Positions 1-64,000 of a stretch of 64,000 nt of DNA are shown one piece after another (positions within the stretch are counted from its first letter, which is position 1; each line of letters begins with the position of its first letter). The notes below the pieces were generated by a model. The model saw only the letters and a list, made by a program, of their open reading frames with translations. It did no database searches and was not told where the DNA came from. Origin of the DNA: Haliotis rufescens (lineage: Eukaryota); contig NW_025964057.1 in NCBI RefSeq assembly GCF_023055435.1, forward strand, positions 1,736,001 through 1,800,000, written 5' to 3'. A program made the translations under genes and the position numbers.

Positions 1-62
1 GACATGTATTATATATGTTAAATACTTGACATGACTCAGAACGTGTTTTATTATATTACATA

Positions 63-190
63 CAGACGGAGATGGTGCTGATGGAGGAAAGCAGGGACAA
101 TGCGATAAACATGATCACAATCATGATCATCATAGCCCCAATTTCAATCCAAACTAGGAGCCCAATTTTGAGGTATTCTTTGAGATCAAT
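63..190 (-). pseudogene. Relic (copy A) of the terminal hydrophobic-tail exon of the repeat-RHIM gene family, fused to an inverted fragment of the 129-bp coding repeat
   Basis: Minus-strand 190->~102 reads IDLKEYLKIGLLVWIEIGAMMIMIVIMFIA, matching IDIKEYLKIGLSIEVMIIMIVNM of copy C. Plus-strand 63-101 (agacggagatggtgctgatggaggaaagcagggacaat, DGDGADGGKQGQ) is a repeat-unit piece in the opposite orientation. Confidence 0.7.
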
Positions 191-339
191 GTATGTATGT
201 GTGTGTGCGTAAGAAAGAAATAAAGTCAGTTAATACACCCTATCATGGCACGTTATACTATTAGAGTGCAAATAGTTATCTCCTATGGAAATGTGTATAT
301 ATTTTCCCCAAATTATGTTTTCCTTTTACACTTGACCGC

Positions 340-545
340 ATTGTGAAATTTGGGTAGGTTCCTTTTCCTCAAGTTTTGCATTCCCTACTTTTGGATATCT
401 TCATTCTTACAACCTATAAAGTGTTTTTGCTCTTAAAAGAACTCTGTCTGGGCGCATAACCACCGAACGTAACAATAAAAACAAGTGGGTTAGTGAGTGA
501 GTGAGTAAGCGCTACCTCCCCGGACGAGGCAAACCAGTGACCATA
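340..545 (-). other. Copy A intron-1 relic, paralogous to 31230-31450
   Basis: Colinear blocks shared with copy C: ttgggtaggtt, ttcctcaagttttgcat, ctataaa, gaactctgt, acaagt, gtgagtga, aggcaaaccagtgacc. Confidence 0.7.
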
Positions 546-1726
546 TCCTACTGGGTCACGTTGACATACACACAGCCTGACCAACGCTGTATTATGGCCA
601 CCTTGTGCTGCCAGCAGTGTGTTCCTAAGAATAATGTAATTTTTCTGTGAAAGCTGAAATATCAATATGAACATATGGCACGTAACAAACAGACACTGAC
701 AAAATACTTTTTCAGCCCACATGAAGCTATATATTTCAACCTATTACAAATACATCAATTATAGAATATTGGCTTTCACCTAGCTTCTAACCAACGTTTT
801 TTCAAGATATATAAATGTAAAGTTAGTCCAGGTGTGTTATTTCATTCGCCTACACGGTTAGTGGGTGACAATGCCCTGTTGACTCATCGTACACACCTTA
901 GTAGAGACATGAGACTTTCTTCAAGCTGAAAGAGATGTTACTTAGAAACACCATGCGCGCATGCGCTTGTTGTGCAATACCGAATACAAGGTCCCTCTAA
1001 GTAGAATGAAATCTGATCTTGTCTTAGGGGTGACAGATAAACTGTTCCTAAATGATACCATTGTGAATCACGGGATGACTGGTGTAATGGATCTCGTTGG
1101 CCCACTGCCTTCTCCGATCCTTGACGTGGCAGATTTGATGACGGAATGTGTTAATCTGTGGAAGTGAATAATGTTATGTTCATTTTCACGAGTGGATCCA
1201 TATCATGTTCCCCATGTACGAGTTGAGGTCAACATACTAATATGATGACTGCCTTTCGCAATAGAGACTATAATCTTTGACGGAATTATAAAAAGTAAGT
1301 TTAAGATAAACACATAAATTTGATATATATTATACACACACACATCCATAACGTTTCAACTCTTAGGTAGCACATGAGATACATTTTACTGGCGAGCGCT
1401 TTCATCTCAAACGAACTTCTTCAAACCACACACCATTCGCTAAAATGAATGATTTAGTGAGGTTGCAGACATGAACCATTTGAGGAATCAACCCTGGGTC
1501 TTTGGCTTGACGAGCGAACACTTTGACCACTACGCTTCCCCATCGCCCTCAAATAAAAGCTGAAACCGCTCGCCAATAAATGGATTGATTCAATTGCAAG
1601 CTTTTCTTCCAATACTTACACATTATACAGTATTGACAAATCGATATTGACACAGCTTTCAAGTGAAATGGAACGACAAAGCCTGAAGTCTGACAGTGGT
1701 AATCTGTATATCATGAATGCACAAAT

Positions 1727-3170
1727 ATGTGTAATATCACCCATTACAGCTTACAATGATACGCTGTACATATCAAACATTCGTTTGTGTAATATCACCC
1801 ATTACAGCTTACAATGAAACGCTGTACATATCAAACATACGTTTGTGTAATATCACCCATTACAGCTTACAGTGATACGCTGTACATATCAAACATACAA
1901 TTTTATGTATTATCATCGATTACAGCTTACAATGATACGCTGTACATATCAACATACGTTTGTGTAATATCACCCATTACAGCTTACAATGATACGCTGT
2001 ACATATCAAACATACGTTTGTGTAATATCACCCATTACAGCTTACAATGATACGCTGTACATATCAAACATTCGTTTGTGTAATATCACCCATTACAGCT
2101 TACAATGATACGCTGTACATATCAAACATTCGTTTGTGTAATATCACCCATTGCAGCTTACAATGATACGCTGTACATATCAACATACGTTTGTGTAATA
2201 TCACCCATTGCAGCTTACAATGATACGCTGTACATATCAAACATACGTTTGTGTAATATCACCCATTGCAGCTTACAATGATACGCTGTACATATCAAAC
2301 ATACGTTTGTGTAATATCACCCATTACAGCTTACAATGATACGCTGTACATATCAAACATTCGTTTGTGTAATATCACCCATTACAGTTTACAATGATAC
2401 GCTGTACATATCAAACATACGTTTGTGTAATATCACCCATTACAGCTTACAATGATACGCTGTACATATCAAACATACGTTTGTGTAATATCACCCATTA
2501 CAGCTTACAATGATACGCTGTACATATCAAACATTCGTTTGTGTAATATCACCCATTACAGTTTACAATGATACGCTGTACATATCAAACATACAATTTT
2601 ATGTATTATCATCGATTACAGCTTACAATGATACGCTGTACATATCAAACATTCGTTTGTGTAATATCACCCATTGCAGCTTACAATGATACGCTGTACA
2701 TATCAAACATACGTTTGTGTAATATCACCCATTACAGCTTACAATGATACGCTGTACATATCAGACATTCGTTTGTGTAATATCACCCATTACAGTTTAC
2801 AATGATACGCTGTACATATCAAACATACAATTTTATGTATTATCATCGATTACAGCTTACAATGATACGCTGTACATATCAACATACGTTTGTGTAATAT
2901 CACCCATTGCAGCTTACAATGATACGCTGTACATATCAAACATACGTTTGTGTAATATCACCCATTGCAGCTTACAATGATACGCTGTACATATCAAACA
3001 TACGTTTGTGTAATATCACCCATTGCAGCTTACAATGATACGCTGTTCATATCAAACATACGTTTGTGTAATATCACCCATTGCAGCTTACAATGATACG
3101 CTGTACATATCAAACATACGTTTGTGTAATATCACCCATTACAGCTTACAATGATACGCTGTACATATTA
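1727..3170. repeat. Minisatellite, ~58-bp unit, ~25 copies
   Basis: Unit gtttgtgtaatatcacccattacagcttacaatgatacgctgtacatatcaaacatac. A variant unit (aattttatgtattatcatcgattac) recurs at ~1899, ~2595 and ~2829. Confidence 0.97.
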
Positions 3171-3337
3171 CACATAATTGTTTGTGTTATGTAAGCCGAT
3201 GCGGGTTACAGTGAAAAGCTGTTTATATTAAACATACATATGTATATCTTATACCAGCTGACAGTGTATTATATCGTACTAACATTGCAAGTTATGTATA
3301 GTGCATATACAGATGTCATAATGTGCTTTATCTTTTC

Positions 3338-3402
3338 ACCGCCGTCATATAGCTGGAATATTGCTGAGTGCGGCGTTAAACAACAAACCAACCAACCAAC
3401 TA
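3338..3402 (+). mobile_element. 3' fragment of the ~270-bp SINE-like repeat also at 46580 and 63725
   Basis: ccgccgtcatatagctggaatattgctgagtgcggcgttaaacaacaaaccaacc matches the 3' end of the other copies. Confidence 0.7.
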
Positions 3403-3757
3403 TATCTTTTCAGGAACTGCATGAGAATGGTCAGTCTTTGGTTAATTAGGATATACAACCCTCTCAGTCGCGGTGAAAGATCTTCTCGGGCACGAAGGGT
3501 ACGCCGCCATGCTTTCCGGTGACCTTGACCCCGATGGGATGGACAAGCGGGTACTTCCTGCCACAAGGTTCCCCTCATGTGAACCTCTTGTGAGTGGCAC
3601 CATGCCTGATGGTCAGGAGATCGCAATCTCTTGTCGTCAAGGTCGTATGACGGCCCGCAGCTGACAGAAGCAGAGACATATAAACATTATTTTGGAAAGA
3701 CATATTAATTATTATTACAACACCGGTGGGTTTTGAGTTTACTATCAGTGAAATGCA

Positions 3758-4315
3758 TTATATTCTGCTTCTCCGTCGTCCAAAGATCCGTGGCGACTTG
3801 AGAGTAACAACCTGGTTGTCAGGTCCTCTCTGTTCGCAGACAAACACTCGGGGCCTGCCAACATACACGACGACCGTTTCTCCTATCAGTATGTTTAGGG
3901 GGATGATGTCTCCTAGGTATATATGCACAATGTTTTTCTTCCCGAGCTGTACAGTTGTTGCACTTTTTCAGATTTAGTTGACAATAATCTTTTCGAGCAA
4001 TTCATATTTTTCTCTTGAATAAAAATGTAATTTTCTTGTGGTCAATTTTTCACAACGCGCGTGGATCAGAGGGTGATCAGAGGACACTCAACACAGCTGT
4101 CTAGCGTTTGGTCAGATTGTAAGCACTGCTTGACATCTACCAACTTTTCTTTTCAACTTTTCTTTGAAACTGGCCGTGAAACAACTGTATTTAGGTGATT
4201 CATATTCTGAGAATTGAACTTGTGTTTTCTTTTGAAAGTCCGAAAGTACGACGTCACACATGGCCCCGCCGAGTGTGAACAGATCCCAGGGTCGAAAGTC
4301 ACCTCTTACCTCCAT
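3758..4315 (-). pseudogene. Decayed reading frame downstream of the copy A promoter, containing a RHIM-like motif (SATTVQLGKKNIVHI)
   Basis: One frame from ATG 4315 to TAA 3760-3758 with four internal stops. VQLG is encoded at 3952-3941. ATG GAG|GTAAGA at 4315-4304 is also a strong phase-0 donor, so this may be intronic. Confidence 0.35.
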
Positions 4316-4379
4316 TATGAAGCGTAGGAACAAGATCAATATCTGATCGAAACAGCTTCAGCTACACACCCCTTCCAGA

Positions 4380-4520
4380 AAGGAAACTACGCAATAGTGC
4401 GATGGCAGCTCTTATATACTGTCCTGTTCCCATTACCAAAACGATAACCAACCAATCGGCTACGTGCATTCAGAAGTGTACATCTTTACCAGGTGAGCGT
4501 GCATAATATCACGTGCCATT
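4380..4520 (-). promoter_or_regulatory. Pol II promoter of copy A: TATA box, CCAAT box, E-box
   Basis: TATATAAG (minus) 4418-4411, CCAAT 4452-4456, CACGTG 4510-4515. Same order and similar spacing at 15189-15288. Confidence 0.7.
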
Positions 4521-5320
4521 ATGTCCCGATTTGGGGCTTCGCGTAATGTCATTCAATTTAAAATATTTATTCAATCGGCAGTACTTTAGTGAAATTAACT
4601 AAATAATATATCGATGTAGATTAAATGGACGAAAAGATGTTGATCAAACACTGGAGGAGGTGGACACGGTATACTTAACCGGAGTCATTATTTTTTATGT
4701 AGAATGATAAGTGGTTTGTGATCTTGTGGGTGCCACTTTGAGTGATTTTCATAAGATATGGAATATGAATAAACAGCCTTCAAGGTGAATGTCTGTTTTA
4801 TTTATTGCAACATTAATTGTATCGTTTAGTGACAGGGTTTCGAATCACCGACCTTCCGCTCTCCTGACATACGCTCTAACCACTAGACCACTGAGGCCGT
4901 CAGCTATATGAGGTACACGTGTATTTAGAGGGGAAACAGAGACACAACTGACCCAGTTGTCGTAACTGTTAGTACCTGCTGGTCCTGGGTTCCAATCCTA
5001 GATTCGCATGGATTATGACCCTTGGTTAGTTGTCATCACAATGTCTGTGATCATGGGTTTCACAAACAGAGGTAGACATCTCTGATGTGCGTCATAAAGG
5101 CAGCTCAGAGATAAAGCTGACATGCTTTCATTTTTCTGAAATTCTGTTTTGTGGCTTCAGATTCAAAATGACTGAACCCACGTGACAGAATACAGACTGT
5201 GTTATGCCTGACTTCCGTCATCCGTTGTAATCTGTAATTACGTTTCTCAATATTATCATATGTGTGTATTCACAATTTCTTCAAATGACACATTAAACAC
5301 ACAATCGTTATTTCAACTGT

Positions 5321-5326
5321 TTTATT
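5321..5326 (-). terminator. Candidate polyadenylation signal of copy B
   Basis: AATAAA on minus, ~1.14 kb after the stop, conserved at the paralogous position 22722-22727. Confidence 0.5.
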
Positions 5327-5599
5327 GTTATATGTACAAAGGTATAAGGGAAAACAAAGTTAACATCCTGTTTTGAAAAATAATACTTTGTTCGTTGACA
5401 AAAATAAAGGCTCTAAAAGGAGTATGGTAGATATATACGTGTAGAGCCATCTACAGAACTCCTCTTCGAGGATACAAAAACATTTTCCGTTGATAAATAA
5501 TGTGAATAATCATCACCATCTTAGCAACAGAAAATAACAATAATTCACACGCATTGATTTAGCCGATGCGGCTTACACTTGTATTCCATACAGGAACAG

Positions 5600-6390
5600 G
5601 TAAAACCACCCTTCCTCGCCCAAAAGAGCGCACCATCTTCACTGCCACCCACATCTCACACACTCTTTCTCCTTTCCCAAGCCCAGCATGCGCAGATTTG
5701 ATGCCAGGAATCCGTGAACAGTTTTTTTTATTGAAATACGTGCCGGATACCATGATTTTGTTTAATATTTTAAACGTAGAATCTAGAGTTAATTCCACCC
5801 TTTAGAAAGACATATTAACGAGATTCATGTTCAACTGAGAGATCTACCTTATTTTCAAACTATATTTGCAAGTTTAACATTTTGCTTGAAGATGTCTAGT
5901 GGTCTAGTGGTAGAGCGTCCGCCCGGAGAGCGGAAGGTCCGGGGTTCGATCCCCGGCCGCGTCATACCAAAAGACGTTAAAAGATCGTACTTGTTGTTAC
6001 CCTGTCTGGCGCTCGGCATTAAGGGGCTAAAACAAGGACTGGTCGGCTCGGAGTCAGTATGCTGTGTCTGAGTGGGGTATTCATCTTAAACTGCGGCATG
6101 GTATCTCAGTGAGCTAGCACAAGAAATCGGCTTCAGTCCGGACTAGTACAAGCAGCCACACACACGTAAATGCACGTCGCTATATAAGTGCAATAATCTT
6201 GGACGCGACGTTAAACCACATTTCACCTCACCTCACCATAGTATCCTGCACGTATTTCAATTTTGAAAACCTGTTCACGGATTCCTGACATCAAATCTGC
6301 GCATGCTGGGCTTGGGAAAGGAGAAAGAGTGTGTGAGATGTGAGTGGCAGTGAAGATGGTGCGCTCTTTTGGGTTTGGAGGTGGTTTTGT
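5600..6390. repeat. Inverted repeat (~150-bp arms, 5600-5755 and 6237-6390) enclosing a SINE, in the predicted 3' UTR of copy B
   Basis: 6237-6390 is a close reverse complement of 5600-5755 (ORFs 5566+ and 6223- translate to nearly the same peptide). Confidence 0.9.
5899..6236 (+). mobile_element. tRNA-derived SINE with Meta/MESC-type central domain
   Basis: A box gtggtctagtgg, B box ggttcgatcc, core gtcataccaaaagacgttaaaagat...ctggcgctcggcattaagg, tail gacgttaaacc...(cacct)n. Near-identical copy at 49037. Confidence 0.85.
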
Positions 6391-6466
6391 TACGTATATA
6401 TATATATACAACAATTATATATATACCACCCCGCATGATGTTACATGCAACAGTTCAAGGATTGAT

Positions 6467-6690
6467 TTAATCCTTCATAACCATGATCAGGTTCAGGATC
6501 ATCATAACCCAAAGCCTAATCTTAAGATAAATGTCCTCGTATTTGAAGTGTGGCCTCAAGCTGCGCTTCACAGAGTTGGTTGGACGTGTGACCTTGGACT
6601 CCATACAAACTGTCCGTGTATGTTGTATGCCTGTCCTCCTTGACCTTGACCGAGGCTTCTTTCTTCCGGTTCGAACTCGTCTTGGCATTA
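6467..6690 (-). CDS. Copy B terminal exon: Arg/Lys-rich linker plus C-terminal hydrophobic tail (candidate tail anchor)
   Basis: Acceptor attatttcag|TA ATG CCA at 6691/6690 is in phase with the donor at 7302. Reads VMPRRVRTGRKKPRSRSRR...IYLKIRLWVMMILNLIMVMKD*. Same 224-nt coding length and phase as copy C. Confidence 0.75.
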
Positions 6691-7301
6691 CTGAAATAAT
6701 AATCAAAATGGAACATGAGGTTATTTAAATCACCTGGTTTCATTTGTCATTGAACCGAAATGGAATACTGAAAAATTGGAATGGGATCATGTTGAAACCA
6801 CCACGGGCATTTTCCATCAGGAGATGGTGACAATAAAAGCAGTCAGTTCATTTTTAGCAAGAAATTAACACATTCAAATTCTTTTCCCAGCAAAATATAC
6901 CCTTTAGATATACTTATTTGTTAATTATGAAAAAGAGAGAGAATATCCATGCTGTCTGAAATATATTGGTCTAGATAAGGTGTTCCCTTCCACTGATTGT
7001 TTTCATCTATTTCACCTAGTATCTTGATTGAAAACATTTTCAGTGACCATAATACGCACACTCTTACCAACATATATATGATTATACCTAATAATCTGAT
7101 ACCAGAGACAGTACTGATAATGAACTCCTTCACTATTAACTTAAGTTCTTCAGTTCATCCATTCGTCATTGGATGCAGACTTCCAACAAATGTCTACATA
7201 TCAGGTCCAAGTAATTTGTCGCACTAATGGTACTGAAAAGAAACGATCTGCAGTTCACACTATGTAGCGTATAAAAGGTAGACAGTTAAGAAATTGCACA
7301 C

Positions 7302-10300
7302 CAGTCACTTGTACTATGCTGTTATTATTGCCGCACTGCACGTTGGAGATATCTGCACCAATGTCCAGTATCGAGCTCTGCCTTCCTCCATCAACAGCAT
7401 CTTTTCTCTGGCTACTTTCCCTGTCACCATCATCTCCACCACCAACATATTGTCCCTGCCTTCCTTCAACCGAGCCATCTCCGTCTCTTCTCCTTCCTAC
7501 ACCGACACCAGTGCCTCCTCTATCTCTCCTCCCAGAGGAATATTGATCTCTCCTCCACCTCCCTCCACCATCGTCATATTCTCCCTGCCTTCCTTCAACC
7601 GACCCATCTCCGTCTCTTCTCCTTCCTCCAATGACGTCAGTGCCTCCTCTATCTCTCCTTCCAGAGGAATATTGATCTCTCCTCCACCTCCCCCCACTAT
7701 CGTCATATTCTTCCTTCCTTCCTTCAACCGAGCCATCTCCGTCTCTTCTCCTTCCTCCACCGACACCAGTGCCTCCTCTATCTCTCCTTCCAGAGGAATA
7801 TTGATCTCTCCTCCACCTTCCCCCACCATCGTCATATTCTCCCTGCCTTCCTTCAACCGAGCAATCTCCGTCTCTTCTCCTTCCTCCACCGACACCAGTG
7901 CCTCCTCTATCTCTCCCTCCAGGTGAATATTGATCCCTCCTCCCTCTTCCTCGCCCACCAACATTTTCTCCCTGCTTTCCTTCAACCGAGCCATCTCCGT
8001 CTTCTCTCCTTCCTCCACCGACTCCAGTGCCTCCTCTATCTCTCCTTCCAGAGGAATATTGATCTCTCCTCCACCTTCCTCCACCATCGTCATATTCTCC
8101 CTGCCTTCCTTCAACCGAGCCATCTCCGTCTCTTCTCCTTCCTCCACCGACACAAGTGCCTCCTCTATCTCTCCTTCTAGAGGAATATTGATCTCTCCTC
8201 CACCTCCCCCCACTTTCGTCATATTCTTCCTGCCTTCCTTCAACCGAGCCATCTCCGTCTCTTCTCCTTCCTCCACCGACACCAGTGCCTCCTCTATCTC
8301 TCCCTCCAGGTGAATATTGATCCCTCCTCCATCTTCCTCGCCCACCAACATTTTCTCCCTGCTTTCCTTCAACCGAGCCATCTCCGTCTTTTCTCCTTCC
8401 TCTACCGACACCAGTGCCTCCTCTATCTCTCCCTCCAGGTGAATATTGATCCCTCCTCCATCTTCCTCGCCCACCAACATTTTCTCCCTGCTTTCCTTCA
8501 ACCGAGCCAACTCCGTCTCCTCTCCTTCCTCCACCGACTCCAGTGCCTCCTCTATCTCTCCTTCCAGAGGAATATTGATCTCTCCTCCACCTTCCCCCAC
8601 CATCGTCATATTCTCCCTGCCTTCCTTCAACCGAGCAATCTCCGTCTCTTCTCCTTCCTCCACCGACACCAGTGCCTCCTCTATCTCTCCTTCCAGAGGA
8701 ATATTGATCTCTGCTCCACCTCCCTCCACTATCGTCATATTCTTCCTTCCTTCCTTCAACAGAGCCATCTCCGTCTCTTCTCCTTCCTCCACCGACACCA
8801 GTGCCTCCTCTATCTCTCCTTCCAGAGGAATATTGATCTCTCCTCCACCTCCCCCCACTATCGTCATATTCTTCCTTCCTTCCTTCAACCGAGCCATTTC
8901 CGTCTCCTCTCCTTCCTCCACCGACTCCTGTGTCTCCTCTATCTCTCCCTCCAGTGGAATATTGATCTCTCCTCCATCTTCCTCCACCATCGTCATATTC
9001 TCCCTGCCTTCCTTCAACCGAGCCATCTCCGTCTCTTCTCCTTCCTCCACCGACACCAGTGCCTCCTCTATCTCTCCCTCCAGGTGAATATTGATCCCTC
9101 CTCCATCTTCCTCGCCCACCAACATTTTCTCCCTGCTTTCCTTCAACCGAGCCATTTCCGTCTCCTCTCCTTCCTCCACCGACTCCAGTGTCTCCTCTAT
9201 CTCTCCCTCCAGTGGAATATTGATCTCTCCTCCATCTTCCTCCACCATCGTCATATTGTCCCTGCTTTCCTTCAACCGAGCCATCTCCGTCTCTTCTCCT
9301 TCCTCCACCGACACAAGTGCCTCCTCTATCTCTCCTTCCAGAGAAATATTGATCTCTTCTCCACCTCCCTCCACCATCGTCATATTCTCCCTGCCTTCCT
9401 TCAACCGAGCAATCTCCGTCTCTTCTCCTTCCTCCACCGACACCAGTGCCTCCTCTGTCTCTCCTTCCAGAGGAATATTGATCTCTGCTCCACCTCCCTC
9501 CACTATCGTCATATTCTTCCTTCCTTCCTTCAACAGAGCCATCTCCGTCTCTTCTCCTTCCTCCACCGACACCAGTGCCTCCTCTATCTCTCCTGCCAGA
9601 GGAATATTGATCTCTCCTCCACCTCCCCCCACTATCGTCATATTCTTCCTTCCTTCCTTCAACCGAGCCATTTCCGTCTCTTCTCCTTCCTCCACCGACA
9701 CCAGTGCCTCCTCTATCTCTCCCACCAGGTGAATATTGATCTCTCCTCCATCTTCCTCGCCCACCAACATTTTCTCCCTGCCTTCCTTCAACCGAGCCAT
9801 CTCCGTCTCCTCTCCTTCCTCCACCGACTCCAGTGCCTCCTCTATCTCTCCCTCCAGTGGAATATTGATCTCTCCTCCATCTTCCTCCACCATCGTCATA
9901 TTCTCCCTGCTTTCCTTCAACCGAGCCATCTCCGCCTCTTCTCCTTCCTCCAATGACGTCAGTGCCTCCTCTATCTCTCCTTCCAGAGGAATATTGATCT
10001 CTCCTCCACCTCCCCCCACTATCGTCATATTCTCCCTGCCTTCTTTCAACTGAGCCATCTCCGTCCCTTCTCCTTCCTCCACCGACACCAGTGCCTCCTC
10101 TATCTCTCCCTCCAGGTGAATATTGATCCCTCCTCCATCTTCCTCGCCCACCAACATTTTCTCCCTGCTTTCCTTCAACCGAGCTACCTCCTCGTCTCCT
10201 TCCTCCACCGACTCCAGTGCCTCCTCTATCTCTCCTTCCAGAGGAATATTGATCTCTCCTCCACCTTCCTCCACCATCGTCATATTCTCCCTGCCTTCCT

Positions 10301-13300
10301 TCAACCGAGCCATCTCCGTCTCTCCTCCTTCCTCCACCGACACCAGTGCCTCCTCTATCTCTCCTGCCAGAGGAATATTGATCTCTCCTCCACATCCCCC
10401 CACTATCGTCATATTCTTCCTTCCTTCCTTCAACCGAGCCATTTCCGTCTCTTCTCCTTCCTCCACCGACACCAGTGCCTCCTCTATCTCTCCCACCAGG
10501 TGAATATTGATCCCTCCTCCATCTTCCTCGCCCAGCAACATTTTCTCCCTGCTTTCCTTCAACCGAGCCATCTCCGTCTCCTCTCCTTCCTCCACCGACT
10601 CCAGTGTCTCCTCTATCTCTCCCTCCAGTGGAATATTGATCTCTCCTCCATCTTCCTCCACCATCGTCATATTCTCCCTGCTTTCCTTCAACCGAGCAAT
10701 CTCCGTCTCTTCTCCTTCCTCCACCGACACAAGTGCCTCCTCTATCTCTCCTTCCAGAGGAATATTGATCTCTGCTCCACCTCCCTCCACTAACGTTATA
10801 TTCTTCCTTCCTTCCTTCAACAGTGCCATCTCCGTCTCTTCTCCTTCCTCCACCGACACCAGTGCCTCCTCTATCTCTCCTTCCAGAGGAATATTGATCT
10901 CTCCTCCACCTCCCCCCACTATCGTCATATTCTTCCTTCCTTCCTTCAACCGAGCCATTTCCGTCTCCTCTCCTTCCTCCACCGACTCCTGTGTCTCCTC
11001 TATCTCTCCCTCCAGTGGAATATTGATCTCTCCTCCATCTTCCTCCACCATCGTCATATTCTCCCTGCCTTCCTTCAACCGAGCCATCTCCGTCTCTTCT
11101 CCTTCCTCCACCGACACCAGTGCCTCCTCTATCTCTCCCTCCAGGTGAATATTGATCCCTCCTCCATCTTCCTCGCCCACCAACATTTTCTCCCTGCTTT
11201 CCTTCAACCGAGCCATCTCCGTCTTTTCTCCTTCCTCCACCGACACCAGTGCCTCCTCTATCTCTCCCTCCAGGTGAATATTGATCCCTCCTCCATCTTC
11301 CTCGCCCACCAACATTTTCTCCCTGCTTTCCTTCAACCGAGCCATTTCCGTCTCCTCTCCTTCCTCCACCGACTCCAGTGTCTCCTCTATCTCTCCCTCC
11401 AGTGGAATATTGATCTCTCCTCCATCTTCCTCCACCATCGTCATATTCTCCCTGCTTTCCTTCAACCGAGCCATCTCCGTCTCTTCTCCTTCCTCCACCG
11501 ACACAAGTGCCTCCTCTATCTCTCCTTCCAGAGAAATATTGATCTCTCCTCCACCTCCCTCCACCATCGTCATATTCTCCCTGCCTTCCTTCAACCGAGC
11601 AATCTCCGTCTCTTCTCCTTCCTCCACCGACACCAGTGCCTCCTCTGTCTCTCCTTCCAGAGGAATATTGATCTCTGCTCCACCTCCCTCCACTATCGTC
11701 ATATTCTTCCTTCCTTCCTTCAACAGTGCCATCTCCGTCTCTTCTCCTTCCTCCACCGACACCAGTGCCTCCTCTATCTCTCCTTCCAGAGGAATATTGA
11801 TCTCTCCTCCACCTCCCCCCACTATCGTCATATTCTTCCTTCCTTCCTTCAACCGAGCCATTTCCGTCTCTTCTCCTTCCTCCACCGACACCAGTGCCTC
11901 CTCTATCTCTCCCACCAGGTGAATATTGATCTCTCCTCCATCTTCCTCGCCCACCAACATTTTCTCCCTGCCTTCCTTCAACCGAGCCATCTCCGTCTCC
12001 TCTCCTTCCTCCACCGACTCCAGTGCCTCCTCTATCTCTCCCTCCAGTGGAATATTGATCTCTCCTCCATCTTCCTCCACCATCGTCATATTCTCCCTGC
12101 TTTCCTTCAACCGAGCCATCTCCGCCTCTTCTCCTTCCTCCAATGACGTCAGTGCCTCCTCTATCTCTCCTTCCAGAGGAATATTGATCTCTCCTCCACC
12201 TCCCCCCACTATCGTCATATTCTTCCTTCCTTCCTTCAACAGAGCCATCTCCGTCTCTTCTCCTTCCTCCACCGACACCAGTGCCTCCTCTATCTCTCCT
12301 TCCAGAGGAACATTGATCTCTCCTCCACCTCCCCCACTATCGTCATATTCTCCCTGCCTTCTTTCAACTGAGCCATCTCCGTCCCTTCTCCTTCCTCCAC
12401 CGACACCAGTGCCTCCTCTATCTCTCCCTCCAGGTGAATATTGATCCCTCCTCCATCTTCCTCGCCCACCAACATTTTCTCCCTGCTTTCCTTCCACCGA
12501 GCCACCTCCTCGTCTCCTTCCTCCACCGACTCCAGTGCCTCCTCTATCTCTCCTTCCAGAGGAATATTGATCTCTCCTCCACCTTCCTCCACCATCGTCA
12601 TATTCTCCCTGCCTTCCTTCAACCGAGCCATCTCCGTCTCTCCTCCTTCCTCCACCGACACCAGTGCCTCCTCTATCTCTCCTGCCAGAGGAATATTGAT
12701 CTCTCCTCCACCTCACCCCACTATCGTCATATTCTTCCTTCCTTCCTTCAACCGTGCCATTTCCGTCTCTTCTCCTTCCTCCACCGACACCAGTGCCTCC
12801 TCTATCTCTCCCACCAGGTGAATATTGATCCCTCCTCCATCTTCCTCGCCCACCAACATTTTCTCCCTGCTTTCCTTCAACCGAGCCATCTCCGTCTCCT
12901 CTCCTTCCTCCACCGACTCCAGTGTCTCCTCTATCTCTCCCTCCAGTGGAATATTGATCTCTCCTCCATCTTCCTCCACCATCGTCATATTCTCCCTGCT
13001 TTCCTTCAACCGAGCCATCTCCGTCTCTTCTCCTTCCTCCACCGACACAAGTGCCTCCTCTATCTCTCCTTCCAGAGAAATATTGATCTCTCCTCCACCT
13101 CCCTCCACCATCGTCATATTCTCCCTGCCTTCCTTCAACCGAGCAATCTCCGTCTCTTCTCCTTTCTCCACTGACGTCAGTGCCTCCTCCATCTCTCCCT
13201 CCGGTGGAATATTGATCTCTCCTCCATCTTCCTCCACTATCGTCATATTCTCCCGGCCTTCCTTCAACCGAGCCATCTCCGTCGCTTCTCTTTCCTTCAA

Positions 13301-14246
13301 CGACGTCAGTGCCTCCTCTATCTCTCCTTCCAGAGGAATATTGATCTCTGCTCCACCTCCCTCCACTAACGTTATATTCTTCCTTCCTTCCTTCAACAGT
13401 GCCATCTCCGTCTCTTCTCCTTCCTCCACCGACACCAGTGCCTCCTCTATCTCTCCTGCCAGAGGAATATTGATCTCTCTTCCACCTCCCCCCACTATCC
13501 TTATATTCTCCCTGCCTTCCTTCAACCGAGCAATCTCCGTCTCTTCTCCTTCCTCCACCGACACAAGTGCCTCCTCTATCTCTCCTTCCAGAGGAATATT
13601 GATCTCTGCTCCACCTCCCTCCACTATCGTCATATTCTTCCTTCCTTCCTTCAACAGAGCCATCTCCGTCTCTTCTCCTTCCTCCACCGACACCAGTGCC
13701 TCCTCTATCTCTCCTGCCAGAGGAATATTGATCTCTCCTCCACCTCCCCCCACTATCGTCATATTCTTCCTTCCTTCCTTCAACCGAGCCATTTCCGTCT
13801 TTTCTCCTTCCTCCACCGACACCAGTGCCTCCTCTATCTCTCCCACCAGGTGAATATTGATCCCTCCTCCATCTTCCTCGCCCACCAACATTTTCTCCCT
13901 GCTTTCCTTCAACCGAGCCATCTCCGTCGCTTCTCTTTCCTCCACTGACGTCAGTGCCTCCTCCATCTCTCCCTCGAGAGGAATATTGATCTCTCCTCCA
14001 CCTTCCTCCACCATCGTCATATGCGCACTCTTCTTCTGACAAAGCATGATCACTTTTTCTTTTCCAAGCTCCACCAACACCCCCAGGTTGACCTCTTTCC
14101 ATCTCTTTATCAGAGATGTCTTCAGTGTTACCGCAGTTAGCGCTAGGCTCTACTGGATTGCTAGAATCTCTTCGAGGTCTGACATTCATTCTTTCCCCAC
14201 TCGTGTTCTCGCCTGTTCTGTTACGAAAGTTCGTTTGAATTTCCAT
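7302..14246 (-). CDS. Copy B giant exon: ~51 x 43-aa Gly/Arg/Asp/Glu-rich repeats followed by a RHIM-like motif; one 1-bp frameshift at 12331-12335
   Basis: Acceptor tggtttcag|ACA ATG at 14250/14249. ORF 14246- starts in the G/R frame and ORF 10395- continues it after a C6->C5 run deletion. VQCG at 7341-7330. Donor ACT G|GTGTGC at 7302/7301. Corrected spliced product ~2,389 aa. Confidence 0.75.
7440..14020. repeat. Coding tandem repeat, 129-bp unit, with a 2190-bp higher-order duplication
   Basis: Unit GGGRWRRDQYSSGRRDRGGTGVGGGRRRDGDGSVEGRQGEYDD. Blocks starting at 9091 and 11281 are near-identical (offset 2190). Confidence 0.97.
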
Positions 14247-14456
14247 TGTCTGAAACCATAAGATGGCATTGTGAAACTTATTATTGGCATAATCTGTAAT
14301 CTGATGCTACCGCGTTTCCTTTCTCTCAAGTTTTGCATATACATATAAACCTACATGTTTAAACATATGTAATGAATGATCTGTTTGGCACGTTGCTACA
14401 CATGTACATAACTACCTCAAACATAGGTAACCATTGGTATAGCCAGTGCATTACAG

Positions 14457-14612
14457 TGATTGAATGTGTTTCAAGGCCGCTTTTGGCAAGATACCAGCAA
14501 TATCACGGCGGGGGACACAAGAATGGGCTTCACACATTTTATCCATGTCGGGATTCGAACCCGGGTCCTGGGCGTGACGAGTGACCACTTTAAGAGTCCC
14601 AACCGCTCCGTG
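14457..14612 (-). mobile_element. Short tRNA-derived SINE (same family as 39850-40017) in intron 1 of copy B
   Basis: ccagcaatatcacggcgggggacac...gggcttcacacatt...ggattcgaacccggg...gcgtgacgag. Absent from the paralogous site at ~32715-32740. Confidence 0.8.
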
Positions 14613-15025
14613 CAAAGTAACACCAGTGTTCAATGTCCTGTGTGGCTTCAGTCTGCAGTACATATAGATGTGGTGTAGATGGTGTATGTGTTATAAAGCT
14701 GTAATGCTGATTACACATTAGTACCAAAATCTTCCACTCGTTCCATGGTAAGCAAAGGGGTTCCGGTAAACAAGAATTGTTTATGTTAAAACTGAGTAAA
14801 AATTGTCATACAAATGTATTTCCTGGAGTCCCTTATTAAAAAAAACCCACAAAACAAAGGCTGATTAATGTAATTATGGGGAGGCCTGTCCAGAAGCGAC
14901 AAACGCCTTCATATAATCCATTCTACGCTTAAAAAAATATCATAAGCATGTGTTTATGTACCACAAGTTACGTGTAGTGTCTTCAAACAAGCACCACTAA
15001 GGAAAGGAATGAAAATAACGCCTAC

Positions 15026-15165
15026 CTGTCCTGGCTCCCACATTATCTGATAGATACAGCTTCGGCTGCCTTCTCAGTCCATCTAAAGTCCAACGTAGTA
15101 GCTGACTGACTGATATGGAAGATTTAACGTGCGCTTTCCGACTGTAGCGTATTTCGCGATGGTAT
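15026..15165 (-). other. Predicted first exon of copy B, possibly coding MWEPGQ
   Basis: Begins ~25 bp below the TATA box. Donor CAG|GTAGGC at 15026/15025. ATG at 15043 gives six codons in phase 0 with ACA ATG of exon 2. Confidence 0.55.
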
Positions 15166-15169
15166 AACG

Positions 15170-15295
15170 TAGTAGCGCGATGGTAGCTCTTATATACTGT
15201 CCGGTCCGGCAACGCGATCATTAACCAATCGGCTTAGTGCATTCAGAAGTGGCAATCTCTGCTTAGTATGCCTGCATAATGTCACGTGATGTTAG
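15170..15295 (-). promoter_or_regulatory. Pol II promoter of copy B: TATA box, CCAAT box, E-box
   Basis: TATATAAG (minus) 15196-15189, CCAAT 15225-15229, CACGTG 15283-15288. Conserved with 4380-4520. Confidence 0.72.
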
Positions 15296-15384
15296 GACAT
15301 CAAGCCTCGTGGATGAAAGAGGTATTGCTCTTTTCGCCAATCTCGCCCCTTTCGGCCACTTTTCACAATCGCAAGTGTAGGAGA

Positions 15385-16065
15385 GGTTATCTCCCATAAG
15401 TTAGACAGCCTGTTGTTAGTCAGCCAGTTGTCAGACAGCCAGTTGTTAGTCAGCCAGTTGTCAGACACTGAAGTCGGGGATTAATTAGGGCAGTGCCCAC
15501 AACAATGGTACAGTCCTACTCAGTGAACTAATTAGGCATGTCTCAAGGTTCATTGTCTAGCCTGGCTCTACTTCCCCCAAACCGAGTGTAAGATGTATGG
15601 CTGGATGTAATGAACTCTTCCCCTGATGGTCGTCGCATTGAAGATTTCAAAGACTACATGGTTATCAACTGGGGGGATGATGATGCAAGGTTTCCGCTGC
15701 CCCTGTGGAATCACCATGAAACTGAAGGGTCAGGCACCAACAACTGCCTTCCAAAAAGTTTTTCAATGTTTTCTAATCCTTCAATTTCTTGTCTTCGGTA
15801 AAATTCCTTTCTGCTCATATTCTTTTGGAACACAAGATAAACTTGCTTTGGGACAACTTTTGCATCACATGGGGTTTACATATACGGCTTATAACAATCG
15901 TACATCTCGTTATAATAGTCATCATTATGTGCCAAAAGTAACAGCCCACAAATAGGGTGGGTGGCGCTTAACTTTTGTGCATGTGTATATCTTGATGTTT
16001 AGCTTTAGAAAAGTTGTTATTTTAAGGTGTCTAACAACTGGCTGTCTAACTAATGGGAGGACACC
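15385..16065 (+). mobile_element. Non-autonomous TIR DNA transposon with a Mutator/MULE-like transposase remnant
   Basis: TIRs ggttatctcccataagttagacagcc / ggctgtctaactaatgggaggacacc. 8-bp TSD gtaggaga (15377-15384) / gtaggaaa (16066-16073). Internal FKDYMVINWGDDDARFPLPLWNHHETEGSGTNNCL resembles the WN..RTNN.LE motif of MULE transposases. Confidence 0.8.
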
Positions 16066-17825
16066 GTAGGAAATGGGACAACTTCTGCCCCAACAGTAAA
16101 CAGGCTTCCGCCTGAACACGATCTTAGATGCACATTTGTTGGCGGGTTAAAATTTCATCTGTGTTCATTTTGGTTAGTCTTATATATACTGAGCTACTTA
16201 TTTATAAGAATGATACTAATACATTCCATTTATGTTCGAAAACAACAACGTTTAGAAATACAGTTCCAACATGTTTGTGTAATCAAATATAAACTGACGG
16301 GATATACTGATTAGCGTAAATAACTAGTAAAAGAACTGCCGTGAACGTAAGATGAGTCCCATAACTTATTCGGTCGGACGCTTTCTCCCAGTTTGCAGTT
16401 TCTTATCTCTGACAAACCATGCAGAGCTGTCGTCGGCACACTAGGATGTTTGCATCACGTGACGGTCATGAGGACAAATATATACCCGACTTACAATGGC
16501 TACGAGTTACCTCAGAGACCTATTTTCACCGGAAATAGACGATCGTGTTAAGATAGAGGTGCTGCTGAGATCTTTCACCTCGCCACCCGATGCGACTTGT
16601 GGACGCTTACACCAATTACAGGTTACAATTATATACCAGATTAATGCACTGGGGTATGAGTGTGTGTTAAGATCGGGACCAGGTACCTCGTTGCTAGGTG
16701 CTGGATGTGGATCTTGTTGTGTGAGTTTTTATGCAGGCACCAACATATGGTGATGTTTCACCTGGATTTTGACCGTCATAGCAATAGGTTGGGCCGACAA
16801 TCCAGTGACAGTAACAGCGTGTGTGGCGCCACCAGGTGGACACGGCATACTTGCCGTACTTTATATTCGTGGGTGTCATTTCGCTTCTTTTCTCGCGACA
16901 TGGAACATGACATGGATAACAAGCATAATAATAATTGGTTTTGTTTCCATTGGAACAAAACATATTTTATATAGTTGATCGTCAATGTACCAAGAAAATA
17001 TATATAATAGGATACATATGTCACATATGACAAAGGGAGATAACTTTTGACACTCTAATGGTACCTCTTTAGATTAAAACACTCAACGTGTTCTTTTATT
17101 CCATCAACTGTAAGGTTATGGAACACTATTGCTGCAGCAGGTAGAAATTGTACATCTACATCCCAATTCAAGTCATTCATATAGAAAGAGCAATGTATTG
17201 CATCTCCATATTTTTCCTTTGATGTTAGAAAGTTAAATATTTATCATACTCGATTAAGATACATGAAAAGCTAGTTAAATTATGATTTATACAGAATAGA
17301 GATATCGAGAAATGTGATCCAATATGTCAATATGGTAATCCATGTGAAATCTCATTTCATTATTTGTATTTTGTCCATTGTATGTCCACCAAAGAAAATC
17401 CATGTTAATAATAATTCGGGACATTTTACAGAACAACAATGTTAAATGAGATTTAAGTTTGATGTTAAACGGAAATGAATGTTTGTCCATTATCGAAAAT
17501 CCACTTATCTTTAAGGCAGTGCAAATGTTTAATAGTCATTCAAAGAGATTTGGGTAACACATTAATGTAAATATACTAGTCTCTCTTTTGTACATTTCTT
17601 TTATATCTATACACTCGTCTTCTTTTCTGTTATCCTTGTATATGATTTACTGTACAAGCTTTGTAAATACCACGGAGGGGGAATCCTAAGTTGGATAGCT
17701 TGCTCCCAATCCATTTCAATCTGAATAAAATATGTTTAAACAAAAAAACACTTCCATGTCACATGTTGAGAAAGTTTTGACTGTTTTACATTACATGATG
17801 TTTTTGATATGACGGCTCATTTTAG

Positions 17826-18930
17826 TCTCTTTGTATGTTGTGCTTGTGTCTCTTTGTATGTTGTGCTTGTGTCTCTTTGTTTGGTGTGCTTGTGTCTCTT
17901 TGTATGTTGTGCTTGTGTCTCTTTGTATGGTGTGCTTGTGTCTCTTTGTATGATGTGCTTGTGTCTTTTTGTATGTTGTGCTTGTGTCTCTTTGTATGGT
18001 GTGCTTGTGTCTCTTTGTGTGATGTGCTTGTGTCTCTTTGTATGGTCTGCTTGTGTCTCTTTGTATGTTGTGCTTGTGTCTCTTTGTTTGGTGTGCTTGT
18101 GTCTCTTCGTATGATGTTATTGTGTCTCTTTGTATGGTGTGCTTGTGTCTCTTTGTGTGATGTGCTTGTGTCTCTTTGTATGTTGTGCTTGTGTCTCTTT
18201 GTTTGGTGTGCTTGTGTCTCTTTGTATGATGTTATTGTGTCTCTTTGTATGGTGTGCTTGTGTCTCTTTGTATGGTGTTATTGTGTCTCTTTGTATGATG
18301 TTATTGTGTCTTTTTGTATGGTGTGCTTGTGTCTCTTTGTATGATGTGCTTGTGTCTCTTTGTATGATTTTATTGTGTCTCTTTGTATGGTGTACTTGTG
18401 TCTCTTTGTATGGTGTGCTTGTGTCTCTTTGTATGATGTGCTTGTGTCTTTTTGTATGTTGTGCTTGTGTCTCTTTGTATGATGTGCTTGTGTCTCTTTG
18501 TATGATGTTATTGTGTCTCTTTTTATGGTGTGCTTGTGTCTCTTTGTATGATGTGTTTGTGTCTCTTTGTATGTTGTGCTTGTGTCTCTTTGTATGTTGT
18601 GCTTGTGTCTCTTTGTATGATGTGCTTGTGTCTCTTTGTATGATGTTATTGTGTCTCTTTGTATGATGTTATTGTGTCTCTTTGTATGGTCTGCTTGTGT
18701 CTCTTTGTTTGGTGTGCTTGTGTCTCTTTGTATGAGGTGCTTGTGTCTCTTTGTATGATGTGCTTGTGTCTCTTTGTATGATGTGCTTGTGTCTCTTTGT
18801 ATGATGTGCTTGTGTCTCTTTGTATGATGTTATTGTGTCTCTTTGTATGATGTTATTGTGTCTCTTTGTATGGTGTGCTTGTGTCTCTTTGTATGGTGTG
18901 TTTGTGTCTTTTTGTATGGTGTGCTTGTAG
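17826..18930. repeat. Minisatellite, 23-bp unit, ~48 copies
   Basis: Unit tgtgtctctttgtatgatgtgct and variants. Confidence 0.97.
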
Positions 18931-19002
18931 CTGCTTGTACTGGTTCGGATTTGTGTCGGTGTTCTAGTGCCAGCCCACTGAGATGCCCTATTGCAGTTTA
19001 AC

Positions 19003-19185
19003 ATCGGACACAGTATACTGACTTCGAGCCGACCAGTCCTTTTTTTATCCCCTTAATGCCGAGCGTCAGGCAGGGTAACAACAGGTACTATCTTTTTATG
19101 CCTTTTGTTTTGAGGCGACCGGGATCGAATACCGACTTCGCTCTCCCTGGGCAGGCTCCTTATCCATTACACCAAGGAAGCGGCT
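19003..19185 (-). mobile_element. Partial, diverged Meta/MESC-type SINE
   Basis: Reverse complement of the 5899 family: gagccgaccagtcc...ccccttaatgccgagcg...gggatcgaa. Confidence 0.75.
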
Positions 19186-19339
19186 TTCCTATTTGTAAGG
19201 AGCCATTATACATTGAGTGAGTGTGTTGTGTTTTACCCCGCTTGAAACAGTATCGTAAAAAGGGAAACATCAATGTCACACATTGAACGTAACTACAAAC
19301 AGAGTTGTTTTGACTTACCAGGTTGAAATGTTTTAGAAT

Positions 19340-19900
19340 TCCAATATGTAATATGGGGGGCACACCTGGTCCAGTTACCACAATCGCGACACCAAAATAG
19401 TTGTTTTTCGGTTCGAGTCTCAGATTTGCCAGAAATTTTACCTTTGATTTGTCAAGACAAAATCTGTGATCGAGGGTTTCGCAAAAGAACTACAACCTAC
19501 GACGACATGTCATGATATGTCTGAAATACTGTTCAGTGGTAATATATCACAAGTGACGAAACTTTGGTGAAAAATCAAAAACAAAGCGTTATCTGTTAAT
19601 CTGTTTTACTATGACATGTGGCTCTACAACGGTAGAAGAGAACAGGAAACACAGTTACCATCCTGTGGGCACAATCATACCAATACGTGTAGAGGCATCT
19701 ACAGGATTCCCCTTGGAGGATGCTCAACATTTCCATTGATGAATACTGTGAACAGTCACCATATGCTGAGCAACAGATATACAATGTAATGCACACGCAT
19801 TGGTTTAGCCGATACGGTTTACACTTGTATTCCATACAGGAATAGTTCTACCCACCCCTAGCGAGCCACAAGAGCCCACCTTTCCTGCTGCCCGCCCGCA
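19340..19900 (-). pseudogene. Relic (copy D) of the 3' UTR and flank of the repeat-RHIM gene unit
   Basis: Colinear with 4950-5650 and 22350-23050, e.g. gcacacgcattggtttagccgatacggtttacacttgtattccatacaggaatagttctacccacccct. Confidence 0.75.
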
Positions 19901-20720
19901 CCCTACCAATCCTCCCCGCCAGCCCCGCTCCTCTCCCATCCGATCAGCTCCTCTCCCACCAGCCCCGCAGATCTCCCACCCTCTCCTCTCCCAACAGCCC
20001 CTTTCCTCTCCCACCCGCTCCTCTCCCAACAGCCCCTTTCCTCTCCCACCCGCTCCTCTCCCACCCTCTCCTCTGCCACCAGCCCCGCTCCTCTCCCACC
20101 CTCTCCTCTCCCACCAGCCCCGCTCCTCTCCCACCCGCTCCTCTCCCAACAGCCCCGCTCCTCTCCCACCCGCTCCTCTCCCAACAGCCCCGCTCCTCTC
20201 CCACCCGCTCCTCTCCCAACAGCCCCGCTCCTCTCCCACCCGCTCCTCTCCCACCCGATCCGCTCCTCTCCGAACAGCCCCTTTCCCCTCCCACCCGCTC
20301 CTCTCCCACCCGCTCCTCTCCCACCCGATCCGCTCCTCTCCCACCAGCCCAGCTCCTCTCCCACCCGATCCGCTCCTCTCCAAACAGCCCCGCCCCTCTC
20401 CCATCCGCTCAGCTCCTCTCCCAAAAGCCCCGCCCCTCTCCATTCCGATCCGCTCCTCTCCCACCCGCTCCTCTTCTCTCCGCACCCACCTTCTCCTCTC
20501 CCACCGGCCCCGCCCCTCTCCCATCTGTTCTCCCCCTCTCCCAACAGCCCCGCCCCTCTCCCATCCGATCCGCTCCTCTCCCACCCGCTCCTCTTCTCTC
20601 CGCACCCACCTTCTCTTCTCCCACCGGCCCCGCTCCTCTCCCATCTGTTCTCCCCCTCTCACACCCACTCCGCCCCTCTCCCACCCACTCCGCTCCTCTC
20701 CAACCCACTTCAACCCATTT
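19900..20720. repeat. C/T-rich complex satellite built from ccgctcctctccca units (15-21 bp)
   Basis: Directly visible. ORFs across it are low-complexity artefacts. Confidence 0.92.
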
Positions 20721-20949
20721 CAAATGAAATGGTACGACGAGACCTTAAGTCTGCCATTGACTTGACTGATTTGTGTAATATCAGCCTTACAGTGTTAAGC
20801 TGTACATATTAAACATACAGATAAGACTATTTGCAGCAACTATGGTACATGGTGTGTAACAAATATATCCTGAGGGGCAAAAGAAAGTATACCGAGTTTG
20901 TATTTGAAAATTGAAAGAACTGTCATTAAATCTGATATTGCCTATGTAA

Positions 20950-21700
20950 CCATTCTTGCAACAGTTTGTAAAAGGTAATCTGTGGCTGAGTAATATTGTG
21001 TAAAAATAAATGGTTTATGGAGAATGTGGTAGATTTCCTCTATTTATATATTCACAGCTGAAAGTCATAAAGTACTGGCTGAAACTCCTTAAGTTGGATT
21101 CATCGAGATACCCTAAGAAATGTTACAATATAATGATGTTATACGATACGAATGGACAGATTAATTGGGTAACTGATGTGAAAACATTGTTATTCAATAG
21201 TGGTTTTGGAAATGTTTGGTATGATCTATTTGTACTATCTGAAAGTGTGTATTTACAAATTCTTTTCTGCAGAGGCTTAAAGATATATATCTCTAATCGT
21301 GGTCATTTTCGTTGACATTATCGAATAAATTTTAATATTGTAGAATGTTGAAAACTCATATATACACTGAACAGTATCTATTCTATATAAATATTAAGAA
21401 ATACCGCAATTCATTGGCAAGATTTCGATGTTCATCCCATGATTTATGCATCAACAGTGGGAGATGCACAAACACTCCAAGGTCAGAAGGATTATGTAAA
21501 ATGTGTAATAGCCAAGGTAGAGAGGATGAACATCACTTTGTACTTGTATGTCCATTGTACTCCACTGTGGGAAAATAATACATTCCTGTATACTAATCTA
21601 ATGATTCAAATATTGTGAAATTCCGACAATTGTTAAACAGTCTAGATATATTAATAATACAAAACTAAGCCATGTATATATTCCACGCACTGTTATATAG
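20950..21700 (+). mobile_element. 3' fragment of a non-LTR retrotransposon ORF2 (post-RT region and Cys/His finger), decayed
   Basis: VYGECGRFPLFI...KVIKYWLKLL...YRNSLARFRCSSHDL.I.SGR...LCKMCN...EDEHHFVLVCPLY, typical of the C-terminus of APE-type LINEs; frameshifted. Confidence 0.85.
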
Positions 21701-22033
21701 AACCAAATTTGTTAATAATAGTCAAGGTTGTGTGCAACATCTCTGTCACATGTACTGTAGGCCTGGAACCTCTTGAGTGCTGGAATAAAGATTGATTGAT
21801 TGAACCCCCCCCCAAAAAAAACCCCAAAACAACAACAAAAAAACAACAATTATATGTAAAATGATTAGTGATTTTGTTATCTTGTGGATGCAATTTTGAG
21901 TGATTATGGAATTTGAATATACATCCCTCAAGGCAATGGTTGTTGTATTCATTGAAACATGTTTATTGTACTGACCATATAAGATGAGGTGGGGTGAAAT
22001 GAGTTTTAACGTCGCGATCACGATTAGTGCACT

Positions 22034-22194
22034 NNNNNNNNNNNNNNNNNNNNNNNNNNNNNNNNNNNNNNNNNNNNNNNNNNNNNNNNNNNNNNNNNNN
22101 NNNNNNNNNNNNNNNNNNNNNNNNNNNNNNNNNNNNNNNNNNNNNNNNNNNNNNNNNNNNNNNNNNNNNNNNNNNNNNNNNNNNNNNNNNNNNN
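22034..22194. other. Assembly gap (N run)
   Basis: 161 N, with SINE-like sequence on both sides. Confidence 1.
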
Positions 22195-22310
22195 TTAATG
22201 CCTAGCGCTAGGCAGTGTTGCAACAAGTACCATCTTTGAACGTCTTTTGGTGTGACGTGACCGGGTTTGGAACCACCAACATCTGTCCTCTACGTCACAG
22301 AGGCCGTCAA
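22195..22310 (-). mobile_element. Partial Meta/MESC-type SINE, paralogous to the remnant at 4820-4900
   Basis: ttaatgcctagcgctaggcag...caagtaccatctttgaacgtcttttggtgtgacg is the reverse complement of the SINE core. Confidence 0.7.
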
Positions 22311-23094
22311 CTATTAAATGAACACGAAAATTTAGAGGGAAAACGTAGAGGCAAACCTGGCCCAGTAGTCGTATCTGTTAGTGCATGCTAGACCTGGGTT
22401 CGAATCCGAGATTCGCATGGATTTTGATCCGTGGTTAGTTGTCATCACTATACTTGTTATCATGAGTTTTTCAAAAAAGAGTTAAACGTCTACGATGTCA
22501 TAAAGGCAGCTCACACATCAAGCTGACATGCATTTACATTTCTGAAATTCTGTTTTGTGGCTTCAGATTCCAAAAGACTGAATCGACGTGACAGAATACA
22601 GACTTTAGTTTGCCTTATTTCCGTCATATGTAGTAAATATTGGTAATTACGAAATTATAAATGTTTGAAGACACCAAATCTTCAAATGACACAATAAACA
22701 CACAATCGTTATCTCAGCTATTTTATTGAGACACGTACAAAGTTATAAGGGAAAACAAAGTCAACATCCTTTGGGCGAAATCCTACTCTGTTCGTTAACA
22801 ACAATAACTGCCCAAAAAGTAGTATGAAAGATACTTGTCATACATGCAGAGCCATCTACAGGATTCCTCTTTGAGGATACTGAAACACTTCCATTGATAA
22901 ATAATGTGAATAATCACCATCTACTTAGCAACAGAAATACAATGTAATGCACACGCATTGGTTTAACCGATACGGTTTACAGTTGTATTCCATACAGGAA
23001 TAGTTCTACCCACCCCTCCCGACCCACAAGAGCCTACCATCCTCAGACCACCCACTCCCTCCCTTTCCCCTTTCCCCATCCCAACGTGCGCAGA

Positions 23095-23482
23095 TTTGAT
23101 GCCTGGAATGCGTGAACAGGTTTTGTTGAAATATGTGCAGGATACTATGATTTAAAAAAAAAATTTAAACATAAAATCTAGAGTGAATTCCACTCTTCAG
23201 AAAGAGATATTAACGAGATGCATGTTCAACTGAGAGATGTACCTTATTTTTAAACTATATTTGCAAGTTTAACATTTTGCTTGAAGATGTCCAAGCGAAA
23301 TGTTGAACTCGTAAATGTGGTTTACAAATAAGATATCTCTCGGTAGAACATGCATCTCCTTAATATGTTTTCCTGAAGTACTGAATTCACTCTGGATTCT
23401 ATGTTTAAAATATTACTTGCAAAATCATGTGTCATATCATATTTCAATAAAACAACTCTTCACACATTCGAGGCATAAAATA
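23095..23482. repeat. Degenerate palindrome, ~190-bp arms and 8-nt loop, in the predicted 3' UTR of copy C
   Basis: Centre aacattttgcttg-aagatgtc-caagcgaaatgtt at 23271-23304. Further pairs include gagatgcatgttc/gaacatgcatctc and agagtgaattc/gaattcactct. Confidence 0.85.
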
Positions 23483-23546
23483 CGCTCTTGAAATATTATA
23501 AACCCACCTGCGCACGTTATCATAAGTAACAATTTCTAGGATTAAT

Positions 23547-23770
23547 TTAATCCTTCATCAACATGTTCACGATCATGATTATCATAACCTCGATTGAAAG
23601 CCCAATCTTGAGGTATTCTTTGATATCAATGTCTTTGAACTGTGACCTCACAGATTTGGTTGGACGTGTGATCTTGGTCCCCACACCATATTTCCGTGTA
23701 CGTTGTCTGACTGCCTTCCTTGACCTTGACCGAGGCTTGGTCCTTCTGGTTTTAACTCGTCTTGGCATGA
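23547..23770 (-). CDS. Copy C terminal exon: basic linker plus C-terminal hydrophobic tail
   Basis: Acceptor gtcatttcag|TC ATG CCA at 23771/23770. Reads VMPRRVKTRRTKPRSRSRK...YLKIGLSIEVMIIMIVNMLMKD*. Intron 608 bp versus 611 bp in copy B. Confidence 0.75.
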
Positions 23771-24378
23771 CTGAAATGACAATGAAAGACAGGACCATGA
23801 GGGTATTTAAATCACCTGGCTTTGTGTGTTATTGCTTTAAAATCTGATTCTGAATAATAAAGATGGGATCTTGTCGACACCACCACGATTACATGGTCAT
23901 TCATATGAGATGTTGAAAATACATGCATTTTAAATAAGGAATTGAGAGATAAAAAGTATTTTCCCAGCAAAGATAATTAAACAATTTCAACCTTGTTAAT
24001 TTTTAGATATGCCCATTTTTTGTGTATGGAAAAGAGAGAACTATATGTGCTGTTTGAAATGTATGGGTCAAGATAAGAAGATATTTCCTTTGACAATATC
24101 TTGATTGTAACCATTTTCCAGTGACCATAATATGCACACTCTGACTTATATATTAATGATTATGCAAAATAGACTGAAACCCACTACAGATTGATTAGCA
24201 ACTCCCTAAATATGAACTAAGTTCACCGATTTGTCATTGGATGTAAACTTTAACAACGATCTACAGCTCAGGTCTGTTGTCGTTCTAATAGCACGTATCA
24301 CGTGAAGAGAGTAAATCTGCAGTTAACACTATGTAGTGTATAAGGTTATACAAGGTAGATTATTGAGAAATTGCATAC

Positions 24379-27300
24379 CAGTGATATTCTTGACATGCAC
24401 TATGATGTTAGAATTCCCACACTGCGCGTTGGAGATATCTCCATCGATGTCAAGCGTGAAGTTTTGTCCTCTGACGACGCCATCTCTTCTCTGGCTACTT
24501 TGTCTGTCTCGGGCATCTCCTCTCAGTTTTCGTCCGCTGTTAATATCTTGTCTTTTCGTCATTCTTTCTTTACCAATATACTCTCCTGTTCGCTCACTTC
24601 CACTTTCATCGTACTCCTGTTTTCCGTCAACAGCGACATGTCCGTCTGGTCGTCCTCCACCGACTTCAGTGCCTTGTCCTTCTCTTCCTCCAGTGGTATA
24701 TTGGTCTCTCCTCCATTTTCCTCCACCACCCCCATATTCTCCATGCTTTCCTTCCACAGCACCGTCTCCAATTCTTCTTCCTCTTCCTTCACCGCCGGCT
24801 GTGTCTCCTCTGTATCTCCCCCCAGGGGAACGTTGATCTCTCCTCAATCTTTCTCCACCACTACCATATTCTCCCTGCTTTCCACCAACAGCGCCATCTC
24901 CGTCTCGTCTTTCTCTTCTTCCACCAGCGCCAATCTTTCCTCTATCCCCAGCCCCAGTATATTGGTCTCTCCTCCACCTTCCTCCACTCCTATCATATTC
25001 TCCCTGCTTTCCTCCAACAGCACCATCTCTGTCTCTTCTTCTTCCTCCACCGACGTCAATGTCTTCACAATCCTTTCCTACAGTGGTTTGATGATCTCTC
25101 TTCCATCTTCCTCCACCACTCTTACATTCTCACTGCTTTTCACCAACAGCGCCATCTCTGTCTCTTCTTCTTCCTCCACCGACGTCAATGTCTTCACAAT
25201 CCTTTCCTACAGTGGTTTGATGATCTCTCTTCCATCTTCCTCCACCACTCTTACATTCTCCCTGCTTTTCATCAACAGCGCCATCTCCAATTCTTCTTCC
25301 TCCACCGACATCAGTGTCTTCACTATCCATTCCTACAGTGGTATGTTGATCCCCCTTCCATCTTCCTCCACCACTCTTACATTCTCCCTGCTTTTCACCA
25401 ACAGCGCCATCTCTGTCTCTTCTTCTTCCTTTACCGACATCAGTGTCTTCACTATCCATTCCTACAGTGGTATGTTGATCTCTCTTCCATCTTCCTCCAC
25501 CACTCTTACATTCTCCCTGCTTTTCACCAACAGCGCCATCTCTGTCTCTTCTTCTTCCTCCACCGACGTCAATGTCTTCACTATCCATTCCTACAGTGGT
25601 ATGTTGATCTCTCTTCCATCTTCCTCCACCACTCTTACATTCTCCCTGCTTTTCACCAACAGCGCCATCTCTGTCTCTTCTTCTTCCTCCACCGACGTCA
25701 ATGTCTTCACTATCCATTCCTACAGTGGTAGTTTGATCTCTCTTCCATCTTCCTACACCTCTCTTACATTCTCCCTGCTTTTCATCAATAGTGCCATCTC
25801 CATTTTTTCTTCCTCGACCGACTTCAGTGTCTCCTCTAACCATCTCCCCTGTGGTATATTGATCTTTCCTCCATCTTTTTCCACCACCACCCTGCTTCTC
25901 TTCAACAGCACCATCTCCAGTACTTCCCCCTCTTCCTCCACGGCCGCTTGTATCTCCTCTATATCTTCCCCCAGGGGAACGTTGAACTCCCCTCCATCTT
26001 CCTCCACCACTACCATATTCTCCCTGCTTTTCTTCAACAGCGCCATCTCCAATTCTTCTTCCTCCACCGACATCAGTGTCTCCTTTAGCCACCCACCTGG
26101 TGGTATATTGATCTCTCCTCAATCTTCCTCCACCACCACCACCACCACCACCGTATTCTCCCTGCTTTCCACCAACAGCGCCATCTCCGTCTTGTCTTTC
26201 TCTTCTTGCACCAGCGCCAATCTTTCCTCTATCCCCACCCCCAGTATATTGGTCTCTCCTCCACCTTCCTCCACTCCTATCATATTCTCCCTGCTTTCCT
26301 CCAACAGCACCATCTCTGTCTCTTCTTCTTCCTCCACCGACGTCAATGTCTTCACAATCCTTTCCTACAGTGGTATGTTGATCTCTCTTCCATCTTCCTC
26401 CACCACTCTTACATTCTTCCTGCTTTTCACCAACAGCGCCATCTCTGTCTCTTCTTCTTCCTCCACCGACGTCAATGTCTTCACTATCCATTCCTACAGT
26501 GGTATGTTGATCTCTCTTCCATCTTCCTCCACCACTCTTACATTCTCCCTGCTTTTCACCAACAGCGCCATCTCTGTCTCTTCTTCTTCCTCCACCGACG
26601 TCAATGTCTTCACAATCCTTTCCTACAGTGGTTTGATGATCTCTCTTCCATCTTCCTCCACCACTCTTACATTCTCCCTGCTTTTCACCAACAGCGCCAT
26701 CTCTGTCTCTTCTTCTTCCTCCACCGACGTCAATGTCTTCACAATCCTTTCCTACAGTGGTTTGATGATCTCTCTTCCATCTTCCTCCACCACTCTTACA
26801 TTCTCCCTGCTTTTCATCAACAGCGCCATCTCCAATTCTTCTTCCTCCACCGACATCAGTGTCTTCACTATCCATTCCTACAGTGGTATGTTGATCCCTC
26901 TTCCATCTTCCTCCACCACTCTTACATTCTCCCTGCTTTTCACCAACAGCGCCATCTCTGTCTCTTCTTCTTCCTCCACCGACGTCAATGTCTTCACTAT
27001 CCATTCCTACAGTGGTATATTGATCTCTCTTCCATCTTCCTCCACCACTCTTACATTCTCCCTGCTTTTCACCAACAGCGCCATCTCTGTCTCTTCTTCT
27101 TCCTCCACCGACGTCACTGTCTTCACTATCCATTCCTACAGTGGTAGTTTGATCTCTCTTCCATCTTCCTCCACCTCTCTTACATTCTCCCTGCTTTTCA
27201 TCAATAGTGCCATCTCCATTTTTTCTTCCTCGACCGACTTCAGTGTCTCCTCTAACCATCTCCCCTGTGGTATATTGATCTTTCCTCCATCTTTTTCCAC

Positions 27301-30300
27301 CACCACCCTGCTTCTCTTCAACAGCACCATCTCCAGTACTTCCCCCTCTTCCTCCACGGCCGCTTGTATCTCCTCTATATCTTCCCCCAGGGGAACGTTG
27401 AACTCCCCTCCATCTTCCTCCACCACTACCATATTCTCCCTGCTTTTCTTCAACAGCGCCATCTCCAATTCTTCTTCCTCCACCGACATCAGTGTCTCCT
27501 TTAGCCACCCACCTGGTGGTATATTGATCTCTCCTCAATCTTCCTCCACCACCACCACCACCACCACCGTATTCTCCCTGCTTTCCACCAACAGCGCCAT
27601 CTCCGTCTCGTCTTTCTCTTCTTCCACCAGCGCCAATCTTTCCTCTATCCCCACCCCCAGTATATTGGTCTCTCCTCCACCTTCCTCCACTCCTATCATA
27701 TTCTCCCTGCTTTCCTCCAACAGCACCATCTCTGTCTCTTCTTCTTCCTCCACCGACGTCAATGTCTTCACAATCCTTTCCTACAGTGGTTTGATGATCT
27801 CTCTTCCATCTTCCTCCACCACTCTTACATTCTCCCTGCTTTTCACCAACAGCGCCATCTCCAATTCTTCTTCCTCCACCGACATCAGTGTCTTCACTAT
27901 CCATTCCTACAGTGGTATTTTGATCTCTCTTCCATCTTCCTCCACCACTCTTACATTCTCCCTGCTTTTCACCAACAGCGCCATCTCTGTCTCTTCTTCT
28001 TCCTCCACCGACGTCAATGTCTTCACTATCCATTCCTACAGTGGTATGTTGATCTCTCTTCCATCTTCCTCCACCACTCTTACATTCTCCCTGCTTTTCA
28101 CCAACAGCGCCATCTCTGTCTCTTCTTCTTCCTCCACCGACGTCAATGTCTTCACTATCCATTCCTACAGTGGTATGTTGATCTCTCTTCCATCTTCCTC
28201 CACCACTCTTACATTCTCCCTGCTTTTCATCAACAGCGCCATCTCCAATTCTTCTTCCTCCACCGACATCAGTGTCTTCACTATCCATTCCTACAGTGGC
28301 ATGTTGATTTCTCTTCCATCTTCCTCCACCACTCTTACATTCTCCCTGCTTTTCACCAACAGCGCCATCTCTGTCTCTTCTTCTTCCTCCACCGACGTCA
28401 ATGTCTTCACTATCCATTCCTACAGTGGTATGTTGATCTCTCTTCCATCTTCCTCCACCACTCTTACATTCTCCCTGCTTTTCATCAACAGCGCCATCTC
28501 TGTCTCTTCTTCTTCCTCCACCGACGTCAATGTCTTCACTATCCATTCCTACAGTGGTATGTTGATCTCTCTTCCATCTTCCTCCACCACTCTTACATTC
28601 TCCCTGCTTTTCACCAACAGCACCATCTCTGTCTCTTCTTCTTCCTCCACCGACGTCAATGTCTTCACTATCCATTCCTACAGTGGTATGTTGATCTCTC
28701 TTCCATCTTCCTCCACCACTCTTACATTCTCCCTGCTTTTCACCAACAGCACCATCTCTGTCTCTTCTTCTTCCTCCACCGACGTCAATGTCTTCACAAT
28801 CCTTTCCTACAGTGGTATGTTGATATATCTTCCATCTTCCTCCACCACTCTTACATTCTCCCTGCTTTTCATCAACAGCGCCATCTCTGTCTCTTCTTTT
28901 TCCTCTACCGACATCAGTGTCTTCACTATCCATTCCTACAGTGGTATGTTGATCTCTCTTCCATCTTCCCCCACCACTCTTACATTCTCCCTGCTTTTCA
29001 CCAACAGCGCCATCTCTGTCTCTTCTTCTTCCTCTACCGACATCAGTGTCTTCACTATCCATTCGTACAGTGGTATGTTGATCTCTCTTCAATCTCAATC
29101 CACCGCTCTCACATTCTCCCTGCTTTTCATCAACAGCGCCATCTCGGTCTCTTATTCTTCCTCCATCGACGTCAATGTCTTCACTATCCATTCCTACAGT
29201 GGTAGTTTGATCTCTCTTCCATCTTCCTCCACCTCTCTTACATTCTCCCTGCTTTTCATCAATAGTGCCATCTCCATTTTTTCTTCCTCGACCGACTTCA
29301 GTGTCTCCTCTAACCATCTCCCCTGTGGTATATTGATCTTTCCTCCATCTTTTTCCACCACCACCCTGCTTCTCTTCAACAGCACCATCTCCAGTACTTC
29401 CCCCTCTTCCTCCACGGCCGCTTGTATCTCCTCTATATCTTCCCCCAGGGGAACGTTGAACTCCCCTCCATCTTCCTCCACCACTACCATATTCTCCCTG
29501 CTTTTCTTCAACAGCGCCATCTCCAATTCTTCTTCCTCCACCGACATCAGTGTCTCCTCTAGCCACCCACCTGGTGGTATATTGATCTCTCCTCAATCTT
29601 CCTCCACCACCACCACCACCACCACCACCACCACCACCACCACCGTATTCTCCCTGCTTTCCTCCAACACCACCATCTCTGTCTCTTCTTCTAAATCCAC
29701 CGACATCAGTGTCTCCTCTAGCCACCCACCTGGTGGTATATTGATCTCTCTTCCATCTTCGTCCAACACCATCGTATTCTCCCAGCTTTCCTACCAGAGC
29801 GCCATCTCCTCTTCTTTTTCCTCCACCGACGTCAATACCTCCTCTATCTCTTCCTCCAGGGGCACATTGACCCCTCCTCCATCTTCCTCCGCCACCAACA
29901 CCATCGTATTCTCCCAGCTTTCCTTCCAGAGCGCCATCTCCTCTTTTTTTTCCTCCAACGACGTCAATACTTCCTCTATCTCTTCCTCCAGGGGCACATT
30001 GACCCCTCCTCCACCTTCCTCCACCACCACCACCACCGTATTCGCCCAGCTTTCCTTCCAAAGTGCCATCTGCTCTTCTTTTTCGTTTTCCTCCACCGAC
30101 GTCAATACCTCCACTTTCTCTTCCTCCAGGGGCACATTGACCCCTCCTCCATCGTCCTCCACCACCAACACCATCGTTTTCTCCCAGCTTTTCGTCCAAA
30201 GTGCCATCTGCTCTTCGTTTTCGTTTTCCTCCACCGACGTCAATACCTCCTCCATCTCTTCCTCCAGAGGCACATTGACCCCTCCTCCATATTCCTCTAC

Positions 30301-31156
30301 AACCACCACCACGGTATTCGCCCAGCTTTCCTTCCAGAGTGCCATCTCCTTTTCTTTTTCGTTTTCCTCCACCGACGTCAATATCTCCACTATCTCTTCC
30401 TCCAGGGGCACATTGACCCCTCCCCCATCTTCCTCCGCCACCACCACCGTTTGCTCCCTGCTTTCCTTCCAGAGTGCCATCTGCTCTTCTTTTTCTTTTT
30501 CCTCCACCGATGTCAGTCTTTCTTCTGTATCCACCTTCAGTGGTATATTGATCTCCCCTCATTCTTCCTCCACGACCACCGTATTCTCCCAGCTTTCCTT
30601 CCAGAGCGCCATCTCCTCTTCTTTTTCCTCCACCGACGTCAATACCTCCTCTATCTATTCCTCCAGAGGCACATTGACCCCTCCTCCATCGTCCTCCACC
30701 ACCAACACCATCGTTTTCTCCCAGCTTTTCGTCCAAAGTGCCATCTGCTCTTCGTTTTCGTTTTCCTCCACCGACGTCAATACCTCCTCTATCTCCTCCT
30801 CCAGAGGCACATTGAACCCTCCTCCATCGTCCTCCACCACCAACACCATCGTTTTCTCCCAGCTTTTCGTCCAAAGTGCCATCTGCCCTTCGTTTTCGTT
30901 TTCCTCCACCGACGTCAATACCTCCTCTATCTATTCCTCCAGAGGCACATTGATCCCTCTTCCATCTTCTTCTACCGCCACCGACACCACCGCATTTTCC
31001 ATGCTCGTCTGAAAAAGCATCATTGATGTCTTCACTTATACCGCAGCTTGCGTCAGACTCTATTGGATTGATAGAATCTCTTCGAGGTCTGACATTCTTT
31101 CTTTTTCCACTCGTAATTTCCCTTCTTCTTTTACCAAAAGAGTCCAGAATTTCCAT
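24379..31156 (-). CDS. Copy C giant exon: ~50 x 43-aa G/R/D/E/K-rich repeats followed by a RHIM-like motif; one in-frame TGA at 25132-25130
   Basis: Acceptor tgatttcag|ACA ATG at 31160/31159. ORFs 31156- and 24847- share a frame, separated by GGA->TGA. AQCG at 24427-24416. Donor ACT G|GTATGC at 24379/24378. Product ~2,333 aa if the stop is corrected. Confidence 0.75.
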
Positions 31157-31429
31157 TGTCTGAAATCAAAAGATGGCATTGTGAATCTTTGCATTGTTGC
31201 GATGTTCTGTAATCTGCTGCCACCACATATTTGGGTAGGTTTGTTTTTCCTCAAAGTTTGCATCCCCATATTTCGTCTTTCACTCTATAAACTGGTTTCT
31301 GTTGAGACAGGAACTCTGTAGTGGCGGAAAACCAACAAATACAACAACCAAACAAGTAAGTGAGTGAATGTTATCTGATGCCGAACAACAATATTTCAGC
31401 TACATTACGACTGTCACTAAACCCAGACC

Positions 31430-32440
31430 AGGCAAACCAGTGACCGAGACATACAGTCTCAGTCTCACGCACCCGACCAGGCAAACCAGTGACCGGTGCA
31501 GGATGACATACAGTCTCAGTCTCATGCATCGGATCAGGCAAACCACTGACAAGTGCAGGATGACATACAGTCTCAGTCTCACGCATCGGATCAGGCAAAC
31601 CACTGACCGGTGCAGGATGACATACAGTCTCAGTCTCACGCATCGGATCAGGCAAATCACTGACCGGTGCAGGATGACATACAGTCTCAGTCTCACGCAT
31701 CGGATCAGGCAAACCACTGACCGGTGCAGGATGACATGCAGTCTCAGTCTCACGCATCGGACCAGGCAAACCAGTGACCAGTGCAGGATGACATACAGTC
31801 TCAGTCTCACGCATCGGATCAGGCAAACCACCGACCGGTGCAGGATGACATACAGTCTCAGTCTCACGCATCGGACCAGGCAAACCACTGACCAGTGCAG
31901 GATGACATACAGTCTCAGTCTCACGCATCGGATCAGGCAAACCAGTGACCCGTGCAGGATGACATACAGTCTCAGTCTCACGCATCGGATCAGGCAAACC
32001 ACTGACCGGTGCAGGATGACATACAGTCTCAGTCTCACGCATCGGATCAGGCAAACCACTGACCAGTGCAGGATGACATACAGTCTCAGTCTCACGCTTT
32101 TGATCAGGCAAACCAGTGACCGGTGCAGGATGACATACAGTCTCAGTCTCACGCATCGGATCAGGCAAACCACTGACCAGTGCAGGATGACATACAGTCT
32201 CAGTCTCACGCATCGGATCAGGCAAACCAGTGACCTGTGCAGGATGACATACAGTCTCAGTCTCACTCATCGGATCAGGCAAACAAGTGACCCGTGCAGG
32301 ATGACATACAGTCTCAGTCTCACGCATCGGATCAGGCAGACCAGTGACCGGTGCAGGATGACATACAGTCTCAGTCTCACGCTTTTGATCAGGCAAACCA
32401 GTGACCGGTGCAGGATGACATACAGTCTCAGTCTCACACA
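31430..32440. repeat. Minisatellite, 57-bp unit, ~17 copies, in intron 1 of copy C
   Basis: Unit caggcaaaccactgaccggtgcaggatgacatacagtctcagtctcacgcatcggat. Confidence 0.97.
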
Positions 32441-33789
32441 ACCTGCCACCAGAAATGGGATGCAAGGATACAAGTAACTGCAGGTACGTGTTACGTTTTC
32501 ACTCAGTCACGTACGAGCAATGAGAAAAGAAAAAGGCGTGTATACCTACACATATAAATGGTACAGTTATGACACAACGTCTCTGTACAAACAACAAGCT
32601 ACGAATACTAACCTACATGTAATCAATGAAATGTTTGGCACGTTGCCAGACAGACATTTCAATAACTCCCTCCAACACTGAAGGCGTTCAAACATAGGCA
32701 ACCAGTGGTGTAGTCAGTGCATAATAGCAACATTACACCGGTGTTCATTGTCCCGTTTCTAGGGCAACCTATTTTTTAACAACACAAAAACGAATATAAA
32801 ATAATTAAAAATTTACTGTGGAAAATGAATATTCAGCATGTCGGTATGTACATAATAAACAATTGAGATACCCTTATCTCTTAAAATATGTTCAATGTAA
32901 TCGTATCTGAAACGTATTTGATTTCCCAGAACACAATTGATTCTGTTAAAAGCCTCTGAAAATAATCCTAGTTTCGCTTTCGTTCTCTTTGAAGTGTCAT
33001 TGATCAAATGGTTTCACTGTAGATAAGGCGACAACACCCTTTCCATAATCATAATCTGTAAACGGCGGACTCCACCGTACGATTCCGACTAAAAAATTCA
33101 AATTGTGTACGACCCTTGTTTTAGCCACAGCAACCAGCCACTGACAACATACATCCTGAACCCAAATAATCCTATGCATTTCGACGTATTACAAATGCAT
33201 ATAGAATGACGGCAAGCTTGCGACCACCATTTGTTCAAGATTTATTACCGTAACTATAGGTGGGATGTGTTATTGCATTCCTTTATGAGTTCAGTTGGCG
33301 ATAATGCTGAATCTTGGTACCCACCTTATTTGAGCCTTGAGATATTTTTCTCCGATTGTTAGGTTCGCCTTGTCGCCACAGCCGTCGCCGCGAGACTACT
33401 TGTAACAGCATACGCGCATGCGTAGTTATTGATTGGCCAGTTGTGCAATACCGCTAGACTAATGCTAAGTCTCGGAAACTATATAACTTTGACAGAAATA
33501 AGAAATTACATTTAGATAGAAAAGGAGCCCGGAGATGGGAGATTCCTAAACTGAAATTCTAGACTTGCTTCATAATGAGCTATAACATTACAGTAAGGGC
33601 TGGGCGGAAGAGAAAATAATATGGTTCAAAGACTGCGCGACAGACTACACTATCGCCTGTAAGCTCACTCCAACCAGGACGTAATCTAATCGTTAGTGCT
33701 TGTCACATACAAACTTGTTTAACCTGTTCCCGACTGCCACCATGGTGAACACAAGCACAAGCACCAAACATTAAACTACGTTTATAAAA

Positions 33790-33892
33790 CCATCTGTTTT
33801 TTTGGTCCCGGCCATTTACTGTGTGCATGCTCATAACAAACTTCGGTTATAACGAACTAAAATGAATTCGTTATAACCATAGAGTATTGTAT
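33790..33892. mobile_element. Fragment of a pogo/Tigger-like MITE, related to 58722-58882
   Basis: ggtcccggcc...cggttataacgaactaaa...ttcgttataacc...attgta. Confidence 0.5.
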
Positions 33893-34094
33893 AGAAAGCA
33901 GTCTCGTTTCCTGCCCTCTGGGATACATGTAGACTCATTTTTATTGCAAGATTTCTAGTCGCACCCGTGTCTGCTGCATTTCTACGATTGATGTTATATG
34001 ATTTGGTACCATTAATTCGTCTTCGAATCCTAATTCTTATAAATTTAATTTGGTATCGTTTGCTTGCTCTTCAGTATAGTTGTCATTACATCCG

Positions 34095-34275
34095 ACGCCT
34101 CCGTGGTCTTGCGGATACTCGTTACTTGTTGTTGCCCTGCCTGTGCTCGGCAAAAACGGGTCAAAACAAGGACCAGACAAGGACCAGACTATTGAAGTTA
34201 AAACTGTGGCATGGTATCTCAGTGGGCTAGCACAATAAAACTGGTAGTAGTCCAGACTTGTACAAGTAGTGCACA
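34095..34275 (+). mobile_element. Internally deleted Meta/MESC-type SINE
   Basis: cgcctccgtggtct...tacttgttgttgccctgcctg...ggcatggtatctcagtgggctagcac...gacttgtacaag. Confidence 0.65.
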
Positions 34276-34319
34276 AAATAGCATATTATTATTATTTACA
34301 GATGAAAATATATAAGTGC

Positions 34320-35140
34320 AGCAAGGAGGGTTTGGGTGACCCTTGCACGGTCAGGCTAGTTAGGCTCATCATCAGCTAAAGGCCCTTGCCCCATCTACAC
34401 GCTGCCCAGACAGCTAATGGGACTTCTCCCAAGAAGCGCTGCCTAGTCGAACCCATCCAGATCTTTTCGGAGAATGTGAAGACTTCGCAACACTGCAGCC
34501 TTCTGCATTACCCAGATTGTCAGAAGGGCTGTATTCCTGGTAGCAAACCCGGGTACTCTCCCGATGTCAGTCAACAAATTGGGAGGTACCAAACCTAAGG
34601 CACCGAGAACAATGGGGAGTCGGACAACTTGGTACTTGGGATGCGAGCGTGACATTTCGAAAGCGAGGTCTGCATATTTCGTTTTTCCTGAATTCGGTCA
34701 ATCACATCCGTGCCAAAAGGGACAGATAATTCAATGATATGAATGATTTCATTGGATTTATAAAAAAGGCTAAGGTAAGATGTTGATGGCGAGGGTAGGT
34801 TTGAGGCTGTATACGGGCCTATTCCAAATAATTTTATAAATTTCAATTTCTATGACGCCCTTTGCATATTTCGGATCGTATGAAGGATGGACCTCCGAGT
34901 CAAAAACACAAGCATTGCGAAAACCGGTAATAAAAAGATCGAGCTACGCCACTATGTCGCTTAAGATACTGTGTTTGTGCCAAAGCTGGGCATCCACTGA
35001 CAATGTGTTGGACAGTCTCATTAAATCCATTGCATAATCTACATTTCATATTTACAGTTTGACACATGATTGTTATTTCCCTCAGATATTGACTTGGGTC
35101 TAACGGCGATGTGAAAAGATTTTTCAGAGGCTTCACTGTT
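34320..35140 (-). mobile_element. 3' fragment of a restriction-like-endonuclease LINE (R4/Dong/NeSL type), decayed
   Basis: CCHC finger CRLCNGFNETVQHIVSGCPALAQTQYLKRH, then IHIIELSVPF, LPIVLGALG and MQKAAVLRSLHILRK, in three frames. Confidence 0.88.
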
Positions 35141-35776
35141 TGTCAGCAAATCAAATCAATGTATAGCTGTCATGTTGACAATGTATTAGACTATTGGGAG
35201 ACGCATGATATTCACAATCTTATCTTTCACAAAAAGCTAGAAGTTATTGTCCGGTCGCAAGCGTTTATCCTGCCGGAACGTGCTAACATTAATATTCTTT
35301 TTATCAGCATCATGCGAATACAACCACATGGGTAAATGTGGAGCCAGATCCGACGTTTATTAATAACCCTTAAATATAGCAGACTAATTCTTGATGGCCA
35401 CTTGTAGGACATCAATGGTGAACTGAATGTCACAATGATACCTGCAAATGGATGGAAATGGGTAATAATTTATATTTTATAACTTATATATAAGAGTGCG
35501 ATCGTATTATTTTCGATTCATCCTATCACATTTCATAATGAGACGTGCATAAATTGCTGACTCTCGTGACATTTTAATCCTACTCAACCACCTACAGCTC
35601 AAAGTTAAGTCTAGATTCTCACTGTTACATAAAGGTGCACATTGCGTTGAGGCGTAATATACTTCCTCGTACACAACCAGTTGTTGAGCTGAGATACCTG
35701 TATCACCACCTGGCGGGGTAGACGTACTTGTGTGACAACATGGTGGATACTGCACCTGTCCTCGTCCTGTGTGTCC

Positions 35777-37958
35777 TGGCACTCCTCAACTCTACCGCGG
35801 AATCTAACAATGGTACGTTGGCTTCCCATTACTGTAGATCTCTGCTCTCGCACTCCTAACAATGGTACGTTGGCTTCCCAGTACTGTAGATCTCTGCTCT
35901 CGCACTCCTAACAATGGTACGTTGGCTTCCCATTACTGTAGATCTCTGCTCTCGCACTCCTAACAATGGTACGTTGGCTTCCCATTACTGTAGATCTCTG
36001 CTCTCGCACTCCTAACAATGGTACGTTGGCTTCCCATTACTGTAGATCTCTGCTCTCGCACTCCTAACAATGGTACGTTGGCTTCCCATTACTGTAGATC
36101 TCTGCTCTCGCACTCCTAACAATGGTACGTTGGCTTCCCATTACTGTAGATCTCTGCTCTCGCACTCCTAACAATGGTACGTTGGTTTCCCATTACTGTA
36201 GATCTCTGCTCTCGCACTCCTAACAATGGTACGTTGGTTTCCCATTACTGTAGATCTCTGCTCTCGCACTCCTAACAATGGTACGTTGGCTTCCCATTAC
36301 TGTAGATCTCTGCTCTCGCACTCCTAACAATGGTACGTTGGCTTCCCATTACTGTAGATCTCTGCTCTCGCACTCCTAACAATGGTACGTTGGTTTCCCA
36401 TTACTGTAGATCTCTGCTCTCGCACTCCTAACAATGGTACGTTGGTTTCCCATTACTGTAGATCTCTGCTCTCGCACTCCTAACAATGGTACGTTGGCTT
36501 CCCATTACTGTAGATCTCTGCTCTCGCACTCCTAACAATGGTACGTTGGCTTCCCATTACTGTAGATCTCTGCTCTCGCACTCCTAACAATGGTACGTTG
36601 GTTTCCCATTACTGTAGATCTCTGCTCTCGCACTCCTAACAATGGTACGTTGGTTTCCCATTACTGTAGATCTCTGCTCTGGCACTCCTGACAATGGTAC
36701 GTTGGTTTCCCATTACTGTAGATCTCTGCTCTCGCACTCCTGACAATGGTACGTTGGTTTCCCATTACTGTAGATCTCTGCTCTCGCACTCCTAACAATG
36801 GTACGTTGGCTTCCCATTACTGTAGATCTCTGCTCTCGCACTCCTAACAATGGTACGTTGGCTTCCCATTACTGTAGATCTCTGCTCTCGCACTCCTAAC
36901 AATGGTACGTTGGCTTCCCATTACTGTAGATCTCTGCTCTCGCACTCCTAACAATGGTACGTTGGCTTCCCATTACTGTAGATCTCTGCTCTCGCACTCC
37001 TAACAATGGTACGTTGGCTTCCCATTACTGTAGATCTCTGCTCTCGCACTCCTAACAATGGTACGTTGGCTTCCCATTACTGTAGATATCTGCTCTCGCA
37101 CTCCTAACAATGGTACGTTGGCTTCCCATTACTGTAGATCTCTGCTCTCGCACTCCTAACAATGGTACGTTGGCTTCCCATTACTGTAGATCTCTGCTCT
37201 CGCACTCCTAACAATGGTACGTTGGCTTCCCATTACTGTAGATCTCTGCTCTGGCACACCTCAACACTACCGCGGAATCTAACAATGGTACGTTGGCTTC
37301 CCATTACTGTAGATCTCTGCTCTCGCACTCCTCAACTCTACCGCGGAATCTAACAATGGTACGTTGGCTTCCCATTAGTGTAGATCTCTGCTCTGGCACT
37401 CCTCAACACTACCGCGGAATCTAACAATGGTACGTTGGCTTCCCATTACTGTAGATCTCTGCTCTGGCACTCCTCAACTCTACCGCGGAATCTAACAATG
37501 GTACGTTGGCTTCCCATTATTGTAGATCTCTGCTCTGGCACTCCTCAACTCTACCGCGGAATCTAACAATGGTACGTTGGCTTCCCATTATTGTAGATCT
37601 CTGCTCTGGTACTCCTCAACACTACCGCGGAATCTAACAATGGTACGTTGGCTTCCAATTACTGTAGATCTCTGCTCTGGCACACCTCAACACTACCGCG
37701 GAATCTAACAATGGTACGTTGGCTTCCCATTATTGTAGATCTCTGCTCTGGCACTCCTCAACTCTACCGCGGAATCTAACAATGGTACGTTGGCTTCCAA
37801 TTACTGTAGATCTCTGCTCTGGCACTCCTCAACACTACCGCGGAATCTAACAATGGTACGTTGGCTTCCCATTACTGTTGATCTCTGCTCTGGCACTCCT
37901 CAACGCTACCGCGGAATTTAACGATGGTACGTTGGCTTCCCAATACTGTAGATCTCTG
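35777..37958. repeat. Two-part minisatellite: ~28 x 52-bp units, then ~10 x 71-bp units
   Basis: 52-mer aacaatggtacgttggcttcccattactgtagatctctgctctcgcactcct. The 71-mer adds caactctaccgcggaatct. Confidence 0.97.
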
Positions 37959-37994
37959 CAAAGGTACTTTTTTAGTTAAGGAAACGTATATTTC

Positions 37995-38265
37995 ACGGGT
38001 GACTCAGTCGTCTAGTGCGCCGCGATTCGCTGTGCAGAGTTGCGTCTCTTGGGCACGCCAGAAACCTATGATTGTGGGTTCGAATCCCGGTTCGCCCAGA
38101 TTATGTTACAAGGTTTGCCAGAACCAAACCTGTGCTCGTGGGTTTCACCGAAGTGGTAAACGTCTGAGATCACTTCGGGCTTTCCTCCCACATTTAGCTG
38201 ACACGCCGTGATGTAACTGGACTACAGTTAAAGCGGCACTAAACAGACCTCACCCACTCACTCAC
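37995..38265 (+). mobile_element. tRNA-Leu-like-headed SINE (family also at 52130 and 55018)
   Basis: gggtgactcagtcgtctagtgcgcc...gtgggttcgaatccc...cgggctttcctcccacat...(ctca)n tail. Confidence 0.85.
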
Positions 38266-39599
38266 ATTCATTGGGACTCCAGAGAAGCATCCGGTGCCCA
38301 AACTCTGTGATATACCCTGATTGGACTTGCCCAGGAAGCAAATATACAACTGTGACATTACAGACCGCGTCGTAAATCTACATTCACTGTCACAATACGT
38401 AGTTGCAATATATATGTGTAGTATGGGGTATGTGTTGGTGGCGCACACACAACACGAGGCTACTTGTAGGTTCAGATGGCAGCCATGTTTAATCAGAATG
38501 CATAATAACAATCATAATAATAAGCCCTGAAAATGTAACATAAACATAAGTCTTTTTAAAGAAAACCAAACAATATAGCTTTCGTAGTGATGACAAACAA
38601 TTATATGACTTCATATTATTTGCTAGCACATTAGCACTAGCATGAATAAATCCTTAATATATAATAAGGATCCTAAATCCTAAATAAATATTTGTGAATG
38701 CCATGTGAATACTTTACATTCACACAAAACAAACGTTTATTAGGATAACTAGAGTCTAGTTATTAGTTTGACAAATATACATAAACAAGAAACTAGTTTG
38801 TGAAAAACACATATACCGTTCCATATAAATTTACATTCTTCCCAATTTCGTAAATATAGACTATACTCAAAGACGTTGTCCATAATCTATGAGCCATGAC
38901 TCAATTCCCAGAAAAAAACAAAAAAAACAATACTTGTCCCACGCCTCACTTATAAATCCTAAGATGAACCTAGTGGAAACTCACTAACGTATAATACAAC
39001 GTATTCGACGTAATAAGCGCCCAGGGCGCTCTCAAAATTAGAAAAGAGGGGCGCTTATTAGAAAAAACAGAATTGAAAGATCGTAAAATTCGTGGTTTGG
39101 CGAACGCAGAAAACGACCTGTGTCCGTATTTTACGCTTTAGATATATATGTCTCGTACAAATAATACCATGTGCATTCTTGTACGTCTTAACTTAAAAAT
39201 GAACATATTTGTGAAATCGCAGCTCCACATTAACGATGATTAAAAAAAGATCAAGCAGGAAGTACCGGTTATCAGCAGGTAAATTTGAAAAATAAAATGT
39301 AAAGATCAGCTTTGTGTTTGTGATTTTGAAAAATAGATGTTATTGTGTGTTTGCTTATAAATATATGATATCCCACGTACGCATATGTTGTGACTCAATC
39401 ATACCCAATGCAAACTTCCTGGTGTAAATGAGAGTAGACTGTTTGTTGGCAAATGCATGCACAGTCTTGTGGATAGGTTTTCGCCACTCTGAATATATAC
39501 AAAGCTGTATAGATGCACTAAACGCCTATAACACACTGCCGGCTATGCGTAGCGATTCAGTGACAAAAAACTATCCACAAAAGTGTAAGGTGACTTCAA

Positions 39600-39842
39600 C
39601 ATTCCAATAGCCAATTTCCCTTTATGTCGAGCAATATCTCATAACATTACAGCCTTTTGTGTCGACATTTCAAAGCTTTGGGGTACTATCGAGAATGCTC
39701 TTTCGACGAGGATTACAAAGATCATCATATGACACTTGTTCAAAGGTTGTTTGGTCAGGTTGTTTGATCAGGTTGTTTGTTCAGGGTTACAACATTCAAT
39801 GCCTTTGTAAAGTTTACAAACGTGTAGAGTGATTTGTAGACA
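39600..39842 (+). mobile_element. Probable decayed Penelope-like element fragment (post-RT region)
   Basis: Heavily decayed; resembles the DF.F.I.NFP..SNI / QGY region of Penelope-like RTs and lies near the clearer fragment at 40760. Confidence 0.4.
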
Positions 39843-39849
39843 TATGGGT

Positions 39850-40017
39850 GAGTAAGTGAGTGAGTTTGATTTTATGCCGCTTTTAGCAATATTCCAGCAA
39901 TATCACGGCGGGGGACACCAGAAATGGGCTTCACACATTGTACCCATGTCGGGAATCGAACCCGGGTCTTCGGCGTGACGAGCGAACGCTTTAACCACTA
40001 GGCTACCCGACCACCCC
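39850..40017 (-). mobile_element. Short (~170 bp) tRNA-derived SINE, intact
   Basis: Minus strand ggggtggtcgggtagcctagtggttaaagcgttcgctcgtcacgccgaagacccgggttcgattccc (A and B boxes), tail gcggcataaaatcaaactcactcac. Confidence 0.88.
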
Positions 40018-40075
40018 TGTAGACAGGTGGATTACATGTCCATATTAGACGCATTAATGACAAAATGTTGTCCAA

Positions 40076-40353
40076 TGGAATCCCCTAGTTTCGCGAACAC
40101 CTGGTGTCATCTCCATGTGAAAGTTATTGATAAACACATGCTTCTGATATAGTCGGAGTTGTATAGTGGAATCCCCTAGTTTCGCGAACACCTGGTGTCA
40201 TCTCTATGTGAAACTTATTGATAAACACATGCTTCTGATATAGTCAGAGTTCTACAGTGGAATCCCCTAGTTTCGCGAACACCTGGTGTCATCTCCATGT
40301 GAAAGTTATTGATAAACACACGCTTCTGATATAGTCGGGGTTGTACAGTGGAA
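40076..40353. repeat. Tandem repeat, 91-bp unit x3
   Basis: tggaatcccctagtttcgcgaacacctgg at 40076, 40167 and 40258. Confidence 0.95.
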
Positions 40354-40759
40354 TCAGCGTTTTGCAGATATTTTTTATTATTATGTAAATGGTTTTGTCA
40401 ATGTTATTGTACTTACATGTATACGCCGTTACATTCACACACTAGTTTTTTAAAATTGTATCAACATTGAACATTAGAAATGATATATACGTTACCTTAC
40501 TGGGTTGGTATACTAGCGGACAAAATTAACTGTGCTTCATATAAAGTAATGTAAATGTTATGTTATTTAAAATATCAAAATAATGTTTGGTCATTGGTTA
40601 TAAGTGATTTATCACAACAAATTCATTGACAACTATCAACTCTCGGCTTGTTTCTTAAACCTGCCGATTTATATTTTGTTCTGGATTCCAAAGCTCCATA
40701 GAAATCCTCAAAGACAGATGTATTGCTGGGTCGAGCAAATGTACCACCAAATCCCATAA

Positions 40760-41084
40760 TCCTTATTACATTCAAGGGATGACTCTCTTTATAGTCATAA
40801 ATATTCGAGACAATTATTACGATGTGGATTCCCAAAACGCAAAGGATTTGTTTGACTTTCACAATCTCAGAAAAGACCAAGTTCCATTCTGTCAAAACAT
40901 TTGATTTTTCAACTTTGTACACCATTGTCCCACATGACAAACTTGACGAAAAACGACATCCCTTGAATCCATTGGGGCTTTTATTACAGTTACATATCTA
41001 TGTTTAGAGGTTCAGGGCAATTTGTCTAAATGAAAGCAAATGCAATCGGAAGTTTACTGAGAATGCTGAACTTCCTCATTGATA

Positions 41085-41088
<4 letters not shown>
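40760..41088 (+). mobile_element. Penelope-like element reverse transcriptase fragment
   Basis: MWIPK...VKTFDFSTLYTIVPHDKL (motif A, DFSTLYT.IPH) and downstream FLIDN. Confidence 0.75.

Positions 41089-41138
<50 letters not shown>
41088..41138. repeat. (GT)n microsatellite
   Basis: Directly visible. Compound GT/GCGT tracts also at 45105-45170 and 46278-46365; a GT/GA tract at 53826-53853. Confidence 0.98.
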
Positions 41139-41139
<1 letters not shown>

Positions 41140-41372
41140 GCTGCTTTTACTAGTCCAAACACGTTTGTGGCACACCCAAGTATGAAAGATATTTGTTCAC
41201 TACCCGCTCGATCTACCCGCTGAAAATAAATTTAACTAGTTGTGAATGGTTTTTATAAGCTCAAGAGCGCTCATTACCGCGAATACGGTTACAATGACAA
41301 ATGGCGCAAATGACGTCGTTAACAAAGTTGGGCTGAAAATGAAATTGTCGTTATTTACGTCTTCATTTTCAG

Positions 41373-41618
41373 CGACAGAAAAGATCATGTTCATAACAGA
41401 CAGTGGTGGGGGTCTAGAAGTCAATGGAAGTGTGTTCCGATGTGTCCTGGATGCAGGAGCTGGCTGCACGGTTCTCCCGATCTACACCCCCAACCCGCGG
41501 TGCCCCGTGTATGACCCTGTTGAGGACTATGTGTATTGGTCCGACTATGCTCTCCAGTCTGTTTGCAGAGTCAAGTCATCGGGAGACGACTACGAGACGT
41601 GGGTGAACGTGTCGAGGG
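41373..41618 (+). CDS. Type I receptor exon a: YWTD (LDLR class B)-like propeller
   Basis: ttttcag|CG ACA GAA...AGG G|gtaagc. Contains VYDPVEDYVYWSD. Phase 1-1. Confidence 0.88.
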
Positions 41619-42863
41619 GTAAGCATGTATATTTATTTTGTAGTGATGAAGTTGAACACTCAGCAACACCTACCTGCTGTCGTAGCTGCGTTATGGCGTC
41701 AAGTGCGACCCCACTACAGTTACTGAAAGTATTGCCTTTCCTGGTCATCATGGTCAATTTAGCCATGACTTTGTAATTCGCCCTGTCGGCATCGGTTCAG
41801 CTCCGTCAAGGAGTGATTGGTCTAAAGATGCTTACCCCAAATTGTCTCCATCAACATTCATACTCGCATAATATAGAAACGCAACACCAGCTTTATACTC
41901 ACATTGTTCTACTTACTCTCAGTCACCTATCAATACAGGACAAGATCAGACCGGCCAGACTCGAGCTTAGATCGATCGGGATTCGACTCAATCGATTGCA
42001 AACCGCGGTCTCCTCTCTTAAAGTTAAAAGGTATCATTTCATAGTGTTCGGGCCTGGCCTGTTTTTGTCACATGTCACGACACCTAATTTTGATTCGTTA
42101 AAAGTTAGATCTGACCATGAACTCATGTGTGTCGTAATCGAAAAAATACAGAAGCCTACGTGCCAGATTGATCATCTCTCTATTGATTTTGTGACTTACT
42201 CCGGATGCTACAAATGAAAAGCATCTTGCCTCTCTGCTTGTTTCATTAACTAATCGACGATAACATGGAACCAATCCAATGATAAATATGAAATGTCCTG
42301 AATACTCTTGTGATAAATGTGAAATGTCTTTTATCTATTATTCCTTTCAATCTGTCACAAACTTTGTATATCTAATGCAACTCATCATTGCAGCTATAAA
42401 CGGTTTTATTTGTTACCAATTTCTAATGTTTTTGAAACGCATATTAACCTTATAACACTACCTAACATGTTCAGTGAAAACACTCTTAACTGAGTACAGT
42501 CATGTTAAGGGCGATCAACCTTCAGATGGAATGAGCCATTATGTGTGTGTAAGGTGAGCTTGATAAACCATAAATATGTATCGGCACTGACCCCCCTACT
42601 CCCCCTCCCCCCCCCCCCCCCCCCCTACACACACACCCAACGTTTAAATCACAGCTACACTCTTCTTTCTATAAAAAAGCTATATTCCTTTGTAGCCATG
42701 GCAGTATTGTTCAGTGGGGTTACCCACGTTTGACCGTAAAATGCGAATGTTCTTAAATATAATATCTCCATATACAGGATAAACATAGATGCTATTCCTT
42801 GTGGCATATTTGGAAACATCGCCATAATATTTCCGTTAATAGTGTCAGCTTGATGGGTGGAGG

Positions 42864-43676
42864 GGTTATATCCCATTAGTTAGACGTCACATTAGTTAGA
42901 CGTGCCAATTATTAGACATTTTTATTTAGGCAAAGAGGGTATGTACCTACAGGTGTAATGGATCAGTCCTAATTAGATTGAAGTTCTGAGTTGGGATAGG
43001 GGACTCACAGTTTAGGGAGTATATATTTTACAATTTCGTTTAATTAAACCTAAATTACCTTACTCTCAGCACAGGTTCAATAGGCATGACATTAACTACG
43101 TAAACTGTGGAGTAGCTTAATTGTCTTACTGTATGATCAGTTGAAGGAGTCGAGTTTAGATTATCTACTCATCAAACAAATAAAAATGATCTTGATGTAC
43201 CTTTCATTATCAGTATAGATATGGCTGGTTTAAGGAAAGTAGAGTACATCACCTCTCGGGGTTGAAGTAAACAGTTTATATTAGATGGATATATTTACAA
43301 CAGAAACCGCGAGAGGCAAACCTGCACACATTGCAGATGTGTCGTCAAGACGTGCAATGGGAAATGTACGACTGTAGGTCAGTCTGGGAAAAATAAACTG
43401 TAAAAGTTATTAAATGTAAAGTGTTCATTACCAAAAATGTCACAAAGTGTTGTTACAAACTGTATAAAATTTATCAAATGTAAAGTGTCATTAAATGTTT
43501 AGTATAATATTAAAGTATCTATTTAGAGCTGCTTTGCTTTGTTTGTCAGATCTTATCTGGACTATTCCAGTTTAAAGTCTGGGGTAACAAGCATAAGGAT
43601 TAGTGTGCACTCAACCGTTTAAAGTGTTGTTATAAGCTGTCTAACTATTGGGACGTCTAACTAATGGGAGGACACC
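42864..43676. mobile_element. Non-autonomous TIR DNA transposon, same family as 15385-16065, intronic
   Basis: TIRs ggttatatcccattagttagacgtc / gacgtctaactaatgggaggacacc. Perfect TSD ggtggagg at 42856-42863 and 43677-43684. Confidence 0.85.
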
Positions 43677-43972
43677 GGTGGAGGGGTGAGGGAGCACAGT
43701 GATGTCACAGCTGGTACGTGATTGCCAAACTTATGGTGCTGTCAATCTATAATTGGGACGATTCTAGGATTCGACCCCAATATCATAGAGGATTGTGGAA
43801 CGCCCCCTGTACCATACACTCAAAGCATAATTGTGCCTGATCTCCAAAGGATATATTAGTGTAAAGGATACTTTAAGTTGTGGATTTCATTTTGTCTTTT
43901 TTTTCATTGTGACGGGTATATGATTTGTTTCCCTTCTGGAATATACGTTTGAGTTCACATTGTGCTTTTTAG

Positions 43973-44141
43973 GTTTATATGGAATGGCCCTTGATTCTCA
44001 ACTGAGGACAATCTTCGTTTTTGAGCTCTCTCAAAATGGAAAATCCTCCTTGTGGAAGGTAACCATGGATACACAGATACTGACAGAGGTTCCGATTGAA
44101 AAATCATCAGTATGGGGAATAGCAACCGACACTCAAAACAA
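43973..44141 (+). CDS. Receptor exon b: propeller blades
   Basis: tttttag|GT TTA TAT GGA ATG GCC CTT GAT...AAC AA|gtaaga. LYGMALDSQLRTIF and VWGIATD. Phase 1-2. Confidence 0.88.
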
Positions 44142-44268
44142 GTAAGAATTGAAGTCATCTGAAACTGAAATCAATAGATTCAAGTTGCCATGGTACAATA
44201 TATTAACAGTTTCGTAAGCAAACTCTAACGCGCGGCCTACAGTCGAAGTACCGTGTTTTACATTGCAG

Positions 44269-44387
44269 GAAGCTGTTTCTAGCATTTGCTACAAAAATCA
44301 CGATGATGAATTACGACGGGACTGAGTATGTCACCCTACTTAACAAAAAGACTGGGAACCATTTCGGGATGATGTTTGACAAAGAAG
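44269..44387 (+). CDS. Receptor exon c: propeller blade
   Basis: ttgcag|G AAG CTG TTT...GAA G|gtaagt. KLFLAFATKITMMNYDGTEYVTLLNKKTGNHFGMMFDKE. Phase 2-1. Confidence 0.87.
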
Positions 44388-44883
44388 GTAAGTATACATG
44401 TTTGGTGTTGTCATGTACTCATTCGTATGACGTTGACGATTATCCTGTCGTCGTCTGTCAACAACTTCGGATCTGAAATCCAATGATCATGACAAATGAT
44501 GTTTTACATCTTTGACAGATTTTGAATTTTTTTTATTGAATCCATAAAGATGAGACATGGCGTTCGTGTTTTTTGACAATGGTAATACCGGAACCTGTCA
44601 CCAGTTTTTATTCTTTCAAAGATGTTATTCAAAAATAATAGTTTCCTCTGAAACAGATGGATTGATGAAACAAAGCAGGGATACATATTTCGACATGAGT
44701 GTTGGATTCTCATCTACTCATTCCTATTTTAAGGAAATAAAAATCATCTAAACATTTCTACAAATCCTCACTGCAAGACCAAGAAATACGATTTTTCAGG
44801 TTTCTAAAGGCTATTTGTGTGAAGTGTTGCTTGGTAATTAACTAAATACTGTACAAGTGAAATGCGGCCAATTTCTGTCACAG

Positions 44884-45034
44884 GCCACAGATTGTATTAC
44901 GCTGACACTGGAGCGCGCACCTTGGGTTCTCTGGACGTGGAGACAAATGAAACCACTGTTTACAGTAACGACACTGTATATCTGTCTGTTCATCAGTTCG
45001 AAGGTGTTCTGTACGCTGGGCCGTTTTGGGACAG
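44884..45034 (+). CDS. Receptor exon d: propeller blades
   Basis: tgtcacag|GC CAC AGA TTG TAT TAC GCT GAC...GAC AG|gtaggt. HRLYYADTG. Phase 1-2. Confidence 0.87.
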
Positions 45035-45697
45035 GTAGGTAGATAGTGAATTGGTTGTGTATTGTTTATTAGGTTGTATTTTGCCACAATACTGATGTAT
45101 GTATGCATGTGTGTGTGTGTGTGTGTGTGTGCGTGTGCGTGCGTGCGTGCGTGCGTGCGTGTGTGTGTGTGCTTTCTCTGAATGATGCACTCTGTTATAA
45201 CTCGCGATAACCCTTTAACTTAATAATCTTGTTAACACAGCCAGAACGATGTTGGAAACTGGCAATAAATCCGACAGGTAACCAACTCACATTTGGCAAG
45301 TAGATGAAATACAAGTTAGGTCGAAAAGGCCTAGAGAGCCCCTTGTGTCGCTCTTATATGGATACAGCTCAGCTAGCCTTCAAGAAACTGTCCCAACTCG
45401 AAACCTCTGGGACGATCAAGCCGCTCATGTTTAAATTTTGGGTTTGTAATTCTAATCCTACTTCCACTACAACACTCGACATTTTACGAGCGTTTCAGTC
45501 ATTTGCTGCCACTTAGATCACTGCAAATACATTGTCAATGAGCCAATGAAGGAAAACACTACTATTCATTGAGCGCGCTTTATGTAATATCAATTGTATC
45601 ACAACATATTTAGAAGGTAATGTTGTACCTCACGTTTCACAAGCAAAGACAGAAAATATTGTCATGCCTTGCCTTGCCTCTTTAAATTTTGTTACAG

Positions 45698-45801
45698 AGG
45701 GAGAGTAGATGAAATTCCGGGAGGCTGTGGACCACGCTCTTATGTCTACTTTAACGCATCAATTGCTGGGGGCATACGTGCTACTGTTTTCAGGAAATAT
45801 G
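45698..45801 (+). CDS. Receptor exon e: end of propeller
   Basis: gttacag|A GGG AGA GTA...TAT G|gtaaag. GRVDEIPGGCGPRSYVYFNASIAGGIRATVFRKY. Phase 2-1. Confidence 0.8.
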
Positions 45802-45967
45802 GTAAAGATATTTTAAGTAGCATCCAGTAAAGCGGATAATGTACAAGTGCAGACAGCAGAGGACATACATTGACAACTTAAACATTGAGTATGGAATTAC
45901 TGTAGATACTGTATATCTCTGTCCCGAACACAATGATTGCCTGACATATCAATTCATCTTACAACAG

Positions 45968-46105
45968 GCTGTTCCTCTGGATGGTATGGTCGGATGTGCA
46001 ACCGAGAATGTGGGAAATGCTTCAATGGAAGTACATGTGATGACGTCGCTGGCTTTTGTGCTGCAGGGTGCGACACTGGCTGGATTGGCGACACCTGCAC
46101 AACTG
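45968..46105 (+). CDS. Receptor exon f: EGF/laminin-type (MEGF10/SREC-like) repeat
   Basis: acaacag|GC TGT TCC...ACT G|gtgtgt. CSSGWYGRMCNRECGKCFNGSTCDDVAGFCAAGCDTGWIGDTC. Confidence 0.92.
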
Positions 46106-46279
46106 GTGTGTATGCAATGTCTTGAGTAAATGACGAAGCGGGTTATTGTACAATAAAACACTGCAGATATCAACATTATTAACAATCTCCCTTAGGATGT
46201 CAACAAAATGTACAAGCCTTCAAAATATGTGCCTGATCTCGGGAATGTCTGACCAGTCCATTTCATGAACATGGTTAGT

Positions 46280-46356
<77 letters not shown>

Positions 46357-46579
46357 TGTGTGTGTTTAGTTTGGCATTTCCTGAATATTCGCATAATTCT
46401 CACGGCGATGAAATGTATCTCTTCTCCCTGAAGAGATTACCATATCTCGCCAACTTTTGGATGCAATCGTTTGGCCATTGCGTTTATCAGCGTTGCCTAG
46501 CTACATTCATGTCTCCAATCAAAACGTCGAAATCCAGATTATTTGATTAGTTACCTTCGTGTGTCGTGAAATGGTCTCC

Positions 46580-46803
46580 GAAACCCCTAAAAATTCGGGT
46601 TAGAATAGGTCTTCAGCAACCCATGCTTGTCGTAAGAGGCGACAAACAGGATCGGATGGTCGAACTCACTTACTTGGTTGATGCATGTCATTGTATCCCA
46701 GTTGCGTGGATCGACGCTCATGATATCAGTCAATGGATTGTCTGGTCCAGGCTACTTACAGACCGCCGTCATATAGCTGGAATGCGGCAAAAGCAAACAA
46801 ACC
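46580..46803 (+). mobile_element. SINE-like interspersed repeat, ~230-270 bp
   Basis: cgggttagaataggtcttcagcaacccatgcttgtcgtaagaggcgac...ttgtctggtccag...ccgccgtcatatagctggaat. Inverted copy at 63725; pieces at 3338 and 51265. Confidence 0.8.
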
Positions 46804-47269
46804 TGAAGAGTGTAAACATCTATTTACATGCCTCCGTTACTTAGATTGAACAGGTCATACTTACGCAAACAACTCCTTGTTCTTTCATATCTTGAAGACG
46901 GATTCTATTCCAGACAGATGTTTAAGTAACGGGATAGGCAATTCAGGGAAAACCAAGACGAACATGATGATAAGATGATTAAGACATTGCCATGTGTTTG
47001 ACAAATGGAATTAACGGTTCATCATGCCGGGTACTCACGAGGTCGTCCTTAATTGTTTGTATGAATGTATAGTTAAAGCAGAGTGTGGAACAATCTGTTT
47101 CTGTCCTCTAGAAAGTTCTAGGATAATGTCGACGATGTTCACCACTGGATCGGATTATAACTACTTCTTCCAGAAACTAAACAGTTAGCATATGTGGTTA
47201 CTTAGATGTTTCTTATTTCAACTTATCATATATAATAACTAATATATATAACCGCTTTGTCATTGATTT

Positions 47270-47376
47270 GTAGCTACACATGACGTATTTGTATTTACAA
47301 ATGACGTATTTGTAGCTACACATGACGTATTTGTATTAACACATGACATATTTGTAATTACACATGACGTATTTGT
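47270..47376. repeat. Short tandem repeat, 21-bp unit x5
   Basis: atttgtagctacacatgacgt variants, directly before the exon g acceptor. Confidence 0.85.
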
Positions 47377-47383
47377 TTGAAAG

Positions 47384-47518
47384 TATGTCCAAAGGGTACC
47401 TACGGTGAGAGCTGCAGAAACCTATGTGACCAGTGTGCTGATGGCGCCCCTTGTCATCCTGCTACGGGCACCTGTCAGGCTGGAAACCTGGAGAATTGGA
47501 GAGAAGTATGTCATGAAG
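47384..47518 (+). CDS. Receptor exon g: second, partly degenerate EGF repeat
   Basis: tttgaaag|TA TGT CCA...GAA G|gtataa. CPKGTYGESCRNLCDQCADGAPCHPATGTC. Confidence 0.9.
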
Positions 47519-49036
47519 GTATAAACATTCACGCCGAGGTTACACACAGAGGTTTTTAGTAGTCGGTTCTGTCCACGTTTTACTTGTTTAAGATTGGTGA
47601 AGTCGACAAAATTGAGGTGGATTTCCTAACAATCGCATTAATTGACCTGGCTACAATACAGCATGTTTTGTGCTGAATATAGGACAAGACAATCAGAACT
47701 ACCAACCCATAGTACCCCGCTGCTATTTACAGAAAACTGAAAAATCCCCATTAGTCTCTCATCATTAACATAATGGCTGACAAGGAATTTGCCAGCAGCA
47801 AAAGATTGTTTAAATTTCGAGACCTACTAACCGCAGGGTGGGAAACAGCTGAAACACAAACTACATGGAGAGAAGGGAGACGTGAATAAACTGTTCCTTT
47901 ACTTTGGTGATTTGGATCGTACAGACCCGACATGGTTGACTGAAATGATTTGGTTCAGTCTGCTTCTGCTGTGGAAGGCGAGATGGTGGGGATGAAGGAG
48001 CTTCACGTTGGAAGTAAGGTGCGATGACAACAAGCAGATAATATCTTTCCTTTACGGCAGCTGAAATAACACAGAATAAGCAAGGAGGCATCAGTGGTTC
48101 TGACCTGGATTCTTCCTATGTCAGAATATATAAAAGTGAATCCAACAGTGATCCAGCGGTGTGTTCTACCTGTCGAAACTCCACCCCGATTGTGAGAAAA
48201 CAGGCATTTGGGACAACAAGACTCCCATGCTTAAGAACACTCTCGGCACTATCATGCAGAGAATATCCAGAAAAGCTGGTCGACCGCAAGTGTGCACCTG
48301 ACAGTCTCTCCGAGCTTCAACCATCACATACCTGTACCACGCCGGAGTCGACATCGAGTAGTCCAAGTAATCCTAGAAACATCACATTCCTGGACACATG
48401 ATGCATGATGTCACTGCACAGAAGAAACCTACCCCAGCCAGGGAGTGTCAGACCGGTTCCCCTGCATAGGCGGTTCAGACGTGTTGATGTATTAATTTTG
48501 ATATTAGGACACACTCAGTGATATTCTCTACATAACAGTTACAACTACGGTTGTATATTCAATCAAGCTCTCACGAATAATTAAACCTTTTCCACATTCA
48601 TAAGAAATCTCTGCTACAAAACACAGTCGATTGTACGATTCCGACTACATCGTGAGCAGGTGTTTATGAATCACTATCAAATAGTGATGGCACCAGGTGT
48701 TCACGAAAGGGTGAGCGTGTCCTGCCCCAGCTGTGCACCCGTGCAAAGGTATGTCGAGTGTTCACCTGAAAAAAACACGGGAGCATATGGTACAAGTAAA
48801 AAAAAGGGAATTTCATTTGACATATTTTCTGTCACTGATGCGTCAAATTTGGAAATGTCCTCCACATGTCTACCAGAAAACCTTTTGAAAGCTTTAATGA
48901 GTCCTTGATTTAGCGTCGTATGCCATGCAAACATATCAACCATAAGTTATTAATTTGCTCGTTCGTTGCAATCATTGTATTTTAATAATTTTTGTATTCT
49001 GATTTGTTTTGCAAGCTGCCTCATGTTATACTACAG

Positions 49037-49386
49037 ACCGCCTCCGTGGTCTAGTGGTAGAGCGTCCGCCCGCAGAGCGGAAGCTCCGCGGTTGGTCCCC
49101 GACCGCGTCATAACAAAAGAAGTTAAAAGATGGCACTTGCTGTTACCCTGTCTGGCGCTCGGCATTAAGGGGCTAAAACAAGGACTGGTCGGCACGGTGT
49201 CAGTATACTGTGTCTGAGTAGGGTATTCATGTTCAACTGCGGCATGGTGTCTCAGTGAGCTAGCACTATAAATCGGCATCAGTCAGGACTAGTACAAGCA
49301 GCCACACAAACACACACACGTACATGCACGTCGCTATATAAGTGCAATAATCTTGGACGCGACGTTAAACCCTATTTCACCTCACC
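49037..49386 (+). mobile_element. Full-length Meta/MESC-type tRNA SINE, intronic
   Basis: Near-identical to 5899-6236. Flanked by tgttatac at 49024-49031 and 49387-49394 (probable TSD). Confidence 0.9.
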
Positions 49387-49591
49387 TGTTATACCTCAAG
49401 GGCTTTGAGCGAATGAATGGGATGGTGCAATGCCGCTTTGAACATCTTCGGCCACTCCATGGCATGTAAACATGGAGGAAAGGCCAAAGTCTCTGATAAT
49501 TGGATTGAAGCGGTCACCAATTGCAATACGGTTTACCAGTGCTTAATCTCAATATGGTTGTTGGTGGTTACTTGTCATATTGTACCTGCAG

Positions 49592-49685
49592 ATAGGGGCC
49601 ATGTTGTCTGGGCGCTGGTGGCTGTGTGTGTCTTCCTTGGATTGGTTGTGGTGGTCCTCCTGGTCCTCCTGGTCAGATGGAGAAG
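49592..49685 (+). CDS. Receptor exon h: transmembrane helix and stop-transfer
   Basis: cctgcag|AT AGG GGC...AGA AG|gtaacc. VVWALVAVCVFLGLVVVVLLVLLV-RWRR. Phase 1-2. Confidence 0.92.
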
Positions 49686-49967
49686 GTAACCATAGCAACA
49701 ACTTTGTTTTATGAAGGACTAAGAAATAGGAAAGCCACAACTAATTTCACTCGATATATATTGGTTTAAAATTTGGATTAATGTTAGGATAAAATGAAGT
49801 TCATGTTGACTGTGGTTATCAAAATTAGGAGGTATAAAATCAGAGGATTAAATTTTATCGTAATTAAATTGTACATGTATTGAATAATGTTTATATACCG
49901 AGTATTCTAATGCATTTCAACAACGTATACAGTTAACGTTTGTCTCCCCTGTTTAACTTGTTTACAG

Positions 49968-50133
49968 AATGATGATGACGGACAGGCAGAAGAAGTCGGA
50001 TGTTACTGTTGGCGCCGTGAGGAACCCAACCTACCAGGATGACACGAGAGATGCAGAGGCTGAGATTACCAATCACGTGTACGAGAAGATGGTCCGTGTG
50101 CTGCCACCTGTGTATGAAACGATACATGTCTAG
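49968..50133 (+). CDS. Receptor exon i: cytoplasmic tail with NPxY and paired tyrosine motifs
   Basis: tttacag|A ATG ATG ATG...GTC TAG. ...VRNPTYQDD...HVYEKMVRVLPPVYETIHV*. The nine exons total 1322 nt; with one upstream base that is 441 codons with no internal stop. Confidence 0.88.
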
Positions 50134-50965
50134 AGGTGTCGTTTTGTTTGACGGTCCATGTACCACCCCGTATTTGAGATGTAACATGTCTAGAGGGATC
50201 ATATTGTTTGATGGTCCATGTACCACCACGTATTTGAGATGTAACATGTCTAGAGGGGTAATTTTATTTGACGGTCCATGTACCACCCCGTATTTGAGAT
50301 GTAACATGTCTGGAGGGATCATATTGTTTGATGGTCCATGTACCACCCCGTATTCGTGACGCCACATGTCTAGAGGGGTAATTTTATTTGACGGTCCATG
50401 TACCACCCGTATTTGAGATGTCACATGTCTGGAGGGATCATATTGTTTGATGGTCCATGTACCACCCCGTATTTGAGATGTCACATGTCTAGAGGGGTAA
50501 TTTTATTTGACGGTCCATGTACCACCCGTATTTGAGATGCTACATGTCTGGAGGGATCATATTGTTTCATGGTCCATGTACCACCCCGTATTCGTGACGC
50601 CACATGTCTAGAGGGGTAATTTTGTTTGATGGTCCATGTACCACCCCGTATTCGTGACGCCACATGTCTAGAGGGGTAATTGTATTTGACGGTCCATGTA
50701 CCACCCGTATTTGAGATGTCACATGTCTAGAGGGATCATATTGTTTGATGGGTAATTTTGTTTGATGGTCTATGTTCAACCTCGTATTTGAGACGCCACA
50801 TGTCTAGAGGGGTAATTTCATTTGACGGTCTCTGTCTAGGGGGTAATTTTGTTTGATGGTCTATGTACTACCCCGTATTTGAGACGCCACATGTCTAGAG
50901 GGGTAATTTTGTTTGATAGTCTATGTGCCACCCCGTATTTGAGACGCCACATGTCTAGAGGGGTA
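50090..50965. repeat. Minisatellite, ~60-bp unit, ~13 copies, seeded on the receptor stop-codon region
   Basis: Unit ggtccatgtaccaccccgtatttgagatgtaacatgtctagaggggtaattttatttgac. The first copy overlaps the last codons. Confidence 0.95.
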
Positions 50966-52129
50966 TCTACATATTTAGTTTGATAAGGCACTTTGTTTAT
51001 TTTGAACGTGTTTTCAATATTGGCACCAAATCATCACTTGTGTAAATCAAGAACCTATCACTATTTAGAGTTCAGTTGTATTGGAAATCACCTAAAGTAC
51101 ATAAATCAATCCAACCGCATATCCATAAATATTTATTAACTGAAGACATGGACTTGCAACATTAATTATCAATTCAAAACAATACAATTTGTGGTATGCG
51201 AGTGTAAGCAAGTGTCATTATGTATTTAACTACACAAATCCTTTTTGTGTCATTTTGATGAACCCTCCGTGAACACCCGGGTTAAAATATGTCTAGGCGA
51301 CTGACGGGATCGGGGGTCAGGCTCGCTGACTTCACATTTATATATTACATTTAAGAAATATAACAATAGAGCCGGATCATTTTGTAACCATTACCACGCA
51401 ATATCGAACCTTATGTTTTGCACTTGACATTGATAGTTTATGTTTCACATGTGTCCATTATGCAAAGTGTTAAGTGATTACTCATATATATTTATATAAA
51501 GGCGTGATAGGAATATTTACTGTTATCCAAGCTGTCTTAGATTACAAATCTTGCTGACATTTTAAGCAGCCAAAGTCATTTTTATAATAAATCATTAGTT
51601 ACAGTGTACAACGATCTAATATTATTCATCTCTAAATTGAATCTCACCAGATTGTCTGGCATTGCTCCAAGGCTGTACTGAAAGGACAGTACTCCAGTCT
51701 CTTAAAGGGACAACTTGTTCTTATTCTTCCCCAGAACTTTATGATTAAAACTAATAATTATCTTCTTAGAGACTTGTTTAAGTCTACAAATGGTCTTTTG
51801 ATATCATATATAGCAACCGGCTTGAAAGTAGAAAATACTTTTGTCGATCAAAGTTGACGGTGAGATATTGTTTATTTATCCAATTTCTCTTTCAGTAACA
51901 AATTTGTCTTACAATGTTCTGGACCATCGTAAAATGGTCAGGGTGCATCCCGTGGAAAAAGAAAATGATAAACTAACAACTGAAGTAATTGTGTGATTAT
52001 CTAAATAATAAATATGCTAGTTTTTCGAATAACTGAATAGTTCTGTAAGCTGCTATTTATTTCGACAAAAGAAATGCTGCTCTCAAGTTGTTCTGTTGAC
52101 ATGTTATTACATCATTATTTTTCTCCAAT

Positions 52130-52370
52130 GTAACGAACTGCAATTCGTTGGGCAGAGTTGTGTCCCTAGGCACGCCAGAAACCGCGGGTTCTAATCCCGG
52201 TTCGCCCTGATCATGTTTTTTGGTTTGTCTGCACCATACCCGTGCTCATGGGTTTCACCAATGTAATAAACGTACTACATCACTTCGGGTTTTCCTCCCA
52301 CATTAAGCTGACACGCGATGATTGCAATGGAATACGGTTCAAAGTTGGGTTAAACCCAAGTCACTTACCA
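52130..52370 (+). mobile_element. Diverged copy of the tRNA-Leu-like SINE
   Basis: gcagagttgtgtccctaggcacgccagaaacc...ggttctaatcccggttcgcc...cccacattaagctgacacg. Confidence 0.8.
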
Positions 52371-54747
52371 CATAAAATGAAACCCATTGTACGTGTGTTA
52401 TCTGGCATCCAGAAACATATACCCATGAAGCTGTTTCAGTGTAATACCTCTTTGTTCAGCTCTCATGTGGTCATTGATCGCCTATATTTTAATTGCTACA
52501 AATTACTACAAATTACTGCTTCATTATGTTCAATGATACATGCCAAGCAATGTGTATTTTCATTTAATTTTTTCTGTTACATTTTTTCTAACCACATACG
52601 CGTTTTTTGTTTATATTTTTTGTTTACTATACCGTTAAAATTTGATATTCGTGAAAAACTGTTTCAATTCATTATATTCTGAAATCCACACATTAAATAG
52701 GGTCACGTTTTGGAAGAAGGCTCAGAATGGACAAAACAAATAATTAATTCAAGTTTAAATGGGTGACATATACGTGGGGTACATATAATGGTTGAGAGAT
52801 AATCCCTTAGCATCCAGTTCAACGTTTTTTTCAGAATACGTAATGTGTCCTTGTATCCCTCGTGAGATTTACACCAGTTGAGATGAACTAATATGATTAT
52901 AGACAAGATATCATTTTGGGTTTAGATGCGCTGGTTCAATAACTATCTAGCTATTGGTTGAAACATGATCACGTATATACATATACTGAACATGTATTAA
53001 CAAGATAAGTCGTTATTTTGTGTTAAACACACGAAATACTATTACTGTAATACGAGTGATATGGATTAATGTACATCATATTGTTACATCCAATTGACTA
53101 TTTAATAGTGATTACATAACACATGCTCATGATATAGTCAGATTTATACACCGGACTCTGCTTTTAGTAGATATGTCATATGATTATTGGAATTGTTTTT
53201 TGCCACCTTAAATTTGTTCAGACATAATTAGCGAAATTAAATGTTGCTCGCCTGGCTTCTTGTCTTGATGTATGTTTTCAATGTCGACGGCGACACAAAT
53301 GTAAATACCAATAAAACACTACTCTACAGGTCTTGTCTCGAATTATTGTCAAGTTTATACGTTGACTTTTGTCTCGTATGACAATATTTACAGTTTAGCT
53401 AACCATTGGTTGCAAATTGAAATTTACCCCCGATATACATGTTACGCCTAGCTTAACTTACATTAACTTCCACGGTCATAGCCTAACTTCAAACTATCGA
53501 ATTAACATAAGTAAGAGTTATGTCCCTTTATCCAAGAAGAACCCAAGTTATTAGTGTTCTGTTAACACGTGACGATGTCATGTTTCCAGCTCGCAAGACC
53601 TCTTCTTAATGCTGCATGTGTGTTAAGAACCTCGGACTATCGGCCAGTACACCAACAGCGTAGTTCCTGAATACTCCCTGCTTTATAGGTGGCTTTTGTT
53701 CTGAAACTTTTGACAGTATACTGTTTCAGTCAACAATGAAAGGAGGACTCATATTTACCCACATGTCAAGCAAACTATGGATCTAAACCCCTGGCCACAT
53801 GATATCCCCCCGCATATTCGATACGTGTGTGTGTGTGTGTGTGTGAGAGAGAGATTCGGGTCATAGTTAGTGCCTGTCTCAACTTTAAACTGCTCTCACA
53901 AAATACGACCATTATTCAGTGATTCGAGTTAACATTGAATTAAGTTGAAAACACCAACAAATGCAGAAACATATTTCACCCGTCTTTATTATTACCGATC
54001 ATTTATCAATTACAATTAAACAAGTCGATAGAGATGAATAAAGTAAAATGTACCGAATTTACCAAAGTTCTCAAAGTGCAAATCAACTGCAAGGGGGTGA
54101 TTGAACTCTTAGTGGTAGAAAGTGGATCACATTCCATTGGAACTCACTGAACAGAAATTCCTATCGTCAGTTACAGTGGTGTTTGGTGGTGGTTCATAAA
54201 CAGTAATTGTTAGCGTACTTACCTACAATCTTTGTTTTACATTGATCTTTTCGTAAGTTTCGGATATACTCGTACATCATCCAAAATGGGGTTATGTAAA
54301 ATCGGTACATTTATTTTTTTACATCATATTACAATTCACGGGTACATAGTATTTGGCAGAGTATGGACTTCCCTTCGTGCCTGAGATACCTCTCTATATT
54401 TCCTCTTCCTCATATTTCGGTAGCGGAGTGCGCAGTGTACAATGTTCCAGAGTGCTTACCATGAGGGAAGCAACCTCTACAGACGCCCTTTTCTGGTCTG
54501 CTTCGCAGCATTTGCAGAGGAACGAGACAGCTTCTGAACAGCATGGATACTGGCCGATCCAATGACATCTCAGTGTACAGTTACAGTCTGTTTCCTTGGA
54601 CTGACACGAAGCAGTTTTGCTTCTTTAAGGTGTCAGCGGTTCCCTCGTCTACAGGGCTCATCGGGCCTCTTTGTAGACACACTTTCCTTTGGAATACAAC
54701 GTGTAACGCCATGAGGAGCATTTACATGGCGCCAAGGGTCCCCCCTT

Positions 54748-56361
54748 CTACAGCAGTACGATACTTGTAGAAGGACCACGGGTATGGATTGCTCTGATGA
54801 GGTGCATCAGCAGGAAGTAGTTACTCTGCTGTTTCACATGGGCATCGGTGGCTTGGCACCTGCAAAACAATAGCTCAATATGAGTGTTAACCAGCCCGTC
54901 GGGATTTAACGCTGTACAATATTCCGTCTGTATGGCGGTGCCTGGTAAATACTCGAATCTGGACCATCATTACATTATTTTTCGTTTCTCTGAAGGTCTG
55001 TAATCTTTCTCATTGAGGGGGACACGGGTGGCTCAGTCGTCTAAGGCGCCGCGATTCGCTGTGCAGAGTTGCGTCCCTTAGACACGCCAGAAACCTATGA
55101 TTGTGGGTTCGAATCCCGGTTCGCCGTGTTTATGTTTCTAGGTTTGTCAGCACCATACCCGTGCTCGTGGGTTTCACCAAAGTGGATCACTCCGGCTTTC
55201 CTCCCACATTAAGCTGACACGCCGCGATATAACTGGAATACTGTTAAAAGCAGCGTTAAACCCAACTCATTCACTCACTTTCTCATGGAACTGTAGCAAT
55301 AGTCTACTTTGACAGACACTATGGCATTTGAACAAAATAATTTTTTTTATCCGGTTAATAAATCCTTCCACTGTTTCACGATGCCTTAACAAGACATCAG
55401 CAACCTGAACATACATTTTGCACTCACTGTTCAAGCCACCTGCTGCCCTATCGCTCCTGAGCGTCATGTAGAATTTAGCCCTTTGCCGTTTTCTTCTTGC
55501 ACTGAGTTTACCTCCACTACCTTGACAAGGAGTTTTGGAATCCACTCCCTCCTCTGCTCTGGGGCTAAATTCCCTTGACGTCTGCTTGTGCTGTTCCGAA
55601 ACTGAAACGTGAGTTAGTTTGGTTTAGCACAATGCAAGCTATTTGACAGCTGGGAGCATAAGGAAAGGGCTTCACATATTGGGCCTATGTATGTAAACGT
55701 CATTCGGAGACAACGCGTTAACCACGAGACTATCCAACCACTCCGAAAAAAATGTCACACTTGCTCTTTGATGTCACAAAACAGTCCTAGCTTCACAACT
55801 GATTTGGAGCACGTATATTTTATTCGAATTTCACGAACTCCTTTTGCTTACAACTAAGCTTTTCAATAATCTATGTTTTACCATCAAAGCCATTACATAA
55901 ATTTAATGGAAGACATTCAGTGGGATTTATATAATATGACACCCGATGCAATCCCATGCAACCTTTAAATGGGATTTTTACACCTCCTAACTTATTGTCA
56001 CTTGTTGATGAAACTTGTGTGAGTGGCGGGTGCTACCAGACATGCTTACCCTTTCGCGCACAGCTGGTGTCAGCACTGATTTCCACTGATCAATTCATAT
56101 AATTTTCATATTTTGTTATTACGGAAACGCAGATAATAGAGACAATTTTTCTCAGTCGTTGACGTTTTGAATTTATGATATGTGAGCCTACTCACGATTT
56201 GACAGCTGTGTCCAGAGCTTCTCCCGGTCCCCAATGACGTCGAAGATGTAGTAGTTGTTGATGATGGTGCAGCCCTTCTTCATCTTTGAATGCTGGATCG
56301 TATTCGTCCCAATCTGGGTCACCTTCATACCCTGCCCGCCAACAACTTCTTCAGACATTTC
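54748..56361 (-). CDS. Candidate small spliced gene or pseudogene with an N-terminal RHIM-like motif (KVTQIGTNTIQ...TIINNYYI)
   Basis: Exon 56361-56196 (caacag|GAA ATG...AAT C|gtgagt) joins in phase to the exon starting at 55601 (gtttcag|TT TCG GAA). A possible donor AT|gtatgt at 55415 joins ttttgcag| at 54859 and runs to TAG 54750-54748. The last junction is uncertain; sequence down to ~54390 looks like decayed coding. Confidence 0.5.
55018..55278 (+). mobile_element. Full-length tRNA-Leu-like-headed SINE
   Basis: ggtggctcagtcgtctaaggcgcc...gtgggttcgaatccc, tail gcgttaaacccaactcattcactcac. Confidence 0.88.
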
Positions 56362-58199
56362 CTGTTGGACATCAAGTTAAAGAACTAGATTTGTATTTGA
56401 TTTACATTAAACACACATCGAGCATGTAGCAGAGAATCATGTCGAATTTAGCAAGTGGATGAGAGGTAGCTAAACCCACTAATATGTATTTATTTTTACG
56501 TTTCATCCAGTTTTAGTTAAAATGCAAAGATATGAAGTTCTATTAATTATTTTATTTCATGGCACGTGTTTGTTTTGCGAACACTTGTCTAATGTAGTTC
56601 AAGAGAAAGTCTTACAGAGAGAAATATGCATCACTCCCGTTTTCACTGCAACTACACTCCCGCAAGTTATCAAAACAAAACCAATAATTGATTGTTCTGT
56701 CCAAAGTCCAACGAAGTCCCATATGTATTAGATAACTAAAGCTTAGAGGTGCTAGTGTCTCCGCCGAACCTTGTATGTAAATACATACGAGGATTGATTG
56801 TGAAAATCTGAGCCTCGCATAGATTCAATTGCTAAAAAGTCAAATATTTTGTTGTGGACATATCATGATTTCCTTGAAGTATATCCACTAAAACATGAGT
56901 GAACTGAGCAAATTGTTTCGCTTTGACAAGTCAGTAATATATGCAGGAGTCTGTGATCTATGCCAACTTGAGGGACGTATAGCTACAAAGTACTTGGAGA
57001 ATAAGGACTAAACATCAAAAGCCATCCATGATATATGTACAACACTACGGAAGGATGCTCTTTCCTAGTGTAAGTATTATTTTTGTTTCCATGGCAACAA
57101 GTTTGACTTTGACTCTGGTGGTGTGTACCTGACATAGAAATACAAAGTTCCGAATCCCAATTCCATGGTATAGTTTTGATAGCTCAATAACTACTCTTGT
57201 ATATGGTTATCGGTTTGGGTCAAGTGACAAGAGTGCTGGTTTTATGTAAGCAAGTGGAAGGGAAAGAACTTCAGATCAGTTGGTCATAGAGAGTATATGA
57301 GGACAGGTGTTCACTATCACCGTGGTTTCTACAAGCTCAGGACAGCAGCATGGTAGATTTCCCTAGATCGCGGCCTAAGGGTCGGACACTCCCAAGGAAC
57401 CCGATGGTGCAAGGAGAACCTTGTTTACACCGGAAACAGAAAGCAACAAGACATCAGGGGAGGCCACGCACAACACTGGCGACCGATGGGAAGGCCAAGG
57501 CATATTTGTAATAATCCCCATTCAAATACGTATAAAACGGTTTTGGGCTAATTTTGACATAATGGGATTTTGTGAATCATTTTTTGCGCAGTGCTGACAA
57601 ATTCAGTGACTTCGTGTCAGGGTATCACACAATAAACTGTAAAAAAGAAATGACACCAGTGTTGTGTTTCCGTACGTCAACATTAAGCTGAGATAACGAT
57701 TATTTTATTCACTTAAGTATTGACTTTCACTGTGAGTTCATTGGAGTTTGAAGGTATCAATATCAATATTTGTTTGCTTCAAAGGATGTAGACCTAGATC
57801 TATACACAATTATGTTTAGTACGTGTGACTTCATGTTAACACTGACAGCCATAAACGTGACGAGAGAGATATTCGAAGTTGTTAATGAACCTGTGACAAG
57901 CGTTAGTCACCACTGATCAATTGGCCGATCATTGAAAGGTGATTGCAAAGACGTGTCAAATAGATACTAAGGTAAATTTATAGATTGACGTAGACTGTCA
58001 CTGTAGTCTAGACACGGACCGAGTGGATACTACAATAGTTTGGATGTGCTTTTCTTCGTTTTGTTCTCCTGGGTGGGTTGTAGCGAGGATATCCTTGAAC
58101 GGGCACGCAATCAAACTTTCTGACTTATCTCAATGTCTGCTTAAACGCTAACTCCAAGAATAAAGGGTCTAAATAATGAGAAACAACGCTTCTGTATTT

Positions 58200-58700
58200 A
58201 GAACCCTTTCCTCGTAATGAGGAATTCCCTACTGATACTCTAGACTTAATATAGGGCTCTGATGATTATCCTGGTTTGTTTTTTGACATACCAAGGACAT
58301 CTTCCAAGGACAATGTATTTCACTATAGTCATGGTGTTAAATAAGTCTAGTTGTGTCGCTTTTGGGAATGTATACATTAAATGGTAGGAGTTTCAGTGAC
58401 ACATTTGGTGAATTTACTTGTATTACTTATAACGGGTGTAGTGTTGTTGATTATATGATTGTTCTTTCTTTCTTATTTCAATATATTACAGACTGTTGGT
58501 TTGAATTTGGGTACATTAAACACTACCCGAATTACTGTTCCCTTGACATTAACACTTCTGCCTCAACACAATCACCTCAAAACACTAGGGGCGGTGAAAA
58601 TACGGACAAACAAAAAGAAAGTATACTGAAAAAATTCACTTGGAGTAAGGACACTAATAATTCTGTTATTACAAATTTCCACAACATATTATTGTTATGT
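58200..58700 (+). mobile_element. LINE apurinic-endonuclease fragment, decayed
   Basis: LNGRSFSDTFGEFTCITYNGCSVVDYMIV matches the NGR...G.FT...S.VDY motif of LINE APE domains. Confidence 0.8.
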
Positions 58701-58721
58701 TCTGTCACTTGTAACAAGTGC

Positions 58722-58882
58722 ACAGTAAAGTAAGTTTGTAACGAACACGCTTATAACGAACTGACGGATATAACGAACAAATCTTTTTTTGTCCCGACTA
58801 TTTGTTATAAGTTATGCTGTAAATATGCTTATAACGAACTACGGTTATAACAAACTAAAGTTAGTGGTCCCTTCGAGTTCGT
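58722..58882. mobile_element. pogo/Tigger-like MITE
   Basis: Starts cagtaaa, internal ataacgaac repeats, inverted gagttcgttataaccgtagtttact near the end. Confidence 0.65.
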
Positions 58883-60794
58883 TATAACCGTAGTTTACTT
58901 TATTCCATTACCAGCAGAACACACAAAAACTTTTCATTGTGAGGTATTTAGACTAAGGAATAACAGCCAATCTCCCTGGTGGGATCAGGACAAATAAAAC
59001 ACAAAGTCCATGGTATTAAGGTCCCACAGAGATCATCACACTGACATTACACAGTTAACAAAACTACGATGTCCTAATACAATCACCTGTGTGAATTGAG
59101 AGCTTCTTTTTAAAGTAACTTTATGAACAAGAAAGATTTCCTTTTGGGTAAACAGAACGGCATATTAGTTTAGTGTAGCTCCAAATAATCTTTAACAATA
59201 ATTCATATGTTCACACTGAAAGCTATCATTAAAAAATATCCACCTATGAAAATGGGTGAGATATTACTCCCCATTTTTAGATTTCTCCAAAGTGTTTGAC
59301 AAACGGAAACATGATAGTAACTTTGTGGAGTTTGGATATCGTGCATGTTTTTCAATGTTATTTCCTCAATGCATTCACATTTAACAGTTTATGTTAAAAC
59401 CAAAATGGGTTTTTCAGCTTGTTTTAACTGTAATACCAGTGCCTGTCAGGGTTGCATCTCAAGTCCATACATTTTGTAAAAGAAAATGGAGAAAGAGGGG
59501 GAAGGTATGCAAGAAAATCTAAAGAAGACTAAAGATACAGATTTTTAGATATGGTGGTCCCATCATGTGCTCATGCAAAATGGTATTATACTGTTAACCT
59601 TATTTAAACTGTGTCAATCTACAGATATGTGGGATAATAGAGGCTGTCCAACTTAAATTTTGAAAACACTAAGGCAACTTTTAATGGTATGGTCCTTTGA
59701 GAATGTTGAAGACTCCCTGTAAAGTGTGTTTATTTGTCACGTGTAATGAAATTTTGGTGTCGTTTTATACACGTGCCACAAAACAGACTTTCACATCAAA
59801 GTTATCTACTGTTTAGATCACATCATGTCAAATTGATGAAGTTGGTCGTTCAACATGGCCATTGAAAGTAAGAAATAGTGTTTATCAATATGGTTTTGAT
59901 CATGCGTTGTTAAGCTGAGAAATTGGTAATTGTAAACATCTTTCTATCATTTTTAAAGCAAAGGTAAACTGATAATGTACAACAATCATCGTACTCGTCC
60001 TGTAACATCAATTAACGATTCTTCCAAATGCTAATAGAAGAGAGCTATATACTTTGTGATATTTCAATTTCAGAATAGTAATTTCCAGATTTAGGTGTAG
60101 TGTTTTCAAAATTGCGGTTGAAACCTGTGAATATACAAATTTAGAATTTAAACAAGGGTTGTGTGTGTATTGCAAGTCAGGAGATCTTGTTCATGTTGGA
60201 AATTAAATCCATGTGCTATTTATTTGCAACCTATCTATAGATATTAGACTGACATGAGGCATTTTGCATGGGCGATAGAGCCAACTTATAGAGACGGCCA
60301 TAACCAGTATCACAATGCTTTTTGTGTGAGCAATCGATATCAGTCCGGGGGGTAAACAAATGGAGTTACGTCGCTTAGTGCGTCGTCTGCTCGGCTATAT
60401 TTTTCGTGACAATGTTTTCCAAACATGGTGATGTCATGGTGTATGATAAAAAGGTCAATATATTGCAGTTTTCATATCAACCCCCACCTCGGCTCTCTGG
60501 TCTTCGGTCCTCGGGCTGATATGTGTGTCTTGGGATGATATAGGGTATGTGAAAACTGTCATAACCTCTAATTATTGCATTGAACGTCCTGGGTTATACA
60601 GCTGACATAATTCAATGCACATAACATGGGATCTCGGTGATACAATATCCTTGTATCGTGGTAAATGTTCCAACGCGTGGTGCATTTTCACAGCAGGTGA
60701 CGTTAAGCAACACTTAGATGAACACGTGTGTCAAACCGGGCCTGAATTGTAGAGATTGTTTTGTTTAGAGGTCATTCCTGCACTAGACTCCCGG

Positions 60795-63110
60795 AAGAGG
60801 ATATACGCGTTCTGAGCAGCGAGCTGAGGATGTATACTGGCACTGAGCAGGGAGCTGAGGAGGTATACTCGCACTGAACAGGGAGCTGAGGAGGTATACT
60901 CGCACTGAACTGGGAGCTGAGGATGTATACTCGCACTGAACTGGGAGCTGAGGATGTATACTCGCACTGAGAAGGGGGCTGAGGATGTATACTCGCACTG
61001 AGCAGGGAGCTGAGGAGGTATACTCGCACTGAGAAGGGGGCTGAGGAGGTATACTCGTACTGAACAAGGAGCTGAGGATGTATACTCGCACTGACAAGGG
61101 GGCTGAGGATGTATACTCGTACTGAACAGGGAGGAGCTGAGGATGTATACTCGCACTGAACAGGGAGGAGTTGAGGATGTATACTCGCATTGAACAGGGA
61201 GGAGCTGAGGATGTATACTCGCACTGACAAGGGGGCTGAGGAGGTATACTCGTACTGAGCAAGGGGCTGAGGAGGTATACTCGTACTGAGCAGGGAGCTG
61301 AGGAGGTATACTCGCACTGAGAAGGGGGCTGAGGATGTATCCTCGCACTGAACAGGGAGGAGCTGAGGGTGTATACTCGTACTGAGAAGGGAACTGAGGA
61401 TGTATACTCTTACTGCGCAAGGAGCTGAGGAGGTAAACTCGCACTGAACAGGGAGGAGCTGAGGATGTATACTCGCACTGAACAGGGAGGAGCTGAGGAT
61501 GTATACTCGCACTGAGCAAGGAGCTGAGGATGTATACTCGCACTGAACAGGGAGGAGTTTAGGATGTATACTCGCACTGAACAGGGAGGAGCTGAGGATG
61601 TATACTCGCACTGAACAGGGAGGAGTTGAGGATGTATACTCGCACTGAACAGGGAGGAGTTGAGGATGTATACTCGCACTGAACAGGGAGGAGCTGAGGA
61701 TGTATACTCGCACTGTAACAGGGAGGAGCTGAGGATGTATACTCGCACTGAGCAAGGAGCTGAGGATGTATACTCGCACTGAACAGGAAGGAGCTGAGGA
61801 TGTATACTCGCACTGAACAGGGAGGAGCTGAGGATGTATACTCGCACTGAACAGGGAGGAGCTGAGGATGTATACTCGCACTGAACAGGGAGGAGCTGAG
61901 GATGTATACTCGCACTGAGCAAGGAGCTGAGGATGTATACTCGCACTGAACAGGGAGGAACTGAGGATGTATACTCGCACTGAACAGGGAGGAGCTGAGG
62001 ATGTATACTCGCACTGAACAGGGAGGAGTTGAGGATGTATACTCGCACTGAACAGGGAGGAGTTGAGGATGTATACTCGCATTGAACAGGGAGGAGCTGA
62101 GGGTGTATACTCGTACTGAGAAGGGAACTGAGGATGTATACTCTTACTGCGCAAGGAGCTGAGGAGGTAAACTCGCACTGAACAGGGAGGAGCTGAGGAT
62201 GTATACTCGCACTGAACAGGGAGGAGCTGAGGATGTATACTCGTACTGAGCAAGGAGCTGAGGATGTATACTCGCACTGAACAGGGAGGAGCTGAGGATG
62301 TATGCTCGCACTGAACAGGGAGGAGCTGAGGATGTATACTCGTCCTGAGAAGGGGACTGAGGGTTTATACTTGTACTGGGCAGGGAACTGAGGGTGTATA
62401 CTCGTACTGAGCAGGGGACTGAGGGTGTATACATCTACTTAGTAGGGAGGTGTGAATGTACAGTCCTACGAAGCAGGGAGCTGACGATATATACTTGATC
62501 TTAGAAAGCACCTGAGGATGTATACTCGTACTGAGAAGGGAACTGAGGATGTATAATCGTACTGAAAAGGGGACTGAGGGTGTATACTCGTACTGAGAAG
62601 GGGACTGAGGGTGTATACTCGTACTGAGAAGGGTACTGAGGGTGTATACTTGTCCTGAGAAGGGGACTGAGGGTTTATACTTGTACTGGGCAGGGAACTG
62701 AGGGTGTATACTCGTACTGAGCAGGGGACTGAGGGTGTATACTCGTACTGAGAAGGGTACTGAGGGTGTATACTTGTCCTGAGAAGGGGACTGAGGGTTT
62801 ATACTTGTACTGGGCAGGGAACTGAGGGTGTATACTCGTACTGAGCAGGGGACTGAGGGTGTATACTCGTACTGAGAAGGGTACTGAGGGTGTATACTTG
62901 TCCTGAGAAGGGGACTGAGGGTTTATACTTGTACTGGGCAGGGAACTGAGGGTGTATACTCGTACTGAGCAGGGGACTGAGGGTGTATACATCTACTTAG
63001 TAGGGAGCTGTGAATGTACAGTCCTACGAAGCAGGGAGCTGACGATATATACTTGATCTTAGAAAGCACCTGAGGATGTATACTCGTACTGAGCAGGGAG
63101 CTGAGAATGC
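60795..63110. repeat. Minisatellite, 31/34-bp units, two subfamilies, with higher-order duplications
   Basis: gctgaggatgtatactcgcactgaacagggagga on the left and actgagggtgtatactcgtactgagaagggg on the right. 62335-62535 is repeated at ~62895-63095. Confidence 0.97.
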
Positions 63111-63724
63111 AAATGTTGACTTGGTTCTTCTTCTTATTATCAATATTTATATTGATATTAGTATGCCCTTGGCTCACTTTAAGTTATGTTTTTGCTTCTT
63201 GGACTGCCATAATTTCATAATTATTTGTAATTCCAAATGTTCAGGTCGTGGGTTAAATGACACCCAAGTTTGTTTCAAATCACCACATTTTCAAACGTTA
63301 GTCAGTCTAGCAGTTTATGATTTGCCTTTATTACACGTGGGAAATGCTGTAGTATTATTCTTCAGGTTCTGACAATTTAGCAGTCATAAGCCCTTGGAGT
63401 TTTGTTTGAAACTGATCCACACTTGCATTCTCTTTCTGTGAAGGGACACAACACATTGTATTTGCCTCACATGTCACATGTGTTGTGAAAAGATGCATTT
63501 CTACAAACGTCTGATTCTGTGTATTCGTGTGATAAATCAATCCATAGATGATTGTTGTGCATTTCTACGTATAAATTTACAACTTTTGGCGATAGATCGG
63601 ATTTGTGTAAGCTTTGCCCCGCTTTTATATTTGAGCAATGTCACAGCAGGAGACAGTTGGCTATGTAGGTGTCAGATATGTTTAGAAAAGTGGAGGTTAC
63701 TATTTTCAATTATCCGGGACTGAG

Positions 63725-63955
63725 TGAATGGATGACCGAAGCAATATAGCAATATTCCAGCTATAAAATGGCGGAGGTCTGTAAATAATTGAGTCTGGAC
63801 CAGACAATCCTGTGACTGATATCATGAGCACCGATCCACGCAATTGGGATCGTTGACATGCATCAACCAAGTTAGCGAGCCTGACCACCCGATCCCGTTA
63901 GTCGCCTCCTACGACAAGCATGGGTTATTAAAGACCTATTCCAACCCGGATCGGA
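63725..63955 (-). mobile_element. SINE-like interspersed repeat, same family as 46580
   Basis: Reverse complement: caatattccagctata...gagtctggaccagacaatcc...gtcgcctcctacgacaagcatgggtt...ccaacccggatc. Confidence 0.85.
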
Positions 63956-64000
63956 GATCAAGTGAGACTGTCCCATCTCAAACATATCTTTCAAACAGAG

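Follow-up and report, generated by a model that had tools for sequence, protein, structure and literature searches.

Giant single-exon proteins built from low-complexity repeats are best known from the filaggrin/hornerin-type proteins and trichohyalin, while the RGG regions of the FUS family are RG/RGG-rich and phase-separate. A different kind of self-assembling element is the RHIM, whose core tetrad is (V/I)-Q-(V/I/L/C)-G (PMC9444067) and which is typically flanked by disorder (PMC4262963). A mutational scan found that aliphatic residues at positions -8 and -6 from the tetrad form the first beta-interface and are essential for nucleation (bioRxiv 10.64898/2026.02.19.706818). Disordered tandem-repeat proteins are abundant in abalone shell and secreted proteomes (PMC6003135).

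The window analysed here, 64,000 nucleotides of the red abalone genome, contains two putative genes on the minus strand, gene 1 at 6467-14249 and gene 2 at 23547-31159. With a probability of roughly 0.55, these are a tandem pair of abalone-restricted genes that are protein-coding now or were until very recently, each specifying a disordered polyampholyte of ~2,300 aa with a C-terminal module. Both consist of a short N-terminus, ~50 in-frame repeats of ~43 aa, a conserved 22-aa segment, a putative phase-1 intron and a 73-codon tail exon. The initial annotation had proposed two paralogues of one architecture, and every part it described was found where it had been placed. The features are:

7302-14249, minus strand: gene 1 giant exon; ATG at 14246-14244, last base G at 7302
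12331-12335, minus strand: gene 1 lesion; a G5 run that is G6 in nine sister units
7306-7371, minus strand: gene 1 conserved 22-aa segment, ILDIGADISNVQCGNNNSIVQV; tetrad VQCG
6691-7301, minus strand: gene 1 putative phase-1 intron; 611 nt, GT...AG
6467-6690, minus strand: gene 1 tail exon; codons 6688-6470, 73 aa, 20 Lys+Arg, predicted hydrophobic helix at the end
22034-22194, no strand: assembly gap (N) between the genes, in AT-rich intergenic DNA
24379-31159, minus strand: gene 2 giant exon; ATG at 31156-31154, 49-50 units, then a unique C-terminal segment
25130-25132, minus strand: gene 2 lesion; in-frame TGA (context GEKQ*ECK), GGA in sister units
24392-24457, minus strand: gene 2 conserved 22-aa segment, TLDIDGDISNAQCGNSNIIVHV; tetrad AQCG, outside the RHIM definition
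23771-24378, minus strand: gene 2 putative phase-1 intron; 608 nt, GT...AG
23547-23770, minus strand: gene 2 tail exon; codons 23768-23550, 73 aa, 22 Lys+Arg, terminal hydrophobic segment

The two genes lie in a duplicated block (5606-14311 and 23010-31224), and the context of the ATG, the GT-AG sites and the intron phase are identical between the copies. The giant exon of gene 1 begins with ~80 aa of unique N-terminus, followed by 50-51 repeat units and a unique C-terminal segment. The repeats form 129-bp arrays at 7434-14022 and 24653-30980, and the predicted fifty or so units of 43 aa were recovered in both. Gene 1 units run in the RW..DQY frame and are 43 aa each, except two of 42 aa; gene 2 units are 41-53 aa long, fall into 8 length classes, keep a single frame throughout and are grouped in higher-order blocks. 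The proposed junctions 7302/6690 and 24379/23770 carry GT-AG signals in phase 1 in both genes. The candidate donors are a G followed by GT at 7302/7301 (gene 1) and 24379/24378 (gene 2), and TTTCAG directly precedes the acceptor positions 6690 and 23770. The segments at 7371-7306 and 24457-24392 translate exactly as first quoted, and the expected basic linker and terminal hydrophobic segment are present in both tail exons. These end in a TAA at 6469-6467 (gene 1, overlapped by ATTAAA) and at 23549-23547 (gene 2). The N gap lies 1.35 kb past the gene 2 stop and 7.8 kb upstream of the gene 1 ATG, and no exon of either gene model overlaps it. The window is full of minisatellites; one purine-rich array with no relation to the pair, at 19805-20713, has an open frame of 302 aa.

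For homology searches the exons were treated separately, and pieces on either side of each lesion were used as separate queries. Pfam recognised no domain in any piece. A 1,678-aa query containing the C-terminal region, a 2,249-aa query containing the N-terminal region and a 147-aa piece of the C-terminus all came back blank from protein-homologue searches, and two ESM Atlas queries likewise returned nothing. A full-library HMMER search gave 8 weak matches only, all of them bacterial propeller repeats, which were rejected as repeat-inflated. A Kelch-type beta-propeller was likewise rejected: there is no Pfam match, one unit alone scores E>=5, apolar content is ~10%, and the residues shared with bacterial ~43-aa propeller repeats are not kept in gene 2. 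Language-model recognition of the sequences was low, none of five ORFs was present in the protein collection by exact look-up, and nothing specific was found in the literature on abalone G/R-rich repeat proteins. No other place in the 1.33-Gb genome carries the repeat DNA, the N-terminus, the C-terminus or the tail, and this locus has two copies. By these searches, the pair lacks detectable relatives and is confined to one locus.

Several observations speak for coding. The repeat period is divisible by 3, and every unit of both arrays is in the same frame. Between the paralogues, all 6 indels in exons have lengths divisible by 3, whereas 4 of the 18 in the intron and 3' flank do (hypergeometric P about 0.0016); indels in the gene 1 intron whose lengths are not multiples of 3 include an 8-nt one ~50 nt past the donor. 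The three unique coding segments have no stops in either copy despite 19-27% difference (neutral simulation P about 0.015-0.02). Since the indels keep the frame and the unique segments are free of stops, the pair probably is, or recently was, protein-coding. Among gene 1 repeat variants 0 stops were observed vs 3.6 expected (P=0.024). At the level of sequence, this demonstrates selection for an intact reading frame. Constraint on the amino acids themselves is weak, with dN/dS of 1.1 between the consensus repeat units and 1.3 in the tail exon. In the unique segment at the C-terminus, dN/dS is 0.32 (Fisher P=0.003). Differences in the unique segments are evenly spread over the codon positions (38/45/52, P=0.34), and divergence of the unique parts of exon 1 is 0.268 vs 0.265 in the intron.

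The alternative that survives best is that neither copy is alive any more: the pair would be lineage-specific and once coding, its decay only just begun, and without present function. Exactly one ORF-breaking lesion per copy would fit this, and the initial annotation was right that each giant exon carries one (the G5 run at 12335-12331 and the TGA at 25132-25130). A dN/dS of about 1 in repeats and tail, exon divergence close to that of the intron and the missing model for the ORFs in the protein collection point the same way. However, a single lesion per 7 kb is few for copies that are ~25% different, and indels and stop avoidance show frame selection since the duplication. In gene 1, moreover, the lesion removes 1 bp from a G6 homopolymer, so that the repeat frame is in coordinate class mod 2 before it and mod 0 after it. 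Assembly errors of this type are common, and the loss could be one of them or a real frameshift. Overall, death of both copies seems unlikely.

The ORFs could also be by-products. In that case the locus would hold non-coding purine-rich minisatellites in a segmental duplication, with ORFs, ATG and splice-like signals all arising from composition and recent amplification. Purines make up 75% of the coding strand (calculated from skews), minisatellites abound in the window, and the unrelated array mentioned above is open by composition alone. Unit variation in gene 1 is nearly even across codon positions, and a second frame of gene 1 is likewise open for 2,249 aa, which counts against a coding reading. 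The gene 2 array consists of recently copied higher-order blocks, which would keep frames open without selection. On the side of coding, the repeat frame is the sole open frame of gene 2, with 216 and 60 stops in the other two. This explanation nevertheless appears improbable: every unit length is a multiple of 3, and the unique flanks, in contrast to the intron and 3' flank, are open with multiple-of-3 indels only. Nor do the arrays form a satellite spread over the genome, and the low dN/dS of the C-terminal segment would not be expected.

If the pair is coding, each gene would have at least two exons and yield a polypeptide of about 2,300 aa, ~95% of which would be an intrinsically disordered Arg/Gly/Asp-rich polyampholyte of ~50 units of ~43 aa. 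The arm is 27-30% Gly, 14-20% Arg and 11-12% Asp, with 10-18% apolar residues. This composition supports the very large disordered arm that had been proposed, and the arm is almost certainly disordered. Each unit has one Trp, one or two Tyr and ~10 Arg, and gene 1 contains 274 RG/GR dipeptides. Sticker-and-spacer make-ups like this one drive nucleic-acid binding and multivalent self-association into condensates or gels, both of which we infer here from composition.

The same arm could belong to secreted precursors (of matrix, mucus or adhesive-type coacervating materials) or to polyproteins cut at R-x-R-R. In that case the signal peptide would be encoded by an undetected 5' exon, and the hydrophobic stretch at the C-terminus would serve as a GPI-type or propeptide signal. 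RWRR and RRR occur in every gene 1 unit, and the wealth of disordered tandem-repeat proteins in abalone shell and secreted proteomes (PMC6003135) would suit this idea. A putative acceptor, TTTCAG, lies 3 nt 5' of the ATG in both genes (in gene 1 immediately upstream of 14249), which would allow a further 5' exon to be spliced on in phase 0. No such exon was found, however, and past about 65-100 bp the two genes have unrelated 5' flanks. The basic sites are not conserved in the main unit of gene 2, and the modelled N-terminus has no signal peptide. A secreted product is quite unlikely.

In the favoured reading of a coding pair, location would most likely be set by the short C-terminal module, composed of a beta-prone 22-mer, a polybasic stretch and a hydrophobic helix that may serve as a weak tail anchor. 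AF2 predicts a helix over residues 46-72 of the 73 in the tail exon (pLDDT about 90). The hydrophobic stretch covers the last 13-19 residues and ends 2 residues before the stop. Because the helix is confidently predicted and these last residues are hydrophobic, a tail anchor is possible. The Kyte-Doolittle 19-residue means are 1.85 and 1.99 (usual threshold 1.6), but the hydrophobic core runs without interruption for no more than 11-13 residues, and the Hessa free energies sum to positive values (+2.7 and +3.35 kcal/mol). The tail anchor suggested in the initial annotation has the helix and hydrophobic end in its favour and the core length and insertion energy against it; membrane anchoring is plausible, but marginal.

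The 22-mer is the best conserved part of the protein (16/22 identical between paralogues) and had been read as a RHIM-like amyloid motif. On that account the proteins would act as tail-anchored adaptors or sensors, and their VQCG segment would nucleate a signalling amyloid of the RHIM type. Gene 1 agrees with the tetrad definition, and G-x-x-N-x-hydrophobic follows the tetrad in both genes (GNNNSI in gene 1, GNSNII in gene 2); the gene 1 segment resembles the core half of the abalone RHIM-scoring segments. The disordered surroundings, typical of RHIMs (PMC4262963), and the predicted C-terminal helix also agree. Against this, gene 2 has Ala at the first tetrad position, and positions -8/-6 are Asp/Gly in gene 1 and Asp/Asp in gene 2 instead of the required aliphatic pair (bioRxiv 10.64898/2026.02.19.706818); abalone RHIM-scoring segments mostly have Ile, Val, Tyr or Leu near these positions. 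Scored against the Pfam RHIM model as proposed (hmmscan), neither motif exon gave a match at E<=10. Run over the whole genome, PF12721, a 22-position family model with a Pfam cut-off of 20 bits, found 11 places with at least 17.3 bits, five of them above the cut-off; neither gene of the pair was among them. Against a small profile of abalone RHIM-scoring segments, gene 1 scored 12-15 bits and gene 2 4-6, vs 17-46 for left-out true segments. AF2 gave the motif segment no secondary structure (pLDDT about 55). Kinase, TIR, death-fold, Z-alpha and STAND domains were absent from every piece (Pfam), as was any other domain that would match the proposed role as sensor or adaptor, and nothing specific on mollusc RHIM proteins was found in the literature.

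A tetrad match means little here: 0.29 regex matches are expected by chance per 64-kb window and, by extrapolation, several thousand per genome. The right yardstick for such claims is the set of RHIM-scoring segments of the species itself. In a PDB sequence search, a designed armadillo protein and a repeat of tau came out above every RHIM chain. The armadillo resemblance was not significant and was rejected. Tau repeat R2 (tau/MAP2/MAP4, PF00418) shares D-[LI]-S-N-V-Q...C-G-x-x-x-N/S-I-x-x-V if a 2-residue gap is allowed; with a PDB E-value of 0.16, no Pfam match and a single copy, this too was judged to be chance. On sequence grounds we judge the RHIM resemblance to be a chance half-motif; amyloid signalling through it is very unlikely, and the pair is not a demonstrated amyloid adaptor. 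Slighter still is the prospect of organelle-anchored giant polyampholyte arms with the beta-prone 22-mer as a divergent RHIM-related amyloid switch, which, if true, would add a new membrane-tethered polymerising platform to mollusc innate immunity alongside the canonical RHIM segments of this genome.

Our verdict is a lineage-restricted, fast-evolving gene pair for disordered repeat proteins, presumably spliced. If expressed, the products would count among the largest disordered orphan proteins described from a mollusc, and would be a natural 50-valent Arg/aromatic/acidic sticker-and-spacer polymer with a possible membrane anchor. The pair could also serve as a model of repeat genes restricted to one taxon: how they originate, grow by concerted evolution and keep their frames open under almost no positional constraint.

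Among described systems, the RHIM proteins (RIPK1, RIPK3, TRIF, ZBP1, viral M45/ICP6) share with gene 1 the tetrad and x-x-N-x-hydrophobic within a disordered region. Unlike them, the abalone segment is below Pfam detection, has Ala at tetrad position 1 in gene 2, is missing the aliphatic pair, and sits beside a C-terminal helix after a 2,200-aa repeat arm with no immune-signalling domain. As in tail-anchored proteins (MAVS, mitochondrial outer-membrane types), one helix is predicted at the very C-terminus of the abalone proteins. Basic residues flank the hydrophobic stretch and 2 residues follow it, and the modelled N-termini have no signal peptide, with the caveat that the acceptor-like site before the ATG leaves room for 5' exons. 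The abalone core differs in being short and Met-rich with an internal Asn (plus a Glu in gene 2) and a positive insertion energy; unlike MAVS, the pair has no CARD (no Pfam match on the N-terminus), no other folded domain and no sequence homology. From filaggrin/hornerin, trichohyalin and the FUS family the pair is set apart by the lack of an S100, RRM or any folded domain and of homology, by the high Asp/Glu content that makes the chain a polyampholyte, and by the separate basic, hydrophobic tail exon. It resembles this set of proteins in its richness in RG/GR dipeptides and aromatic stickers, and in having one huge exon with dozens of near-identical Gly/Arg-rich units, shaped by fast concerted evolution under compositional and not positional constraint.

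Base composition across the window shows a strongly pyrimidine-rich plus strand in two long blocks (8-14 kb and 24-31 kb), which match two arrays of a 129-bp tandem repeat (7434-14022 and 24653-30980). Each array lies in a predicted minus-strand gene, gene 1 (6467-14249) and gene 2 (23547-31159). The shared architecture described for this pair in the initial annotation holds: an N-terminus, about 50 repeat units, a conserved 22-residue segment (the 22-mer), a predicted intron and a basic, hydrophobic-ended tail exon. The coordinates and predicted junctions given for both genes are exact, and each giant exon does contain one lesion.

14246, minus: gene 1 ATG, then ~80 unique residues
12335-12331, minus: gene 1 lesion, a G5 run (G6 in nine sister units)
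7302/7301, minus: gene 1 donor (G/GT) of a predicted 611-nt intron, with a TTTCAG acceptor before 6690
6688-6470, minus: gene 1 tail exon, 73 codons, then TAA
31156, minus: gene 2 ATG, followed by the same plan as in gene 1
25132-25130, minus: gene 2 lesion, TGA (GGA in sister units)
24457-24392, minus: gene 2 motif TLDIDGDISNAQCGNSNIIVHV
24379/24378, minus: gene 2 donor of a predicted 608-nt intron
23768-23550, minus: gene 2 tail codons

Gene 1 has 50-51 units of 43 aa, save two of 42 aa. Between 12446 and 12189 (spacing 257 = 2 x 129 - 1) the coordinate class of its unit frame changes from mod 2 to mod 0, owing to the single G5 run; two further G5 runs are substitutions that leave unit length unchanged. 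About 50 unique residues lie 3' of the last unit and include ILDIGADISNVQCGNNNSIVQV (7371-7306). As assembled, the gene 1 ATG frame runs without a stop over 2,249 aa (7500-14246, minus), and past the 1-bp loss it consists of 36 units of a second, acidic, helix-like frame (EINIPLEGEIEEAL...). This frame is probably not a conserved product, since it meets stops in gene 2's consensus unit. The 49-50 units of gene 2 are 41-53 aa long and stay in a single frame throughout.

The duplicated block (5606-14311 vs 23010-31224) ends only ~65-100 bp upstream of each ATG. A run of N at 22034-22194 lies in AT-rich intergenic DNA and is crossed by no relevant frame. Both tail exons carry an ATTAAA hexamer that includes part of the stop codon TAA (6465-6472 and 23545-23552, minus); were it used for polyadenylation, only a very short 3' UTR would remain. 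An Rfam tRNA match (30.1 bits, 39941-40012, minus), not called by ARAGORN, sits in a repeat with a second copy at 14455-14593, 200-350 bp upstream of the gene 1 ATG; the repeat is probably a tRNA-derived SINE. Six more long minisatellites lie in the window:

1728-3176: 58-bp period
17825-18928: 23-bp period
31448-32437: 57-bp period
35804-37959: 52/71-bp period
50124-50965: 60-bp period
60821-62990: 31-bp period

The 57-bp array begins ~300 bp upstream of the gene 2 ATG and interrupts any promoter common to both genes.

Most likely, with a probability of roughly 0.55, this is a rapidly evolving pair of repeat-protein genes restricted to the genus or lineage. Within the 1.33-Gb assembly, tail exon, C-terminal segment, N-terminus and repeat DNA are found at gene 1 and gene 2 alone. 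None of the pieces contained a Pfam domain at E<=10, word-indexed protein searches and five exact look-ups gave no match, and a language-model atlas gave none either, with low recognition scores. Searched exhaustively with HMMER, 1.84 billion representatives yielded only eight bacterial proteins (P0001-P0008) with ~43-aa propeller repeats (E 1e-12 to 3e-4). These share Y-D-x5-W ... R-R-D ... T-x-V-G, at equal spacing, with the gene 1 unit (7303-8100, minus), a curious likeness. Kinship was nevertheless rejected: one abalone unit scores E>=5 and two units E>=7.8, so the significance was judged repeat-inflated; in addition, the main unit of gene 2 does not keep the shared residues, and the abalone unit is almost without apolar residues.

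Constraint on the amino acids is weak. Between the paralogues, dN/dS stands at 0.32 in the C-terminal unique segment (Fisher P=0.003) and at 0.54 in the N-terminus; it exceeds 1 when the repeat consensus units are compared (1.1) and in the tail exon (1.3). The best-kept part is the 22-mer, with 16/22 residues identical. Differences are evenly distributed across codon positions, and divergence of the exon-1 unique sequence (0.268) equals that of the intron (0.265), the tail exon being somewhat lower (0.189). Such values, together with the lesions, would also suit a pair of recent pseudogenes. This alternative is judged unlikely. The three unique coding segments are stop-free in both copies despite 135 substitutions (neutral simulation P ~0.015-0.02), and stop-creating changes among gene 1 repeat variants number 0 vs 3.6 expected (P=0.024). 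Stop avoidance among gene 2 repeat variants is not significant. We read this as selection that maintained an uninterrupted frame with a certain composition and little constraint on single residues, a common pattern in disordered regions.

An open frame by itself is poor proof of coding at this locus, and non-coding minisatellites are a further, rather improbable, explanation. The coding strand is ~75% purine, and the second frame of gene 1 likewise gives an ORF of 2,249 aa. A minisatellite unrelated to these arrays, also rich in purines, lies at 19805-20713 (minus). Its periods are 20, 35 and 120 bp, not every one divisible by 3, and 302 aa (Gly/Glu/Arg/Trp-rich) can be read there without a stop, so composition alone easily yields long ORFs in this region. 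What speaks for coding, besides the stop-free unique segments and the gene 1 repeat variants, is register. Every unit length is a multiple of 3, even with eight length classes in gene 2, where only the RW..DQ frame is open (216 and 60 stops in the other two). In the paralogue alignment the exon indels are 9, 3, 3, 6, 6 and 12 nt, while multiples of 3 make up 4/13 in the intron and 0/5 in the 3' flank; by our own arithmetic, a draw that puts all six exon indels within the ten whose length is divisible by 3 has a hypergeometric probability of ~0.0016. Because of an 8-nt indel ~50 nt past the donor, the read-through frames of the two genes, if unspliced, fall out of step with each other, which supports a coding end at the donor.

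The tail exon is very basic (20-22 Lys+Arg among 73 residues) and hydrophobic over its last 13-19 residues. AF2 predicts a single confident helix, residues 46-72, and nothing besides. Kyte-Doolittle means over 19 residues reach 1.85 and 1.99. The proposed tail anchor is marginally plausible: the terminal hydrophobic helix is predicted, but the uninterrupted core is short (13 residues in gene 1, 11 in gene 2) and the summed Hessa values are positive (+2.7 and +3.35 kcal/mol). Both cores contain an internal Asn, and gene 2 additionally a Glu. These features fit a weak tail anchor, moderately hydrophobic and flanked by basic residues; the tail could equally be a protein-binding helix beside a nuclear- or nucleolar-type basic patch. 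With a signal peptide from a putative 5' exon, the tail might instead act in C-terminal processing. A conserved TTTCAG precedes both ATGs by 3 nt and would allow such an exon; secreted precursors are very unlikely.

For the repeat-protein gene pair, the arm is almost certainly disordered: its composition is dominated by Gly (27-30%), Arg (14-20%) and Asp (11-12%), with almost no apolar residues. Net charge is positive, RG/GR dipeptides number 151-274, and every unit contributes a single Trp plus one or two Tyr. Sticker-and-spacer reasoning is established for Arg/aromatic-rich disordered proteins. By analogy, the 50-valent polyampholyte arm would associate with itself or with nucleic acids, much as in a condensate, and the C-terminal module would then set the location of the protein.

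The initial annotation had proposed membrane-tethered, RHIM-like amyloid sensors or adaptors here. Its architecture, disordered arm and possible anchor survive; its RHIM/amyloid-adaptor core is not supported. The RHIM is defined by a tetrad (V/I)-Q-(V/I/L/C)-G inside 18-22 residues (PMC9444067); VQCG of gene 1 fits and AQCG of gene 2 does not. The regular expression used occurs twice in the six-frame translation of the window vs 0.29 expected per shuffled window, and several thousand chance matches are extrapolated across the genome. Two other RHIM-like spots, 55415-56361 (minus) and 3952 (minus), read VTQIGTNTIQH and TTVQLGKKNIV; the latter has stop codons a few residues upstream, and neither resembles the 22-mer of either gene. 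The Pfam RHIM model, PF12721, was negative on both motif exons, each scored separately. As a positive control it matched 11 places in the whole genome (17.3-27.8 bits, five over cut-off; L026-L036), none at this locus. These matches read as textbook RHIMs (..I.I..CSG-VQIG-xxN-x-M), and include:

C35:4328554-4328613
C35:19245429-19245470
C35:4289066-4289122
C35:6864065-6864109
C68:1080021-1080059
C101:13596692-13655348

Three of the 11 canonical-looking segments lie within ~60 kb on C101. On a small, over-fitted and only indicative profile built from abalone RHIM-scoring segments, the gene 1 segment reached 12-15 bits, its core half alone matching, and the gene 2 segment 4-6 bits; left-out true segments scored 17-46 bits. 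AF2 gave no monomer structure for the 22-mer. RHIM family membership is not supported by any test of the sequence, and the adaptor reading is the least probable of all. The 22-mer may still be a divergent amyloid motif, because RHIM profiles are information-poor (PMC4262963).

Tau repeat R2 (E=0.16) and a designed armadillo protein (E=0.066) both outranked every RHIM chain in a PDB sequence search, which shows how little specificity the segment has. It has no Pfam tubulin-binding match; given a 2-residue gap, tau repeat R2 (DLSNVQSKCGSKDNIKHV) aligns with it (7306-7395, minus). Deep mutational scanning of RIPK1 and RIPK3 showed that aliphatics at -8 and -6 relative to the tetrad were as essential as those within it (bioRxiv 10.64898/2026.02.19.706818), whereas the abalone genes have Asp/Gly (gene 1) and Asp/Asp (gene 2) at these positions.
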